Shown here: piece after piece, positions 1-64,000 of the stretch
Position numbering within the stretch: position 1 is the stretch's first letter
Layout: each line of letters opens with the position of its first letter
Assembly (NCBI GenBank): GCA_963706575.1
Contig: CAVPNL010000009.1
Coordinates: forward strand, 224,001-288,000
Origin: an uncultured delta proteobacterium
GTDB taxonomy: Bacteria; Desulfobacterota; Desulfobacteria; Desulfobacterales; JAHEIW01
Direction of reading: 5' to 3'
Length of the DNA: 64,000 nt
Program-made: the position numbers and the translations under genes
Notes under the pieces: model-generated
Databases searched by the model: none
Told to the model about the DNA's origin: nothing
What the model saw: the letters and a program-made list of their open reading frames with translations, nothing else

Positions 1-935
1 AAGATAGAGATTTAGTGGCCGCCCGGCATTTAAAAAGGCTAAAGGGTGAAAAAGTACCCGGCACCCACTCATTCCGGGTGATCAGTAAAGAGGGCAGAGA
101 AATATGGGTCGAGCACACCGCCGTGTGCGTTAGTTGGGAAGGGCAGCCGGCCACTTTAAATTTTGTTCGCAACATCACCAAAAAGAAAAAACTGGACGCC
201 CAACTTCAATTTGCCGCCAGACTGGAAGCCATCGGCACCCTGGCTGGCGGGATTGCGCATGCATTTAATAACCTCTTGATGGGCATCCAGGGGCACACCT
301 CGCTGCTGCTGCTTGACCTCGAATCCAAACATCCTCATTATTCGGCCTTAAAAAAAATCGAAAACGCAATTCAAGGGGGTGCCGAGCTCACCAGCCAATT
401 GATCGGCTACGCGCGCAAAGGCAGATATCGGTCCAAATCCATTGCCATTAACGAAATTATTGAAAATACTTCCCAGACGTTTCAAAAAATGAAAAGGGAA
501 ATTACCATCCACCGTGAACTTACCCAAAGGCCGCATGCCATCGAAGCCGACCAGGGCCAGATGGAACAAATGCTGCTAAATCTTTTTATTAATGCGGCCG
601 ATGCCATGCCGGATGGGGGGAATATTTATTTGAAAACCAAAAACGTGACCCACCGCGATATCAAAAGCAAACTTTACGAGGCCACTCCGGGAAAATACGT
701 CAGGATCACGGTCTCGGACAGAGGCGTCGGAATCGATAAAAAAATACAGCATCGTATTTTTGATCCTTTTTTTACGACCAAAAAAACCGGTAAAGGGACC
801 GGCCTCGGACTGGCCTCGGTTTACGGGATCGTAAAAAGCCACGAAGGTTATATTAACGCGGAGTCTAAAAAGGGCCGCGGAACCACGTTTTTTATTTATC
901 TACCGGCAGCGGATAAGCGGAAAACCAAGAAATAA
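1..935 (+). CDS. PAS-domain sensor histidine kinase (NtrB/CckA-like), 5'-truncated by the window
   Basis: Frame is open from the window start (..DRDLVAARH..). PAS/PAC tail, H-box '[13 protein letters not shown]', N-box '[10 protein letters not shown]', G boxes 'DRGVG', 'FDPFFTTK', 'GTGLGL'. Confidence 0.92.
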
Positions 936-962
936 AAACCAAAATAATTAGCGGATGGAAAA

Positions 963-1610
963 ATGCTTGAAAAAATATCGAAGTTAAATCTGGTTCGTAT
1001 TGGAAGCTATATTACTTACAGCAGTCTCAAAAAAATCGGCGACGACCTGCTGGAATCCTTTTCCGGTATCATCGGTGAGGTCGATCTGTCACATCATGAT
1101 TCGCCGATGATTGACAGCATCGATGCACAGCTGCTGACTGTGATACTGGGAGAGGAATATATCGGAAATACGCTGGGTATCACCGATGCTGATTTAAAAA
1201 TAGATGACGGGGATGAATTTTATAACTCGATTATCGGCGGGAAAAATCCTAAAAATGATGTGGCCGTTGTTTCTACTAAAAAATTGACTCCCCGGCGGAT
1301 GGAATCCGACGAAGAAATTGAACGGTTTCTCGATCGGACCACCAAGGTGGCCTTGCATGAGGTCGGTCATAATTTTGGGTTAACCGATCATGCCTCTTTT
1401 AAACCGGCACCGGATGGCGCTTTGTGCCCCATGAGCAGGGGCGAGTTTAATAAATTCGGCTATCGGGGATATGTGCGGGCCATTGTCGATGGCCGCGGGC
1501 TTAAATTTTGCGATGAATGCAGCGGTTTTTTAAGGGCGATTTATGGATATCGGCGCGCGTCAAAAGGGCTGGTAAAGGACGGGCTGGTCTCAAATTCCAA
1601 CCAGTCTTGA
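963..1610 (+). CDS. archaemetzincin-like (peptidase M54) zinc metalloprotease
   Basis: HEVGHNFGLTDH (HExxHxxGxxxH), Met-turn 'CPM' and C-terminal 'FCDEC' cysteines typical of archaemetzincins. Confidence 0.8.
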   Translation: MLEKISKLNLVRIGSYITYSSLKKIGDDLLESFSGIIGEVDLSHHDSPMIDSIDAQLLTVILGEEYIGNTLGITDADLKIDDGDEFYNSIIGGKNPKNDVAVVSTKKLTPRRMESDEEIERFLDRTTKVALHEVGHNFGLTDHASFKPAPDGALCPMSRGEFNKFGYRGYVRAIVDGRGLKFCDECSGFLRAIYGYRRASKGLVKDGLVSNSNQS

Positions 1611-1615
1611 ATTGA

Positions 1616-1712
1616 GAAAATTCCAAATTACAAAACACAAATATCAAACAAATCACAATGACCCAAATTCAAAATATTTAACTTTTGGTCATTGATAAAT
1701 TGAAATTTTGGT
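1616..1712. repeat. degenerate inverted-arm repeat of tandem CAAAT/CAAA-rich units
   Basis: Left arm 'ttccaaattacaaaacacaaatatcaaacaaatcacaatgacccaaattcaaa'; right arm 'ttttggtcattgataaattgaaattttgg'. Lies between convergent genes. Confidence 0.55.
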
Positions 1713-1729
1713 TTTCCAGGTAGTACCAC

Positions 1730-2182
1730 TCAAATAACCTTCAGCAACTTTTCGATACTTTTGCGGCGTTCCGAAATTACAAATGATTTCGGTGCTGCAA
1801 AAATCTCTTCCGACATCTCCAGCAATGCATTTCGGGCAGCCATAATATCGGCCTCTCTGGGTAGAAAAAATACGACCCTGGCGAACGAATAAAAGGGTAC
1901 CAGGCGATAGCCTGCATTGAGCATGGATGACAGTTTGCGATATTCATCTGCTGCCTGTTCCAATTTCTCCTGATCAATAGCCTGTCCCGCCGCTTCCCCG
2001 GAGCGCTCTTCAGAAGATGCAAGCTTAAAAACATGTGAATAATGAATAAGCTTGAAAGCAATCTCGGCGATGACGCGCTTGAGCTCCTGCACAGGGTCGA
2101 TGACAATTTTAACAATGATCTCGCCTAAAACATAGATAATCACCCCGGCCAGAATAATATAAAATACGAGTGCGATTTCCAT
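1730..2182 (-). CDS. hypothetical membrane protein (single N-terminal TM)
   Basis: 150-aa ORF, ATG at 2182 with GGAG RBS, hydrophobic N-terminus followed by a helical domain. Confidence 0.7.
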   Translation of the reverse strand: MEIALVFYIILAGVIIYVLGEIIVKIVIDPVQELKRVIAEIAFKLIHYSHVFKLASSEERSGEAAGQAIDQEKLEQAADEYRKLSSMLNAGYRLVPFYSFARVVFFLPREADIMAARNALLEMSEEIFAAPKSFVISERRKSIEKLLKVI

Positions 2183-2371
2183 GATCTTTTCTCCGTCAAT
2201 GATCTCAAAAAACCCCAATTCTCAATTAGAGAAATGGGACTTTAAAATTAGCCCATTTTGTCACCTTTCGGCACGGATTTAATTCTGATTAATATTGAAC
2301 AGTTATCATGGGTTGTGTTTTTAAGTCAACAGCATTGAAATAACATGTTGTTGGTCAGCCATAAAGCGTTT

Positions 2372-2722
2372 TTAGAAATTAAATACTTTGCCTTCTGCGG
2401 CAAGATCAATCAAATGGGGTCCGCCGTCCAGGGCCATATTTGAAAAAAAGTTTGACTCGTCTACCTGACGAGCTTTGGCACACGGAATTCAGACGCCAAT
2501 GGGGACTTCGTTTTCAACCAGATACGGCAAATACTCATTGGGGGTATCACCGGTCGGCGTTTTCGTATCAAAATCTCTGGTTGAATCCGCCCACAGGACA
2601 CCATCATCAATAAAAAACAGGTTAACGTCATGCCCTTTTGAATGCGCAATTTGAGCAAATTGAAAACAGCGAGTTGCTGCCTGGTTGTCATCTCGGCTTA
2701 GCACGAACAGAAAATTCGCCAT
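2372..2722 (-). CDS. DsrE/DsrF-like (sulfur-relay) selenoprotein; UGA at 2489-2491 read as Sec (UxxC motif)
   Basis: DsrE-type N-terminus 'GHDVNLFFIDDGV'. The frame continues through TGA as PIGV-U-IPCAKARQVDESNFFSNMALDGGPHLIDLAAEGKVFNF-TAA (116 aa). A SECIS-like hairpin follows the UGA; AGGAGG RBS. Confidence 0.88.
2455..2473 (-). promoter_or_regulatory. bacterial SECIS element candidate
   Basis: Minus-strand GCUCGUC-AGGUA-GACGAGU stem-loop starts 15 nt after the UGA and has a G-containing apical loop. Confidence 0.8.
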
Positions 2723-2880
2723 CACAAACCTCCTTTCTTTTGAGCAAAATTAAGCGCTTAATGTATTCTTCTTTGAAGGAAGATTTATCAGAATTCACTT
2801 AAGATTTTCAACCGAAAAGATAAGAAGAAATGCGTAGCGTAAAAGGCGCAGAGGGCATTAACTTGAAAACATCTCAATTT

Positions 2881-3051
2881 TTAGAAATGCATAAAATCAT
2901 TGGCGTCCAGCCATATTTCCCATGAGTCGTCGCTTTCCGCCATGAATTGTCCTCTGGGAACCACGATCTGTCTTTTTCCGTCATGACCTGGCAAGGATGA
3001 TTCTATGCGTTTCAGAAGGGAGATTTGCTTTAAAATTTTAATAGGGAACAA
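2881..3051 (-). CDS. possible small ORF or gene fragment (56 aa)
   Basis: TTG..TAA frame LFPIKILKQISLLKRIESSLPGHDGKRQIVVPRGQFMAESDDSWEIWLDANDFMHF; no clear RBS. Confidence 0.25.
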   Translation of the reverse strand: MFPIKILKQISLLKRIESSLPGHDGKRQIVVPRGQFMAESDDSWEIWLDANDFMHF

Positions 3052-3285
3052 GGTGCGCTATTTTTTTAAGGATAATCTCAGGGTAATTACAGATTATTTA
3101 TTTTAGCAGTTGAAATTTAGCCGGATAGTCTTACTATGATAAAAACAGAAAATTTCAGAATTGAAAACTTTTTTAAAAGCATTATCTTTCGGGGTCTTAA
3201 TTTAATTAATATTATAGAATCAATACCGTCAATCTCAATCGAACACCCGACCTATATATCTTTATAGATAGAGAAATGGAGGTTA

Positions 3286-3675
3286 ATGATGAACAATCAA
3301 ATCATAAAGCTTTTTGTGGTAATTCTGTCAGCTATTTTTCTGCTCAGCTCGCCGGCGTTAGGCGGCGGCAAGGCCAAGGGCAAAAATAAAACCCAACCGC
3401 CCGGCTGGGAGCAGGGCGAGAAGACCGGCTGGAAAGGCGAAGATACGCCTCCCGGGTTAACCGAAGAGAAAATGGAGAAGAAACAAAAATCCCGAATGAA
3501 GGGCGATGAGGCCAAGGCAGAAGCGGAAGGTGAAAAAGCTAAACAGGGGACCGAACTGCAAGAGGAAAAAACAGAACAGGAAGCTGAGATAGAGAAAGAG
3601 AAAAAGAAACAAGAAGCGGAGTTAAAAAAAGAAAAGAAAAGAATAAAATCTAACTCGAAGAAGAAAAATGGGTAG
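3286..3675 (+). CDS. exported, highly charged (K/E-rich) hypothetical protein with PPGW/PPGL motifs
   Basis: GGAGG RBS, signal-peptide-like N-terminus, low-complexity K/E tail. Confidence 0.75.
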   Translation: MMNNQIIKLFVVILSAIFLLSSPALGGGKAKGKNKTQPPGWEQGEKTGWKGEDTPPGLTEEKMEKKQKSRMKGDEAKAEAEGEKAKQGTELQEEKTEQEAEIEKEKKKQEAELKKEKKRIKSNSKKKNG

Positions 3676-3869
3676 AAGGGTTTCATGCCCACGCTGCCGA
3701 TGGGCTGGATTTCTAAAAGGCTGGTCCTGTTTAAAAACGCCAGAGATAAACCGGGATTCATATTAAGCCCTTCTGCCAGCGATGCAGTTGGTTCGCCTCC
3801 TACGAAAAAACAGGGATAATCGGATTTCGTTGCGAATCCCTGTGCGAGTCTGAGAATTTGAAAAAATGC

Positions 3870-3898
3870 TTGACATGCTACAGAGTAGCACTTATATA
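3870..3898 (+). promoter_or_regulatory. sigma70-like promoter with a palindrome in the spacer
   Basis: TTGACA-N17-TATATA; the spacer contains TGCTAC-aga-GTAGCA. No downstream CDS on this strand. Confidence 0.55.
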
Positions 3899-3903
3899 TA
3901 AAT

Positions 3904-4005
3904 TTCAGAGTTGAAAGACTCTAAGCATTATTATACCTCCAAGCTTTTTTCTTTTCCATTCTATGAAAGGGCGGTTCATACCTCCGTGAGCCGCCTTTTT
4001 CATTT
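3904..4005 (+). ncRNA. candidate ~100-nt sRNA with two AUACCUCC (anti-SD) motifs
   Basis: 5' GAAA-tetraloop hairpin (3907-3922), ATACCTCC at 3933-3940, and a 3' terminator-like hairpin 3963-4003 whose loop is ACCTCC, followed by a U-run. Confidence 0.5.
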
Positions 4006-4018
4006 AATCGGTAATTAT

Positions 4019-4127
4019 TAGAACCTATCTCAAAAATAGCAGATCACATCTCCCGCTTCAGTGGGGCCCTTGCGCCTGATCTGAGGTTTTGAAACCACTT
4101 CTATATGTATTTTTAAGGTAGGTTCTA
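4019..4127. mobile_element. MITE-like element (type-1 ends) enclosing a type-2 MITE right end
   Basis: TIRs TAGAACCTATCTCAAAAATA / TATTTTTAAGGTAGGTTCTA. The internal 'cctgatctgaggttttgaaaccacttcta' is identical to the end of the 62583 copy. Confidence 0.7.
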
Positions 4128-4144
4128 CTGATTTTGGTGCGGCT

Positions 4145-5116
4145 TCATTGAATCTTACGTCTCGAATCATTGAATTCACGGTTGCTGGTTTGTATTGTGT
4201 CCGGGGTGCGGGATTCAGTCTTTTTAGGAATTTCCGGCAGCAGTTCTTCTATGATTTGCGTGCGCTTTAAAGGGGAAAGGTCGCGTTCGAGCGGTTTTAC
4301 TTTTTTGAGCAAATCTTCATCTTGCTGTACGCGCTGCCAAAATGTGAGCATGGCCCTGGGGGAATACTTTGAGCGATCCATAATCAGAATCGCGATCATT
4401 GCTGCCTCGCGTTCTTCTTCTGCACTGTATTCACGGTCCAGTGAATCCAAATCCGCCAGCTCAACATAGCTCCATTTCATCCAACCCTGGCCGCTAATCA
4501 CAACTGCTCCCTGGGAGGCCGTCATAATGGCGATACTGGTAGCCATTTCAGCCACATTAAAGAAAATATCAGTCCACAGCGTAAATTGTACGGGATACGT
4601 ATGCCGGGCCAACACATGGGCAATTTCACAGGCCATCAGCGCGGCGATTTCATCCTCGTTTTCGGCGACATCCAGAAAACCGGACCATACAAAAATGTAG
4701 TTTCCATGAACAGCACGAACATCGACCGTGTTGGGATCGTCAAGGAGATAAATATGCCAGGGCAGGTGATCGGCTTCTGCAGCTTGTATCAGATGATCGA
4801 GAATGGTTACCAGCCGGTCATAGCGTTTCGGATTGGCATCCAATCCATAATCGTCACACAAATCCTCATATAATTTTTTTCCGTATTCGGCTTCTCCCGG
4901 GGCCAGTGCATCTATTTTGGGGATTGTACCCGGTTCGATGATTCGGGGTTTAACCGTGCAAGCGTTACCAGAAAAAAGAATCCCGGCGGAAATCAATACC
5001 GTAAATGCGAAACGGGATGCCAAATTAGCCAGGCCATGTAGTGGTGGCACGAAGGTCCTTCCGATCTTAATCGGTTGCGATTGCAATCTTAGACGGGCAA
5101 AAAGAGCCGATTTCAA
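4145..5116 (-). CDS. M48-family (BepA/LoiP-like) metallopeptidase homolog with an altered zinc motif, probable lipoprotein
   Basis: M48 context 'ENEDEIAALMACEIAHVLARH' and 'YSAEEEREA'; HExxH appears as CEIAH; Cys after a hydrophobic stretch. Start codon uncertain. Confidence 0.75.
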   Translation of the reverse strand: MKSALFARLRLQSQPIKIGRTFVPPLHGLANLASRFAFTVLISAGILFSGNACTVKPRIIEPGTIPKIDALAPGEAEYGKKLYEDLCDDYGLDANPKRYDRLVTILDHLIQAAEADHLPWHIYLLDDPNTVDVRAVHGNYIFVWSGFLDVAENEDEIAALMACEIAHVLARHTYPVQFTLWTDIFFNVAEMATSIAIMTASQGAVVISGQGWMKWSYVELADLDSLDREYSAEEEREAAMIAILIMDRSKYSPRAMLTFWQRVQQDEDLLKKVKPLERDLSPLKRTQIIEELLPEIPKKTESRTPDTIQTSNREFNDSRRKIQ

Positions 5117-5326
5117 ACCACTTCAGTAATTCAGCCGTCGTCCATCAAAATAATCTTCTGATTCAGATACGTTTCTGTAACACAGGCCCGGATCGATAGA
5201 AAGCATGAAATAAAATTCAGATTTTCATTAAAGTTTTCCCCATTTTTTGCCGATTAAATAAGATAACATAATCCATAGCTTACGTTCTGATCGTCACCAA
5301 TCCCCTTATTCGAGGAGAGTGATATT

Positions 5327-5986
5327 ATGTATTTGAAATTATTTAAAATATTTGCGGTTTTGCTTTTTGTGGTGTTTGTTTTGCCTGCGGGGAATTCGTT
5401 TGCCTTTAAATCATTGACCCGCGACCAGCTGATTTATGATGCCATTGAATTTTGCCCGGCGGAGCTTAAAGCGTATCTGCGCAGCAATTTAGCAACGATC
5501 TCGACGGGGATGCATTATAAGGAAAGACACCACCGCGGTGTAAATACCTTAATTGATCCGTACGATATCGAACTGATTTATCAGCATCTCATCGAGGATT
5601 TAAAAGAAGGAAGATATGACGAATTCAATACGGCGCACGCTTTTGGCGTTCTGGCCTGCTTTCTGGCAGAAACGATCTCTCCGGATAATTACAAAACACC
5701 CGATCATCTTATACCGGAAAAGGTGCAATACGATGGTTTCCAGCAAATTGAAACAGCGCGTGTCAAACCCCATATCACCAGTCTGATTGAGAACTACCGT
5801 ATTCCCTGCCAGAACAGAATGAAAAAGGAAATTACCGATCAGCTTTATAATGTAGCGCTCAACGAAATTGTTGATTACTGGGTCAGTGCCTGGGAATCCG
5901 GCGGTAATCAGGCAGGCATGTTTGCCAGTGTCGGTGAAGAGATTACCCACAAGAACCTGGTGCTTAATTTTAAGGTGGTCGGCTGA
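5327..5986 (+). CDS. exported hypothetical protein, possibly a degenerate phospholipase C/P1-nuclease fold
   Basis: AGGAG RBS, signal peptide ending 'NSFA'. 'GVLACFLAETISP' resembles the GxLxH(Y/F)xxDxxxP helix of that fold. Confidence 0.65.
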   Translation: MYLKLFKIFAVLLFVVFVLPAGNSFAFKSLTRDQLIYDAIEFCPAELKAYLRSNLATISTGMHYKERHHRGVNTLIDPYDIELIYQHLIEDLKEGRYDEFNTAHAFGVLACFLAETISPDNYKTPDHLIPEKVQYDGFQQIETARVKPHITSLIENYRIPCQNRMKKEITDQLYNVALNEIVDYWVSAWESGGNQAGMFASVGEEITHKNLVLNFKVVG

Positions 5987-6059
5987 CGGCCGCGTTAACG
6001 GGCAGGTTCTGCCCGTCAATTTCCGGGAAATAATTAAACGGATTTCTTAAATCCGTCTC

Positions 6060-6094
6060 AAAAATCCCGCCCCTATCCGGGCGGGATTTTTTTT
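6060..6094. terminator. bidirectional intrinsic terminator
   Basis: aaaaatcccgccc-ctatcc-gggcgggattttttttt at a convergent junction. Confidence 0.7.
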
Positions 6095-7839
6095 GTGATA
6101 CGTTTGAGATCTTCCCATTCATCGGTGAGCATGGCATTGGGGACGTATCCGGAAATCCAATCCCTGTAAGTTCGCATATTGATCTGTTGATACAAAGGAA
6201 TGCCGATGGCGTCTTCAAACCACAGGTGCTGCAGCCGGGTGTAAATTCCTTCGCGTTTTGCCGGCTCCACGGTGGCGATGCCGGTCTCGCAAAGCCGGTC
6301 GACTTCGTCATTCTTATAGGCCATGAATTTGCCGTAAACGCCCCGGGAGTGCATGAAGGTGTTCAGGAAGTTGTGAGGGTCCGCATAGTCGGCAGCCCAG
6401 CCGGTAATAAAAATCGGATACATAAAGCTGCGGTACTGAACCAGATAATCCTTCCATTCCACGTTGCGGATCTCGATGTTGAATTTGGGATTCAGCGACA
6501 TGATGTTTTCAGCCAGCATAATCGCCGCAGCCTCACGCATGGCATTGCCGGAATTGTAGGTGATGACCATTTTAAACCCGTTATCCCACACCTTGCCGCC
6601 CCAGGCTTTTTGCAGAAAAGCTCTGGATTTATCCAGATCAAACGCATACACCGGTACCGTTTTGTGATAGGGAAGCCCCTCGATATTGGGGCTGGTGGGC
6701 ATAATCACCAGACCGTTAAAAACATCTTCACGGTAAGTTTTGCGGTCCACGGCGTGCAAAAAAGCCTTGCGAACGTTGATATCCGAGAAGAAATCGGGCG
6801 GGATACCGTTACCGTCCAGTTTGCCGCTGCCGATATTGGGGTTGCCGGTGGGGTCGACTTTCTGGCAAAAGAGCGCAAATGACACCGATAGCTGGGGTAC
6901 GCGGTAAAACTTCAGGCCCTTCATGGCCTTGACCTCGGGCACGTAGGGGATGTCCACCGTGACCCGGTCGGCATGCCCGTTTTGCAGCATGAGTTTACGG
7001 GTGCTCCATTCCTTTACGTATTTGACAATGGCCGTTTTGAGTGCCGGCCGAGCTCCCCAGTAGCCCTCAAACCGTTCGAACACGAACTCCTTGGAGGGCC
7101 TCCAGGATTTCATGCGAAAGGCGCCGGTACCGTTGGTAATTTTTTGCAGCGGTTCATGGCCGGGTGCCGGATTGTTGTATTTGGCCGCATTATTGATATT
7201 GCCGTCCCAGCATCCATTGGCGACGGCCCATTCCCTGTTCAGGATTACCGATGAGGAATATGCCAGAATTCCCATCAGGGGTGGATACGGCCTGGGCAGA
7301 TGGAAAACGACGCTGTCGCCTTTAACTTCTACCGCCTGGTCGATCGTTTTAAAAATTCCCGTTATGATTTTTCCGTCTTCATCCCGGGTTGAGCTTTGAC
7401 CGGTCAATGCTTCCAGCAGCATCCACATGGGACCGCCGTCCGGATCGGCGATCATGTTGCGTTTAAAAGAATATACGACATCTTGCGGAGTTAACTCGGC
7501 ACCGTCATGGAATTTGATGCCGCTTCGGATAGGAAAGGTATAAATCGTACCGCCGCTGCTGATGCCGCCGTTTTCCAGCGTGGGCACCCGGGTGGTCAGA
7601 ACCGGTACGAACGCATCGGTTCTTGATCCGTCAAAAAACACCAGCGGCTCGTAGATGTTCCAAATGCGCTGGGACCCGGTCGCATCATAGCATGCAGCCG
7701 GGTCCAGCGTTCGCAGGGTCCCATAGGTGGCTAAAACAAAGATGTCCGTAATTTCGACTTTATCCTGATCCTTCTGGTCCGTGCAGGCACTGATGGAAAA
7801 AACTAAAAAAAAGATGAGAACCAGGGTGGTGAGTTTCAT
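6073..7839 (-). CDS. ABC transporter substrate-binding lipoprotein, family 5 (peptide/nickel)
   Basis: Lipobox 'ISAC', 'LDPA', 'YTFPIRSGIKFHDG', 'GTGAF', 'GWAADYADP'. No permease adjacent. Confidence 0.92.
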   Translation of the reverse strand: MKLTTLVLIFFLVFSISACTDQKDQDKVEITDIFVLATYGTLRTLDPAACYDATGSQRIWNIYEPLVFFDGSRTDAFVPVLTTRVPTLENGGISSGGTIYTFPIRSGIKFHDGAELTPQDVVYSFKRNMIADPDGGPMWMLLEALTGQSSTRDEDGKIITGIFKTIDQAVEVKGDSVVFHLPRPYPPLMGILAYSSSVILNREWAVANGCWDGNINNAAKYNNPAPGHEPLQKITNGTGAFRMKSWRPSKEFVFERFEGYWGARPALKTAIVKYVKEWSTRKLMLQNGHADRVTVDIPYVPEVKAMKGLKFYRVPQLSVSFALFCQKVDPTGNPNIGSGKLDGNGIPPDFFSDINVRKAFLHAVDRKTYREDVFNGLVIMPTSPNIEGLPYHKTVPVYAFDLDKSRAFLQKAWGGKVWDNGFKMVITYNSGNAMREAAAIMLAENIMSLNPKFNIEIRNVEWKDYLVQYRSFMYPIFITGWAADYADPHNFLNTFMHSRGVYGKFMAYKNDEVDRLCETGIATVEPAKREGIYTRLQHLWFEDAIGIPLYQQINMRTYRDWISGYVPNAMLTDEWEDLKRITKKIPPG

Positions 7840-8087
7840 TTCTTTTTAACTGCCCGGTAGATAATGAGTAGAACCACTGAGCCGCAAACGGCAATAATCA
7901 AACTGCGCAGGTCAAAGCCGGTGACTTTGCCGAACCCAATGGCCGAGCTGATAAAACCGCCGCCGATAGCGCCGGCAATTCCAAGCAAAATGGTGATGAA
8001 GATTCCACCCGGATCTTTGCCGGGCATGATAAATTTTGCAATTACCCCGACAATCAATCCCAGAATAATCCATGCAATGATTCCCAT
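7836..8087 (-). CDS. GlsB/YeaQ/YmgE (transglycosylase-associated) stress membrane protein
   Basis: 'MGIIAWIILGLIVGVIAKFIMPGKDPGG..' is typical of the family; AGGAGG RBS; ATGA overlap with the SBP gene. Confidence 0.9.
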   Translation of the reverse strand: MGIIAWIILGLIVGVIAKFIMPGKDPGGIFITILLGIAGAIGGGFISSAIGFGKVTGFDLRSLIIAVCGSVVLLIIYRAVKKK

Positions 8088-8104
8088 GTCGACCTCCTTT
8101 TTTT

Positions 8105-8157
8105 GTGGGGCAGCCCTCCGAGGCTGCCATGACGGTCGGCACAGAGGCCGACCCAGC
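8105..8157. repeat. REP-like palindrome doublet
   Basis: GTGG-GGCAGCC-ctccga-GGCTGCC with the inverted partner GGTCGGC-acagag-GCCGACC-cagc; related to 15402-15456. Confidence 0.6.
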
Positions 8158-8285
8158 TTCTTACTTCTACATCCCTTGTTCGATATTTGATATTCAAAAA
8201 AGCAGCTAATCTTATTGTGAGACCCGACTCTATCTTCGATGAATATGCATTTACGGAACATATAATAGCCGGGCGAAAATTGAAA

Positions 8286-9410
8286 TCAGACGGCCAGTGC
8301 GCCGTCTATATCGGCGATGAGGTCATCGGCATCTTCGATGCCGACGGACAACCGCAGAAGGCCATCGCTGATACCCAGTTCGGCCCGCTCTGCCGCCGTG
8401 ATTTTTTGATGCGATGTCGTTGCCGGGGAGCAAATAATGGTTTCCACCCCCCCGAGGCTGAGGGCCGGCGTGATCACCTTTAAATTTTTTAAGAATCGCT
8501 CCGGCTCCCGGCCGTCGATCTCAAATGACAGCATGCCGCCGAATCCGTTCATCTGGTTTTTGGCCACCGCATGACCCGGATGATTTTCAAGGCCGGGATA
8601 GCGCACCTGCAGGATGCGGGGATCTTTTTCAAGGTATTCGGCAATCATCCGGGCATTGCGGTTGTGTTTGTCCACCCGGATAGCTAAAGTTTTCAGGCTT
8701 CTTTCCAGCAGGTAGCAGGTCATCGCATTCATGCTGCCGCCCAGATTGGCTGCCGTCGCTGAGATTTTGGCTGTCAGGTCTTTGCGCGTTAGCACCGCCC
8801 CGCAGCACAGATCGCTGTGGCCGCCCAGATACTTGGTGCCGCTGTGGGTGACGATGTCGATGCCCAGGTCCAGGGGATTCTGGTTAATCGGCGTGGCAAA
8901 TGTATTATCGATAATGCTGATGGCATTGCTGGCTTTGGCAATTTGAGCGGTTGCGGCGATATCCGTAATTAAAAGCAGCGGGTTGGAAGGCGTTTCAATA
9001 TAGATGACTTTGGTGTTTTTTTGGACTGCCTTTTCAATTTCATCGGCACGGTTGGATACGAAGGTATATTCGATCCCGAAGCGCTCATATTCGGCGGTTA
9101 CGAAATGATGCGTCCCACCGTAGATATCTTTTTGCAGGACCACATGATCGCCGCTGTTGAGAAAAGATAACATGGCGGTGCTGATGGCCGCCATACCCGA
9201 GCCAAACAGCAGCCCGTCTTCGGCATTTTCCAGCTCGCACAGCTTCTGAACCACGGCTTTTTGATTGGGGACGTTGAAGTACCGCGGATACACGTTTTCG
9301 GGTGTATCCAGGTATTCAAAAGAAGAAGACGTATAAATCGGTGTGTTGAGACCCCGGGTGTTGGGGTCGATGCGGGTGCCGCTGTGCACGCAGCGGGTGT
9401 CTTTTCTCAT
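8286..9410 (-). CDS. PLP-dependent Cys/Met metabolism enzyme (cystathionine gamma-synthase/beta-lyase/methionine gamma-lyase family)
   Basis: 'SGMAAI', 'ETPSNP', 'DNTFATP', 'HSGTKYLGGHSD', 'SLGGVET', 'LRLSVGIED'. Confidence 0.93.
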   Translation of the reverse strand: MRKDTRCVHSGTRIDPNTRGLNTPIYTSSSFEYLDTPENVYPRYFNVPNQKAVVQKLCELENAEDGLLFGSGMAAISTAMLSFLNSGDHVVLQKDIYGGTHHFVTAEYERFGIEYTFVSNRADEIEKAVQKNTKVIYIETPSNPLLLITDIAATAQIAKASNAISIIDNTFATPINQNPLDLGIDIVTHSGTKYLGGHSDLCCGAVLTRKDLTAKISATAANLGGSMNAMTCYLLERSLKTLAIRVDKHNRNARMIAEYLEKDPRILQVRYPGLENHPGHAVAKNQMNGFGGMLSFEIDGREPERFLKNLKVITPALSLGGVETIICSPATTSHQKITAAERAELGISDGLLRLSVGIEDADDLIADIDGALAV

Positions 9411-9594
9411 GATCAAGTCCTCCTATAATTCGGTGGCATTTGATCTATAAGAACCATACTGTGTATCTGTTTGGCAATGATTTTTTACGCTATACCATTA
9501 CAAAGGCCCAAGCGGATCGAGCAAGCACCCATCGCCGTTAAACCCGTTCAATTTTTATCATCAGGCAGCCGAGCCCATGATGATGGCAGATCTC

Positions 9595-9849
9595 TTATTG
9601 CGTGTTGAGGCCCGCCTGATTATATATTTCTTTCCATTGGACAAAAGGGATACTTTTGAGTTCTTGCAGATCGCTTGCGGGGATGCAGCCAACCGTTGAG
9701 TTGGGAATGTAAAAACACTGTTGTCCTTTGTGCGGGCCCTCTTCCAGGGTCCAGCCTTCATGAACGGCCACTTTTTTGCCCACAAAGTCGGCGGCATCGG
9801 AATTGTACTCGGTATCATTTGACGGTTGAAATACGGCTTCAAAATACAT
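9595..9849 (-). CDS. small hypothetical protein
   Basis: 84-aa ORF with AAGGAG RBS; no recognisable family. Confidence 0.65.
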   Translation of the reverse strand: MYFEAVFQPSNDTEYNSDAADFVGKKVAVHEGWTLEEGPHKGQQCFYIPNSTVGCIPASDLQELKSIPFVQWKEIYNQAGLNTQ

Positions 9850-9993
9850 AATTTAACTCCTTGATAAAAACATTATAGGGTTGAACGAATCCGATTAAAG
9901 GGTTAAAAGCTCGCTAAAATACGCCTAAAAAAATAAAAGTCAATATTTTTTCGCAAATTTTTTAATTTGTTTTTAGAAAAACCTATTCAGTCT

Positions 9994-11724
9994 ATGCCTG
10001 TCCATAACACCGATATCGCCGACATTTTTGAGGAGATCGCTGATTTCCTGGAGATCGAAGGGGAAAATCCCTTTCGCATCCGGGCCTATCGCAATGCGGC
10101 CCGTACGGTCAGAGGGCTGGGATCGGAATTGAAAGATATGCTGGCTGCAGGTGAAGATCTAACAAAACTGCCGGGCATCGGTAAAGAGCTGGCTGCCAAG
10201 ATTTGTGAAATACTGGAAACCGGCACGGCCAAAGCGCTGATCAAACTTCAGCAGCGCATTCCCAAAACGGTTATCGAAATGTTAAAACTGCCCAACCTGG
10301 GTCCCAAACGCGTGCGGATTTTATACCAGGATCTAAAAATAAAAAACCTTAAACAGCTATCTAAAGCTGCCCGCAAAGGGCGCATCCGCGCCCTCGAGGG
10401 CTTCGGTGAAAAGACCGAAACGGCCATTGTTGAAGCCATTGAAGCCCGGGCTCAAAAAGAAAAACGCTATAAGATTGCAGCGGTCAAGCCGACCGTCGAC
10501 AGCCTTGTTGATTTTCTGAAAAAGGTGTCCGGCGTCATCGATGTGGTGGCGGCCGGCAGTTACCGGCGCTCCCGGGAAACCGTGGGCGACCTGGATATTC
10601 TGGTCACGGCCCGTAAAAGCAGCCCGGTGATGAAGCGGTTACTGGAATATGATGCGGTCGCCAGGGTGTTGTCCCGCGGCGCCACCCGCTCCAGCGTGGT
10701 CCTGCGGTCCGGCCTGCAGGTTGATTTACGTTTGGTGGCACAATCCAGCTTCGGCGCTGCCCTACAATATTTTACCGGAAGTAAAGACCATAATATTGCC
10801 ATCCGCCGCCTGGGGCAGCAGCGGGGTTTAAAGATTAATGAATACGGGGTGTTCCGGTTTGAAAAACAGGTGGCCGGGCGGACAGAGGCTTCCGTTTATC
10901 GAGGCGTGGATTTGCCTTACATCCCGCCGGAGTTACGGGAGAATCGCGGTGAAATAGAGGCTGCCGGAGATAATCGGCTGCCCGAACTGGTTGAAATCAA
11001 AGACCTCAAAGGTGATTTACATGCTCACACCTTTGCCAGCGATGGGCGAAACAGCATCGAAGAGATGGCGCTGGCTGCCAAAAAGCACGGCTTAAAATAC
11101 ATTGCCGTTACAGAACATTCCGATCGACTCAAGGTCGCCGGCGGTCTGGATCCGCCGCAATTGATGCAGCAGATCGATGAGATTGAGCGTCTCAATGACC
11201 GTTTAAAAGGCATTCGGATTCTAAAAGGCCTTGAAGTTGAAATCCTGGAGGACGGCACCCTGGATTTGCCGGATGCGGTTCTGGCGCGGCTGGATCTGGT
11301 GGTGGGAACGGTTCACAGTTATTTCAATTTGCCGCTTGAAAAACAGACCGAGCGTATTATGCGTGCCATGGATCATCGTTATTTTAGCATGCTGGCCCAT
11401 CCCACCGGCCGCCTGATCGATGAGCGCGAGCCCTATCAGGTCGATATGACCCGGATTATCCATAAAGCCAGGGACCGCGGCTGTTTCCTTGAGCTCAATT
11501 CCAATCCGCGACGCCTGGACCTTTATGATATTTACTGTCAGGTCGCCAGGGAGGAAGGGGTTCTGGTATCGATCAATTCCGATGCCCACAGCATAAACGA
11601 TTTTAAATATCTGGCCTTCGGTGTGGGTCAGGCCCGACGTGGCTGGCTGGAAAAAGACGATGTGCTCAACACCCGGTCCCTGGCGCAGCTGCGCAAGCTG
11701 CTCAAGCAAACCATGGGTTCCTAA
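9994..11724 (+). CDS. polX: DNA polymerase X / PHP 3'-5' exonuclease
   Basis: 'GENPFRIRAY', 'GSYRR', catalytic 'GDLDIL' and 'VDLR', 'YFTGSK'; PHP motifs HAHT, TEH, AHP, NSDAH. Confidence 0.96.
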   Translation: MPVHNTDIADIFEEIADFLEIEGENPFRIRAYRNAARTVRGLGSELKDMLAAGEDLTKLPGIGKELAAKICEILETGTAKALIKLQQRIPKTVIEMLKLPNLGPKRVRILYQDLKIKNLKQLSKAARKGRIRALEGFGEKTETAIVEAIEARAQKEKRYKIAAVKPTVDSLVDFLKKVSGVIDVVAAGSYRRSRETVGDLDILVTARKSSPVMKRLLEYDAVARVLSRGATRSSVVLRSGLQVDLRLVAQSSFGAALQYFTGSKDHNIAIRRLGQQRGLKINEYGVFRFEKQVAGRTEASVYRGVDLPYIPPELRENRGEIEAAGDNRLPELVEIKDLKGDLHAHTFASDGRNSIEEMALAAKKHGLKYIAVTEHSDRLKVAGGLDPPQLMQQIDEIERLNDRLKGIRILKGLEVEILEDGTLDLPDAVLARLDLVVGTVHSYFNLPLEKQTERIMRAMDHRYFSMLAHPTGRLIDEREPYQVDMTRIIHKARDRGCFLELNSNPRRLDLYDIYCQVAREEGVLVSINSDAHSINDFKYLAFGVGQARRGWLEKDDVLNTRSLAQLRKLLKQTMGS

Positions 11725-11900
11725 GGTTCAACGGTTCAGGGTTCAGAGGTTCGATCCACAGATTACGCAGATTATCGCAGATTTGTGGGTTGATAAAAAA
11801 TCGAAGTTAAATGGTCAATTAGTTGATTCGTTAAATAGTTTAAAACGTAATAAATCTTTTGACGAATTGACTATTCAACTATTTGATCAATCAACCATTT
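11724..11900 (+). repeat. composite repeat element, left copy of a ~165-bp inverted pair
   Basis: GGTTCAG heptamers, CAGATTACG nonamers and a TTGATTCG/TTAAATAG octamer hairpin. Its reverse complement is at 13873-14038. Confidence 0.85.
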
Positions 11901-11968
11901 TTCCGAAAATAATTCTTGACAAACCATTAATTAGTGAATAATTATCTGATAAAGAGGATAATTAAAGA

Positions 11969-12433
11969 ATGATTGACGCTATTAGCTTAAAAATACTGAA
12001 AATATTGCAGGAAAAAGCGCGGATTCCCAATGTGGAGGTGGCCCGGCAGGTAGGGATGGCGCCATCGGCGGTGCTGGAACGAATCCGCAAGCTCGAAAAA
12101 CAGGGTTTTATCGACGGCTATGAGGTCCGGCTGAACCCGAAACGATTTGCCAAAAGCCTGGTAGCATTTGTGACGGTGAAATTAAAAAAACTGGGCGAGG
12201 AAATTAAGGTCGGGGAAACGCTGTCCGACATACCCGAGGTCCAGGAAGTTCATTACGTGGCGGGGGAAGACGCCTTTCTGGTTAAAATCCGGGCGGCCGA
12301 CACCGAAGCGCTCAGCCGCCTGACCCGGGATAAAATCGCCTCCATCGGGGCGGTGAAATCCACCCAAACGGCGATTGCACTGTCAACCTATAAGGAGACG
12401 GCCAGGATTCCGATTGAAATTGTAAGTGCCTAA
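11969..12433 (+). CDS. Lrp/AsnC family transcriptional regulator
   Basis: HTH 'EVARQVGMAPSAVLERIRKLE'; RAM domain 'EVHYVAGEDAFLVK'. Confidence 0.95.
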   Translation: MIDAISLKILKILQEKARIPNVEVARQVGMAPSAVLERIRKLEKQGFIDGYEVRLNPKRFAKSLVAFVTVKLKKLGEEIKVGETLSDIPEVQEVHYVAGEDAFLVKIRAADTEALSRLTRDKIASIGAVKSTQTAIALSTYKETARIPIEIVSA

Positions 12434-12582
12434 AATGACTAAAGTGAGCTAAAGTGCCTAAAATTTTGGTGTCGCTCGCGCAGCGCAGGCGCTTGCGCCG
12501 CGTGTCGCTCCATCTTTTTTATGTTTAAATGACAGAATTCCTTAACTTTAGTCACTTTAGTTCACTTCTTACTTTAGGCACT
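12424..12582. repeat. inverted-arm element of tandem TAAAGTG(N2-3) units
   Basis: aagtgcctaaaatgactaaagtgagctaaagtgcctaaa ... actttagtcactttagttcacttcttactttaggcact. It overlaps the lrp stop codon; related copies are at 26710 and 34911. Confidence 0.8.
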
Positions 12583-12626
12583 AAGCATAATATTCCAACT
12601 TGTATGACACCAGGAAAGGGTGAAAC

Positions 12627-13850
12627 ATGATCAAAATTAACGAAAACTATTTGAAACTGCAGGCGTCGTATCTATTTTCGGAAATCAGAAGGCGAACCGA
12701 TGAATTTCAGGAGAAACATCCGGACAAGGAGATCATCAAGCTCGGCATCGGGGACGTTACCCGGCCCCTGCCGCAAGCCTGTATCGCGGCCTTTCACCGC
12801 GCCGTGGATGAAATGGCCGATGACGCCACCTTTCGCGGATATGGCCCCGAGCAGGGATACGAATTCCTGCGGGAAAATATTGCCAAAGTTGATTTCCAGG
12901 ACCGGGGTGCGGATATTTCCGCCAGCGAGGTCTTTGTAAGTGACGGGGCCAAGTGTGACACCGGCAATATCCAGGAAATTTTCGCAAGCGACATCCGCAT
13001 CGCCATTCCCGATCCGGTTTATCCGGTCTATCTGGACACCAATGTAATGGCCGGCCGCACCGGATCATTTGGTGACAGCCGTTATGAAGGGCTCACCTAT
13101 CTGGAAAGCACCCGGGAAAACGGCTTTATCCCGGATCTGCCCGAGGAAAATGTTGACCTGATCTACCTGTGCTTTCCCAACAACCCCACCGGGGCCACCA
13201 TCACCCAATCGCAGCTTCAGGCCTGGGTGGACTTTGCCAGGGAAAAAAGGGCCCTGATTCTTTATGATGCCGCTTACGAGTCCTTTATTCAGGATCCTGA
13301 TCTGCCCAAATCGATATTTGAGATCGAGGGCGCCCGGGAAGTGGCCATTGAATTTAGAAGCTTTTCCAAAACGGCCGGATTTACCGGGACCCGCTGTGCC
13401 TATACGGTCGTGCCGACCTCCTGCACAGCTTATACCGCCAACGGCGAAGCCCATTCCGTCCATGATTTATGGTTTCGGCGTCAGTCCACCAAGTTCAACG
13501 CGGTTTCTTATCCGGTCCAGAGAGCGGCTGCGGCCATATACAGCGATGAGGGCCGGGCGCAGGCCAGGGCCCTGATTAAATATTATCTTAAAAACGCAGC
13601 GCTGATCCGAAAGGAAATGGAAGCCCTCGGATATGAATGCGTGGGCGGGGAAAACTCTCCCTATATCTGGATTTATGGCAAAACCGATTCCTGGAAATTT
13701 TTTAACTTGCTTCTGGAAAAAGCCGGTGTGGTCTGCACCCCGGGTGCCGGTTTTGGCAAATGCGGAGAAGGATTCATTCGTATCAGCGCATTCAACAACT
13801 ACGAAAATGTTCAACTCGCAATGCAAAAAATCAAGCAGGCGCTCAGCTGA
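12627..13850 (+). CDS. dapL: LL-diaminopimelate aminotransferase
   Basis: 'YLFSEI', 'LGIGDVT', 'GYGPEQGY', 'SDGAKCD', 'CFPNNPTG', '[13 protein letters not shown]'. Confidence 0.97.
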
Positions 13851-13872
13851 AAATTTCATTAGCCTTGCATAG

Positions 13873-14038
13873 CTAATTGGTTAAACAGTTGATTCGTTGA
13901 ATGGTCAATTAGTCAAAGGATTTATTTCGTTTTAAACTATTTAACGAATCAACGACTTGACCATTTAACTTTACTTTTTATCAACTGAAAAAATCTGTGA
14001 TAATCTGCGTAATCTGCGGATGAAACCCTGAACCTTGA
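13873..14038 (-). repeat. composite repeat element, right (inverted) copy
   Basis: Reverse complement 'aaggttcagggtttcatccgcagattacgcagattatcacagatt..gttgataaaaa..aagttaaatggtcaa..gttgattcgttaaatagtttaaaacg..' aligns with 11724-11900. Confidence 0.85.
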
Positions 14039-14053
14039 GCGGAGTGATGAACG

Positions 14054-15370
14054 ATGCCGATGTCGCAATCCTTTGAAAACCGACTTTTACCTGTGCTGGA
14101 TGAGATTATCGATCATTTTGGGACCCCTTTTCACATCTATGACGAAGCCGGCATCCGCGAAACCGGGCAGAATTTTATAAATGCATTCTCCCGCCTGAAT
14201 GGATTCAGGGAATATTACGCCGTCAAGGCCCTGCCCAATCCGCGTATCCTGCAGATCATGCGGGATCTCGGATTCGGGTTTGACTGCAGCTCGATTCCCG
14301 AATTGATTCTTTGCCGTCAAATCGGCGCCCGGGGTGAAGGTATTGTGTTTTCTTCAAACAATACCACCGGGGATGAATTTCGTGTTGCCGCGGCCGATGG
14401 CGGCTGTATCTTAAATCTGGATGATGCTTCCCTGATTGCAAAAGTTCCCCGAATGCCCGAGACGGTCAGTTTCCGTTATAACCCCGGACCCCGCCGAACC
14501 GGCAACAGCATTATCGGTGATCCCTCGGAATCAAAATACGGGGTGTCCCACGAGCAGATCGTCCATGCGTATAAGACGGCCCGGGCTTTGGGCGCCCGAC
14601 GATTCGGGCTGCACACCATGTTGATCTCCAATGAGCTGAGCTACGCCTATATGGTTGAAACTGCGGCGATGCTGCTGGAAGTAGTAGAATTGGTTTCAAA
14701 ACAGCTGAACATAGATTTTGATTTCATCAATCTCGGCGGTGGGCTGGGGATTCCTTATCAACCGGAACAGGCGCCGCTGGATATCGATTCAATGGCTGAT
14801 GAAATATCGGATTTGTTTTTAAATTTTAAAAAGAAAACCGGCTTTCTTCCGAAGTTTCATATCGAAAGCGGGAGGTATATGACCGGGCCTCACGGCGTTC
14901 TGGTGACCACCGCCATTAATCAAAAAGACATCTATCGCAAATACATTGGCGTGGATGCCTGTATGTCTTCCTTGATGCGGCCGGCCATTTACGGCGCCTA
15001 CCATCACATTACCGTTATTGGAAAGCATCCGCAGCAACACTTTGAGAAAGTGGATGTGGTCGGGTCGCTGTGTGAAAACAACGACAAGTTTGCCATCCAG
15101 CGGCGTCTTCCCAGGATCCAGGATGGCGACCGTTTGTTGATTCACGATACCGGCGCACACGGTCATGCCATGGGGTTTAACTACAACGGCCGCCTGCGGC
15201 CTAAAGAATTGCTGCTGCGCCCAAACGGCTCTGTGGAGCTGATTCGACGCGAGGAAACCGTCGAGGACTACTTTGCCACCCTGAACTTCGCGCCCCAGGT
15301 GCTGCTGCCGGTAAAGCAGAGCGGCCTTGCGGCCTTGAAGAGCGCTGCGCTCCAGGACCACTTCGTTTGA
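14054..15370 (+). CDS. lysA: diaminopimelate decarboxylase
   Basis: 'YAVKA', 'SKYG', 'NLGGG', 'ESGRY', 'RPAIYGAYH', 'GSLCENND', 'MGFNYN'. Confidence 0.95.
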   Translation: MPMSQSFENRLLPVLDEIIDHFGTPFHIYDEAGIRETGQNFINAFSRLNGFREYYAVKALPNPRILQIMRDLGFGFDCSSIPELILCRQIGARGEGIVFSSNNTTGDEFRVAAADGGCILNLDDASLIAKVPRMPETVSFRYNPGPRRTGNSIIGDPSESKYGVSHEQIVHAYKTARALGARRFGLHTMLISNELSYAYMVETAAMLLEVVELVSKQLNIDFDFINLGGGLGIPYQPEQAPLDIDSMADEISDLFLNFKKKTGFLPKFHIESGRYMTGPHGVLVTTAINQKDIYRKYIGVDACMSSLMRPAIYGAYHHITVIGKHPQQHFEKVDVVGSLCENNDKFAIQRRLPRIQDGDRLLIHDTGAHGHAMGFNYNGRLRPKELLLRPNGSVELIRREETVEDYFATLNFAPQVLLPVKQSGLAALKSAALQDHFV

Positions 15371-15401
15371 AGACCGGCCTGACGGCCTCGAGGCCAAATT
15401 A

Positions 15402-15456
15402 GTAGGGCGGCCCTCTGTGGCCGCCGTATCTTGGCCGGCTCAGAGGCCGGCCCTAC
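15402..15456. repeat. GTAG-type REP doublet (REPIN-like)
   Basis: GTAG-GGCGGCC-ctctgt-GGCCGCC with the inverted partner GGCCGGC-tcagag-GCCGGCC-CTAC. Confidence 0.7.
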
Positions 15457-15595
15457 TTCTATCCTTGAGCTCAGCACTCATCAAGTCCCCGAGGTTTTAG
15501 GCGGGGACGCTCTTCAAGCGAAGCGCTCCTTTAACTAACCAAAAGGGTTTATACGAAATAATGGCAAAAACGACTATTAATTAGGGTGTTATTTA

Positions 15596-16390
15596 ATGAT
15601 ACAAGTAGGACCAGCGGGATCCGGCGGGTTGGGCAATCTGAAAGGTATCCGCAAGGTTGCCCGCATGCAGCTGGATTGCATGGAGGTGGAGTTCACGTAC
15701 GGGGTACGGATGTCCTTGGAAGACGCCCGGGAAGTAGGCGCGCTGGCAAAGGCAAAGGGCATCACCTTATCGGTTCATGCGCCTTATTATATCAATCTGG
15801 CATCCGATGAAAAAGAAAAGATCGTTACCAGTAAAAAGCGGATCCTGGATTCCTGTGAAAGGGCCGCCGCCCTGGGAGCACGTAATGTGGTGTTTCATGC
15901 CGGGTTTTACCAGAAGAAAACAGCTGATCAGACCTATGGCTTGATTAAAAAGGCAATTCTGGAAATTCAAGGCGAGATTAAAAAAAACAAATGGAAAGTT
16001 CAACTATGCCCCGAAATTACCGGAAAACCCTCGCAGTTCGGCTCCATGGAAGAGCTGTTGAAATTGATGAAAGCAACCGGATGCGGCATCTGCGTTGACT
16101 TTGCCCACCTGTATGCCCGATATCAGGGAGGCATCGATTATGCCAGGGTTCTAAAAAAGCTGCCCAAAAAATTTCACGCCCACTTTTCGGGCATTGAATA
16201 CGGCCCCAAAGGCGAGCGCAAACATCTTAAGACCACCCAAAAATTCTTTGAGCCCCTGGCCCAAGCGTTGCTCAAAACCAAACGCGACGTCACCCTGATC
16301 TGCGAATCGCCCCAGCCCTACAAAGATGCCGCCATGATGAAAAGAGCGGTCACCGCGCTTATGACCGCAAAAAAGAAACCCTCGGTCTAA
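15596..16390 (+). CDS. nfo: endonuclease IV-like AP endonuclease (TIM barrel)
   Basis: 'SVHAPYYINLAS', 'VFHAG', 'PEITGK', 'DFAH', 'HAHFSG', 'ICES'. Confidence 0.82.
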   Translation: MIQVGPAGSGGLGNLKGIRKVARMQLDCMEVEFTYGVRMSLEDAREVGALAKAKGITLSVHAPYYINLASDEKEKIVTSKKRILDSCERAAALGARNVVFHAGFYQKKTADQTYGLIKKAILEIQGEIKKNKWKVQLCPEITGKPSQFGSMEELLKLMKATGCGICVDFAHLYARYQGGIDYARVLKKLPKKFHAHFSGIEYGPKGERKHLKTTQKFFEPLAQALLKTKRDVTLICESPQPYKDAAMMKRAVTALMTAKKKPSV

Positions 16391-16636
16391 CTCCACAAGC
16401 GGACCCGACCATGTTATCCTCTAAAAACCCTTGTTAAATCGATTTGGAATCTGTATTTTTCAGAGGAGCAGGTTTCGGGTGAAATCCCGGCTTGCACACT
16501 CTGCCGATTTTCACTGTGTTCTGCCAAGTATTATCTTTTTTCCTTTAGCCGGGGATGGTCTCATTATATCTATACGGTTGATCTACCCCTTATTCTGGCG
16601 AATTGCCTGGACCTGTCTAAAACATAAGAGGATGTG

Positions 16637-16972
16637 ATGGAGTTTAGCATAATACCGGATAAAGAGGCCCTGAGTAAGTGTGCATGGTGCCAGAGCCATA
16701 TTGCCGACCATATGGAAGTTTTTGGTTTTGGCGCAAAGCTAAAGTCGAATTTTGACCTGTCTGAATATGAAGGCCATTGCATTGAGATCGGGCTGGCTTC
16801 AGATGAAAAGTCTGTTTGTATGATGGTAACAGGCCAGGGCTCGGAAGCCAAAAATGAAGGTAAGGACGCTATGTTTTTAGTTTGTTCTGAAAAGTGCGCT
16901 AAAAAGCTAAAGAAGGTTCTTGAACAAGGAATTTCTTTAGGCGAGATGTTCAAAAAAGTATGGTTCGATTAG
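16637..16972 (+). CDS. hypothetical protein with CxxC ... CSEKC putative zinc site
   Basis: 'KCAWC' and 'VCSEKC'; GAGGA RBS. Confidence 0.7.
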   Translation: MEFSIIPDKEALSKCAWCQSHIADHMEVFGFGAKLKSNFDLSEYEGHCIEIGLASDEKSVCMMVTGQGSEAKNEGKDAMFLVCSEKCAKKLKKVLEQGISLGEMFKKVWFD

Positions 16973-17081
16973 GCATCACTGCTTACCAATAGAGGACAAA
17001 TAGATGTCAGAGAACTGGAAATGCATTACGCCGCCGACCCGGAGTTTCGCAGGTTTTCCGGTATGAACGCAACTCAACACG

Positions 17082-17835
17082 CTAAGATTCTTTTTTCTTA
17101 TTTAAAGGGCAGACTTTCAAACATTCATCACACTTAAGCCAGTAATGATATCCGGCCGTATTGATAACTCTCTCAATATGCTTCAGCCCCTGCTCATCCT
17201 TAAAAGCGATCGGATAGATTGCGTGCTTTATGCAATAATGCATGCACTTGGCTTTATTAAACTCCCCGTGGTCTGCAAAAGCATCGGGTGGGCAGACCGT
17301 GTGGCAGGCATTGCAGCGTTTCGGGCACACCTGTTTGCGGATCACCGGGTCGCCGGGCAATTCAGCGCTGGTCACCACCGCCCCCAATCGCAACAGCGAA
17401 CCGTATTGGGGGTGATACATAAGGCCGCTGCGGCCGAACACCCCGAGTCCGGCACAGACGGCCGCATGTTTCAGGGAAATGAGCCCCCACGGTTCCATTT
17501 CATGATAAACCAATGGTGCGTAGCTGGGAATCGGAACCGCCAAGATGTTCTGCCCGGGCTTCAATAAAATTGCAAAGCGACAGGGCCAGCTCGTCCAGGT
17601 GCATATAAAGCGTGTGATAGCTCCGATGCAGCACATACAGATTGTAATCGGGTGACCGCAGCATGCCCTGCGGTACGGTTATCCCGAACACAATCACCGT
17701 CCGGGCATCCTGGCAGGCATTGGCGGGATGATGCATTTCCGGGGCATTATTAAAGCGGTCTGCCGGTGCAAAACCAACAGCGCTAACATTTTCCCCCAAA
17801 TGATTAATAATTGCTTCCTTTAAATCAACTGCCAT
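17082..17835 (-). CDS. QueG-like / reductive-dehalogenase-like 4Fe-4S protein (one +1 frameshift near 17540)
   Basis: Two ORFs join ('VGFAPADRF..' + 'SLKHAAVCAGLGVFGRS', CxxxCxxCxxxCP, CxxCxxxCP); removing one base restores '..EHLAVPIPSY'. Confidence 0.8.
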
Positions 17836-17899
17836 ATCTAGACTCTCAATCTTCTCCCGGCGCTTTCAAGCTGACCGGGTTTATTAGAAGCCATCCGTA

Positions 17900-18778
17900 T
17901 TAAGCATCACTGATGCGCTCAAAAACTTTTTTAACGGCTGCAAAGTCCATGTCGGCCAGACCCTGCCCCATGCTCTGGCGGTAAAGCTGGAAGACGGTGT
18001 GCCCGATGGGTGCCATGGCCCCATTTTCATCGGCGGTTTGCAGCGCAAAGCGAATGTCCTTGGTCATGTGTTTCAGCGGAAATTGGGCTGAAAAACTGTC
18101 ATCGATCAGCATCGGTTTCTTAAATTCGAAAAGGGCGCATCCCATGGGACCCGCAAGCATGGTCTCCAGCATGGTGGCGGTGTCCAGGCCGCATTTTTGC
18201 CCCAGGTTGACGGCCTCGGAAATGCCGGCGGCCATGATGCCCAGAAGCAGATTGACCGCCATTTTCATACTCGAGCCCTGGCCGGCTTCACCGCAATAGA
18301 CCACTTTTTTGCCCATGCACATAAACAGGGGCTCTAACTCGGTGACTTTATCTTTGGGGCCGCCGGCCAGAATGACCAGGGCACCTTCCTCAGCCGGTTT
18401 GCGGGAGCCTGAAACCGGTGCGTCAATAGCCGTAACCGATTCGGCGGTAAGTTTTTCGGCAAGCTGTTTTGAATACGCCGGTGAAACCGTACTCATGTTG
18501 ACCAGGATTTGGCCGGCCTTCATGCCGGCCATCAGGCCTTCGGGTCCTTCCAAAACCGCATCGATGGCTTCCGGGCCGGCCAGCATCAATATGATCACAT
18601 CGGATGCTTCAGCCACGGCTTTTGGTGTTGACGCCACGCTTGCCCCGGCGTCGGCCAGGGGCGTTGCCTTTTCACTCGAACGATTAAAAACGGTGAGTTG
18701 AAAATCGCCTTTCGCAACGTTTTGGGCCATGGGCTGACCCATAATTCCCAATCCGATAAATCCGACGTTTAATGCCAT
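17900..18778 (-). CDS. beta-hydroxyacid dehydrogenase (3-hydroxyisobutyrate DH/GarR family)
   Basis: 'GFIGLGIMG', 'DAPVSGS', catalytic 'KMAVN', 'FPLKHMTKD'. Confidence 0.92.
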   Translation of the reverse strand: MALNVGFIGLGIMGQPMAQNVAKGDFQLTVFNRSSEKATPLADAGASVASTPKAVAEASDVIILMLAGPEAIDAVLEGPEGLMAGMKAGQILVNMSTVSPAYSKQLAEKLTAESVTAIDAPVSGSRKPAEEGALVILAGGPKDKVTELEPLFMCMGKKVVYCGEAGQGSSMKMAVNLLLGIMAAGISEAVNLGQKCGLDTATMLETMLAGPMGCALFEFKKPMLIDDSFSAQFPLKHMTKDIRFALQTADENGAMAPIGHTVFQLYRQSMGQGLADMDFAAVKKVFERISDA

Positions 18779-18802
18779 TTTTTCCTCCTTAAAAAAAAAT
18801 TC

Positions 18803-18896
18803 TAAAACCTATCTCAAAAATAGTAAATCATGCCTCCCGCTTCCGCGGGACAACGCTGCCATTGGGTATTAGATGCATTTTTGAGATAGGTTTTTA
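18803..18896. mobile_element. short MITE-like element (type-1 ends) whose terminal TA is part of the TAA stop of the IolN-like gene
   Basis: TAAAACCTATCTCAAAAAT ... ATTTTTGAGATAGGTTTTTA. Confidence 0.75.
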
Positions 18897-19988
18897 GTAT
18901 GGCCCAATTCTGGGCAAAGAGTAAACGGATTTCCAGCCCGGTGAGCCGGGTTCCTTCAGATACGGTTCCATCTCTTCGCGTGTTCTGAAGGTGGTGGCCT
19001 CCGGGTCGGGAACCTTACCCGTCGGCCAGGTCCTTAAAATATCATCACACAACAGGTCGATGTATTCGATGATGGCCACCACTGCCCGCGACGTTTTACC
19101 GGCTTTTGCCAGACTGGCTCGGCCCACCACGGCCTCGGGCGTGGCGACCAGCTCAAGGGGCAGATCCCCGGCCCGGGACCGATAGGTGTTGGGTCTGATG
19201 AGGTCCTCGACCGATTTGTCGAAATGACCGTCGGGCAAATATTTATGCCCGGCCATCAGATCGGTGTCCTGGGCGTGGCGCATTTCGACCATTTCCGGAA
19301 ACAGCTCGAGACCCAGAGAGGTCTCGGCTTCATCGGCATGCACAAAGCGGTCTGTGAGTTTGCCGCCGTGTTCTGTGGTTTCAAAAAATTCACGGACCGC
19401 CCGGTGCCATTCGAGGGCAATGTAAAACCCCGGCAGTTGATAGGTGTTCATGAAACGTTTGACGGCTTTTTCGATCTCATTTTGCTGCGCATGGTTATTG
19501 ATCCAGATCTGTTTGCGGAAACCGTCGTTCCAGAGACCGTACATGACTTGCATAATGGTCTGTTCGAAAGCCTCATCGCTGACCATCACCGTCCCGTACA
19601 TTCCCTGGTGCCATGGCGGATGCACACCATAATTGATGGGCAGGGCCAGGTTGACCGGCGGTTTTCCGGCTTTTTTCTGTTTGCGCCGAACCGCTTCGGA
19701 TATTCGGCTGACCAGCAGGGTATCAAAGGCACTGACCGTGTGCAATCCGTGATTTTCGGTGCAGCCGACCGGAACAATCACAATGTCGTTTTTGCGACGG
19801 TTTTCAATGACGTCCTTTCGGATGGTATTCTGGATGTAGGAACCCGCCTTATCCATCTCGCCCGGAGAAGGAACCTCACATTCCTTCATGAAGTTTTCGA
19901 TTTCGGCATCGGACATGTTGTAGATGCGCTCTTTGAGCTGTCCGACCGCCGTATCCTCAAACAGAAACCGGCATTCGTTGGCACTCAT
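18894..19988 (-). CDS. iolN: creatininase-family amidohydrolase, IolN (3-dehydro-scyllo-inosose hydrolase)-like
   Basis: 'PVGCTENHG', 'YGVHPPWHQGMYGTV', 'GLWNDGFRKQIWINNH', 'FVHADEAETS', 'LPDGHFDK', 'TPEAVVG' follow the Thermotoga IolN pattern as I recall it. Confidence 0.72.
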   Translation of the reverse strand: MSANECRFLFEDTAVGQLKERIYNMSDAEIENFMKECEVPSPGEMDKAGSYIQNTIRKDVIENRRKNDIVIVPVGCTENHGLHTVSAFDTLLVSRISEAVRRKQKKAGKPPVNLALPINYGVHPPWHQGMYGTVMVSDEAFEQTIMQVMYGLWNDGFRKQIWINNHAQQNEIEKAVKRFMNTYQLPGFYIALEWHRAVREFFETTEHGGKLTDRFVHADEAETSLGLELFPEMVEMRHAQDTDLMAGHKYLPDGHFDKSVEDLIRPNTYRSRAGDLPLELVATPEAVVGRASLAKAGKTSRAVVAIIEYIDLLCDDILRTWPTGKVPDPEATTFRTREEMEPYLKEPGSPGWKSVYSLPRIGPY

Positions 19989-20115
19989 CTTAAAACCTCC
20001 TTTAGTTCATTCGCAAAGTTAGCTCAAGTCAAAGGCCTGAGGTTTCAGGCTGGAAGTGAATGCCGAACCTTGAACTTACCAATCAACATTACAGAGGCTT
20101 CATCTTCCCGATGTA

Positions 20116-21033
20116 CTAATCTAAACCTGACATGGCTGAATCTTTAGTTTTTATGCCCGCCAACTCCTCCATCAGGGCCACCAGGCCGAAATAGTCCAGC
20201 TCGCCTTTGCCGGTGGCCTTCATGGCCCCGTAAAGTTGACGGGTAAGGGCCGTCAGGGGAATGGGAACATCCATCTCCCGTGCGGTGTCCAGGGCGAGAT
20301 CAAAGTCTTTGGCCATCTGGTTGACGGTAAACATCGGGGCGAACCCGCGCTCTTTTAGTAATTCAACCTTAAATCCAATCAGCGGGGAAGCAACCACACT
20401 ATTGTTGATAATATCGATCATCTGGTCCCACTCGATCCCGCCGCGTTTACCAAATGTCAGGGCTTCGGCAGTCATGGCGGAGGTAATGCCCACCATCATG
20501 TTGACCAAAAGCTTCAGGTAGCGGGCCTGATCTCCCGGCCCCATGTGAAACACTTTCCGGCCCAGTTTTTCAAAAATACCCCGGCATTGATCAAATGCAT
20601 CTTCAGGGCCGGAGACTAAAATGGTCAAGGCGGCAGTAACCGCCGATTCGGTGCTGCCGGATACCGGTGCTCGCAGATATTGCGCACCGCTTTTTTCGGC
20701 TGCGGATGAGATGCGGGCCGATGTCGCCGGAGAAACCGTGCTCATGTCGATGTAAATTAGGCCCGGCCGTGCGTTTTGAAAGATTCCCTGCGGCCCGGTG
20801 GTCACCGCTTCCAATGCCGGGTCATCCGGGATCATCGAAATGATGATATCTGCCTGATCGGCAACTTCAGCCGGTGAGTTTGCCGGAGTTGCGCCCTGTT
20901 CCGTCAATACGCCCATGGCCGCCGGCACGACGTCGTAAACCGTCAGCTTATAGCCGGCCTTTAACAAGTGGGTTGACATGGGGGTTCCCATTTTTCCGAC
21001 CCCGATCCAGCCGAGGTTTGGTTTTGTATTCAT
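20116..21033 (-). CDS. beta-hydroxyacid dehydrogenase family oxidoreductase
   Basis: 'GWIGVGKMG', 'APVSGS', 'LKLLVN', 'FTVNQMAKD'. Confidence 0.9.
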   Translation of the reverse strand: MNTKPNLGWIGVGKMGTPMSTHLLKAGYKLTVYDVVPAAMGVLTEQGATPANSPAEVADQADIIISMIPDDPALEAVTTGPQGIFQNARPGLIYIDMSTVSPATSARISSAAEKSGAQYLRAPVSGSTESAVTAALTILVSGPEDAFDQCRGIFEKLGRKVFHMGPGDQARYLKLLVNMMVGITSAMTAEALTFGKRGGIEWDQMIDIINNSVVASPLIGFKVELLKERGFAPMFTVNQMAKDFDLALDTAREMDVPIPLTALTRQLYGAMKATGKGELDYFGLVALMEELAGIKTKDSAMSGLD

Positions 21034-21115
21034 ATACCTGTCCTTTCAAACCCAGCGATATGAATGTGGGCATGGCGATGACGGAAGGTTTTTTTAGCAT
21101 GCGGGCAACGATGCG

Positions 21116-21514
21116 CTACTCGACAATTTTATAGCCGGCCGACGCCAGGGAAGATGCGGCATAAATAAAGAGAATTTCGCACGCTTCATCAAATGGATTA
21201 TACAACCAGTGGACGGCGCCCTTCGGCACCCATACCGTATCGCCGGCAACGATTTCGATTTCTTCGGTACCCCCCCCGACCCCGCCAATGCCCTTGCCGG
21301 ATAGGATGTAAAAGACTTCTTCGGCATCGGGATGGATGTGTTTTTTATGGTATGAGGTTTTGGGCTCAAAGCGAGCGTAACCAAAGGTCAGGTGCTCGGC
21401 CCCGCCCATCTGCTCATCCACAAGGACGCGGCGCAGCGCAGATTCCTTTTTGGATTTCATCAGATCTTTGATGGGCTCGACTCTGCCGTCTTCAAGCTTG
21501 AGGATATGCTTCAT
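21116..21514 (-). CDS. cupin domain protein
   Basis: 'HIHPDAEEVFYILSGKG' ... 'AGDTVWVPKGAVH'. Confidence 0.88.
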   Translation of the reverse strand: MKHILKLEDGRVEPIKDLMKSKKESALRRVLVDEQMGGAEHLTFGYARFEPKTSYHKKHIHPDAEEVFYILSGKGIGGVGGGTEEIEIVAGDTVWVPKGAVHWLYNPFDEACEILFIYAASSLASAGYKIVE

Positions 21515-21573
21515 CTTATCATCACCTTAGAAGTGATTTCAAAAAAATGTTACAAAAGTCGTAATTAATATGG

Positions 21574-21676
21574 TTTCAGGTGTCAGGTGTCGGGTGTCAG
21601 CATATAGATGACCGGGGGAGAATTCGATGCGTCTCGATTGCCCTGATACCTGACACCCGAAACCTGACACCTGAAA
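21574..21676. repeat. inverted-arm element of tandem GGTGTCA heptamers
   Basis: tttcaggtgtcaggtgtcgggtgtcag ... ctgatacctgacacccgaaacctgacacctgaaa. Confidence 0.85.
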
Positions 21677-21714
21677 TATGAACGTGTTTCGTAAATTACT
21701 TGCGGGACACAACA

Positions 21715-22788
21715 CTAGGCATTGGGGTGCACAATAACCTTCACTGCCCCTCCGATTCTTTCAACAAAGGTCTTAAATGCTTCATCGATTTGATCCAGCG
21801 GAAAAGAATGTGTGGCCAGCTGCTTTAATGATATGCGCCCCTGGGAAAGCATCGACACCGCCCGTGAGCAATTGGCCCAGCCTTCGCCCCGAATCGAAAA
21901 AATATGGATGTTGCGCGAGCCCATGGTGGAAAAATTGGCAGAGACCGGCTTTTCAGGGTATCCGACCAGCAGGATTTTGCCCATGCGTTTTGACATTTCA
22001 ATGGCGGTTTGAATGCCCTGGTCGGAACCGGATGATTCAATTACCAGGTCCGCTCCGATCCCATCGGTTTCATCTCTGACCACCTGAACGGCATCTTCAT
22101 TTTTGACATTAATCAGTCGGTCGGCCCCCATTTTTTTGCCCATCTCGAGACGGCTGTCGCGGGTTCCGGACAAAAATATTTTTTTGGCACACAGGGCCCT
22201 GGCCACCCCCACCGATACCAGCCCCAGGGGTCCCGGCCCGATTACCGCCACATTGTCTCCCACCACATAGCCGCCGGTGGTTTGAAAACCATAGAGCACA
22301 CAACCTAAATTGGTGATCAGCGCAGCTTCTTTGAACTCGATGCTATCCGGAATCTTGTGCACGGTGTTGATATGATTCAGCGCATACTGGGCAAAACCGC
22401 CATTGGTGGTAAAGCCATTGGCGCGATGACCTCTTTTGAGATTGCCGTAATTCAGACAGGCGGTATAGTTGCCCAGCCGGCAGTTTCGGCAGCGGCCGCA
22501 GCCCAGGCTGGCCTCAACCGCGACCCGATCCCCGACTTGAAGCTCGTCTACGGTATCGCCCACCGCCGCGATGGTTCCGGCATATTCGTGGCCGATAATA
22601 AAGGATCCATAGGGCGGCTGTGCTTCCCAGGGCTCCTCGATGAGAGCCACATCGCTGCCGCATACGGCGGTAGCCTCGACTTTGACCAAAACGTCTTGCG
22701 GTCCCGGCCGGGGGGTGGGCATCTCTTTCACCTCCAGTTGATTTTTGCCCATCAGCACAACGGCCTTCATTTTATCTGGGATTGCCAT
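21715..22788 (-). CDS. zinc-dependent medium-chain alcohol/polyol dehydrogenase
   Basis: 'CGSD', 'GHE', structural Zn 'CGRCRNCRLGNYTAC', 'GPGPLG'. Confidence 0.93.
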   Translation of the reverse strand: MAIPDKMKAVVLMGKNQLEVKEMPTPRPGPQDVLVKVEATAVCGSDVALIEEPWEAQPPYGSFIIGHEYAGTIAAVGDTVDELQVGDRVAVEASLGCGRCRNCRLGNYTACLNYGNLKRGHRANGFTTNGGFAQYALNHINTVHKIPDSIEFKEAALITNLGCVLYGFQTTGGYVVGDNVAVIGPGPLGLVSVGVARALCAKKIFLSGTRDSRLEMGKKMGADRLINVKNEDAVQVVRDETDGIGADLVIESSGSDQGIQTAIEMSKRMGKILLVGYPEKPVSANFSTMGSRNIHIFSIRGEGWANCSRAVSMLSQGRISLKQLATHSFPLDQIDEAFKTFVERIGGAVKVIVHPNA

Positions 22789-22961
22789 GGTTTGTTTCTC
22801 CTTTCGCCGGGCTTGATATTTTTTATGCCCTTAAGACATTTTTCCATTTTCCATGTTAATTGAAGTGAGATTCGGGGTTTCAATTACAAGAAAAAAACAT
22901 CAACTTGCAGGGATTCACTTTTTATTGTATTGATTAGTTTGTCAACACAAAATTGCACTCA

Positions 22962-22977
22962 TTGCTCATATGAGCAA
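22962..22977. promoter_or_regulatory. perfect 16-bp palindrome, candidate operator in a divergent promoter
   Basis: TTGCTCATATGAGCAA between the ADH and DMT genes. Confidence 0.55.
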
Positions 22978-23025
22978 CCGGTTAACTTAATGCAAACCGA
23001 TTAAATTTAAACGGGGGACAGAATT

Positions 23026-23460
23026 ATGGATAAAATTGGCCTTATTATTCTTGCGATCTTTGCCGGGATGAGCAACGGCTTCCAGGCACCGGTCAATGCC
23101 GCTTTAGGCAAATTCGTGGGTGTCGTTGAAAGTTCCTGTATTTCATTTAGTGTCGGCGCTTTGGCCATGCTGGTTGTTTCTCTGGTTGCCGGACAGGGCA
23201 GCATTTTAAAAATTGTCGATGCACCTCCGTATTTATGGATTGGCGGATTGCTGGGCGCCTTCTTTGTTACAACCGCTCTTTTTGTAGTACCTAAAATCGG
23301 GGCGGCCGTCATGATTGCTTCTGTCTTAACGGGCCAGATGGCGGCAGCGTTAATTATTGATCAAACCGGCTTGCTCGGGATTACGAAAAATCCGATTGAT
23401 CTGTACCGTATCGGAGGGCTTGCCTGTCTTGCTGTCGGCATCAAATTGTTATCAAAATAG
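23026..23460 (+). CDS. DMT-superfamily transporter (YdcZ/DUF606)
   Basis: 'QAPVNAALG', 'SFSVG', 'GGLLGAFFV', 'GQMAAALIIDQTG'. Confidence 0.9.
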   Translation: MDKIGLIILAIFAGMSNGFQAPVNAALGKFVGVVESSCISFSVGALAMLVVSLVAGQGSILKIVDAPPYLWIGGLLGAFFVTTALFVVPKIGAAVMIASVLTGQMAAALIIDQTGLLGITKNPIDLYRIGGLACLAVGIKLLSK

Positions 23461-23489
23461 GTCAGAACAATTTTTTAAGGACAATAAAA

Positions 23490-24362
23490 ATGCAAGTCAC
23501 CGATCACATCCATGCCTTAAAAATACCGTTTAAGCTGCGCGTGGGCCCGGACAAAACGGTGGACCGACTTGTTTTTGCCTATCTCATCTATGGCGATCAA
23601 ATATGTCTGATTGACAGTGGCGTTGCCGGATCCGAGGCGATAATTCTGGAATATATCAAACAGGCCGGCCGGGATCCTCAGGACATTGCCCGGATCATCT
23701 TTACCCATTCTCATGCAGATCATATCGGTGGTAGCCGCGCGCTTAAAAAGCAAACCGGTTGTAAATTGGCCGCCCATATCGATGCCAAACCCTGGATTGA
23801 AAATGTGGACCAGCAGTATGCGGAACGACCCATCGGGAATTTTTATGATCTCGTCGCGGGCTCGGTCGAAATTGATTCAGAGTTAAAAGACGGCGATCTG
23901 GTGGATCTGGGCGACGGCAGAACACTCGAAATATTCCACACCCCCGGTCATTCAAAAGGCTCTATCTCTCTTTTGTATAATAAAGACAGGGCGATATTCA
24001 GCGGGGATGCCGTTCCCAAGCCAGGTACCGTGCCGATTTATGAAGATGTGGCAACTTCAATTGAGTCCATAAAGAGATTAAAACAAATTGAAGATCTGGA
24101 GATCCTGATGGCTTCCTGGGATGATCCCCAATTCGGTGCCAGCGTATACCCGTCCATGGATGCCGGATTGCAATGGTTTCAACAGATCCACGAAGCGGTT
24201 TTGGCCGAAACGGCCGGATCGGATGCTTTAGACCCAGAGGACCTCTGCGCCCGGGTTTTAAAACGGCTGGGTTTTCCGGAAATCCCCCTGGTTCCCATTG
24301 TGGTCACCTCAATCGGGGCCCATTTGAAACTGCTTGACCGGCAAGATTTGATAGCGGATTGA
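23490..24362 (+). CDS. MBL-fold metallo-hydrolase
   Basis: 'THSHADHIGG', 'TPGHS', 'SGDA'. Confidence 0.92.
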   Translation: MQVTDHIHALKIPFKLRVGPDKTVDRLVFAYLIYGDQICLIDSGVAGSEAIILEYIKQAGRDPQDIARIIFTHSHADHIGGSRALKKQTGCKLAAHIDAKPWIENVDQQYAERPIGNFYDLVAGSVEIDSELKDGDLVDLGDGRTLEIFHTPGHSKGSISLLYNKDRAIFSGDAVPKPGTVPIYEDVATSIESIKRLKQIEDLEILMASWDDPQFGASVYPSMDAGLQWFQQIHEAVLAETAGSDALDPEDLCARVLKRLGFPEIPLVPIVVTSIGAHLKLLDRQDLIAD

Positions 24363-24487
24363 TTCTCATTGTAAATCTTGACAAGTAAAATTTGCGCATT
24401 AATTATTCTGAACCTATTATATTAAACGATAGATGAGCGTCCAAATTTAATTTGCGTTTAATTTAACAACGAAGGAGATGGATTGCG

Positions 24488-24976
24488 ATGAGTACGGAGG
24501 AAAGTCCCATTAACGGGTAAAACGATTTTGGCGGTTGACGACGAACCGGATGTGCTTGACACCTTGGTGAGAATTGTTAGAGCATGTGCCAGGTCATCAA
24601 AAAAACCAATTATGATGACGCTGTTGAATACTTAAACAGCGACAGTCCGGATCTGGCGATTTTGGATATCATGGGCGTTAACGGTTTTGAACTGCTGAAG
24701 CTCTGTGTTGCGAAAAAAATTGATGCCGTCATGCTGACCGCCCATGCGTTTTCAGTAGAATCGCTTAAGGAATCCCTCGACCTGGGGGCCCGAGCCTATC
24801 TTCCCAAAGAGAAAATGGCCGATATTGTTTCTTTTTTAGAAGATGTGGTCACCATGGAGCACAAGGAAAACTGGCAGCGCCTGTTCAAACGTTTGGGCGG
24901 ATTGTTAAATGCCACCTTTGGAGCGGATTGGAATAAAGAACTGATCGAAATCGGACCGTTCATTGTGCCGGAATAG
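24488..24976 (+). CDS. stand-alone response regulator receiver (three +1 insertions in the 5' 100 nt)
   Basis: Removing single bases near 24516, 24570 and 24580 gives MSTEESPINGKTILAVDDEPDVLDTLVELLSMCQV..; 'LDIMG', 'MLTAH', 'YLPK'. Confidence 0.8.
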
Positions 24977-25036
24977 GTTATCGGTTATCTGTTATTTGAA
25001 CCAAAAACCTGACCAATAACCAATAACGGATAACTA
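24977..25036. repeat. inverted-arm element of tandem GTTAT(N2) heptamers
   Basis: gttatcggttatctgttatt ... caataaccaataacggataac, directly after a TAG stop. Confidence 0.7.
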
Positions 25037-25057
25037 AAAAGTGTCTCCAGACACTTT

Positions 25058-25369
25058 TTATGCGTGTTCCTTCTTAAATTTTTTCGCAATGGCCACAAAA
25101 TCATACGAGGGATAGACCTCATAACGGAAGGCGCCCCAGGCCTTTTTTTCAAAAAACAGGTTCACATTGCGAATGGCGTCCGGTTCCACGCGCAGCTGGA
25201 TAATAAAGCCAAAAGACATCGCCACCACCCAGGAGACCAGTTCCGCTCCTTCCGGGGGAAAGTCGCGATAAAATCCGGTTTCCTTGGTATGGGCCAGAAT
25301 TTGATCCAGGTTTTTGGCCTGGTCATGATGCAAAATTACCGTTAAGAGCACTTTTTGATCCGATGCCAT
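25058..25369 (-). CDS. small hypothetical protein (possible ferredoxin-like alpha/beta fold)
   Basis: 103 aa, AAGGAGG RBS, directly downstream of the DRE-TIM gene. Confidence 0.75.
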   Translation of the reverse strand: MASDQKVLLTVILHHDQAKNLDQILAHTKETGFYRDFPPEGAELVSWVVAMSFGFIIQLRVEPDAIRNVNLFFEKKAWGAFRYEVYPSYDFVAIAKKFKKEHA

Positions 25370-25381
25370 TTTTCCTCCTTT

Positions 25382-26623
25382 TCAGGACTTAACTGTCTTT
25401 ACAATTTCGACAAACTCATCTTCAGTCAGCACCCGCTTCAAGTCATGCGAGGTTTGTTTTACTTTTTGAAGAACGGCCATTTCCTCGTCTTCATTTAGCT
25501 CAATGTTCAGTTTCCGGGTCCAGATGCCGATATTATCCAACCCGCTTTTTTTACCCATGAATATGTCCGGGGGCGTGTGACCGACAAATGCAGGATTCAC
25601 CGGATACACAATCGTCGGGTCAACTTGAAACACGTTTTTGTACCATCCGGTCACGATTCCGGATTCGATGTTATAGGCGTAATCACCGATAAAGGGCCGA
25701 TTCTTGGGCACTTCAATCCCGGTAAGTTTCTGCACCAGTTTGGACAGTTCATTGAGTTTGCCAAAATCGATTCCGACATCGATCCCATAAAGGGTCAGCA
25801 GCGCCAGGGCGGTTTCTTCCAGCGGGGTGTTGCCCGCGCGTTCGCCGATACCCAAAACCGTGGAATGAATCACCTCGGCGCCGGCCAGCACGGCATTGAT
25901 GGTGTTGGCCACGCCCAGACCGAAATCCGAGTGGAAGTGGATCTCCACCGGCGTATTGACGCGCTCGATTACCTTCTGGGTAAAATAGGTGGCCGCATGC
26001 GATGACAGCACACCAAAGGTGTCAACCAGGGTAAAGGCATCCATATGGCCTTCGGTGGCCACTTTCTCGACCAGATCCAGCAGCCAGTTCATATCCGAAC
26101 GGGTGGCATCGATAGTGAAAAATACCGTATACAAGCCGGCCTTTTTAGCGGCCTGGGTGGCAGTGATGGACAATTCGACCGCTTTTTCCAGTGGCCATTT
26201 ATAGCCCTGCTCGATCAAATGTTTGCTGGACGGAATTTCAATGATAATACCGTCCACGCCGCAATCAGCCGCCAGCTCGACATCCGGAATCATACAGCGC
26301 GCAAAGCAAAAGATCTCGGCATCCAGGTTGCGTTTGACGATTTCTCGAATGGCAGCCTCGTCATTGGGGGATACCGCCGGCATACCGGCTTCGATGCGGT
26401 GAATACCGACTTCGGACAGCTTTTCGGCGATCTGGATTTTATCGTCCTTTCTTAAAATGATCCCGGCCTGTTGCTCTCCGTCACGCAGGGTAATGTCATG
26501 AATTTTGACGGTCTTGGGCGGTTTAAAACCCTGGGTGACTTCCTCCAAATAGTTCCAGGAGCTGACATACCAGTTATCGGTTTTCCAGGGCTGCCCGGTA
26601 TTATTCTTATCAGCTTGGCTCAT
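25382..26623 (-). CDS. DRE-TIM metallolyase (isopropylmalate/homocitrate/citramalate synthase-like), no LeuA regulatory domain
   Basis: 'DITLRDGEQQ', 'DTFG', 'HFHSDFG', 'GIGERAGN', 'GKKSG'. Confidence 0.88.
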   Translation of the reverse strand: MSQADKNNTGQPWKTDNWYVSSWNYLEEVTQGFKPPKTVKIHDITLRDGEQQAGIILRKDDKIQIAEKLSEVGIHRIEAGMPAVSPNDEAAIREIVKRNLDAEIFCFARCMIPDVELAADCGVDGIIIEIPSSKHLIEQGYKWPLEKAVELSITATQAAKKAGLYTVFFTIDATRSDMNWLLDLVEKVATEGHMDAFTLVDTFGVLSSHAATYFTQKVIERVNTPVEIHFHSDFGLGVANTINAVLAGAEVIHSTVLGIGERAGNTPLEETALALLTLYGIDVGIDFGKLNELSKLVQKLTGIEVPKNRPFIGDYAYNIESGIVTGWYKNVFQVDPTIVYPVNPAFVGHTPPDIFMGKKSGLDNIGIWTRKLNIELNEDEEMAVLQKVKQTSHDLKRVLTEDEFVEIVKTVKS

Positions 26624-26669
26624 GGTTTTGCCCTCCAATGTTGAAATAGAGTATATTTATTTTAAGATT

Positions 26670-26706
26670 TAGAAGTGGTTTTAAAACCTCAGATCAGGTT
26701 CAAGGG
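26670..26706. mobile_element. truncated type-2 MITE end
   Basis: TAGAAGTGGTTTTAAAACCTCAGATCAGGTTCAAGGG matches the start of the 55528 copy. Confidence 0.75.
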
Positions 26707-26709
26707 TTA

Positions 26710-26929
26710 AAAGTGCCTAAAGTGATCTAAAATGCTAAAGTAAACTAAAGCTTGGGCCTCACGCAAAGCCGCAAAATAACACGCGCGCAAAGACCCGGAG
26801 GTTTTTTTATTGTTTAAACTAAAATTCTTTGCGGCTTAGCGGCTTTGCGTGAACAAGAAATTAAAATAGACAGAATTCCACAACTTTAGTCACTTTAGAT
26901 CACTTTAAATCCCGCCCCAGGCGGGACTC
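26710..26929. repeat. nested repeats: TAAAGTG-arm element enclosing a CGCAAAG-arm element, followed by a CCCGCC/GGCGGG hairpin
   Basis: aagtgcctaaagtgatctaa.. [cctcacgcaaagccgcaaa..tctttgcggcttagcggctttgcgtga] ..gacagaattccacaactttagtcactttagatcacttta. Confidence 0.8.
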
Positions 26930-26935
26930 ACTTAT

Positions 26936-28321
26936 TTAGGGAAATATCTTCCCCGGATTCAGAATGCCGTTGGGATCAAACAATGTCTTCACGCGTTTCA
27001 TCCACTCCAGGCTGTTCCCATGTTCGGCCAACATGTATTTACGCTTTCCCAGGCCGACGCCGTGCTCGCCGGTGGCGGTCCCTCCCAGATCCAGGGTTTT
27101 GTAAACCAGGCGCTCCGAGATTTGGTGGATCAGATCCCATTGCTCGCGGTTGTTCTTTTGGCCGGCAATGTTTAAATGCACGTTGCCATTTCCGGCATGG
27201 CTGATGGTGTAACAGGTTAAATCGGTTGCGCCAAGTTCTTCACGGCTGGCGGCAATCAACTCCGGATAGGCGGTAATAGGAACGGCGACATCCATCACCA
27301 GAATACCGCAATCCGGGTGTTTGCGGATAATGATTTCACCCAGGGCATGCCGGGCTTTGAAGATACGATCGCGTTCCGATCGGCCCACGCCGGTTTCAAA
27401 CACCTGGCAGCCCTCACTTTTACAGATCTCCTCGGCCATCTCCAGAACCTCGGTCAACTGGCTGCTAGTGGTCCCGTGAAATTCCATGATAAGGGTCGGT
27501 GAGACCGTCAATTTTAAATTTTCCTCCGCGTTCATCAACTCGATGCACTCGGGGCCCAGCAGTTCGAGAGCCGCCGGATTGAGCCCGGAGCGCATGATCT
27601 CGAACACGACCTTGCTGGCAGCCTCTACCGAGGGGAAGGTGGCAACGGCCGCTGAAAATTCGACCGGCAACCCGACCAGGCGTACCGTGGCACCAACGAC
27701 AATTCCCAGGGTTCCCTCGGAGCCGACAAAAAGACGGATGAGGTCATATCCCGATGATGTTTTGCTGGCCTGATTGCCGATCTCGATGATCTCACCATTG
27801 GCCAAAACCACCGACAGACGCAGAACATAATCTTTGGTGGAACCGTAATACACCGTGCGGGTCCCGCTGGCGTTATTGGCAATCATGCCGCCAAGTGTGG
27901 CGCGGGCGCCCGGGTCCGGCGGGAAGAATAATCCCGTGTGACGGAGCTTTTCATTCAGATCCTGGTAGATCACCCCCGGCTCCACATCGGCTTGAAACGC
28001 CTCCGGGCGAATATCAAGGATCCGGTTCATCTGTGCAAAATCCAGTACAATGCCGCCTTCAACCGGGATCGGATTGCCTTCCAGCGAAGACCCTGAACCC
28101 CAGCCGACAATCGGAATCCGGTTGTCGTTTGCATATTTTACGACCGCGGCCACCTCTTTCGCTGTCTGTGGCCATATCACCGCTTCGGGGCGAATGGCGG
28201 GATGCTGCGACTGATCTTTGGCGTGCAGATCGAGAACGGATTCGCCCGTGGACAGGCGGTCATCGGGCACAATGGTTTTAAGGTAGCTGATATGGGATGT
28301 CTCGATCGAATTGAATTTCAA
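26936..28321 (-). CDS. FAD-binding D-2-hydroxyacid oxidoreductase (GlcD/D-lactate dehydrogenase family)
   Basis: 'GSGSSLEG', 'FFPPDPG', 'GGMIANNASG', 'GSEGTLG', 'HAGNGNVH', 'TGEHGVG', 'LNPGKIF'. TTG start assumed. Confidence 0.93.
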   Translation of the reverse strand: MKFNSIETSHISYLKTIVPDDRLSTGESVLDLHAKDQSQHPAIRPEAVIWPQTAKEVAAVVKYANDNRIPIVGWGSGSSLEGNPIPVEGGIVLDFAQMNRILDIRPEAFQADVEPGVIYQDLNEKLRHTGLFFPPDPGARATLGGMIANNASGTRTVYYGSTKDYVLRLSVVLANGEIIEIGNQASKTSSGYDLIRLFVGSEGTLGIVVGATVRLVGLPVEFSAAVATFPSVEAASKVVFEIMRSGLNPAALELLGPECIELMNAEENLKLTVSPTLIMEFHGTTSSQLTEVLEMAEEICKSEGCQVFETGVGRSERDRIFKARHALGEIIIRKHPDCGILVMDVAVPITAYPELIAASREELGATDLTCYTISHAGNGNVHLNIAGQKNNREQWDLIHQISERLVYKTLDLGGTATGEHGVGLGKRKYMLAEHGNSLEWMKRVKTLFDPNGILNPGKIFP

Positions 28322-28335
28322 TTTAATACCCCCCT

Positions 28336-28515
28336 TCATGAAACTTTTTGCTGACATTCGGGCGCGACCGAAGCGGCCTCAAGGATCAATTCAACGGCCA
28401 ATTCCGATGCGGTTTGATAAACGTATTCACACTCACTGCAATGGAATCCCTTTTTCCTGTTTGCCAGCGCTTTTTTTCCGGCAGCTTCAATGATGTTGCG
28501 GGTTTCTGTGCTCAT
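28336..28515 (-). pseudogene. internally deleted C-GCAxxG-C-C family protein
   Basis: N-terminal 'GFHCSE' is fused directly to C-terminal 'CEYVYQTASELAVELIL'; the central GGG/CGA core is absent (59 aa). Confidence 0.6.
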
Positions 28516-28595
28516 CTTCAATCTCTTTTTGCCTGCCTTCAAATGAGGCGGAAACGACGTGGTTGCCGTAAGATGTGAAAACACTTGCCTCGAAA

Positions 28596-29222
28596 CTAAA
28601 ATGAGGGCGGCGTCAGAATCCAGATAACTTCAATGCTGTCTCCATCAATGGCCCGCCAGGAATGCGGCACATGAGCCGGATAATAGAGGGTATCTCCTTC
28701 TTCGAGTCGATACACCTCCTGACCGACGCGCAACTCCAGGATGCCTTTCATCACCATGCAAAGCTTTTCGCCGGGGGAGTCCAGCATCGGCTCTTCACCT
28801 GAATTTTCATCCTTGGTAACGCGCATATGCATGACTTCCAATTTACGCTTCATGTCGGGCGTCATGAGGTCGTAGACCACATTTGATCCGGGCAGGGCAA
28901 TGCGTTTGCGCTTTTCGGCACGAACGACGGCAACGTCTTTGATATACGAATTGTCGTTTAATACATACTCAGCCGGACGATTATTATACCCCCAGCTTTC
29001 ATCAGCACCCTGTCCGTTGGGGAATAAATTGACAACGCTGTAGCCGAACTGGGCGGCAATTTTTTTGAGCGAAGTGATCGAAGGCTCGGCATTTCCGCGC
29101 TCAATTTGGCTCAGAAAGCTTTTTGAAAGACCTGTTTTTTCAGAAAACTGCTCCAGGGTCCACTGGCGCTGCTGTCTTTCTTTCCGGATTTGTTTTCCGA
29201 GCTCAAGCAGGGTATCTGGCAT
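28596..29222 (-). CDS. XRE-HTH + cupin transcriptional regulator (PuuR/SutR-like)
   Basis: 'TLEQFSEKTGLSKSFLSQIERG' and C-terminal cupin 'GDTLYYPAHVPHSW'. Confidence 0.92.
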   Translation of the reverse strand: MPDTLLELGKQIRKERQQRQWTLEQFSEKTGLSKSFLSQIERGNAEPSITSLKKIAAQFGYSVVNLFPNGQGADESWGYNNRPAEYVLNDNSYIKDVAVVRAEKRKRIALPGSNVVYDLMTPDMKRKLEVMHMRVTKDENSGEEPMLDSPGEKLCMVMKGILELRVGQEVYRLEEGDTLYYPAHVPHSWRAIDGDSIEVIWILTPPSF

Positions 29223-29692
29223 GAAAAAACCTCCGATTTTCATGAGATGAAAAATTGCGCTAAACATAAAAAACATAAATCCACGATTTCGTCAAGCGCC
29301 ACTTTTTATTTCTTGATCGAAGCGCTAATGATGGGGATGTTTTATTAATACAATAATTACAATATTTTAAATTGTTTCTGCAAACAAATATTGTTTTTTA
29401 CTTCTTTTAAACATCCACCTGGCAGCAAGGGGTTTGGTTTGCCGACCGGCTCAATCAAATCCTTTCTGAGAAAACTATTTTTCTTGACATCGAATTTTCT
29501 CATTGTTAATTGCATCAGATAGCATCCTGTGGTTTCCAATTTCGCCTACGGGATCATTTGCAATTGACACCGAGTCCATTGTCCAATATCCAACACCGCC
29601 AATCCGTGCTCCAAGCACAGGGGTATTTTCATAACAGCAGTCATTTTTTACTTGAACCATCAAACCCAACCCATTTTGATAAGGAGGATGCC

Positions 29693-30961
29693 ATGGGATA
29701 CGATCTGGATACCTATTTTATTGAAAAACCGCATGAGACCAGTCCCCGTCGTCTTTACAGCCAGACCGGTGCCGATTGGCAATACCGCGTGGATTTCGAC
29801 CGGCTGCGCAGCGACCGCCTGCAGCGCACCCGGGAGCAAATGGATGCCATGGACCTGGGCGCTCTGGTCCTTTATGCCGGGGCCAATATCCGTTATGTGA
29901 CCGGTTCTTATCAGGGCAACTGGAAGTACAATATCAACATTCGCTATGTGGTTTTGACCAATGGCGGTGAGCCCATTTTATTTGAAACCGCCGGATCCGA
30001 TATGCATTGCGCCCGCATCGATTTGCCCTGGATGGCGGACCGTGTTCGCCCGGCGATTACCTGGCAGTGGGCCGAAGGCGCCGTTCCTCACATGGCCGCC
30101 AGAATGGTCGACAGCGTTGTTGAGGTCCTCAAGGAGGCCGGGGTCGAAAAAGAAAAAATCGGGATCGACAATCTGGATATGCCGTCGCTGCAGGCCTATC
30201 AGGAACGCAAGATCAATATCGTCAACGGCTGGCCGGCCCTGTCGAAGGCCCGCACCATAAAAACCCGTGATGAAATCGAATTGCTCAAACAGGCCTCTTC
30301 GATCGGCGATGCCGCCATGTGGAAGATTAAATACGAATGGCTCAAACCGGGTGTGCGCGAGCGTGAGATCGAGGCCAAGGTGCATGAGTTTATGCTCGAG
30401 CGCGGGGCCGAAATCATCTATGATATTATTGTGGCATCCGGCGGCAACACCAGTCCCTATCGACGCTGGGCCACCGACAAGATGATCCGCCAGGGGGACC
30501 TGGTGATCGTTGATATCAATGCCGTGGGACCCTCCGGTTATTTTGTGGATTTTGTGCGCTGCTTTAAATGTGCCAGCAAGATGAACCAGCAGGAGATCGA
30601 CCTTTACCGTGAAGTTTACGATTCGATGTATGCCGGCATTGCGCAGCTGAAACCGGGCAACACCACCGCCGATGTGGCCGCCGCCTTTCCGAAATACGAT
30701 GATGATAAATACGGCACGGTCACCCTGCAGCAGTTTGCCCACAGCATCGGGATTACCCTTTACGAGGGCATGTGGATCTCGCGCGCCTATTCACTGGATC
30801 ATCCGGCCGAAATCAAAGAGAACATGTATTTTGCCGCTGAAACCTTTGCCGGCCATCCCGGCCTGCCGCAGACGACGCGCCTGGAAGAAAATGTGCTGGT
30901 TTCTGCCGATGGGCCGGTGGTTTTTACCCTGATGGAGCATATGGAAGAGGCAATGGGATAA
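29693..30961 (+). CDS. M24B (Xaa-Pro peptidase/creatinase fold) family enzyme
   Basis: Creatinase-N 'NIRYVTG'; metal ligands in 'VDINA..YFVD', 'AHSIG', 'AET', 'RLEE'; AAGGAGG RBS. Confidence 0.88.
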   Translation: MGYDLDTYFIEKPHETSPRRLYSQTGADWQYRVDFDRLRSDRLQRTREQMDAMDLGALVLYAGANIRYVTGSYQGNWKYNINIRYVVLTNGGEPILFETAGSDMHCARIDLPWMADRVRPAITWQWAEGAVPHMAARMVDSVVEVLKEAGVEKEKIGIDNLDMPSLQAYQERKINIVNGWPALSKARTIKTRDEIELLKQASSIGDAAMWKIKYEWLKPGVREREIEAKVHEFMLERGAEIIYDIIVASGGNTSPYRRWATDKMIRQGDLVIVDINAVGPSGYFVDFVRCFKCASKMNQQEIDLYREVYDSMYAGIAQLKPGNTTADVAAAFPKYDDDKYGTVTLQQFAHSIGITLYEGMWISRAYSLDHPAEIKENMYFAAETFAGHPGLPQTTRLEENVLVSADGPVVFTLMEHMEEAMG

Positions 30962-30974
30962 TTAAGGATATCTT

Positions 30975-31749
30975 ATGAACAGAGATTGGAGCAGTTTTGG
31001 CCTCGAGGATCAAATTGCCATTGTTACCGGCGCTTCCCAGGGGATCGGACGGACACTGGCCATTGCGCTGGCGCAGGCCGGCGCAGATGTCGCCCTGGTC
31101 AGCCGCACCCGATCCGACCTGGAGGCGGTTGCCAAAGAAATCGAAGCCGCCGGCCGCAACGCATTGGTGATTGCCCGCCGATATTCAAGATGTGTCCCAG
31201 ATTCGAAAGACAGTTGATGCGGTTCACACGACCTTTGGCAGAATTGATATTTTGATTAACAATGCGGCCTGGACCGCAACGGTAGAAGCACTGGAGGCCA
31301 CCGAAGAAGAATGGGACCAGACCCTGGATACCAGCTTAAAGGCCATTTTTTTTGCCAGCCAGGCGGTGGCCAAAATTATGATTCAACAGGGTCGCGGCAA
31401 GATCGTCAACATCGGATCAACCCTGGGCCGGACCGCCTTTGCCAAACGCTCGGTTTATGGTGCGGCCAAGGCCGGCGTTCACCAGCTGACCCGTGTGCTG
31501 GCCCTGGAGTGGTCTGCCAAAGGCATAAGCGTCAACGCCGTTGCCCCCTGTATTACGGAAACGCCGACCCGTCGGGAATTGTTTGAACGTCCGGGTTACA
31601 AGGAATGGGCCACCGGACAAATGCTTCCGATCGGACGCTGGGCCCAGCCCGAAGACCTCATCGGTGCTACTTTATTTTTGTGCAGTTCTTTATCCGACAT
31701 GGTCGTCGGCCATGTTTTAATGGTGGACGGCGGGTGGACCATCCATTAG
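30975..31749 (+). CDS. SDR-family oxidoreductase (gluconate 5-DH/KduD-like), one +1 frameshift near 31173
   Basis: 'TGASQGIG' in the first ORF; 'NNA', 'YGAAK', 'VDGG' in the second. Confidence 0.88.
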
Positions 31750-31892
31750 AACCCATCTCAAAAATGTCTTTTGGCCCAATATCTTTGTTGGTGCCTCGTT
31801 TCTAATCCTCGACATACCACGGTATGCCTGCGGTTAGAAACTCGGCCCCGCCGCGATCTTGAACCAAAATCCTATTTTTGAGAAGGGTTCTA
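31747..31892. mobile_element. 146-bp MITE-like element (type-1 ends) whose terminal TA is part of the SDR TAG stop
   Basis: TAGAACCCATCTCAAAAAT ... ATTTTTGAGAAGGGTTCTA, with central hairpin CATACC-AC-GGTATG. Confidence 0.8.
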
Positions 31893-31926
31893 GTTTATAA
31901 GCAGAAATGATTCGGGGGAGATCATC

Positions 31927-32364
31927 ATGCCGCAAAAGTATCGATACATCAAAAAGCCGTCCTGGCTGGGAGACGAAGGGCCCCTTTATGAGCATGAGGG
32001 TTTGAACGAGACGCTGCGGGTATTGTTTGACCAGCAAACAAATAACGTCAAACAGATCAGTGTCTGGGAAACGACCTTTCCACCCGGCGCCGGCATTCCG
32101 CTGCACAAACATCCGCACCCGGTTGAAGAACTGCTCTATGTATTGCGCGGCAAAGGCATCGAAACCGTCGGCGATGAGCAGCGCGAAGTGGGACCGGGAA
32201 CCGCGATATTCATTCCGCCGGAGGTGGAGCACCGGATTGAAAACACAGGGGATGAGATGCTGGTATTGCTGGTGGTCGTATCGCCTCCCGGAATTGTGGA
32301 AGAAAATCTTTTTCAGAAAAGAATAAAAAAGGCTACCCAGGTCTGGCAAAAGGAATATTTTTAA
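31927..32364 (+). CDS. cupin domain protein
   Basis: 'IPLHKHPHPVEELLYVLRGKG' ... 'FIPPEVEHRIEN'. Confidence 0.88.
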   Translation: MPQKYRYIKKPSWLGDEGPLYEHEGLNETLRVLFDQQTNNVKQISVWETTFPPGAGIPLHKHPHPVEELLYVLRGKGIETVGDEQREVGPGTAIFIPPEVEHRIENTGDEMLVLLVVVSPPGIVEENLFQKRIKKATQVWQKEYF

Positions 32365-32457
32365 TCGATCTTGCCTTTTTGAAAACCACGTGAAATAAAC
32401 CAAACGTGACTTTTATACTATATTTGTTGGACATGATAATAGCGGTGGAGAACGAAA

Positions 32458-33306
32458 ATGCAAAAACTCAGTAAGGACAAGAAAATAGAGCTGGAAAAGA
32501 TTGCGGTCCAAAACCGTAAAAATGTTCTGCGGCTGATGAAGGCCGGTCGTATGGGGCATATCGGCGGGGCCCTATCAGCCATTGACATCATGACGGCGCT
32601 TTACTTTGACATCATGCGGGTTGATTCGCAAAACCCGGACTGGCCGCAGCGCGATCGATTCGTGCTCTCGGCCGGCCATAAGTGCCTGGCGCTTTATGCA
32701 ACCCTTGCAGAAAAGGGGTTTTTTGATCACGAGATCCTCGACACTTACGGTTCGCTGTGTTCGAAATTAGGGGGCCACCCGGATATGCATAAAGTGCCCG
32801 GTGTTGAAACCAATACCGGCGCTCTGGGACACGGGCTTTCAATTGCCGGCGGCATGGCCCTGGGGCTGAAAATGGACGGCCTCGATGCCAGGGTGTATGT
32901 GGTCATGGGAGATGGCGAGCTGGCCGAAGGGTCAAACTGGGAGGCGGCCGCCGCGGCCAGTCACCACAAACTCGACAACCTGCTCGTTTTTGTTGACCGC
33001 AACCATCTGCAGATCAGCGGCCCGACGGTCGATGTCATGAACTATGAACCGCTTGACAAAAGATGGCAGGCATTCGGCTGGGGTGTGCGTGAAATCGATG
33101 GGCATGATATGCAACAGATTGTCGAGAATGCGACGGACATCCCCTTCGAAAAGGGCAAGCCTTCGGTGATCATCGCCGATACGGTAAAATCCAAAGGGCT
33201 GTCTTTCGCAGAAAACAAGGTCGACTACCACTACTGGAAGGCCACCGATGAGGATCTTAAAATCGCAGAACAGGAGCTTAACAAGATCGAAGAGGGGATA
33301 AGCTGA
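32458..33306 (+). CDS. split transketolase, N-terminal (TPP-binding) subunit
   Basis: 'GHIGG', 'RDRFVLSAGH', 'GHPD', 'GDGELAEGSNWEA', 'DGHD'. Confidence 0.93.
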   Translation: MQKLSKDKKIELEKIAVQNRKNVLRLMKAGRMGHIGGALSAIDIMTALYFDIMRVDSQNPDWPQRDRFVLSAGHKCLALYATLAEKGFFDHEILDTYGSLCSKLGGHPDMHKVPGVETNTGALGHGLSIAGGMALGLKMDGLDARVYVVMGDGELAEGSNWEAAAAASHHKLDNLLVFVDRNHLQISGPTVDVMNYEPLDKRWQAFGWGVREIDGHDMQQIVENATDIPFEKGKPSVIIADTVKSKGLSFAENKVDYHYWKATDEDLKIAEQELNKIEEGIS

Positions 33307-34238
33307 TGGAAGATTTAAGAGACCCGCGCAAAACGTTAGGTGAAGCGCTGGTGGCGGCGGCGGAAAAAAATAAAAAGATTGTGGCCATCTCGGCCGATAG
33401 CTCAAGCGGATCGGGACTGACCCCTTTCCATGAGCGCTTTCCCGAGCGCCACATCGAGTTCGGCATTATGGAGCAGGGGGTCATGGGTTTTTCTGCCGGC
33501 CTGGCCACTACGGGCAAGATTCCTTTTGTGGTCGCCATCGCTCCCTTTGTGACGGCGCGGCCGTTTGAAATGTTTAGAAACGATCTGGGCTACATGCGGC
33601 AAAATGTCAAGGTGGTGGGGCGCTGCGCCGGGCTGACCTATTCCGATCTGGGAGCGACACATCAATCACTGGATGATATTGCCATTGTCAGAACCATCCC
33701 GGGTGTTACAGTTCTCAACCCGGGGGATCCGGTCGATATCGTCAAGGCGGTCCACGCGGCCGCCGCGCATGTCGGGCCGGTTTATATCAAGCTGGGCAGT
33801 CCCAAGATGCCTGTTCTCATGGACGAAAACTATCCCTTCCAAATCGGCAAGGGTGTTGTCATGGAGGAGGGAAATGACATCACCATCATTGGAACCGGCA
33901 CGGTGCTGTCCAAGGCCGCCGAAGCCACCCGCATCCTCAAGGAAAGGGGGATTCAGGCGCGCCTGATAAACCTGCATACCATCAAGCCCCTCGACCGCGA
34001 GCTCGTTGTAAAGGCCGCCCGGGAGACGGGCAAAATCGTGACGGTCGAAGAAGGCTATCTGGCCGGGGGACTGGGCAGCTGTATTGCCGAGTTTCTGGCC
34101 ACCGAACACCCGGTGCCCATGAAAATGATCGGCATCGACGATCTGTTCTGCGATACGGGTCCTTACGAGGAACTGCTTGCCATGTACGGTCTCCAGGGAG
34201 ATAAGATCGCTGACACGGTTGAAAAATTTCTGGCTTAA
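33306..34238 (+). CDS. split transketolase, C-terminal subunit
   Basis: 'FPERHIEFGIMEQ', 'GATHQSLDD', 'TIKPLD', 'TVEE'; 1-nt overlap with the N-subunit gene. Confidence 0.93.
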   Translation: MEDLRDPRKTLGEALVAAAEKNKKIVAISADSSSGSGLTPFHERFPERHIEFGIMEQGVMGFSAGLATTGKIPFVVAIAPFVTARPFEMFRNDLGYMRQNVKVVGRCAGLTYSDLGATHQSLDDIAIVRTIPGVTVLNPGDPVDIVKAVHAAAAHVGPVYIKLGSPKMPVLMDENYPFQIGKGVVMEEGNDITIIGTGTVLSKAAEATRILKERGIQARLINLHTIKPLDRELVVKAARETGKIVTVEEGYLAGGLGSCIAEFLATEHPVPMKMIGIDDLFCDTGPYEELLAMYGLQGDKIADTVEKFLA

Positions 34239-34879
34239 TATCCTAGATCCTCACCTATCAACTTGACATGAATGCGGTTTTGGATCATGTGGCCCTCGAT
34301 GATGCTCCACATGTTGCAGAGCCGCTGGGGAGTTTTGCAGTCACTGCACAGCCCTGTTTCAACACAGGGATTTTTTACGCCCATGCGGATGTTGTTAATG
34401 GGGGCCGCACGGTGCTTCACTCTGGCCATAGCGGATTCCAGGTCGGGGGCGACCTTGTTCATGCCCACCAGCAGAATAACCTTTTTAGGCCCGAATGCCA
34501 TGGCTGCCACGCGATTGCCCATGCCGTCCAGATTAACCAATTTTCCGTCCAAGGTGATGGCGTTAGAGCTGGCAAGCATGACATCGGCGGTCAATCCCTG
34601 ACGCCGCAGTTCCAGGCCTTCTTCCGGTTTTAGCTCCGGCTGATAGGGGTCGATCAGTTTAACTTCCGGCAATTTCGCGATGTCCTCCAAGAGTCCCATT
34701 CCAACTGATGTCATGGAGCCGCAGCGAAAGACCGTTGCTCCCTGGGGAATCATCGCCAGGACCTCTTCTTTGGCCTGAGCGCCAGTGGGTGCGTAGCTGC
34801 CTTCCATACGGCGCTTCTCCAGATTTTTAATAATTTGCGTGGCTACTTTTTCGTGCCAAACGACTTGTGGTTCCGCCAT
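34235..34879 (-). CDS. LUD-domain (lactate utilization LutC/YkgG-like) protein
   Basis: 'SSNAITLDGKLVNLDGMGNRVAA', 'GPKKV', 'PCVETGLCSDC..RLC'. Confidence 0.88.
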   Translation of the reverse strand: MAEPQVVWHEKVATQIIKNLEKRRMEGSYAPTGAQAKEEVLAMIPQGATVFRCGSMTSVGMGLLEDIAKLPEVKLIDPYQPELKPEEGLELRRQGLTADVMLASSNAITLDGKLVNLDGMGNRVAAMAFGPKKVILLVGMNKVAPDLESAMARVKHRAAPINNIRMGVKNPCVETGLCSDCKTPQRLCNMWSIIEGHMIQNRIHVKLIGEDLGY

Positions 34880-34910
34880 GAGTGTTCTCCTTTTTTTACG
34901 GTGTGAAATA

Positions 34911-35045
34911 AAATTTTAGGCCTCACGCAAAGACGCAAAGGCGCCAAGGGTTTTTAGATTATGATTCTTTGCGACTTTGCGGCTTTGCGTGAGCAACAAT
35001 AAAAATGGATTAAATTCCGTTTTAACTTTAGTCACTCTGATTTAC
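34911..35045. repeat. CGCAAAG-arm element inside a degenerate TAAAGTG element
   Basis: cctcacgcaaagacgcaaaggcgccaag..tctttgcgactttgcggctttgcgtgag..aattcc..aactttagtcact. Confidence 0.8.
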
Positions 35046-35407
35046 TTTACCTCAAAAAAGTCCGCCGACAGCGGCGGGCAGGTGTAAAATTCTAGGTATC
35101 GAAAATCCTGCTCGGACCGATTGACGGTCATATGTTTCTCCCCGGGGGCGATATGAAAAATGGTACCGGCCGGGAATGGATATTCCTGCTTTTCCACAAC
35201 CTCTATGGCCTTGCCGCTGATGGCAATAATAACGGATTCGCGGTTTTTGTGATAATGATAGGGAATCTGCTTGCCGGGCGGCAGCAAACCCAACATGCCG
35301 CCCATATCTTTGGCGCCGTCTGCAGCGGTTAATATCTCGGGCCGATAGATTTGCCCGGGCTCCGGATTCTCCTGGGTGATATAATCTTCAAATTTAAAGA
35401 TCTTCAT
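35042..35407 (-). CDS. cupin domain protein
   Basis: 'IPYHYHKNRES' ... 'APGEKHMTVN'. Confidence 0.85.
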   Translation of the reverse strand: MKIFKFEDYITQENPEPGQIYRPEILTAADGAKDMGGMLGLLPPGKQIPYHYHKNRESVIIAISGKAIEVVEKQEYPFPAGTIFHIAPGEKHMTVNRSEQDFRYLEFYTCPPLSADFFEVK

Positions 35408-35420
35408 CGTTTTCCCTTTT

Positions 35421-35450
35421 TCTTTGCGAGCTTAGCGGCTTTGCGTGAGG
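35421..35450. repeat. lone right arm of the CGCAAAG element
   Basis: tctttgcgagcttagcggctttgcgtgagg is inverse-complementary to 34920-34948. Confidence 0.7.
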
Positions 35451-35460
35451 ACAAATCTTC

Positions 35461-35817
35461 TTATAGCTGCACTTCTTCATCCTCCGGCGGCGCCTTAATC
35501 ACGATCGCCCGCAGCGATTCCGCATCGCTCAGATTCCAGGTCATATGTTGTTCGCCGGCGCCGATAAATACGACCGAACCCGGTCCGATTTCCCTTTTTT
35601 CTTCCTGGGTTTGTGCCATCCCTTTTCCGGAGAGCACAAAGATGACTTCTTCCTGATGCGGATGAACGTGTTTTTTGTGGACATGGCCGGGCAGCCATTC
35701 GGTGATTTTGACTTTTACCTTTTTGGCCCCGACGGTCTGGGGATTGACAAGTTCTTTGGTCAGCCCCCAGGCGACCTTTTCAAATTGGACATCTTCTTCC
35801 TTCAAAATTTTTGCCAT
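35461..35817 (-). CDS. cupin domain protein
   Basis: 'HVHPHQEEVIFVLSGKG' ... 'GAGEQHMTWN'. Confidence 0.87.
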   Translation of the reverse strand: MAKILKEEDVQFEKVAWGLTKELVNPQTVGAKKVKVKITEWLPGHVHKKHVHPHQEEVIFVLSGKGMAQTQEEKREIGPGSVVFIGAGEQHMTWNLSDAESLRAIVIKAPPEDEEVQL

Positions 35818-35830
35818 CCGCAAATCTCCT

Positions 35831-37693
35831 TTATGGTGTCAGATAGGGCATGGCCCATTCCAGATCCAGGGCCGTCAGGCAGGCTTGGGTGGGTATGCCA
35901 TCTTGATCCCAGCCCAGCAGCTGATAGTATGTTTCAACGGCTTCCCTGTGGGCCGCGGGATCAATTTTAATGCCTTTTAACGGCCCCTCCTGCGGGGCGG
36001 TGTGGAAGCGTTCCGGAAGCCGGTCGTCATCCCGTGTGAACCCTTCCCGCAGGTTAAATATACGCATAAGCGTCATGCCGCGTTCAACCGCCTTCATCAG
36101 CTTCCAGGTGGTTGCCGGCCAGCCGGTGACGGCTTCAACGGCGTCTCTTAGCTCGCTGATATTCCAGGGCACAAAACTGCACACCCCCAGGGAATTGGGC
36201 ATTTCTTTATAAAGGCCCAGCTCATAGGCCATCCGGGCCTTGCGCGGACTCAGTTCGGTCGGCGCCAGATCTTGCGCCAGGTGGATGCGCTGCCAGTTAT
36301 CCATCAGGCTGGGAAGGATGTTGTCAATCGGGCCAGTGACATGGTCGGGGCCGACGGCATGCACGCTATAGTGAATACTGAGCCCCTGGTTTAAGCGCGG
36401 GGCGTGATAGGGAAGCTCCAACCCTTTTACCTGCATGGCATACTGGATGGCATTTTTCCCGATGATTTCAGCCGCCTTTTTGGACCCATTGGCCAGCAGG
36501 TCTCCAATGCCCTCGCGCCTGGCAATTTTTTCCACTAGCTCGAGCATGGCCGCTGAATTGCCGAAGTTAAGTTGTATTCCATCTGTTTCAACGGGGCCGA
36601 GCAGGCCATTTTCAAAACATTCCATGGCAAAAGCAATGGTGGCGCCGGTTGAAATGGTATCGATGCCATAACGATTGCAGATTTCATGGGCTTTGCAAAT
36701 GGCCTTCAGGTCATCAATCAACAGGTTGGGCCCAAAGGCCGCCAGGGTCTCATATTCCGGCCCGCCGTAGATGGAATCAATAGGCCAGGGAGCATCATTG
36801 ACATCAATTTTCTTTTTGCATTTAATGGGACAATTAAAGCAGCCTTCCATGCCAGTTCCAAATTCACGCATGACGGCGACGGCGCTGATCTTATCCACCT
36901 GCGGAAATTTTCCACCGGCGTAGTTGCGAATCGGCAAATTGCCGACGGCTTCAAAGGCATCCATGGCTCCGCCGGTGCCGTATTGTCGAAACGGCGAATT
37001 TTTATATCTGGCCTTCATCAGGCGGTTTAAAACCCGGATTTTTTCGGTATCGGCCGCCGCCGGCTTTTGACTCCCCTTGACGACAACCCCTTTGAGTTTT
37101 TTAGAGCCCATCACCGCGCCGAGACCGCAACGGCCAAAGGCATGCCGGCAGTCTGCGATGATATTGGCAAGGCGCACGCCATTTTCGCCACTGGGCCCGA
37201 TCAGCGCCGTTCGGTATTTTTTTTCGGCCAGATCGTGCTGGAACCATTCCATGCTGTCGCCGACCTCGGCACCCCAGATTTCAGCGGCATCCCGGATTTC
37301 AACCGTATCGTCATGAACCCACAGATAGACCGCGTGACTGGATTGGCCTTCGATGATGATGGCGTCGTAACCGGCCCGGCGCAGTTCGACACCCCACATG
37401 CCACCGGCTTCGGACTCGCCGCAGGCACCGGTCAACGGGGATTTGGCGCCCACGCTGCAGCGCCCGGTTCCGATCACGTCGTGCCCGGTTAAAAGCCCCA
37501 TCGCAAATATCAGTTTGTTTTCAGCGCCCAGGGGATCTGCTTTGGCGGGGGTTTCGGTCAGCAGGGTGTGCATAATGATGCCGCGGCCCCCCAGGTAACG
37601 CTGGTAATAGGTCTCATCCGGTTTTTCGATGGTAATGTCCCCGGTTGTCAGATTGACCCTCAGGAGCTTACCTGTATACCCAAAGTTACCCAT
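35831..37693 (-). CDS. aldehyde:ferredoxin oxidoreductase family (tungstopterin) enzyme
   Basis: 'GYTGKLLRVNL', 'YLGGRG', 'KSPLTG', 'GAVMGSKKLK', 'CFNCPIKC', 'PEYET', 'GIDTISTG'. Confidence 0.95.
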   Translation of the reverse strand: MGNFGYTGKLLRVNLTTGDITIEKPDETYYQRYLGGRGIIMHTLLTETPAKADPLGAENKLIFAMGLLTGHDVIGTGRCSVGAKSPLTGACGESEAGGMWGVELRRAGYDAIIIEGQSSHAVYLWVHDDTVEIRDAAEIWGAEVGDSMEWFQHDLAEKKYRTALIGPSGENGVRLANIIADCRHAFGRCGLGAVMGSKKLKGVVVKGSQKPAAADTEKIRVLNRLMKARYKNSPFRQYGTGGAMDAFEAVGNLPIRNYAGGKFPQVDKISAVAVMREFGTGMEGCFNCPIKCKKKIDVNDAPWPIDSIYGGPEYETLAAFGPNLLIDDLKAICKAHEICNRYGIDTISTGATIAFAMECFENGLLGPVETDGIQLNFGNSAAMLELVEKIARREGIGDLLANGSKKAAEIIGKNAIQYAMQVKGLELPYHAPRLNQGLSIHYSVHAVGPDHVTGPIDNILPSLMDNWQRIHLAQDLAPTELSPRKARMAYELGLYKEMPNSLGVCSFVPWNISELRDAVEAVTGWPATTWKLMKAVERGMTLMRIFNLREGFTRDDDRLPERFHTAPQEGPLKGIKIDPAAHREAVETYYQLLGWDQDGIPTQACLTALDLEWAMPYLTP

Positions 37694-37741
37694 ACTTACC
37701 TCATTTCGTTTGACAAGCAGTTGTCGGGTATTATACACAAA

Positions 37742-37774
37742 TTTACAATTGTGTAAAGTGTGCACAAATGTGCA
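37742..37774. promoter_or_regulatory. palindromic candidate operators in the AOR / KPR-like divergent promoter
   Basis: TTTAC-aattgt-GTAAA and TGCACA-aa-TGTGCA. Confidence 0.4.
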
Positions 37775-37855
37775 GAAAATAGATAAACAGTTTATATTTG
37801 TGCAATCTCATTCTGGCGGCGAAAACTAAAAATTTTTAGACTCATTTTACAAACC

Positions 37856-37934
37856 AACCACGAATACACGAAATTCGGGAAGCACAATAATTTATCAGTT
37901 ATTTTTCGTGTTTTTGTTCTTTCGTGCTTTCGTG
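37856..37934. repeat. inverted-arm element of CACGAA units
   Basis: ccacgaatacacgaaa ... tttcgtgttttt..tttcgtgctttcgtg. Confidence 0.7.
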
Positions 37935-37964
37935 ATGAGAAAGTCTTTGATCTTGGAGGAAATC

Positions 37965-39002
37965 ATGGAAGATAAAATGGCTGTTTTGGGTACCGGTGCG
38001 ATTGGCAGCAGCGTCGGAGCCGACCTTGCCAAGGCCGGCTATGACGTGATGCTCATTGATCAGTGGCCGGCGCATGTCGAGGCGATGAAAGCCGATGGTT
38101 TGCGCGTTACCATGACCGATGAAGACTTACACACACCCGTAAACGCCATCCATATTTGCGAGCTGGCGACCCTGACGGTTCCGTTCGATATCGTTTTTCT
38201 GACGGCCAAATCCTATGACAGCTGCTGGATGACCGAGCTCATCAAACCGTATTTGAAACCCGACGGCGTACTCGTATCGCTGCAGAACAGTCTCAATGAC
38301 GAACTGATTGCCCCCATCATCGGCCCCACAAGGGATGTGGGCTGTGTGGTTGAGCTGTCGGCCGAGATTTTCGAGCCGGCCAAGGTGAAACGCAACACCA
38401 CCCATACCGGCACTTGGTTTGCAGTTGGGGAGCTGCACGGCAGGGTGACCCCTCGGGCTGAGAAACTGGCCCGGATCCTCAGCTGTGCGGGCAAAACCGA
38501 TATTACCACCAACATCTGGGGCGCCAAATGGACGAAATTAATTGCCAACTCCATGTTGCAGGCCCCGATCGGTGTTCTGGGGCTCTATGAACAGGAAGCC
38601 ACCGACATTCCGGAAGTGTTTGATTTCTGCATCGAGCTTGGCCGTGAGGCCATGGCAGTTGGCACCACGCTGGGATATACGATCGAGGCCATTTACGGCC
38701 TGAGCGCCGACGAGTTCATCGGCTCAACCGATGCGGTTCTGAAGAAAAACCTTCGAACCCTGGTCAGCCATATGGGAAAAGAGGCGCGCAATTCGGTGCT
38801 GCAGGATCATTTGAAAGGGCGGTACAGTGAGGTTGATCAACTCAACGGCCTGGTGGTAAAAAAAGGCAAAGAAGCCGGTGTTCCAACGCCTTTAAATGCT
38901 GCCGTTACCGAGGTGACCCAACAGATCCAAAAAGGAGATCTGAAACCCGATCGCTCAAATCTGGAAATTCTTAAAAAACTGATGGCCGAAGCCAGGTCAT
39001 AA
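37965..39002 (+). CDS. ketopantoate reductase (PanE/ApbA) family oxidoreductase
   Basis: 'GTGAIG', 'KSYD', 'LQNS', 'WTKLIAN', 'SVLQD..GRYSEVDQLNG'. Confidence 0.88.
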   Translation: MEDKMAVLGTGAIGSSVGADLAKAGYDVMLIDQWPAHVEAMKADGLRVTMTDEDLHTPVNAIHICELATLTVPFDIVFLTAKSYDSCWMTELIKPYLKPDGVLVSLQNSLNDELIAPIIGPTRDVGCVVELSAEIFEPAKVKRNTTHTGTWFAVGELHGRVTPRAEKLARILSCAGKTDITTNIWGAKWTKLIANSMLQAPIGVLGLYEQEATDIPEVFDFCIELGREAMAVGTTLGYTIEAIYGLSADEFIGSTDAVLKKNLRTLVSHMGKEARNSVLQDHLKGRYSEVDQLNGLVVKKGKEAGVPTPLNAAVTEVTQQIQKGDLKPDRSNLEILKKLMAEARS

Positions 39003-39120
39003 TCCGGTTCCGTTTTGCATTCATGCGGGAGGCATTTTTTCAAATGAAAGGAGGTGTGCATAGGACGGTAAAGAGAAACCAACCAAAATTCCAACCACGA
39101 TAGCATCAAGGAGGTGGGAT

Positions 39121-40131
39121 ATGAGAAAACAACGTCATTTCTCTAAGATTTTCTGGGGATTTCTTATCTTTCTTTTTGTCATTGCGTTTACAGCAAATCT
39201 TGCATCCGCCGCAGACCAATACATCCGTCTGGGGTGCGGTGGACCGGGCGGGTCCTGGTTCAAGATGGTCGGCGGACTTTCATCGCTTTATAACAAAAAA
39301 ATTGAAAATGTTAATGTGAGCGCCGTATCGTCCGGCGGCTCCGTGGCACTCATGCGGCTGATTCGAAAGGGCGAATTGGAAGCCACCTTTACCCATACGC
39401 TGACGGCTTATGACAGCTGGAACGGCGTGGGCAAGTTTGAAAAAGAGGGGTCCTGGAAGGGCATCCGCATGATGACCGGCATGTATGAGAGCGTGCATCA
39501 CTTTGTCGTGCGTGAGGACAGCGGCATCAAAAGCATGGGTGACCTGGTCGGCAAGCGCGTCAACGTGGGTTCACCCGGCAGCGGATCTGCCGCCAATTCG
39601 ACGATTATTCTTGAGGGCCTGGGCCTCTATGACCAGGTAAAAATAAACAACTTGAGCTTCGGTGACGCGGGCCGCGCCGTGGGGGATGGGCAAATGGATG
39701 CTTTGGGGATGAGCGGCGCACCCATGGCCGCCGTGGTCACGTTGGAGGCCTCCCGCAAAATTCGCGTGCTGGGATTCAGCGATGCGGAGTTTAAAAAAAT
39801 ATTTGCCAAATCGCCATTTTACTACAAGACCACCCTGCCTGCCGGCGTTTACAAGTCATGGAACCAGCCGACGGATCTTATCGCCTTTCAGGTTTACTGG
39901 ATCGCCCATGAAAAATTTGATCCCGAAGCGGTCTACAAGATGCTGAAGGTGGCCTATGATCCCGGCAACAAGGAATACCTCAAAAGTGTTCACCGACAGT
40001 TTGCCGGCATGAGTGCGGCTTTGCAACCGATGAAAGGATTGGGGATACCCTTGCATCCCGGCGCCGTAAAATACTGGAAAGAAAAGGGCATGGACATTCC
40101 CGCGGAGCTGATCCCTCCGGAGATGAAGTAG
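39121..40131 (+). CDS. TAXI-family TRAP substrate-binding protein
   Basis: 'GGPGGSW', 'SSGGSV', 'GKRVNVGSPGSG', 'IPLHPGAVKYW'. Confidence 0.93.
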   Translation: MRKQRHFSKIFWGFLIFLFVIAFTANLASAADQYIRLGCGGPGGSWFKMVGGLSSLYNKKIENVNVSAVSSGGSVALMRLIRKGELEATFTHTLTAYDSWNGVGKFEKEGSWKGIRMMTGMYESVHHFVVREDSGIKSMGDLVGKRVNVGSPGSGSAANSTIILEGLGLYDQVKINNLSFGDAGRAVGDGQMDALGMSGAPMAAVVTLEASRKIRVLGFSDAEFKKIFAKSPFYYKTTLPAGVYKSWNQPTDLIAFQVYWIAHEKFDPEAVYKMLKVAYDPGNKEYLKSVHRQFAGMSAALQPMKGLGIPLHPGAVKYWKEKGMDIPAELIPPEMK

Positions 40132-40156
40132 CGTTAAATCGGTTCGCTCAAATTAA

Positions 40157-40210
40157 GGCACCGTTCATATCCTCCGCCAAAAAACAGGCGGCGGGATTTT
40201 GGACGGTGCC
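40157..40210 (+). terminator. stem-loop after the SBP gene (mRNA stabiliser/attenuator)
   Basis: GGCACCGTTC..CCGCC-aaaaaaca-GGCGG..GGACGGTGCC. Confidence 0.55.
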
Positions 40211-40246
40211 TGCTGATTTTTACAGATCGATAAAAGGGATGGTGGC

Positions 40247-42127
40247 ATGACGCAGGATACCAGCGGCGAGACCCGGGAACGCATGCGGCGATTGAGGGGA
40301 AGAACCGCCTGGGTCGCCAGCAGCATTGCTGCGGTGTTTTCGTTGTTTTATATCTACACCGCCGGTTTCGGATTGATCTCCACGGAGGTGCACCGGGGTT
40401 TGTACATCCTGTTTACCATGCTGCTTTGTTTTATACTCTACCCCGCGCGGAAAGCATCGCCGGCCAACCGGATATCCCTTATGGATGGAATCCTGTGTTT
40501 GCTTGTCTTGTTTGCGGTTATCTATTGGATTGTCGAATTTTCCGAATATGCCACCGAACGGGTTCGAAATCCCGTGCCGGCCGACATCGTCATGGGGATC
40601 ATTATTACCGTCCTTTCCCTGGAAGTGGCCCGTCGTACCATCAATTGGGTATTGCCCATCCTGGCCGCTGTATTTCTGCTGTATGCCTACTTTGGTCGTT
40701 TGGTGCCCGGAATCCTGGGTCATCCGGGCTTTTCCATCGTCAACATCGTGGAAAGCATCGGGTGTGATATGAGTGGGATTTATGGAATTGTTGCCAACAC
40801 CTATGCGACCTTTGTATTTCCGTTTATCATCTTCGCTTCTTTTCTAAAAGCTGCGGGCGCCGGAGACGCGATCGAAAATCTGGCGATGGCCATCGCCGGG
40901 GGAACCCGTGGAGGCCCCGCCAAAGTGGCCGTCGTGTCCAGCGGCATTATTGGTTCGATTACCGGCTCTTCGGCTGCCAATGCCGTGGCGACCGGGGCCT
41001 ATACCATCCCGTTAATGAAAAGGACAGGCTATAAAGCGCATGTGGCGGCGGGTGTAGAAGCGGCGGCATCCAGCGGCGGGCAGATGTTGCCACCGGTGAT
41101 GGGCGCCGGGGCATTTTTGCTGGCCACCTTTACCGAAACGGCCTATGTGGACATTATTAAAATTGCCGCCATTCCGGCTGTGCTATACTTTTTCTCCGTA
41201 GGCTGGATGGTGCATTTTATTGCCGGGCGCGAAGGGTTAAAAGGCTTACCCAAAGACCAACTCCCAAAGCTCAAAACCGTCATCCTGAAACAGGGTTACC
41301 TCCTGCTTCCGGTTGTGATCATATTGGTGCTTTTAATCGCCCGTTACTCTCCCCAAAAGGCCGCTTTCGGGGCCATCATCTGCACGATCGCCCTGAGTTA
41401 TGTCAAGAAAGAAACCCGTCTGGGTCCGCGTAAACTTTTAGATACCCTCATTATAGCTGCCAGAAATTCTCTGGTCGTTGGTGCGACAGCTGGCACCGTC
41501 GGTATTATTGTCGGAATAACCCTGATGGCCGGTATCGGAATAAAATTTTCGGCCCTCATACTGGGCTTTTCCCAGGGGCTGCTGCCGTTGACCATCATCT
41601 TAACGGCGCTTGCATCCTATATCATGGGTATGGGTTTAACGGTCACGGCTTCCTATGTGGTGGTGTCGGTACTGGCGGTCCCTGCAATGGTTGAACTGGC
41701 CGTGCCCGTCGTCGCAGCGCATCTGGTCGTTTTCTGGTACGTGGAGACCGGCCAGGTCACCCCACCGGTGGCGTTGGCCGCCTTTGCGGCTTCGGGGATT
41801 GCGCGCTGTGATCCCAACAAGGCCGGGTTTGCGGCGGTTCGGCTGGCGTCACCGCTGTTGATCACACCGGTTCTGTTTGTCTACACCCCGATATTGTTAA
41901 ATGGTCCGATGCCTGCGATTATCGAAACGGTCGTTAGCGCCACCGTTGGTTTTGTGGCATATGCCGGAATGATGCAGGGGTTCTGGTTTAGACGCACACC
42001 GCTATTGGAGCGAGCTATACTGGGGCTTGCCGCCGTGTGCCTGTTTATCCCCAGCATTTATACCGATCTTGTCGGACTTGCGATTCTTGGCGGAGTGACC
42101 GTGCTAAATCGCAAACATGCCGACTGA
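40247..42127 (+). CDS. TRAP transporter fused 4TM/12TM permease (TAXI type)
   Basis: 'GGPAKVAVVSS', 'GSSAANA', 'EAAASSGGQMLPPVMGAGAF', 'TPPVALAAFA'. Confidence 0.94.
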   Translation: MTQDTSGETRERMRRLRGRTAWVASSIAAVFSLFYIYTAGFGLISTEVHRGLYILFTMLLCFILYPARKASPANRISLMDGILCLLVLFAVIYWIVEFSEYATERVRNPVPADIVMGIIITVLSLEVARRTINWVLPILAAVFLLYAYFGRLVPGILGHPGFSIVNIVESIGCDMSGIYGIVANTYATFVFPFIIFASFLKAAGAGDAIENLAMAIAGGTRGGPAKVAVVSSGIIGSITGSSAANAVATGAYTIPLMKRTGYKAHVAAGVEAAASSGGQMLPPVMGAGAFLLATFTETAYVDIIKIAAIPAVLYFFSVGWMVHFIAGREGLKGLPKDQLPKLKTVILKQGYLLLPVVIILVLLIARYSPQKAAFGAIICTIALSYVKKETRLGPRKLLDTLIIAARNSLVVGATAGTVGIIVGITLMAGIGIKFSALILGFSQGLLPLTIILTALASYIMGMGLTVTASYVVVSVLAVPAMVELAVPVVAAHLVVFWYVETGQVTPPVALAAFAASGIARCDPNKAGFAAVRLASPLLITPVLFVYTPILLNGPMPAIIETVVSATVGFVAYAGMMQGFWFRRTPLLERAILGLAAVCLFIPSIYTDLVGLAILGGVTVLNRKHAD

Positions 42128-42160
42128 TTCAAAGGTTCAATGTACAAGGACTTGTTGGAT

Positions 42161-42252
42161 TCGTTTTATTAGTTTCATTGGTTGAATTGGTTGGTTTAAA
42201 CCGAACCAATTGAACGAATTAAACCAATCAAACCAATTAAACAAATATAACA
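42161..42252. repeat. inverted-arm element of ATTGGTT(N2)/AACCAAT nonamers
   Basis: attagtttcattggttgaattggttgg ... aaccaattgaacgaattaaaccaatcaaaccaattaaac. Confidence 0.75.
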
Positions 42253-42305
42253 CCATTGTAAATTCGTAGCGGAATGCAATACTATAACCTATGGGAGTAG
42301 AAAAT

Positions 42306-43271
42306 ATGTCGGTAATGATTACAGGCATCAACGGGATGACCGGTCTACACACGGCAAAATTATTGCTGGAAGAAGGCCTGGATGTTGTGGGTTATGACAA
42401 CAACCGCAACGGTGAGCTGGCGTTCTACCCGGAGGTTGAAGGCAAGATCCGATTTGTCTGGGGCGATATCGTCCACTTCGGACATCTTCTTGAAACCGTC
42501 GAAGAAAACGGGGTTGACCACATCATTCATCTGGCAGCGTTGCGCAACGAAGTGCTCTATAAAACCATTCCCACCGAGCTGTTGCGTGTCAATATCGGCG
42601 GGCTGACCAACATCCTGGAACTGGCACGAATCGGCAAAATCAAACGCATTATTTTTGCCAGCTCTGCGTCGGTTTACGGCCAGATGGACGATCCCGACCA
42701 AAGCATTCCAGAAGACGCACCATTGGATCCCAAGGGAATTTATGCCAACAGCAAGGCCATGTGTGAAAGCCTGTGTCGGGCATACCGTAATGTCTATGAT
42801 ATCAAGGTACTGGTTTTAAGACCTTCGAGAGTGTACGGTCGACTGGCCAATCTGGATACCCTCGAATTCGGCAACCCCATATCCTCATTTGTCTATAAAC
42901 TTTTGCAGGGAAAATCGATCGAAGAGAGCAGTGGTGCCGATTTTGGCGGCGATTTCACATATGTACCCGATCTGGCATACGGCTGTTATCGGGCGCTGGT
43001 AACCCCCCAACCGCAAAATTGGATTTTTAATATCAGCAACGGGGAGTTTTATCGACTGTCCGAGGTCGCTGCCGCTCTGGGCGAAATTTTTCCCAAAGCC
43101 CGCATTTCCATCGGCCCCGGCAGGCATCCTTACATCACCCAATCCCCGATGCGCGGCCCGCTGGATATTGGTCGTGCCCAAAAAGAGTTATCTTTCAGTG
43201 TTGCGCGCGATTTAAAAGGATCGCTTGAACATTTTATCGAGACATTGCAACAGCGCCAGGTCATACAATAG
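42306..43271 (+). CDS. NAD-dependent epimerase/dehydratase (extended SDR)
   Basis: 'ITGINGMTG', 'HLAA', 'SSASVYG', 'YANSK', 'DFTYVPD'. Confidence 0.9.
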   Translation: MSVMITGINGMTGLHTAKLLLEEGLDVVGYDNNRNGELAFYPEVEGKIRFVWGDIVHFGHLLETVEENGVDHIIHLAALRNEVLYKTIPTELLRVNIGGLTNILELARIGKIKRIIFASSASVYGQMDDPDQSIPEDAPLDPKGIYANSKAMCESLCRAYRNVYDIKVLVLRPSRVYGRLANLDTLEFGNPISSFVYKLLQGKSIEESSGADFGGDFTYVPDLAYGCYRALVTPQPQNWIFNISNGEFYRLSEVAAALGEIFPKARISIGPGRHPYITQSPMRGPLDIGRAQKELSFSVARDLKGSLEHFIETLQQRQVIQ

Positions 43272-43415
43272 TTAATCAGTATTTATCCGGAACGGGCCAT
43301 TTTTCGCTTTGCCCTGGTGAGCTGCGTTCGCAATCGCAAAGGGCTGAGCGCAAAACGCTATGCTGCTTTGTTCCATGCGCCATACGTTTGGCTCCTCCTC
43401 GGTGGGATTCGCCGC

Positions 43416-44063
43416 TTAATTTCGGGCTTTTTGAATAGCAGACAGGTATTGCCTGGATTTTTCAATGATGGCTTCGGTATTGCCGCTTTTAAGTGCATCC
43501 TGGGGAACAAGATCCCCGCCAGCCCCCACAAAGAGCGCACCACTTTTCAGGAATTTTGGCAAATTTTCCAGGTTGACACCTCCGGTGGGCACCAGTGGAA
43601 TATGCGGTAGGGGCTCGTGAATCATTTGCAGATATTTTGGGCCGTTGACAGCTGCAGCCGGAAAAATTTTTACCGCATCCGCACCGGCTTGCCAGGTGGT
43701 CAAAATTTCGGTCGGTGTCAACGCCCCGCCGATGACGCAAACATTGAAGTTTTTGCACTGACGAATAATATCAGTGTTCAATATAGGCGTTACAATAAAT
43801 TGGCTTCCGACATCTAAGGCCTCCAGGCACTGGGAAATATCTGTAACGGTTCCAGCTCCAATAATGAGGCGGTTTCCGAATTTTTGCAGTAGCTTTTCAA
43901 TGATTGTGATCGCATTCGGGGTTGTCATCGTAATCTCAGCAATCGGTATGCCGCCTTTCATGAGTGCTTCAACCGCATCAAAAGCTTCCTTTTCTAATTC
44001 GGTTCTCACCACCGGCACAACTCCGACCTGAATCATTTTCTTTAATATCCGGTTATGACCCAT
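43416..44063 (-). CDS. eda: KDPG/KHG aldolase
   Basis: 'VVPVVR', 'AEIT', 'GAGTV', 'GALTPTEI', 'VKIFPA', 'PTGGV'. Confidence 0.9.
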   Translation of the reverse strand: MGHNRILKKMIQVGVVPVVRTELEKEAFDAVEALMKGGIPIAEITMTTPNAITIIEKLLQKFGNRLIIGAGTVTDISQCLEALDVGSQFIVTPILNTDIIRQCKNFNVCVIGGALTPTEILTTWQAGADAVKIFPAAAVNGPKYLQMIHEPLPHIPLVPTGGVNLENLPKFLKSGALFVGAGGDLVPQDALKSGNTEAIIEKSRQYLSAIQKARN

Positions 44064-44156
44064 AATAAGATTCCTTGTCTAAAGCCATTTTCAGGATTAT
44101 TTTTGCGATCGAAGGCTGCATGCGGCATGCACCGGATGATAAATGACCCTGTCAGC

Positions 44157-45137
44157 TCAACTTGACTCCCATGGGTTAACCCAGCAGCTTGGTCTTTCGC
44201 CAGTCAAGACTTTACGGATTTCTTTGGCCCCTCGAGTTTGAAGCTCTTCAACCGAGTCCTTTGAATACCAGCCCACATGCCCGGATAACACCACATTCCT
44301 CAATTTCAGTAAGGGATGATCCTGCCTGGGTGGTTCGTCTTCAAAAACGTCCAATCCCGCCGCAAGGATCCAGTTCTCCTCCAGCGCCTGAACCAATGCC
44401 TTTTCATCGATCACCTCGCCACGGGACGTGTTTATCAGTATAGCGCTTGGCTTCATTTTGCGCAGAGCGCTGGCATTGATCATTTGCTTGGTTTCAGGGG
44501 TAAGGGGCATGTGCAAAGAGATATAGTCGCTCTGCGCTAAAAGGGTTTCAAGGTCTGCCTCTCTGCCACCTCGTTTTCGGATGACTTCTCCGGTTGCTAA
44601 AGGATCATAGATCAGCACTTTTTGGGGCAGGAACCCTTTCCATTTCCGATGGAATGCCTGACCGATTTGTCCGTATCCGATTAGACCCAGCGTTTTGCCG
44701 GTTGTTCGATAAATTTCATCTGTAATATCGGTTTCGAGTATGCCCTGCCGAAGGCGGCGGTCTCTAAACAGAAGCCCGCGGATACAGGCCAAGAGCAATG
44801 CAACTGCATGGTCTGATACTTCCTCTGTACCGTATCCGGGGAGATTGGCCACAAAAATTTTTTTTTGTCTTGCAACTTCAAGATCAATATTATCCACACC
44901 AACGCCGTAACGTACAATGACTTTGCATCGCTTTAGAGATTCAAGAACGCGTCCGGGTATGGGCGCTTCTCTGACCAGGATGCCATCTGCATCCCTGGCT
45001 ATTGCGAGAACATCATCTGCCGTTTGACAATCATCGCGTGCCAAAACCAATTCAGCGCCGATGGGCTCTAGTATCTGTCGCTCAACATCATAGCACTCAT
45101 AACCCAGGTTAACGACGACAACTTTATACTTAGCCAT
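44157..45137 (-). CDS. D-2-hydroxyacid dehydrogenase (CtBP-like)
   Basis: 'RYGVGVDNID', 'EVSDHA', 'GYGQIG', 'NTSRG', 'LDVFEDEP', 'GHVGWYS'. Confidence 0.92.
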   Translation of the reverse strand: MAKYKVVVVNLGYECYDVERQILEPIGAELVLARDDCQTADDVLAIARDADGILVREAPIPGRVLESLKRCKVIVRYGVGVDNIDLEVARQKKIFVANLPGYGTEEVSDHAVALLLACIRGLLFRDRRLRQGILETDITDEIYRTTGKTLGLIGYGQIGQAFHRKWKGFLPQKVLIYDPLATGEVIRKRGGREADLETLLAQSDYISLHMPLTPETKQMINASALRKMKPSAILINTSRGEVIDEKALVQALEENWILAAGLDVFEDEPPRQDHPLLKLRNVVLSGHVGWYSKDSVEELQTRGAKEIRKVLTGERPSCWVNPWESS

Positions 45138-45180
45138 TGTTCCTTCCGAATGGATTAGACTTTTTTTACAGGCTCAAAAA

Positions 45181-46143
45181 TCAGATATTTTGTTCGTCCA
45201 TCAGAGCGGCGACCGCTTCGGGTTTAGGAATGGGCGTTACAGCCCCCAGACCTTTGGTCGAAAGCGCAGCGGCTGCGTTGGCAAACCGCACACACTTTTC
45301 CAACGGCCATGCAGATATATAGCCCACAACAAAAGCACCGTCGAACGTATCACCGGCTCCAGTCATATCAATCGGTTCCACTTTATAAGGTGAAAATTTT
45401 TGAGTTTGAATGTGAGAAGAACCATCGCGTTCTTTCTCAAAGGCAAGCAACGCCCCTTCTGCGCCTAATTTAAGTACCAAGACTTTTGGCCCCAGGCTCA
45501 GATAAAACCTGGCAATTTCCTCTATATCCTGTATCCCGGTTAACACCGTTGCATCTTCCAGACTCGGCAGAAATATATCTGCCAGAGAAGCCGTCTGATG
45601 AATAATGGCTTTTGCTCGATCCAATGGCCAGAGTTTCAGCCTCAGGTTGGGATCGTATGAAACCAATACGCCGGCGTCTTTTGCCGCCGCAATCGCAGCA
45701 AAAACGGTATCACAAGCGGAGGTGCTGATTCCCTGACTGATTCCGGAAACATGCAAAAGCTTTGCTTTGCGAATGTAATCATCAGGAATAAATTCAGGCC
45801 TCATGCGGCTTGCAGCGGAATTTTTACGATAATAGGTAAAATAGTGCGCGTTGCCTTTTCTAGAGATAAAATAAATACCGGTGGGCGCCTCGGCATCTCG
45901 TTCCACTTGACTTGTATCAACACCCTCTTTCTGCCATAGCTTGATGAAGCTTTCAGCAAACTCGTCATCGCCCAGGCGCGTAAGATATCCGACACTTCCT
46001 CCCAGTCGACTCGCTGCGATCGCAAAGTTGGATGTATCTCCTCCCCACCCTACGGCAAAGTGTTCCACCTCTGACAGGGAGCCTTCTTCGGTTGCATTAA
46101 ACTCCAGCATCGGCTCACCCAGGGAAATAATTTCGGGTTGCAT
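45181..46143 (-). CDS. kdgK: PfkB sugar kinase, 2-keto-3-deoxygluconate kinase-like
   Basis: 'GEPMLE', 'GGDTSN', 'YYRKNSAAS', 'YDPNLRLKLW', 'DMTGAGDTFDG'. Confidence 0.85.
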   Translation of the reverse strand: MQPEIISLGEPMLEFNATEEGSLSEVEHFAVGWGGDTSNFAIAASRLGGSVGYLTRLGDDEFAESFIKLWQKEGVDTSQVERDAEAPTGIYFISRKGNAHYFTYYRKNSAASRMRPEFIPDDYIRKAKLLHVSGISQGISTSACDTVFAAIAAAKDAGVLVSYDPNLRLKLWPLDRAKAIIHQTASLADIFLPSLEDATVLTGIQDIEEIARFYLSLGPKVLVLKLGAEGALLAFEKERDGSSHIQTQKFSPYKVEPIDMTGAGDTFDGAFVVGYISAWPLEKCVRFANAAAALSTKGLGAVTPIPKPEAVAALMDEQNI

Positions 46144-46152
46144 ACGCCTCTC

Positions 46153-46803
46153 CTATATCCGCTTATATTTGGCCAGGCCTTCGCGTAGAGACTTCGTCTC
46201 ACGGATGAGTTTGGCCTGTTCAGCCTCTCGCATTTCAATTTCGGTCGCAATTTCAAGAACCGCTTCGATATGCGCCTGCGGTACGACGACGACTCCGTCC
46301 AGATCTGCGACAATCAGATCGCCGGGATGTACGGTGATGCTGCCGCAAACAATCGGTTCATTGGATGAGAGGGTTTTGAAGTGGCCCACCGTCGTGCCGG
46401 GTGAGACGCTGCGTGCAAAAACCTGAAAGCCGGAATCCCTTCGAATCTCGGTCACGTCCCTGACGCCGCCGTCAAGCACGGCTCCGGCCAGATTGTTTGC
46501 GTCTGCGCCGGCTGTCATTAACCCGCCCCAAACAGCTACATTGGTTTCGGCATCAATACTGATGACGATCACACTGCCTTCTGGAGATTCATCGATTGCG
46601 TCCAAAGCATGTTGGGGCGGTAGTGCCTCATCGGTGGGACCTTCTTGAACCGTCACGGCGGGGCCGACAATCTTTTTATCGTTAATTCGAGGTTTAATCG
46701 AATGATCCATATGTCCCCGCTTCCCGGCAACCTGTTCAACCGCGTCCGCTACTGAGGCAGATGCCACCTTCATAAATCCATCGATAATATCTTTTGTTAT
46801 CAA
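46153..46803 (-). CDS. RraA-family protein (HMG/CHA aldolase-like)
   Basis: 'VADA', 'GPAVTV', 'AVWGGLM', 'DGGVRD', 'PGDLIVADLDGVVVVP'; TTG start after AAGGAGG. Confidence 0.88.
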   Translation of the reverse strand: MITKDIIDGFMKVASASVADAVEQVAGKRGHMDHSIKPRINDKKIVGPAVTVQEGPTDEALPPQHALDAIDESPEGSVIVISIDAETNVAVWGGLMTAGADANNLAGAVLDGGVRDVTEIRRDSGFQVFARSVSPGTTVGHFKTLSSNEPIVCGSITVHPGDLIVADLDGVVVVPQAHIEAVLEIATEIEMREAEQAKLIRETKSLREGLAKYKRI

Positions 46804-46920
46804 AGTTTCCTCCTTCTGCATGGGGCCGTACTTCATCCCTCCATTTTTAAACGGCATGGATGGTAAATCCGGTTAGTGGAAATACGTTGCGGCCTTTTTA
46901 CTTCTGAATAAATGAAATAG

Positions 46921-47007
46921 GGGTGATAGCTTTACCGGCATTCATTTCAACCGTTTAAATATTCCAGAACCAGCGGTATGGTTGTCAATCGGATAAAGCT
47001 ATCACCC
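46921..47007 (-). terminator. long inverted repeat after dctP
   Basis: GGGTGATAGCTTTA ... TAAAGCTATCACCC. Confidence 0.6.
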
Positions 47008-47028
47008 ATTTGTTTGGCAATAACCTGC

Positions 47029-48048
47029 TTAATAATTTTTCTTACGGTAATCTTCAATGGCCGCAAATAGCTTATCCACCCATTCGCTGCCAATTTGCTC
47101 TTTTACCCATTCAACCACCGCAGGTTGAGCTTTTTTGCGAAAAGCAGCTACCTGGTCGGGTGTCAAGGGCGTCACCTGCATGCCGACGCCAGTGAGGATT
47201 GTCGGCGCATTGGTGTCCTGGGCGGACGTCATGCCACGATGAATAATTTTGGCTATTTCCACACCCCTTTGGACAACTTTCTGTTCGGAGGGTGTCAGGC
47301 TTTGGTAAAACCGATCATTCATCATATAGGCATGCCAGCTGTAGACATGACCGTCGAGGGAGATGTATTTCTGGTTCTGGTACAGGCTGGCAGCCAGAAT
47401 ATTCGTCACCCCGTTTTCTTGGCCGTCAACTACGCCCTGCTGTAAGGCTGCCGGCAACTCCGGCCAGGGAACCGGCGAAGGGCTGGCGCCGAGGGAAGAT
47501 ACCAATTTACTCCAAATTGGCCCGGGCATGACCCGAATTTTAAGCCCTTTCATATCATCCGGTGATTGGATGACACGCTTGCTGTTGGTAAAATGCCGGA
47601 TTCCGTTATCAGCCAGAGCAAACATGCGAATACCGGTCTCCTTGCGCATGGCTTCCGCAAGTTCCTGACCAAAGGAGCCATCGACCACCGACCAGGCCAT
47701 GGCCTGATCGTCAAATAAGTAAGGAATCGCATAAACCATAAACGGCTTGAACACCGGTGAGATCGGGCCGTCATGTACAACGCCCATTTCTATACTGCCA
47801 AGCTTCAGCCCTTCGAGCACCGTGATGGCGTTGCCCAGCTGGCTTGCGGGATAAATCTCAACTTTCAGCGAGCCTTTGGTGCCGGCTTCCACATAGTTTT
47901 TAAAGGCCAGAGCGGCTGCTTGTTTGGGTTGGTCCAGCTTTGCCGGCTGGAAGTGTGAGTACTTGATAACTTTTGGCCCTGCGGATGCAATACCGGGCAG
48001 AACCAAGACCATAACCAACAATACAAAAAACCACTTTCTTGCTTTCAT
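47029..48048 (-). CDS. dctP: TRAP transporter substrate-binding protein DctP
   Basis: 'IYPASQLG', 'NGIRHFTN', 'DMKGLKIRV', 'ALQQGVVDGQEN'. Confidence 0.94.
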   Translation of the reverse strand: MKARKWFFVLLVMVLVLPGIASAGPKVIKYSHFQPAKLDQPKQAAALAFKNYVEAGTKGSLKVEIYPASQLGNAITVLEGLKLGSIEMGVVHDGPISPVFKPFMVYAIPYLFDDQAMAWSVVDGSFGQELAEAMRKETGIRMFALADNGIRHFTNSKRVIQSPDDMKGLKIRVMPGPIWSKLVSSLGASPSPVPWPELPAALQQGVVDGQENGVTNILAASLYQNQKYISLDGHVYSWHAYMMNDRFYQSLTPSEQKVVQRGVEIAKIIHRGMTSAQDTNAPTILTGVGMQVTPLTPDQVAAFRKKAQPAVVEWVKEQIGSEWVDKLFAAIEDYRKKNY

Positions 48049-48070
48049 TGCAAATTTCTCCTTTCGCTGA

Positions 48071-49361
48071 TTAATGAGTTATACCAAAGAGTTTTGGTAC
48101 CGTTATACTGATTGCCGGAAAAGCAATGACTAAAGCAAGTACAAAAAGTTCCGCCAAAAGAAGCGGCACGATCGCTTTAGATAGCGTTTCCAGACGGACT
48201 CGGCCGATGGTGCTGACAACGAATAAAACCGGGCCAACCGGCGGTGTGATCATGCCAATGGTAAGATTGAGCACGATCATAATGGCAAAATACATGGGAT
48301 CAAGGCCGAATTGATCACCCACCGGGCCAAGCACCGGCACAAGAATAATCAAAGCCGGCAACGTGTCGATAACCAATCCGCAGAGCAGCACGAATACGGC
48401 CAGCATAATGACAACCACCGATGGGCTGTCGGTCATATTGGCGATTGAAGTCGCAATGGTTTGAGGAATCTGCAATATGGTCAACAGCCAGGAAAAAATA
48501 GAGGCCATGGAAACAATTAAAAGAACTGCAGCGGTGACCACACCGCTTTTAGCAAACAAGGGCAGGAGATTTCTCCATTTAAGGCCCCGTGTTATAAAAA
48601 GCCCCACACACAGGGCATAAGCAGCGGCCACAGCGGCTGCTTCGGTTGGTGTAAAAATCCCGCCCAATATGCCACCGATGATGATAAAGGGAAGCAGAAG
48701 AGCCGGCAGAGCGCTCCAGAAGCTTTTAGCCAATCCTAGGCAGGGATGGCCGTTCGCTGCGAAACACATAGCCGCGTTTAATGGATATCCAGTGGTTAAC
48801 CCCCATCAGGGCCAATCCGAGAAGAATTCCGGGTACTATACCGGCAAGAAAGAGCCCTGCGACGGTAACCCGACTATCGGAAATGGCATAAACCACCATC
48901 AGAATACTGGGGGGAATGATGGGACCAATCGTTGCAGTGGCCGCGCTCATGGCTCCGGCATAGGCAGGGCTGTATCCTGTTTTTCGCATCATGCGCATGA
49001 CAATGGCGCTGGGACCTGCGGCATCCGCCAAAGCCGATCCACTGATACCGGCAAATAACATACTGACCATCACATTGACGTGACCCAATCCGCCACGAAT
49101 GTGCCCCACCAGGTCGTTGGCGAAACGTAACAATGAGGTTGTTAGGCCACTGGCCGTCATTATTTCAGCGGCCAGAATAAAGAAGGGTACGGCCATAAGG
49201 GGAAATGAACTAATCCCGTTGAATAAATACTGAGGAATCACCAAGCCCGGAAAACGGCCATCAACCAATACCGCTACCATACCCGATAAACCCATGGTTA
49301 TGGCGACCGGCATTCCGATCATCAGACCCATACCAAATACGATTATTAAAATTGCTGCCAT
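48071..49361 (-). CDS. dctM: TRAP large permease DctM (one +1 frameshift near 48732)
   Basis: 'LMAVPFFIL', 'GGLGHV', 'SGSALAD', 'IIPPSI' plus 'GIFTPTEAA', 'ITPPVG'. Confidence 0.9.
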
Positions 49362-49879
49362 GATGAATCCTCTTCAACCATGTCCATTTCGTCTGTGAGC
49401 TGACTATCAAACCAGTTGCGGTCCATCCATTCGCGAAACATCAAAACCAGATGCAATCCAAAAACCGTGGCGCCGATAGGGATGGCCAAATAGGGAATAC
49501 CGCGGGGGATTTGGGTTGCCCAGGTTTCCTGACCCCACCCGAATTTGACCATTTTGAAACCGTAGTAAGCCAGTATCCCGAAAAACACCAGGATCGCCAC
49601 ACCGAGAAACGCCCGCATTGCCGGGCGTAATTTTGCCGGAAGCAAATCCTGAAAAAGATCAATGGCGGCCAATCGCCCCTCTCGCAGGGCTAAACCGGCG
49701 CCGATATAAGTGATCCAGATCATCAGAAAAGTAGAAATCTCCTCTGTTGTCGCAAAAGAAAACCCGAAAATGTAGCGGGTTACGACATTAATGAAAACTA
49801 AGACAAACATCACACCCATCATGACGCCAATCAACCATTGATTGACACGCACAAAAACAGTTTCAAGCTTCAGAAGCAT
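49346..49879 (-). CDS. dctQ: TRAP small permease DctQ
   Basis: Four TM segments, 'VVTRY', 'EEISTFLMIWITYIG'. Confidence 0.9.
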   Translation of the reverse strand: MLLKLETVFVRVNQWLIGVMMGVMFVLVFINVVTRYIFGFSFATTEEISTFLMIWITYIGAGLALREGRLAAIDLFQDLLPAKLRPAMRAFLGVAILVFFGILAYYGFKMVKFGWGQETWATQIPRGIPYLAIPIGATVFGLHLVLMFREWMDRNWFDSQLTDEMDMVEEDSSWQQF

Positions 49880-50019
49880 AATGCGCCTCCTCGTAGGTTG
49901 CCGGTCTTAACGCAAGGGCTAAACGCGATTCGTTTGAAAAAATACCATCCAAACATCAGCAAGCTCCAATTTCCTCCATCCCCCGATCACCAACCATGAA
50001 TTGATAAGGTATGAAAAAT

Positions 50020-50859
50020 CTAATATCGTTTGTCCACTAAAGACATCTTAACACTGTCTAAATTTTCCTTGATTTCGTCAAAATTTCTCATGGCAATGGA
50101 AACAAACAAAACATCGATAATCGCTAGCTGCACCAGTCGGGAGGTCATTGGAGCCAAGCGGAGCGCTACTTCCTGGGAATTTACAGAAATGACGTAGTCG
50201 CAATATTTTGCCAGCGGTGACTTTTTGCTGCCCGTTATGCCGATCACCGTGGCATCAAATTTTTTCGCGACTTTGACGCTCTCCAATATATCTTTGGTTG
50301 ATCCTGTGTGAGAAATGGCCACCACCGCATCTTTGTCAGTGAGCAACGCAGCGGACATGACCTGCATATGCGGATCATCATAAGCGATACAGGGAACCCC
50401 GATGCGGAAAAATTTATGGTGGGCATCCCTTGCAACCACACCCGAGCCGCCGACTCCGTAAAACTCGATGCGGTCCGCATCGGCCAGAGCATTGGCCGCC
50501 GACTCTAATATCTCTAAGTCCAGATTATTCATCGTATTGTTAAAGGCTTCTTTTGCAGAGTTGAACAGCTTATTGAAGATATCCGGGAATTTATCCTGGT
50601 CAGAAATGTTTTCCACAATATATTTACTGCTGGGAAGTGCATTGGCAAGACTCAACCGAAGCTCCATATATCCGCTAAGTCCGAGGTTGCGGCAAAAACG
50701 AATTACGGTAGGTTCGCTTACTGCGGCCATTTCGGCAAGATCGGTTATCGTGCATCTCATCGCCAAATCCGGGTTTTTGAGCACACATTCGGCTACTTTT
50801 TTTTCCGAATTTCGCAAGTTTGAAATCGAGCTTCTTATGGAGGAAAAGATATCGGCCAC
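50020..50859 (-). CDS. RpiR/HexR-family transcriptional regulator
   Basis: 'SEPTVIRFCRNLG' HTH; SIS domain 'YGVGGSG', 'ISHTGST'; GTG start. Confidence 0.92.
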   Translation of the reverse strand: MADIFSSIRSSISNLRNSEKKVAECVLKNPDLAMRCTITDLAEMAAVSEPTVIRFCRNLGLSGYMELRLSLANALPSSKYIVENISDQDKFPDIFNKLFNSAKEAFNNTMNNLDLEILESAANALADADRIEFYGVGGSGVVARDAHHKFFRIGVPCIAYDDPHMQVMSAALLTDKDAVVAISHTGSTKDILESVKVAKKFDATVIGITGSKKSPLAKYCDYVISVNSQEVALRLAPMTSRLVQLAIIDVLFVSIAMRNFDEIKENLDSVKMSLVDKRY

Positions 50860-50985
50860 GGGAAAGTCCCCACATAGGAGTTTCAGCAGAACTTTATGAA
50901 TCGTCCGTATTCCAGCAAGAGCATCAGACGGAAAATTTTGTAGTTTTTTTAACTAATTAAAGGAAAATTAGCCTAAAATGATAAA

Positions 50986-51005
50986 ATGTAGTAAATTAAC
51001 AACAT
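50986..51005. promoter_or_regulatory. HexR-type operator candidate
   Basis: ATGTAGT-aaatta-ACAACAT resembles ATGTTGT-Nx-ACAACAT; a weaker copy TGTAGT..ACTAAT lies at 50939-50957. Confidence 0.6.
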
Positions 51006-51123
51006 ATAATGAGCTGCTTGTCAATGAAAAATAGCAAAAATAATACGCTATGCGGTTGGGCGTATCTCGGCGAAAATCCCTGCCGGACATGAAAGTTAAA
51101 CGGGGAGGTTGTGGTATCCGACC

Positions 51124-51516
51124 CTACTTCGATTCAAAGGCTCGGGCGCCTTTTTGTTTGAGTAATTGCTCGGGCCCCGGTGGGGCATAAATGACCACGT
51201 AGGTTAAATCTTCATCCGGATCCACTTCGACCCTGTGCAAGACATGGGCCGGTGTATAGATGGCCGTTTGGGGTTCGATACGGGTTCCTTTACCATCCAG
51301 GTACATGGTTCCTTTTCCTGAAAGAACATACCAGCAGTGCTCGACATCATGGGTATGTTCGGAGCCCTTTGCGCCGGCCCGGGTGGTGTTGACCAGCAAT
51401 GAGAAATTTTTAGCACCACTAATCTGTTCATCGATCAGAATACGAAATGTGCCCACACCGCCGTGGAGTACACCGGTAACTGCCTCTTTCAAAGGTACGA
51501 TGTATTTTTTTTCCAT
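51124..51516 (-). CDS. cupin domain protein
   Basis: 'EHTHDVEHCWYVLSGKG' ... 'PAHVLHRV'. Confidence 0.87.
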   Translation of the reverse strand: MEKKYIVPLKEAVTGVLHGGVGTFRILIDEQISGAKNFSLLVNTTRAGAKGSEHTHDVEHCWYVLSGKGTMYLDGKGTRIEPQTAIYTPAHVLHRVEVDPDEDLTYVVIYAPPGPEQLLKQKGARAFESK

Positions 51517-51539
51517 GAAGGCGAACTCCTTTCAGTTTT

Positions 51540-51686
51540 TAGAAGTGGTTTCAAAACCCCATCTTGGGCCCAATGGCTGCGTTGCAGACCTCCGGTAAAT
51601 GCTCACATACCCATGTATGCTGCGCTTTCCCGATCGGCCTGACGCCTTGCCCTTGAACCCAATCTGGAATTTTGAAACCACTTCTA
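51540..51686 (+). mobile_element. 147-bp MITE-like element (type-2 ends)
   Basis: TAGAAGTGGTTTCAAAA ... TTTTGAAACCACTTCTA, with central CATAC-ccat-GTATG hairpin. Confidence 0.85.
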
Positions 51687-51687
51687 G

Positions 51688-52581
51688 TCATTGCGGACAC
51701 ACCTTGACATCGGACATGGATTCCAGCACCGTTACGATCGCGGAATGATCCCAATCCGCTCCGTCATGGGCCACCACCGCGTTGAACAGCTGGGATATCA
51801 TCGCGGTGCCCGGCAGGCATATATCCATTTCTTTGGCCACCGCTAATACGATATTAATATCTTTGCGATGGGACCTGATCTTGCCGCCGGGGTGAAAATT
51901 CCGTTCCAGCATGCGCTGGCCGTGCAATTCCAAAACCCGGCTCTGAGCGTACCCACCCATTATCGCCCGGCGCACCTTGGCCGGATCTGCACCGGATTTT
52001 TTAGCAAAAATAAGGGCTTCGGCAACAGCCTGTAAGGTCAGGCCGACGATGATCTGGTTGGCCGCTTTGGTCACCTGGCCGGCGCCATGATCGCCGATGT
52101 GATTGATATTTTTACCCAATTTTTGAAATATCGGCAATACGCGCTCGAAGATTTCCACTTTGCCGCCGACCATGATGGTGAGGCTGGCTGCGCTGGCGGC
52201 TTCCACCCCGCCGCTGACCGGGGCATCGAGCATGTGGGCACCGCGGGCAGCCACCATTGCGGCAAGACTTCTGGCTGTGGTTGGCGAAATCGTGCTCATG
52301 TCCACCAAAACGGCATCCCGGCGGATCGACTCGCTGACGCCGTTTGCAGCGGTTACGACTTCGGTCACATGGGAATCTTCCGGCAGCATGGTGATGATCA
52401 GATCTGCCGATGCCGCTGCTGCTTTAGGGGAATCGGCGGGATCAGCCCCTTCGGATACCAGTTGATCCACTACCGCCCGGCTTCGGTTGTGCACAATCAA
52501 ATCAAAGCCGGACTTCATAAGATTTCTGGCCATGGGCTTGCCCATCAGACCCAGCCCGATGAACCCGATGCGTTTGATCAT
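51688..52581 (-). CDS. 2-hydroxy-3-oxopropionate reductase-like beta-hydroxyacid dehydrogenase (GarR/GlxR)
   Basis: 'GFIGLGLMGKPMA', 'DAPVSGG', 'GAGQVTKAANQI', 'SRVLELHGQRMLERNF'. Confidence 0.9.
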   Translation of the reverse strand: MIKRIGFIGLGLMGKPMARNLMKSGFDLIVHNRSRAVVDQLVSEGADPADSPKAAAASADLIITMLPEDSHVTEVVTAANGVSESIRRDAVLVDMSTISPTTARSLAAMVAARGAHMLDAPVSGGVEAASAASLTIMVGGKVEIFERVLPIFQKLGKNINHIGDHGAGQVTKAANQIIVGLTLQAVAEALIFAKKSGADPAKVRRAIMGGYAQSRVLELHGQRMLERNFHPGGKIRSHRKDINIVLAVAKEMDICLPGTAMISQLFNAVVAHDGADWDHSAIVTVLESMSDVKVCPQ

Positions 52582-52748
52582 CGTTCCCTCCTTATTAACC
52601 GGTTGACATTATATGTTTTTGTCAATTGATGGTGTGCCTGTTGTTTCTCCGGCCGTGAAATTTCCTCTTACAGGACCGTTTAGATCTTTGCAACCGCCTA
52701 TTTTTTGCTTGACAAACTTTATCCGTACCGATATTGCCTGTACACAGA

Positions 52749-52765
52749 TGAGCACCTAATGCTCA
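52749..52765. promoter_or_regulatory. palindromic operator candidate
   Basis: TGAGCA-cctaa-TGCTCA downstream of a TTGACA hexamer in the divergent promoter. Confidence 0.5.
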
Positions 52766-52806
52766 AATGTTCAATTTGACACCCAATTCCGATAACGCGA
52801 CACCTA

Positions 52807-53781
52807 ATGAGCAAAGTCCTTTTATCCGAGGCGATCCATGAATCCGGCATTCGGCTGCTTGAAAGCAAGGCCGAAATCATTGTTTGCCCGGAGCCTACAG
52901 AAGAAGCGATCGGAAACCTGATCAGCGATGTGGATGCCCTGATAATACGGACCGCCGGCAAAGTGACCCGGGAGATGATCAAACAGGCCGAGCGGCTCAA
53001 GGTGATTTCGCGTACCGGCGGTGGTTTGAACAACGTCGACGTCGATGCGGCAACGGATTACAACATTGTGGTTTGCGGCGTCAAAGGTCCCCAGGACCGG
53101 ATGGTCGCCGAGCATACCGTTGCCTTAATGGGTGCGTTGACCAAACAATTTTTTTATTTAAATGCCCAGGTTCGCAAAGGAAATTTTGCCTCCCGCAAGG
53201 AATATCGTCCGGCGGGACTATCCGGCAAACGGGTGGGGCTCATCGGACTGGGCCGGATCGGCCGCATTGTTGCCGATATCTGTGCCCGGGCCTTTCGCAT
53301 GGAAGTCTGGGCGTATGACCCCTATGTGACCGCGGAAACCTTAGGGGCCGAGGACATTGTTTTAAAAGACGATATGGCAGCGGTGATCCGGACGGCGGAT
53401 TTTCTATCCCTGCATGTGCCCTTAACCGAACACACCGCAGGACTTTTGGGAAGCGCCGAATTTGAATTGATGAAACCCAGTGCCTTTGTCATCAATACCT
53501 CCCGCGGGGAGGTTGTGCAGGAAGCGGCCCTGGTGGATGCGCTCAAAAGCAAAAAAATTGCCGGAGCGGGTCTGGATGTGTTTGAAAAAGAACCGCCGGA
53601 TGCTGCCAATCCGCTTTTCGATTTGGATAATGTGATTGCCACACCCCATTCGGCCGCTTTGACCAAAGAGGCGGTGGCGCTGCTGGCACAGGGTTCAGCC
53701 GAAAATGTGCTGCGCGTTTTGCAAGGAAAAAAGCCGTCCTACAGCCCGAATTGGGATGAGGTTCAGGCGAAAACAGGTTAA
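52807..53781 (+). CDS. D-2-hydroxyacid dehydrogenase (SerA-like, no ACT domain)
   Basis: 'VAEH', 'GLGRIG', 'HVPLT', 'NTSRG', 'DVFEKEP', 'TPHSA'. Confidence 0.92.
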   Translation: MSKVLLSEAIHESGIRLLESKAEIIVCPEPTEEAIGNLISDVDALIIRTAGKVTREMIKQAERLKVISRTGGGLNNVDVDAATDYNIVVCGVKGPQDRMVAEHTVALMGALTKQFFYLNAQVRKGNFASRKEYRPAGLSGKRVGLIGLGRIGRIVADICARAFRMEVWAYDPYVTAETLGAEDIVLKDDMAAVIRTADFLSLHVPLTEHTAGLLGSAEFELMKPSAFVINTSRGEVVQEAALVDALKSKKIAGAGLDVFEKEPPDAANPLFDLDNVIATPHSAALTKEAVALLAQGSAENVLRVLQGKKPSYSPNWDEVQAKTG

Positions 53782-53849
53782 AACCGGATCATCGACAATC
53801 CGCTTAAATCTTAAATATTTATTAATAATTGAACAAAGTGAGGTAAAAA

Positions 53850-54702
53850 ATGGCAGAAGAAATGTGGACATATGCAATGGAAGAAATGTCTTATCCCGAC
53901 GTGCAGGAAATTCTTAAAACAACAGATGTTGTATTAATTCCGATCGGAAGTCAGGAAAAGCACGGACCCCATATCCCCCTGGCAACCGATTCGATTGCCA
54001 CCATCGAGACCACCCAGCGGGCGGCCAAAAAGGCCAAAGTGCCTTACACACCCATGATCCCCGTTGGATATTCTCCGCACCATATGGGAACGGTGAATAA
54101 CGGCATCGGATCTCTAACTTTTACCGGTGAGACCTTGAGGCGGATCGTATACGAGATCGGGAGAAGCTTGATTTTTCACGGGTTCAACAAATTGATCTAC
54201 ACAAGCCAGCACGCTTCGAATACGAAAGTGGTTGACGAAGCGCTTCGGCGTCTTCGATATGAAACGGGATGTTTCTGCGCCTGGTATATGACCCCCACCG
54301 AGCGCAGGACTCAAGTGATCAACGACCTTTTAGAAGAAAAGATTGCCTGGCATTCCGGGGAGATGGAGACCGCCCAGTGTATGGCACACGATGAGCGCTG
54401 TGTGCATATGGAACGGGCAGAAGCCCATACGGCCCATGCGCCCGAGTGGCTGGGGCCTGAATTCGCGAAGACCGACGGGGTGCCAACGGTAATCTTCCAG
54501 GGTACGGAAAACATATTCATCCCTATGGAGCACCATGAATACGTTGAGGATGCCACGATCGGCGATCCGTTCCTCGCTAGGTAAAGAAAAGGGCGAGAAG
54601 ATCTTCGAAAGAGCCTCGGATAACCTTGCAGCGTTTGTGGAAGAGGTGAAGAAGATTAAAGTTGATATCAAAGAGCGGGACTACGACTTCAGGGCATATT
54701 AG
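53850..54702 (+). CDS. creatininase-family amidohydrolase (one +1 frameshift near 54580)
   Basis: 'IGSQEKHGPHIPLATD', 'GYSPHH', 'WHSGEMET'. Removing one G restores '..GDPFLASKEKGEKIFERASDNL..DFRAY*'. Confidence 0.88.
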
Positions 54703-54704
54703 AC

Positions 54705-55472
54705 ATGAGACTTAAGGAAAAGGTTGCATTTATCACCGGCGCTTCCGGAGGGCTGGGAAAGCACTTTTGTAAGGCCTTTCTCAAGGAAGGTGCCCGGGTG
54801 TGCGTAACCGATATTGCCCAGGACATGGTCGACACCGCGATTGCCGAATTGGATTCTGCGGATGCCGTTATGGGGGCGGTGGTAGACGTCTGCCGGCGAT
54901 CCACCATCGAAGCGGCGGTAACCCGGGCGGTCGAGACCTTCGGCAGCCTGGATATTCTGATAAATGTCGCCGGCGGCGCGCTGCATACGCCGCATAAATT
55001 TGCTGAGATCGATGAAGCCGCCTGGGACAAGGTGGTGGACATCAATTTAAAAGGCACCTACCTGTGCTGTCAGGTAGCGGTGGAGCAGTTCCGCAAGCAG
55101 GGCAACGGGGGCAAGATCGTCAACATCTCCGCGTTGGCAGGTCGCTGGCTGGGTTCTCTGGCGGGCTGCCATTATACGGCCGCCAAGGCAGGTGTGATTG
55201 GCTTAACCCGACACCTGGCTTATGAACTGGGCCCCGAAGGCATTTACGTCAATGCGATTGCGCCAACCATTACCCTGGCCAGCCAGCGCACGATCAATTT
55301 GTGGAACTCCAGACCGGAAGAATACCGCGAAAAGATTGTTTCTCAGATTCCCCTGCGGCGCTTGAGCACCCCCGAAGAAGTGGCGGCCGGGGTGATCTTT
55401 CTATGTACCGATGAGGCCAGCTACATGACCGGGGTAACCCTGGATATAAACGGAGGGAGATTTTTCAGCTAG
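54705..55472 (+). CDS. SDR-family oxidoreductase
   Basis: 'TGASGGLG', 'YTAAKAG', 'DINGG'. Confidence 0.92.
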   Translation: MRLKEKVAFITGASGGLGKHFCKAFLKEGARVCVTDIAQDMVDTAIAELDSADAVMGAVVDVCRRSTIEAAVTRAVETFGSLDILINVAGGALHTPHKFAEIDEAAWDKVVDINLKGTYLCCQVAVEQFRKQGNGGKIVNISALAGRWLGSLAGCHYTAAKAGVIGLTRHLAYELGPEGIYVNAIAPTITLASQRTINLWNSRPEEYREKIVSQIPLRRLSTPEEVAAGVIFLCTDEASYMTGVTLDINGGRFFS

Positions 55473-55527
55473 ATTAAGACAAATATTTTTGAACCGTCCC
55501 CCATTCATTTGGCGACGGTCGAAACCC

Positions 55528-55675
55528 TAGAAGTGGTTTGAAAGCCTCAGATCAGGTTCAAGGGCAAGGCGCAGGCCGATCGAGAAAGCGCAGCATACAT
55601 ATGGGTATGTGAGCATTTATCGGAGGTCTGCAACGCAGCCATTGGGCCTTAGATGGGGTTTTGAAACCGCTTCTA
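55528..55675 (-). mobile_element. 148-bp MITE-like element (type-2 ends), inverted relative to the 51540 copy
   Basis: TAGAAGTGGTTTGAAAG ... GTTTTGAAACCGCTTCTA; the body is the reverse complement of 51540-51686. Confidence 0.85.
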
Positions 55676-55699
55676 ACAAATTAAGGGAAACCCATAGCC

Positions 55700-56479
55700 G
55701 TGATTTTTCAAAACAGCATGAAACGGGCCTTGAAGGATGGAAAGGTGGTCTTCGGGCCCATGGTTTCCGAGATGAGAAGCTCGGGTATTGCGGTTTTGTT
55801 TGCCCAGGCCGGGTTTGATTTTTTCTTCATTGACCTGGAACATTCCTGCTTTTCCCTTGAAACCGTCAGCGACATGATCCTGGCCGCCCGCGCTGCCGAC
55901 ATCCCCGTTATTGTCAGACCCTCAAGCCGTAAATCCGCCGAGTATCTTTCCAGACCCCTTGATTCAGGCGCCTCGGGTCTGTTGATCCCGCAAATTCGAA
56001 CCCGGCAGGATGTGGAAAATGTGGTGAAATGGTGCCGCTACCAACCCCTGGGCGAGCGCGGCATGGGGTTGTCACGCCAGCACACCTTTTTCCAGGGCGG
56101 AGATGCCCTGGATACCATGAAACGCCTCAATGAAGAAATTCTGATTGCCCTTCAAATCGAAAACAAAGAGGCCATCGAAAATTTATCTGAACTGTTATCG
56201 GTTCCGGGTATCGATGCCGCCTTTGTGGGGCCGGCGGACCTGTCGGCCTCATTTGGCAAACCCGGCCAGAGCGATGACCCTGAAATCCAAAATGCGATCG
56301 ATCGGGTGATCGAAGTATCCGAGGCCAATGGCGTCATTCCCGGAATTCATACGAGCTCGGTGGATAAAGCCCGGTTTTGGGTGGCCAAAGGGATGAAAAT
56401 GATCGGCTTCTGTACGGATATTAAATTGATCCAACAGATATGCCAGACGTCCGTTCAGGAGCTACATGCGGTGCAATAA
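55700..56479 (+). CDS. HpcH/HpaI (GarL-like) class II pyruvate aldolase
   Basis: 'GFDFFFIDLEHS', 'IVR', 'LDSGASG', 'PLGERG', 'QIE', 'FVGPADLS'; GTG start. Confidence 0.92.
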   Translation: MIFQNSMKRALKDGKVVFGPMVSEMRSSGIAVLFAQAGFDFFFIDLEHSCFSLETVSDMILAARAADIPVIVRPSSRKSAEYLSRPLDSGASGLLIPQIRTRQDVENVVKWCRYQPLGERGMGLSRQHTFFQGGDALDTMKRLNEEILIALQIENKEAIENLSELLSVPGIDAAFVGPADLSASFGKPGQSDDPEIQNAIDRVIEVSEANGVIPGIHTSSVDKARFWVAKGMKMIGFCTDIKLIQQICQTSVQELHAVQ

Positions 56480-56539
56480 ATAGGTTTGCGGCGGTCTGGT
56501 GTAGAATACCGCCGGGGATCTCTAAACGGTTTTTGATTA

Positions 56540-57544
56540 ATGACCATGCGCGAACTCAGTGAACGAGATATTTTAAAGATTTGTTACCTCTATTATCAGG
56601 AGGAAAAAACACAGGAAGAGATTTCCAGGCTGTTTGGTGTCAGCCGCTTTAAAATCAGCCGCACCTTAAAAGAGGCCAAACGAAAAGGCTATGTGACCAT
56701 TACCATCAATGATCCTAAAGGCGATTTCACCGACAGTGAAATCAAGCTGGCGAACACATTCGGCCTGCAGCAGGCCATTGTCGTTCGCATCAATGAGTTC
56801 AGTGAAAAGTCGGCGATGGATCAGATTGCCGAAGCCAGCGCCCACTATCTCAGCCAAATTGTCGGCGACTATCATATTTTCGGTGTCACCTGGGGCCGCA
56901 CGGTTTCCCATGTGGTCACCCATCTAAAACCGGTCGAAGTAAGTAATCTAACCCTGGTTCAAATCGGCGGCGGATTGGGCACCATCGAGGGCACCGACAA
57001 CAACATGCTGACCATGATGCTGGGGCAAAAGCTGGGAGCCAAGGCCCATGTGATTCCGGCTCCGGTCATTGTCAGAAATCGTTCCATTCGTGATACCCTG
57101 TTTAAGGAGAAAAAGATTCAGCAAACCCTTGAAATTGCTGAAAAAGCGGATCTGGTTCTCTTTGGCGTCGGGATTATTGGAAAGCATGGATTGCTCTGGC
57201 GTTCAGGATTTTTGCACAAGGATGATACGGTCAAACTCAGAAAAGCCGGGGCGGTTGGTCAAATATGCGGACGTTCTTTTAATGCCCGGGGTCAAAAATG
57301 CCTGGACGAATTGGATGATCGCACCATCGGGTTGAATCTCGATCAGATCAGAAAAATCAAGCACAAAATCTGTATTGCCATCGGCCAGGACAAAGTCGCC
57401 GCTATTCTGGGCGCGCTGAGAGGCAACCTGGCCAATGTTTTGGTTACCGATGAGAATACGGCAGCAAGCCTTCTAAAAGCAGGAAGTACAACCAAAGCTG
57501 TTAAAACAACGCATTTAACTTCAGACAGTGCCGTTTTGAGCTGA
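56540..57544 (+). CDS. SorC/DeoR sugar-binding transcriptional regulator (LsrR-like)
   Basis: 'LYYQEEKTQEEISRLFGVSRFKISR', 'GVTWGRTV', 'GAVGQICGR', 'LVTDE'. Confidence 0.92.
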   Translation: MTMRELSERDILKICYLYYQEEKTQEEISRLFGVSRFKISRTLKEAKRKGYVTITINDPKGDFTDSEIKLANTFGLQQAIVVRINEFSEKSAMDQIAEASAHYLSQIVGDYHIFGVTWGRTVSHVVTHLKPVEVSNLTLVQIGGGLGTIEGTDNNMLTMMLGQKLGAKAHVIPAPVIVRNRSIRDTLFKEKKIQQTLEIAEKADLVLFGVGIIGKHGLLWRSGFLHKDDTVKLRKAGAVGQICGRSFNARGQKCLDELDDRTIGLNLDQIRKIKHKICIAIGQDKVAAILGALRGNLANVLVTDENTAASLLKAGSTTKAVKTTHLTSDSAVLS

Positions 57545-57547
57545 TTG

Positions 57548-57560
57548 TCACAAATTGTGA
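57548..57560. promoter_or_regulatory. palindrome upstream of the Liv-type ABC operon
   Basis: TCACA-aat-TGTGA. Confidence 0.35.
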
Positions 57561-57685
57561 AGCCATTTTGATAACGCTGAGGCACGCCAAGGAAAGGAGG
57601 TGATTGGACAACTTACCGGATAGAAACTCGTTTGAAGCCGAGTACGTTCCTTCATCATTCAAACCAAATAAGGAGGGATATTGGA

Positions 57686-58928
57686 ATGAAAAGGATTATT
57701 ACCATATTAGCCATTTTTGCATTGATTTTTGCATTTGGCGCCAACATGGCCCTGGCAGCCGAAAAAAAGCCCAAAGAATACAACCTGCATTTTATCACGC
57801 GGGCTGAGCGGCCCGCTGGCGCATGCAGCTCAAACCCAGAAATTGGCGGTTGAGTTGCTCGTAGAGCAATACAACGCCAAAGGCGGGTTGAACATGCCCT
57901 GGGGCAAGGTTCCGATCAAACTTGCCGTCGCAGACGATGAAATGAAGCTGGATGTCGGCGTTCGTCGCTTCCGGGAAGCGGTCGAATCCGGTGCCCATGG
58001 TGTCAGCGGCAGTATCTACAACCCCATGTCGGCGGCTTTCAATGAAGAGACCAAGATTACCGGCACGCCCTATATCCCCGGCTGCGTTCCCGCCCTGGAC
58101 GCCTTTAAAAAGGGCAATCCGGCGCCGCCACCTATCTCGGTGGCCTTTACCCCCTGGAGCATCGGCTATCTTACGGCAGATGCACTGGTGAACGGCTTGG
58201 GTAAAAAGACGTTCTTCTGGCAGATCCGACCCGATTCCTGGGGAACGGTCACGCTGCAGGGATTTGAAGACGGCATCAAAGAATTCGGCGGCAAGGTTCT
58301 CGGTGTCGAACAGCTGCCCAAGGGCGCGCCGGACTATTCGGCGGTGATCAACAAGGCTCTGGCAGCCAAACCGGATGTCTTTATTACCAACATGTTCGGC
58401 GGCGATGCGGTTGCCTGCATCAAACAGGCCTATGACATGGGGCTCCACAAGACCAGTATGCTGGTCAACAGCTGGACCACCTATGAAGTCGCTATGGGTA
58501 TTCCCGCCGAGGCCGCTGAACAGTTGTATGCCCTGACCTATTACTATTATGATATCGGCGGGTTTTCGCAGGATTTGGGTGCCAGGGGCAAGGCGCTGCG
58601 CGAAGACCATATGAAAAAATATGGCTCTCCGCCGGATGCTTACGCCGTGCTGGCTTATACCGCGGTGGATGTCCTGATGCAGGCGACTGAAAAGGCCGGC
58701 AGTGTTGACGGCAAAAAGGTCGGCAAGGTGCTTGGCAGCGCGACATTCAACACCGTCAAGGGTGATGCAAGCTTTAGAGAAGACCATCAGCTGCAGGGCA
58801 AATACCTGGCGTTCTTTGTTAAAGGTAAAGCCGCCAGTGCCAGAAAGGACAAATATGATGTGTTTGAGGTCATTGGCGCTTACGGCGGTGATAAGGCATT
58901 GCCTCCGTTGAAGAGTCTGGGCTACTAA
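57686..58928 (+). CDS. Liv-type (branched-chain amino acid family) ABC substrate-binding protein (one +1 frameshift near 57800)
   Basis: Signal peptide MKRIITIL..AMALAA followed by 'GLSGPLA..YNAKGG', 'DYSAVINKA', 'TVKG'. Confidence 0.88.
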
Positions 58929-58953
58929 AACGTTAATTTTTAATTCGTTGGCT

Positions 58954-58985
58954 TCGTTCCGGGGGTGGAAACACCCCCGGAACGA
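58954..58985 (+). terminator. stem-loop after the SBP gene
   Basis: TCGTTCCGGGGGTG-gaaa-CACCCCCGGAACGA. Confidence 0.65.
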
Positions 58986-59025
58986 CTGCCGTCAAATGGG
59001 CGTTTTGCCTTACAAGAGGTTAAAG

Positions 59026-59790
59026 ATGGACAATCAGCCAGTAATGGCCACCCAGGGGGTCACGAAAAAATTCGGAGACTTTGTTGCGATTAATAACGTC
59101 GACTTTGAACTGGAAAATAAGGAAACATTGGGCATCATCGGCCCCAACGGTGCCGGAAAAACAACGTTTATCAATCTCCTCAGCGGATTTTATCCTCCGG
59201 AAGAAGGCCGGGTTTTTTACCATGGCCAGGACATTACCGAGCTTTCGCCGGCCAAAAGGGTTAAACTCGGCATCACCCGAACGTTTCAGCTGGTGCATGT
59301 CTTTGACAACTTAAGTGTCTACGAAAATCTGGGGCTTGCGGTTTATCGCAAAAACACAAACTCAGCGTTTACCTTCGGTATGTTTTCGAGCAGTTTGCGA
59401 CAGAATGCAATCACAGCCTAAGGTCGACGAATCCCTTGAAATGCTTGAATTGGACCACCTGCGTGATGAGACCGTTGCCAGCCTGCCGCTGGGCAGCAAA
59501 AAAAGACTTGAAATTGCCATGGCCTTTGTTTCGGATCCTGAAATTATCATCTTTGATGAACCCTTTTCGGGTCTGGGTGACCAGGAAATTGATGAGGTGG
59601 TCGGCGTATTGAAAAAATATCACCCATGACAAGACCATTCTGGTAATCGAACACAAGGTTTCCAAGCTCGAGGAGTTCGTGGATCGGCTCGCCGTGATGC
59701 ATGAAGGCGAAATCATCGCCTGCGGAGAGAGCCAGGCCACGCTCAACGATCCGCAAGTTCGACGAATGTTACTGGAAACTGGAAACATAA
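59026..59790 (+). CDS. livG: ABC ATP-binding protein, LivG-like (two or three +1 frameshifts)
   Basis: 'GPNGAGKTT', 'RTFQ', 'FDEPFSG', 'IEHK' are spread over three frames; breaks near 59419, 59621 and possibly 59766. Confidence 0.82.
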
Positions 59791-59806
59791 TCAAGGCAGG
59801 TTAATA

Positions 59807-60500
59807 ATGATGAACGAAACATTGCTAAGTGTTAAAGACCTCAATGTCTCTTACAAGACCTTGCATGTTCTATTCGATATCTCCATTGAAATCAGGGAAG
59901 GCGAAGTGGTCGTCGTGGTCGGGCGCAATGGGGCCGGCAAAACCACCCTGTTTCGAACCGTTGCCGGCTTCCTGAACCAGGACCTCAGGGGCGATCACTT
60001 TTAAAGGACAGGATATCGGAAATCTGCCCGCCTATGAGGTTGCCGTTCGCGGGCTTAAATACATTCAACAGGATAAACATGTGTTTGCGGATCTGTCCGT
60101 ACGGGAAAACCTCGAGCTGGGCAGTTATGCCACCAAGGATTACGAATGGGACCGGGTGCTGGATCATTTTCCCAAGTTAAAGACCCTGATGGACAGAAAG
60201 GGCGGCAACCTCAGCGGCGGGGAACGCCAGATGCTTTTAATGGCTCAATCCCTGCTGGGTAAGCCGGATCTGGTGTTGATGGATGAGCCCACCGAAGGGT
60301 TGGCACCGCATGTCATTGATGATTTGAAACTAGCCTTTAAAAAGATCAGCGAACAAAGCACCCTGGTGATCATCGAACAAAACCTGCCGCTGACGGCGGA
60401 GGTTGCTGATCGTGTCTATGCCATGAAAGAAGGCAAACTGGTTGCCGAAATCACCGATAAGAAAGAAATCCAAGATCTTGCGTTTGAAAAATATCTATAG
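59807..60500 (+). CDS. livF: ABC ATP-binding protein, LivF-like (one +1 frameshift near 59981)
   Basis: 'GRNGAGKTT', 'LSGGERQML', 'DEPTEGLAP', 'IEQN'. Confidence 0.87.
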
Positions 60501-60555
60501 GCCGATAGTGGTATAAATGATGAATCGATCCGCCGTTTGACGATTAGGGGGTAAG

Positions 60556-61558
60556 ATGAACCAGCTTTCAAGATACATTCGGGGGCCGCTTATTCTGGTC
60601 GCACTTGCTTGTGATTGCGAGATATCTGTTTCCGAGCAAAATGACGTTCTTTTGGGAAGTCAGCACCTTTGGCATTTACATCATCGCCAATGATATCCTT
60701 TACGGATATATGGGCATGGTCTCTTTCGGCCAGCCCTTTTATCTGGGGGTGGGGGCATACGCGGCCGCGCTCTATCTGGCGCATATCGGCCACAATATTT
60801 TCATCGCCATCAGCCTGGCCATCCTGGCGGGCCTGGTGACCGGGTTGATCCTCGGTCCGGCATATATACGCCTGCGGGGGGATTACTATGCGCTGATCAA
60901 CGCGGCGACGTGTGCCATGGGGCTGTTTATGGTGGAAAAGGTCCTGTATCCGATTACCAATGGTGATGACGGCCTCTGGTATCGTGCGAGTATGCATCAA
61001 ACGCCATTTTTGAATCTAAAAATGCCCGGTGATGTCTTTTTGTTTACCATGATCATTCTGGGCCTGGTGATGATCTTTTATACCTGGCTGGATCGATCGA
61101 CCCTCGGGGCGGCGTTTCGAGGTATGAAGGCCAGTGAGAGCAAGATGAAATTTTTGGGCTACGATACCTTTAAGCTCAGGTGGCTGGGCTATACCATGAT
61201 GTGTGTTTTAGCGGCTTTGGCGGGCTCCCTGTATGCCATCAATTATGGATTCGTAAACCCCAGCATCTCCGAGCCCGCCAGAGCGGCCGAGGTGCTGGTG
61301 GCCACGCTGCTGGGCGGGCCCGGAAGCGTTTACGGACCCTTTTTCGGCACCCTCGCCTTTCTGGGGATCAAAGACATTGTCAGTGCGATCATGGACCGTT
61401 GGGAGCTGGCGGTCGGCATTCTGACGATTATTGTCTGCTTTTATTTTGAAGGCGGCGTGTGGGGCACCATTCAGACAATCGGTTCCAAAATCAAAGGCCG
61501 GACCGCCAACCAGACGGGTGCTATCACCATCAAAACTGCCAAAGGTGGCAAAAGCTAA
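60556..61558 (+). CDS. livM: ABC permease, LivM-like (one +1 frameshift near 60607)
   Basis: 'GMVSFGQ', 'RLRGDY', 'TNGDDG', 'LLGGPGSVYGP'. Confidence 0.87.
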
Positions 61559-61587
61559 AATATACCGTAAAAAAAGAGGAACCAACT

Positions 61588-62466
61588 ATGTTTGATTTAT
61601 ACCTTTCCGCCGTCATTTTCGGATTGGGGATCAGCGGCATTTTGTTTCTGGTATCCATCGGCATCTCCATTGGATTCGGTCTGATGCGCATCATCAATAT
61701 GGAGCAGATGGTCTATTACACTTTTGGCGCCTATATGACCTTTGCCCTGGTTTCAAGCACGGGCAGTTTTATGCTGGGACTCATCGCCGGCACCTTGGTG
61801 GCTGCCACAGCCGGGTTTCTGGTCGAGACCCAGCTGCTGCGCAGGGTATACGGCAAAGAGCTGATGTTTACCATGGTGGTCACCTTCAGTGTGTTCATGA
61901 TCGGAATCGGCCTGGTTCAGTATGGCTTCGGACTGGCCAGCAAACCGGTCGGCATGCCCTTCCGGGTGATTGTTCCGATTGGGGGCGCCCAGGTGCCGCT
62001 TTACCGCGTGATGGTATTTGTCATCGGTATGTTGGTATATGTTTTAATCTGGCTATTTCTCAATAAAACGATTGTCGGTAAAGCCATCCGCGCCGGGATT
62101 GAAAATCCGGACCAGGTCCAGGGGCTGGGGATTAATATCCGCAAAATTTTCACCATCACATTTGTGGTTGCCAGCGGTCTGGCCGGATTCGGCGGCGCCC
62201 TCAATTCGCCCCTGGTGGGGGTTACCCCTTACATGGGTTTTGACATGCTGCTCTTTGCATTTATTACGGTGATTTTAGGGGGTCTGGGCAGTATCAAAGG
62301 AACCCTGGTTTCGGCATTGATAATGGGGCAGGTCATGTCGGTGGGCGGAACCATTTACGGTCCGCTGGCGTTCGTGGGACCTTTCATGGTGATGTTTGTT
62401 GTCATATTGTTCCGACCCACCGGTCTCTATGGTGTCAAAGGTCGGGCTTTTGGATTTGAAGAATAA
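61588..62466 (+). CDS. livH: ABC permease, LivH-like
   Basis: 'FGLMRIIN', 'GKAIRA', 'LGGLGS', 'FRPTGL'. Confidence 0.9.
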   Translation: MFDLYLSAVIFGLGISGILFLVSIGISIGFGLMRIINMEQMVYYTFGAYMTFALVSSTGSFMLGLIAGTLVAATAGFLVETQLLRRVYGKELMFTMVVTFSVFMIGIGLVQYGFGLASKPVGMPFRVIVPIGGAQVPLYRVMVFVIGMLVYVLIWLFLNKTIVGKAIRAGIENPDQVQGLGINIRKIFTITFVVASGLAGFGGALNSPLVGVTPYMGFDMLLFAFITVILGGLGSIKGTLVSALIMGQVMSVGGTIYGPLAFVGPFMVMFVVILFRPTGLYGVKGRAFGFEE

Positions 62467-62534
62467 GTGTACAAGAACTTACGCACGTACGTAATTACGA
62501 AAATACGCAAATAAGCATATAATACCGGTATGAA

Positions 62535-62583
62535 AATAACGCAGACAACCGCACTCAATTGATGGATGTCTGCGTTATCTTTT
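62535..62583 (+). terminator. intrinsic terminator candidate
   Basis: ATAACGCAGACA ... TGTCTGCGTTAT followed by ctttt. Confidence 0.55.
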
Positions 62584-62787
62584 AGAAGTGGTTTCAAAAC
62601 CCCATCTGAGGTCCAATGGCTGCGTTGTCCCGCCCATTGAAATGCTCACGTACTTACGTGTACGCTCGGAACAACGACTTCCAATGCGCGGGACGCCTTG
62701 ATGCATACATTAATCTATTTAGATCAGACATGTAATCCCGCTTAGCGGGGCCCTAGCACCTGATCTGAGGTTTTGAAACCACTTCTA
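62583..62787 (+). mobile_element. 205-bp MITE-like element (type-2 ends) with an internal insertion
   Basis: TAGAAGTGGTTTCAAAACC ... GGTTTTGAAACCACTTCTA. It shares 'ccaatggctgcgttg' and 'aaatgctcac' with 51540 and has an extra CCCGC-tta-GCGGG hairpin segment. Confidence 0.85.
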
Positions 62788-62843
62788 GGCGTTTCACGCA
62801 TAAGCGATTGAGTTTATCAATAAAACTGGAAAGGAATTTAGCA

Positions 62844-63209
62844 ATGACAGCTCCTTTTAAAAAGCAGTCGGAAGTCGAATGGGAATCCCATTTTATGACC
62901 GATAACGGCAAGATCCGCTGGATTTACACCCGCGAAAAGGATGACTCTCCGATTACCGTTATGCAGGTCCGGTTGGAAAAGGGGGTGACCCTGCCCGATC
63001 ACGTCCATCCGGATCAGCCGGATCTGATATACGTGCTTGAGGGTAAAGGCACGATGTTCATTGACGGCGTCGGCGAGTTTCCGGCCGAGGCCGGAATGAT
63101 TATTCAGGTACCGCCCAACACCAAGCACGCGATTCGCAATATTGAAGAAGATATCCTGCTATACAATGTTTTTGTACCGGCGATTCCGTATAAAAAAGGC
63201 AAGGAGTAG
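62844..63209 (+). CDS. cupin domain protein
   Basis: 'LPDHVHPDQPDLIYVLEGKG' ... 'VPPNTKHAIRN'. Confidence 0.87.
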   Translation: MTAPFKKQSEVEWESHFMTDNGKIRWIYTREKDDSPITVMQVRLEKGVTLPDHVHPDQPDLIYVLEGKGTMFIDGVGEFPAEAGMIIQVPPNTKHAIRNIEEDILLYNVFVPAIPYKKGKE

Positions 63210-63211
63210 CG

Positions 63212-64000
63212 GTGATCGCGGACGAAGCTGCAACGCTTCCTCAAATGGGTGATTATGATGTGATCATCATCGGCGGCGGAATTATCGGCGCCATGATCGC
63301 CCGGCAGCTGTCCAAATTTCAGGGGCGTTTCGCGCTTCTGGAAAAAGCGGCTTTTCCCGGATGCGGGGTTTCCAAAGCGAGCCTGTCTCAAATCCATCTG
63401 CCGGATTTTTGCCCGCCGGGTTCGCTCAAAGGCAGGCTTTGCCGCAATGCACCCGCGCGCTTCAAGAAATTGGCCACTGAACTGGAAGTTCTGTATCGTG
63501 AGGTCGATGAGCTCTGGCTGGCTTTGGAACCGGCCCAGATGAGCGACCTCGAGGCGGCCAAAGCACGTGCGGAATCACACGGCGCCACCGGTTTTGAAAT
63601 CATCGGCCCCCAACGGATACGTGAGCTTGAGCCCCATGTCACGCCCGATGCGGTGGCCGGTTTATATGCCAAAGGGCTGGGGGTTATTTATACACCGGAA
63701 TGGAATTTCGCGCTGATTGAAAATGCCGTGCAAAATGGTGTGCAACTGCATTTGCAAACAGAAGTTATTGATATTGGCAAAACCAAAGACGGGGCCTATC
63801 GCCTGATCACCCGTCAGGGGACGCTGACCGCAAGTTATGTGATTAATGCGGCTGGACTCTATGCCGACGAAATCTCTAAAATGGCGGGCGACGGACATAT
63901 TCATTTATCCCTGCGCAAAGGGACCATGCTCATTTTCGATAAATCCGTATCGCACCTGGCACGAAACATGATATTCGGCAGCTTCAGCGAATCCCACAGC
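63212..64000 (+). CDS. FAD-dependent oxidoreductase (glycerol-3-phosphate DH / L-2-hydroxyglutarate oxidase family), 3'-truncated by the window
   Basis: Absent from the ORF track (no stop in the window). 'DYDVIIIGGGIIG', 'LLEK', 'GVSKAS', 'ELEP', 'VINAAGLYADEI', 'RKG'. Confidence 0.88.
   Translation, partial: MIADEAATLPQMGDYDVIIIGGGIIGAMIARQLSKFQGRFALLEKAAFPGCGVSKASLSQIHLPDFCPPGSLKGRLCRNAPARFKKLATELEVLYREVDELWLALEPAQMSDLEAAKARAESHGATGFEIIGPQRIRELEPHVTPDAVAGLYAKGLGVIYTPEWNFALIENAVQNGVQLHLQTEVIDIGKTKDGAYRLITRQGTLTASYVINAAGLYADEISKMAGDGHIHLSLRKGTMLIFDKSVSHLARNMIFGSFSESHS

Follow-up and report, generated by a model that had tools for sequence, protein, structure and literature searches.

Gene-less word-array hairpins of a sediment delta proteobacterium share most of their words with cassettes of two small-protein families

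The hairpins described here belong to elements that, in their complete form, surround a four-helix-bundle (TIGR02436) or a GxxExxY (TIGR04256) gene; the hairpins lack that gene, and the two forms share the same short words in their arms. The hairpins lie in a 64,000-nt stretch (the window; contig CAVPNL010000009.1, positions 224,001-288,000) of the genome of an uncultured delta proteobacterium from sediment (GCA_963706575.1). Our analysis suggests a type of mobile DNA that has hardly been described; the literature searched gave its pieces and not the link between them. The best explanation, plausible if short of probable, is a two-part system working like REPIN/RAYT, made of non-autonomous DNA elements, which would be mobilised, and a partner gene that is not a known transposase.

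Inspection of the sequence confirmed the arms at the positions given by a first-pass annotation, which had described every locus as a unit array, a spacer and the reverse-complement array. The design holds at most loci, but the left arms of GGTTCAG/CAGATTACG at 11724-11784 stand alone, as do the right arms at 13990-14040. When left arms were aligned with the reverse-complemented right arms in 12 pairs, the scores of nine were reached by none of 300 shuffles, and those at 24977, 37856 and 1616 by 1, 9 and 12 of 300, respectively. Nine of the ten window stretches fold with z from -3.9 to -8.3. The CAAAT-word element at 1617-1715, with the word of four-helix-bundle clade 9 (L142 arm), folds weakly (z -0.42) because its right arm is cut short relative to the two other copies. 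We found no Rfam match in the window, and no tRNA.

The TAAARTG-word element at 12424-12582 (z -6.1; word of four-helix-bundle clade 2) supplies the final codons and the stop of lrp, carries a small GC palindrome inside its loop, and has 36 matches at a coverage of at least 60% in the genome search. Two further loci had been read as TAAAGTG hairpins. The arms at 26710 are present, but as the outer layer of a nest (26710-26907) with a CGCAAAG hairpin (26757-26852) inside; the locus at 34911 has no full pair of the family, just a fragment and a right-arm remnant at about 35018-35043 after the CGCAAAG hairpin at 34922-34993 (34922-35043, z -6.3). CGCAAAG, the word of a GxxExxY cassette in the host genome, also forms a lone, unpaired right arm at 35421-35449. 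The GGTGTCA-word hairpin at 21571-21676 (clade 1 word, z -8.3) is flanked by conventional inverted-repeat element ends at about 21528 and 21700-21718, and the GTTATTC-word hairpin at 24977-25037 (clade 4 word, z -4.0) lies at the response-regulator stop. The CACGAAA-word hairpin at 37858-37934 (z -5.1), with 14 matches at a coverage of at least 60%, has the word of the GxxExxY cassette at C19:8585. The 9-mer ATTGGTT hairpin at 42152-42252 (z -5.0) comes after the remains of a GGTTCAA left arm, which lie at the stop of the TRAP permease gene.

The polX-lrp region holds an inverted copy. On the forward strand, two unpaired left arms occupy 11723-11784, GGTTCAG starting inside the polX stop and then CGCAGATT, words also carried by four-helix-bundle clade 7 and a GxxExxY cassette (L082); the 8-mer GTTAAATG/GTTGATTC hairpin follows at 11806-11895 (clade 18 word, z -5.2). 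Beyond lrp and the LL-diaminopimelate aminotransferase gene (11969-13850, forward strand), the segment 13871-14040 carries the 8-mer hairpin (13871-13970) and then unpaired right arms, CGCAGATT at 13990-14020 and GGTTCAG at about 14022-14040, the latter ending at the lysA ribosome site. Positions 11736-11900 and 13875-14038 are a single 165-nt stretch in inverted copy, matching at 137 of 165 positions; the source spacer is 2 kb off, and the copy is absent from the congeners' polX-lrp spacers seen. Comparable inverted pairs occur at C11 and C18. We rejected lrp-dapL as cargo of the 11724/14040 arms, the order polX-lrp-dapL-lysA being conserved across the genus; lrp-dapL-lysA is also kept in one other family. 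The end of lrp differs according to the element.

Ten of the 12 four-helix-bundle and GxxExxY genes in the host genome are armed by element words, and across the genus words bracket 65 of 92 and 23 of 28 such genes, respectively. The proteins match PF05635 (four-helix bundle) and PF13366 (GxxExxY). A sequence search found a solved relative (2RLD) for the former and none for the latter. A PF05635 ORF inside inverted ends occurs in cassette forms only, with none in the window. The 92 four-helix-bundle genes form 27 clades when cut at 62% identity, and each armed clade has a single word type, which is kept across five sites in clade 1, three in clade 2 and two each in clades 3, 6, 9 and 10; one clade, at one site in 17 genomes, is armless. 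The correlation between word and protein is weak (43 clade representatives, Mantel rho 0.13, p 0.002). For eight of the nine window words the genus contains a partner gene. No partner for ATTGGTT was found in the host genome, in the genus, or within 700 nt at 57 other loci, and several families are abundant in the host genome (92% complete) with no cassette of their own there. Gene-less copies outnumber cassettes by about 40 to 1, and the 20 arm pairs more than 200 nt apart contain cassette genes, other elements or blocks of seemingly ordinary genes.

A genome-wide search for arm pairs showed that the design recurs throughout the host genome, the same words enclosing TIGR02436 and TIGR04256 genes. 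We counted about 1,430 arms in about 19 word families sharing this design; the earlier view that this is not one IS family is supported. Same-family pairs no more than 200 nt apart are left-then-right in 461 cases and reversed in none; 323 arms are unpaired, and 25 of 1429 lie inside long genes. Tandem arrays with periods of 7, 8, 9 and 10 number 336, 110, 243 and 37, versus 4, 4, 3 and 5 in an order-5 Markov simulation. Array pairs less than 150 nt apart are inverted in 143 cases and direct in 5, versus 89 and 92 for those 800 nt to 6 kb apart. The arms are direct tandem words of fixed left or right polarity, not palindromes. Elements occupy 438 of the 3,260 spacers of at least 60 nt. The largest family, TAAARTG, has 119 complete copies, with a loop common to 93 of 117, and ATTGGTT comes second with 87. 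At polX (11724), lrp (12433) and the response regulator (24976) elements do start at or in stop codons as first described. The proposal that they target gene 3' ends was not supported: 114 of 332 lie within 10 nt of a stop, versus 109 expected under even placement in free spacer, a test that says little where the whole spacer is taken up by the element. TAAARTG left arms carry all-frame stops in 87% of cases versus 32% when shuffled; as a general role of the arms this was rejected, with 0-17% in other large families.

Elements are present, absent or replaced at the same spacer between relatives, in line with the presence/absence polymorphism that had been anticipated. Orthologous spacers in congeners hold other word families, gene-bearing cassettes or nothing, and family turnover and element-free alleles were seen at the same site. 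The host spacer with the 26710 nest measures 295 nt but its counterpart in G009 only 35 nt, and the whole composite is skipped by a contig of run X2 (joint 26633-26938). The best-matching sequencing runs, all of contigs, contained half of the words or fewer, and RNA runs 0.08 or less. Entire spacers are swapped from gene end to gene start, and replacement was seen between contigs whose flanks are 94-99% alike. The hairpins had been called empty forms; they are gene-less versions of cassette elements, but not simply cassettes minus the gene. At 11 sites with a cassette in a relative and none in the host genome, the host has a hairpin of another word at nine, of a related word at one, and at one a mixed element that retains one old arm. 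Neither an exactly empty site nor a target duplication nor an excised form appeared among the contigs of relatives compared. Matches of four words range over 2-249, 4-310, 1-128 and 2-136 across 22 congeners (68- to 128-fold spread): the bursts are family-specific and lineage-specific. Word density is higher with the matching cassette for three of the four words (p 0.0025, 0.030, 0.0075 and 0.39; combined permutation 5e-5) and the link failed for GTRTTTN, in a test on 22 related, incomplete genomes (68-97%) where one of 12 off-target comparisons was also low (p 0.021).

Spacers with two elements are nested in 15 of 19 cases versus 7.6 expected, and no crossing elements were found; neighbouring arms of different families occur as OO 53, CC 50, OC 34 and CO 4. 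The ends are variable, and in some elements left and right arms are mixed. Of 398 copies, 16 have their best match at most 10 kb away (4.8 expected), with reciprocal pairs counted twice. Mismatches are strand-asymmetric in GTGTTTA (57:11), GCATAGC (23:4) and GGTTCAG (15:39), which may have been inherited from one founder. GTGTTTA is also biased to GC skew (19:3); this came from one of 10 tests of the kind, and we do not count it as evidence.

In the accessible parts of Bertels and Rainey 2011 (PMC3116915), the REPIN/RAYT unit is an inverted doublet with a variable spacer, present in hundreds of extragenic copies with leftover single arms, and every one of the several groups in a genome goes with a single-copy gene that has the group's repeat on its flanks. 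Our elements are alike in the inverted doublet as the unit, in their extragenic, high-copy occurrence, in their leftover single arms and several groups per genome, and in a single-copy partner gene with the same flanking repeat, ATTGGTT excepted. They differ in that the arms are non-palindromic tandem 7-10-mers, whereas REPs are palindromic, and the partner is a four-helix-bundle or PD-(D/E)XK protein, whereas RAYT belongs to the HUH (Y1) tyrosine transposases. Further differences are the number of families, about 19 in one genome, the nesting in loops and, among the contigs of relatives compared, the absence of an excision form. The host genome has six Y1_Tnp matches, and the one whose flanks were viewed (C19) carries REP-like repeats of another kind.

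In the two-part system, the first part would be the cassette, a four-helix-bundle or GxxExxY (PD-(D/E)XK nuclease fold) gene between inverted 7-10-nt word arrays, each protein clade having its own word. The cassette lies within a host operon and is transcribed from the promoter of the host; most often it is passed on in place, though gains, losses and displacements occur occasionally. The second part would be the gene-less hairpin, arm-loop-arm, copied as DNA into tens or hundreds of spacers. It would take either orientation, would often land in the loop of a hairpin already there, and would replace earlier elements; spread, nesting and replacement are read from the sequences compared, and the copying step is our proposal. 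The word arrays would offer the matching cassette protein a series of binding sites, and this protein would promote copying in trans. If the GxxExxY nuclease or an enzyme of the host cut at the hairpin and host repair then used a template, this would account for replacement, nests, mixed arms and nearby inverted copies such as 11736/13896. Neither cassette protein is a known transposase, the catalytic step is putative, and the pairing of word and clade would also arise from gene and arms travelling together without binding. The available text of one paper gives no known catalytic role for the four-helix-bundle family (PMC4990558). The fuller claim is that four-helix-bundle (S23p/Avd-like) and GxxExxY proteins drive transposase-free mobile DNA, each reading its own 7-10-nt word and sending gene-less hairpins into the loops of other hairpins; we offer it tentatively and regard it as doubtful.

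Copying by the host only is unlikely but deserves serious weight. Hairpins would break or stall replication, the words would seed template switching and gene conversion, and spacer alleles would be exchanged via flanking genes, with the small genes as passengers and the arms diverging by descent. The inverted copy of a spacer 2 kb away and the pairs at C11 and C18 argue for it, as do variable ends, mixed arms, unpaired arms, whole-spacer replacement, and nesting within conventional inverted-repeat elements too (38 inside versus 4 outside). It leaves unexplained the fixed polarity and own word of each family, the family-specific bursts and the density that tracks the matching cassette, and for 382 of the 398 copies the best match is not local.

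That the elements act at the RNA level, as the first-pass annotation also suggested, appears quite improbable. They would be mRNA versions of the 23S rRNA intervening sequence (IVS), whose arms pair in the transcript, whose stem RNase III or the cassette protein processes, and whose copies an RNA intermediate may spread. The Coxiella IVS, as far as the available text describes it, has a PF05635 (S23p) ORF within a 28-bp stem cut by RNase III (PMC4990558), and shares with our cassettes the protein within a stem of inverted ends, the patchy distribution and the passage through a host transcript. Cassettes follow the upstream gene direction (70:5, 25:0, 24:1), hairpins fold well and are rarer between divergent genes (7% versus 14-17%), and the host genome has one reverse transcriptase gene. 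However, G.U shows no excess over A.C on the sense strand (gene-less 297:334; cassettes 27:32, 35:42 and 51:39), pairing between the two arms of one copy is no better than between arms taken from different copies (0.465 versus 0.479, the latter slightly raised by the choice of orientation), and orientation relative to transcription is random (38:34, 24:20). The 23S rRNA gene of the host genome (C4:131249-134293) has no arms, and RNase P RNA length is unchanged in 16 full-length matches. Our elements also differ from the IVS in lying in mRNA spacers, in their word-array arms, and in their many gene-less copies.

MITEs of DDE insertion sequences are likewise short non-coding units with inverted ends and lineage-specific bursts. 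We consider it very unlikely that conventional DDE or HUH transposases move the hairpins as ordinary MITEs or that the hairpins hitch-hike within such MITEs. Some families do have fairly fixed ends and common loops, and the genome has conventional inverted-repeat elements (212 and 258 ends) besides the Y1_Tnp matches. But the ends are ragged and made of repeated words, no transposase was noticed in the 20 long arm pairs, only some of which are annotated, and no target duplication was evident in 40 TAAARTG flanks viewed by eye. Hitch-hiking was rejected: only 38 of 461 hairpins adjoin conventional ends. In integron attC sites, too, the fold is kept while the sequence varies and a stop codon can be overlapped; here the neighbouring genes form conserved core operons whose order is fixed, not cassettes, and the arms are tandem words. 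Ordinary terminators or other locally evolved regulators, for which stable stems mostly downstream of a gene speak, are hardly credible and largely refuted, as a U-tract lies at either end of 60 of 461 (13%) versus 7.8% of random spacer positions, 330 of the 438 occupied spacers are between same-direction genes, arms enclose ORFs, and families turn over with element-free alleles at the same site.

Cyanobacterial STRR are intergenic tandem 7-mer repeats, often in inverted pairs, and our arrays resemble such repeats, with periods 8-10 as well. The accessible parts of two papers describe the Xanthomonas heptamer GGGAATC in inverted pairs and the Nostoc heptamer GGGGA(C/T)T (Rehm et al. 2015, PMC4692102), and the TAACTGA repeats of Beggiatoaceae (MacGregor 2015, PMC4679880); they treat one word per genome as a G-quadruplex or regulator, draw no connection to enclosed genes and report no mobile-element association. 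Such heptamers are intergenic, with about four units, and form inverted pairs in 70 cases in Xcc, and according to the same partial text Xanthomonas repeats are stable between two species (83% shared; PMC4692102), whereas the window families turn over between relatives. We found no published link between word arms and enclosed genes in the literature searched, which included few subscription papers and no supplements.

Our finding ties together the heptamer repeats that bacteria have in excess, two small-protein families that are very large and lack an assigned function (TIGR02436/PF05635 and TIGR04256/PF13366) and the ORF-bearing rRNA intervening sequences. If the protein-driven reading is true, it would give a source for the unexplained heptamer repeats of many phyla and for those intervening sequences. 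One genome with about 19 word families, several with a partner gene, makes matched and mismatched binding and mobilisation directly testable. Since the elements fill so many spacers and rewrite gene ends, they shape operons whatever the mover.

The hairpins of the window belong to a genome-wide population. Every arm reported in the first-pass annotation, i.e. a tandem array of a short word, was found in the window; most arm pairs score better than 300 shuffles with folding z of -3.9 to -8.3, and the 1616 element is truncated and folds weakly. We counted 726 arrays of period 7-10 across the genome versus 16 in a Markov control, and close array pairs are inverted in 143 cases and direct in 5. 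A genome search seeded with the arms of close pairs recovered 1,429 arms, which fall under 19 labels. Long genes, as called by a simple purpose-made gene caller, contain 25 of these arms. The control on the reversed genome gave 114 arms, mostly with ATTGGTT-type words, an excess we ascribe to the reverse of this word being a rotation of itself. Arm polarity is constant in all families except one 6-mer family, which was excluded from the pair parse. Left-then-right pairs within 200 nt number 461 and right-then-left pairs 0, while 20 pairs are wider and 323 arms have no partner. The arms behave as directional repeated words, rather than as stems tuned copy by copy.

The assembly (G000; 5.67 Mb, 25 contigs, 92% complete, 6% contamination) has near-duplicate long matches of about 217 kb, 82-99.9% alike, among contigs C16/C17/C21/C22, C19/C20/C6, C15/C23/C25 and C24/C6. 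Sister strains or species are hence mixed in it, and some of its counts are therefore slightly inflated. The organism is probably a Desulfobacterales-like sediment bacterium, going by run labels and by the named records in which one of its arm words recurs. The gene content of the window (C9:224001-288000) is ordinary metabolism; a metallo-beta-lactamase-fold protein at 23490-24362 lies far under every beta-lactamase cut-off.

The words also enclose genes, as the first-pass annotation had stated for other anaerobes. Seven of the 8 four-helix-bundle genes (TIGR02436/PF05635) of G000, including two on near-duplicate contigs, and 3 of its 4 GxxExxY genes (TIGR04256/PF13366) lie between inverted word arrays, forming cassettes. 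Across the genus, the armed genes number 65 of 92 for the four-helix bundle and 23 of 28 for GxxExxY, and the direct-repeat controls reach the cut-off in 6/29 and 4/28. The 92 come from 95 loci, 3 of which gave no hit; the weakest matches and fragments were left out, and 2 GxxExxY genes at the edges of contigs were set aside. A phylum-wide draw gave 25/29 armed genes with differing words (controls: direct 8, reversed 2). The four-helix-bundle genes of the genus form 27 clades at 62% identity; each armed clade has one word type, and six clades carry the same word at two to five sites. Clade, word and site coincide in the GxxExxY set, which is explicable by descent alone. One armless four-helix-bundle clade, at a single site in 17 of 22 genomes (C4:622300 in G000, and 16 congeners), is possibly domesticated. 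The four-helix-bundle family is related to Avd, the nucleic-acid-binding protein of diversity-generating retroelements. The single reverse transcriptase match in G000 (C4:301693-302349) lies ~10 kb from two Y1_Tnp matches. PMC3424549 lists PF13366 as a family whose function is not known and which has been transferred multiple times, and PMC8934634 has a GxxExxY gene that lies beside a reverse transcriptase and was labelled cas4 by another tool. We also observed a CACAGAG hairpin in two direct copies around one 131-aa gene (C12:246428-247057), resembling a cassette between two sites. An array in another deltaproteobacterial genome (L195, L196) has small genes set apart by composite arms, presumably toxin-antitoxin partners.

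The elements turn over at orthologous sites, and the predicted presence/absence differences between relatives were observed. The 295-nt nest at 26640-26935 corresponds to 35 nt in the congener G009 and to 23 letters in a relative's contig from run X2. The lrp-dapL spacer holds TAAARTG in 7 genomes, GCCCGTT in 4, CACAGAC-type arms in 5 and CACGAAG in 1, with two words present in G002; in a member of a different family it holds GGTTCAG. We rejected lrp-dapL as cargo, since the order polX-lrp-dapL-lysA is constant in the genus. The polX-lrp spacer is an insertion hot spot, because 2-3 kb of unrelated genes with arm remnants on their flanks occupy it in G017, G016 and G015 (L018, L019, L027). Near-duplicate contigs with flanks 94-99% alike carry a GxxExxY cassette versus an empty (gene-less) GTGTTTA hairpin at one site. 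The next site, upstream of a gene we take to be mutL-like, has a Y1 transposase gene accompanied by REP-like repeats (C19:5817-6095) versus a four-helix-bundle cassette (C6:747710, C20:5958), and a second pair (89-93%) has 8 nt versus a 197-nt composite. The suggestion that empty hairpins are cargo-less cassettes thus stands in part: the two occur as alleles, but among the matches listed, at 11 sites with a cassette in a congener and none in G000, the G000 hairpin has another word at 9, a related word at 1 and a mixed element, retaining the old right arm, at 1.

Elements also enter one another. We found 15 nested and no crossing elements; nesting accounts for 15 of the 19 spacers that hold two elements (expected 7.6), and a right arm is followed by another family's left arm in 4 of 141 cases. 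The linkers of ATTGGTT-in-GGTTCAG nests differ by eye, suggesting several independent insertions, and some composites were copied whole. The composite at 13875-14038 recurs inverted at 11736-11900. The latter looks like a recent local copy, because its type was not seen in congeners' polX-lrp spacers and that of 13875-14038 is common to G001, G013 and G018. Of 398 copies, 16 have their best match no more than 10 kb away (expected 4.8). A GC-rich small palindrome (12476-12505) in the loop of one TAAARTG subfamily is perhaps another nested element.

We tentatively favor, at somewhat under even chances, copying driven in trans by cassette proteins on their own words. The protein would bind its word and promote copying, and elements may be inserted or replaced via repair at a cut hairpin. 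Counts of four words vary 68- to 128-fold across 22 related, incomplete genomes, and for three of the four these bursts are greater in genomes in which the matching cassette was detected (one off-target p 0.021). Eight of nine window words have a partner gene, and none was found for the ninth, ATTGGTT, among the loci searched. Copying by the host only is rather unlikely. An RNA-level element, one of the two kinds first proposed, is improbable: the arms show no G.U excess in empty hairpins or cassettes and no copy-specific pairing, empty copies are randomly oriented, Rfam gave 0 matches for the window, and no element was found in 23S or RNase P RNA. Some room for an RNA role is left by cassettes tracking the direction of the upstream gene, unlike empty hairpins, which also fits dependence on a host promoter. 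That the hairpins are conventional MITEs is very unlikely. Conventional inverted-repeat elements with TAGAA- ends do nest with them (window 4013-4133, 18804-18894, 31747-31892, 51540-51686, 62583-62787, 21528 and 26670; families of 212, 258 and 32 ends genome-wide), and no transposase was seen between those ends. Ordinary terminators are hardly credible, with few U-tails genome-wide, and the proposed targeting of gene 3' ends is not supported, as stop codons have no excess of elements.

Copying in trans by cassette proteins would work like REPIN/RAYT (PMC3116915), but the partner genes are not RAYT-type transposases and the arms lack the REP form. The 23S IVS (PMC4990558) has the same protein in a different place, and the Xanthomonas heptamer pairs (PMC4692102) are covered by the tandem-word arm class. 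We found no joint treatment of the three in the main texts of the openly readable literature. Overall, the hairpins are real and probably a form of non-autonomous palindromic mobile DNA, which the cassette proteins may copy.
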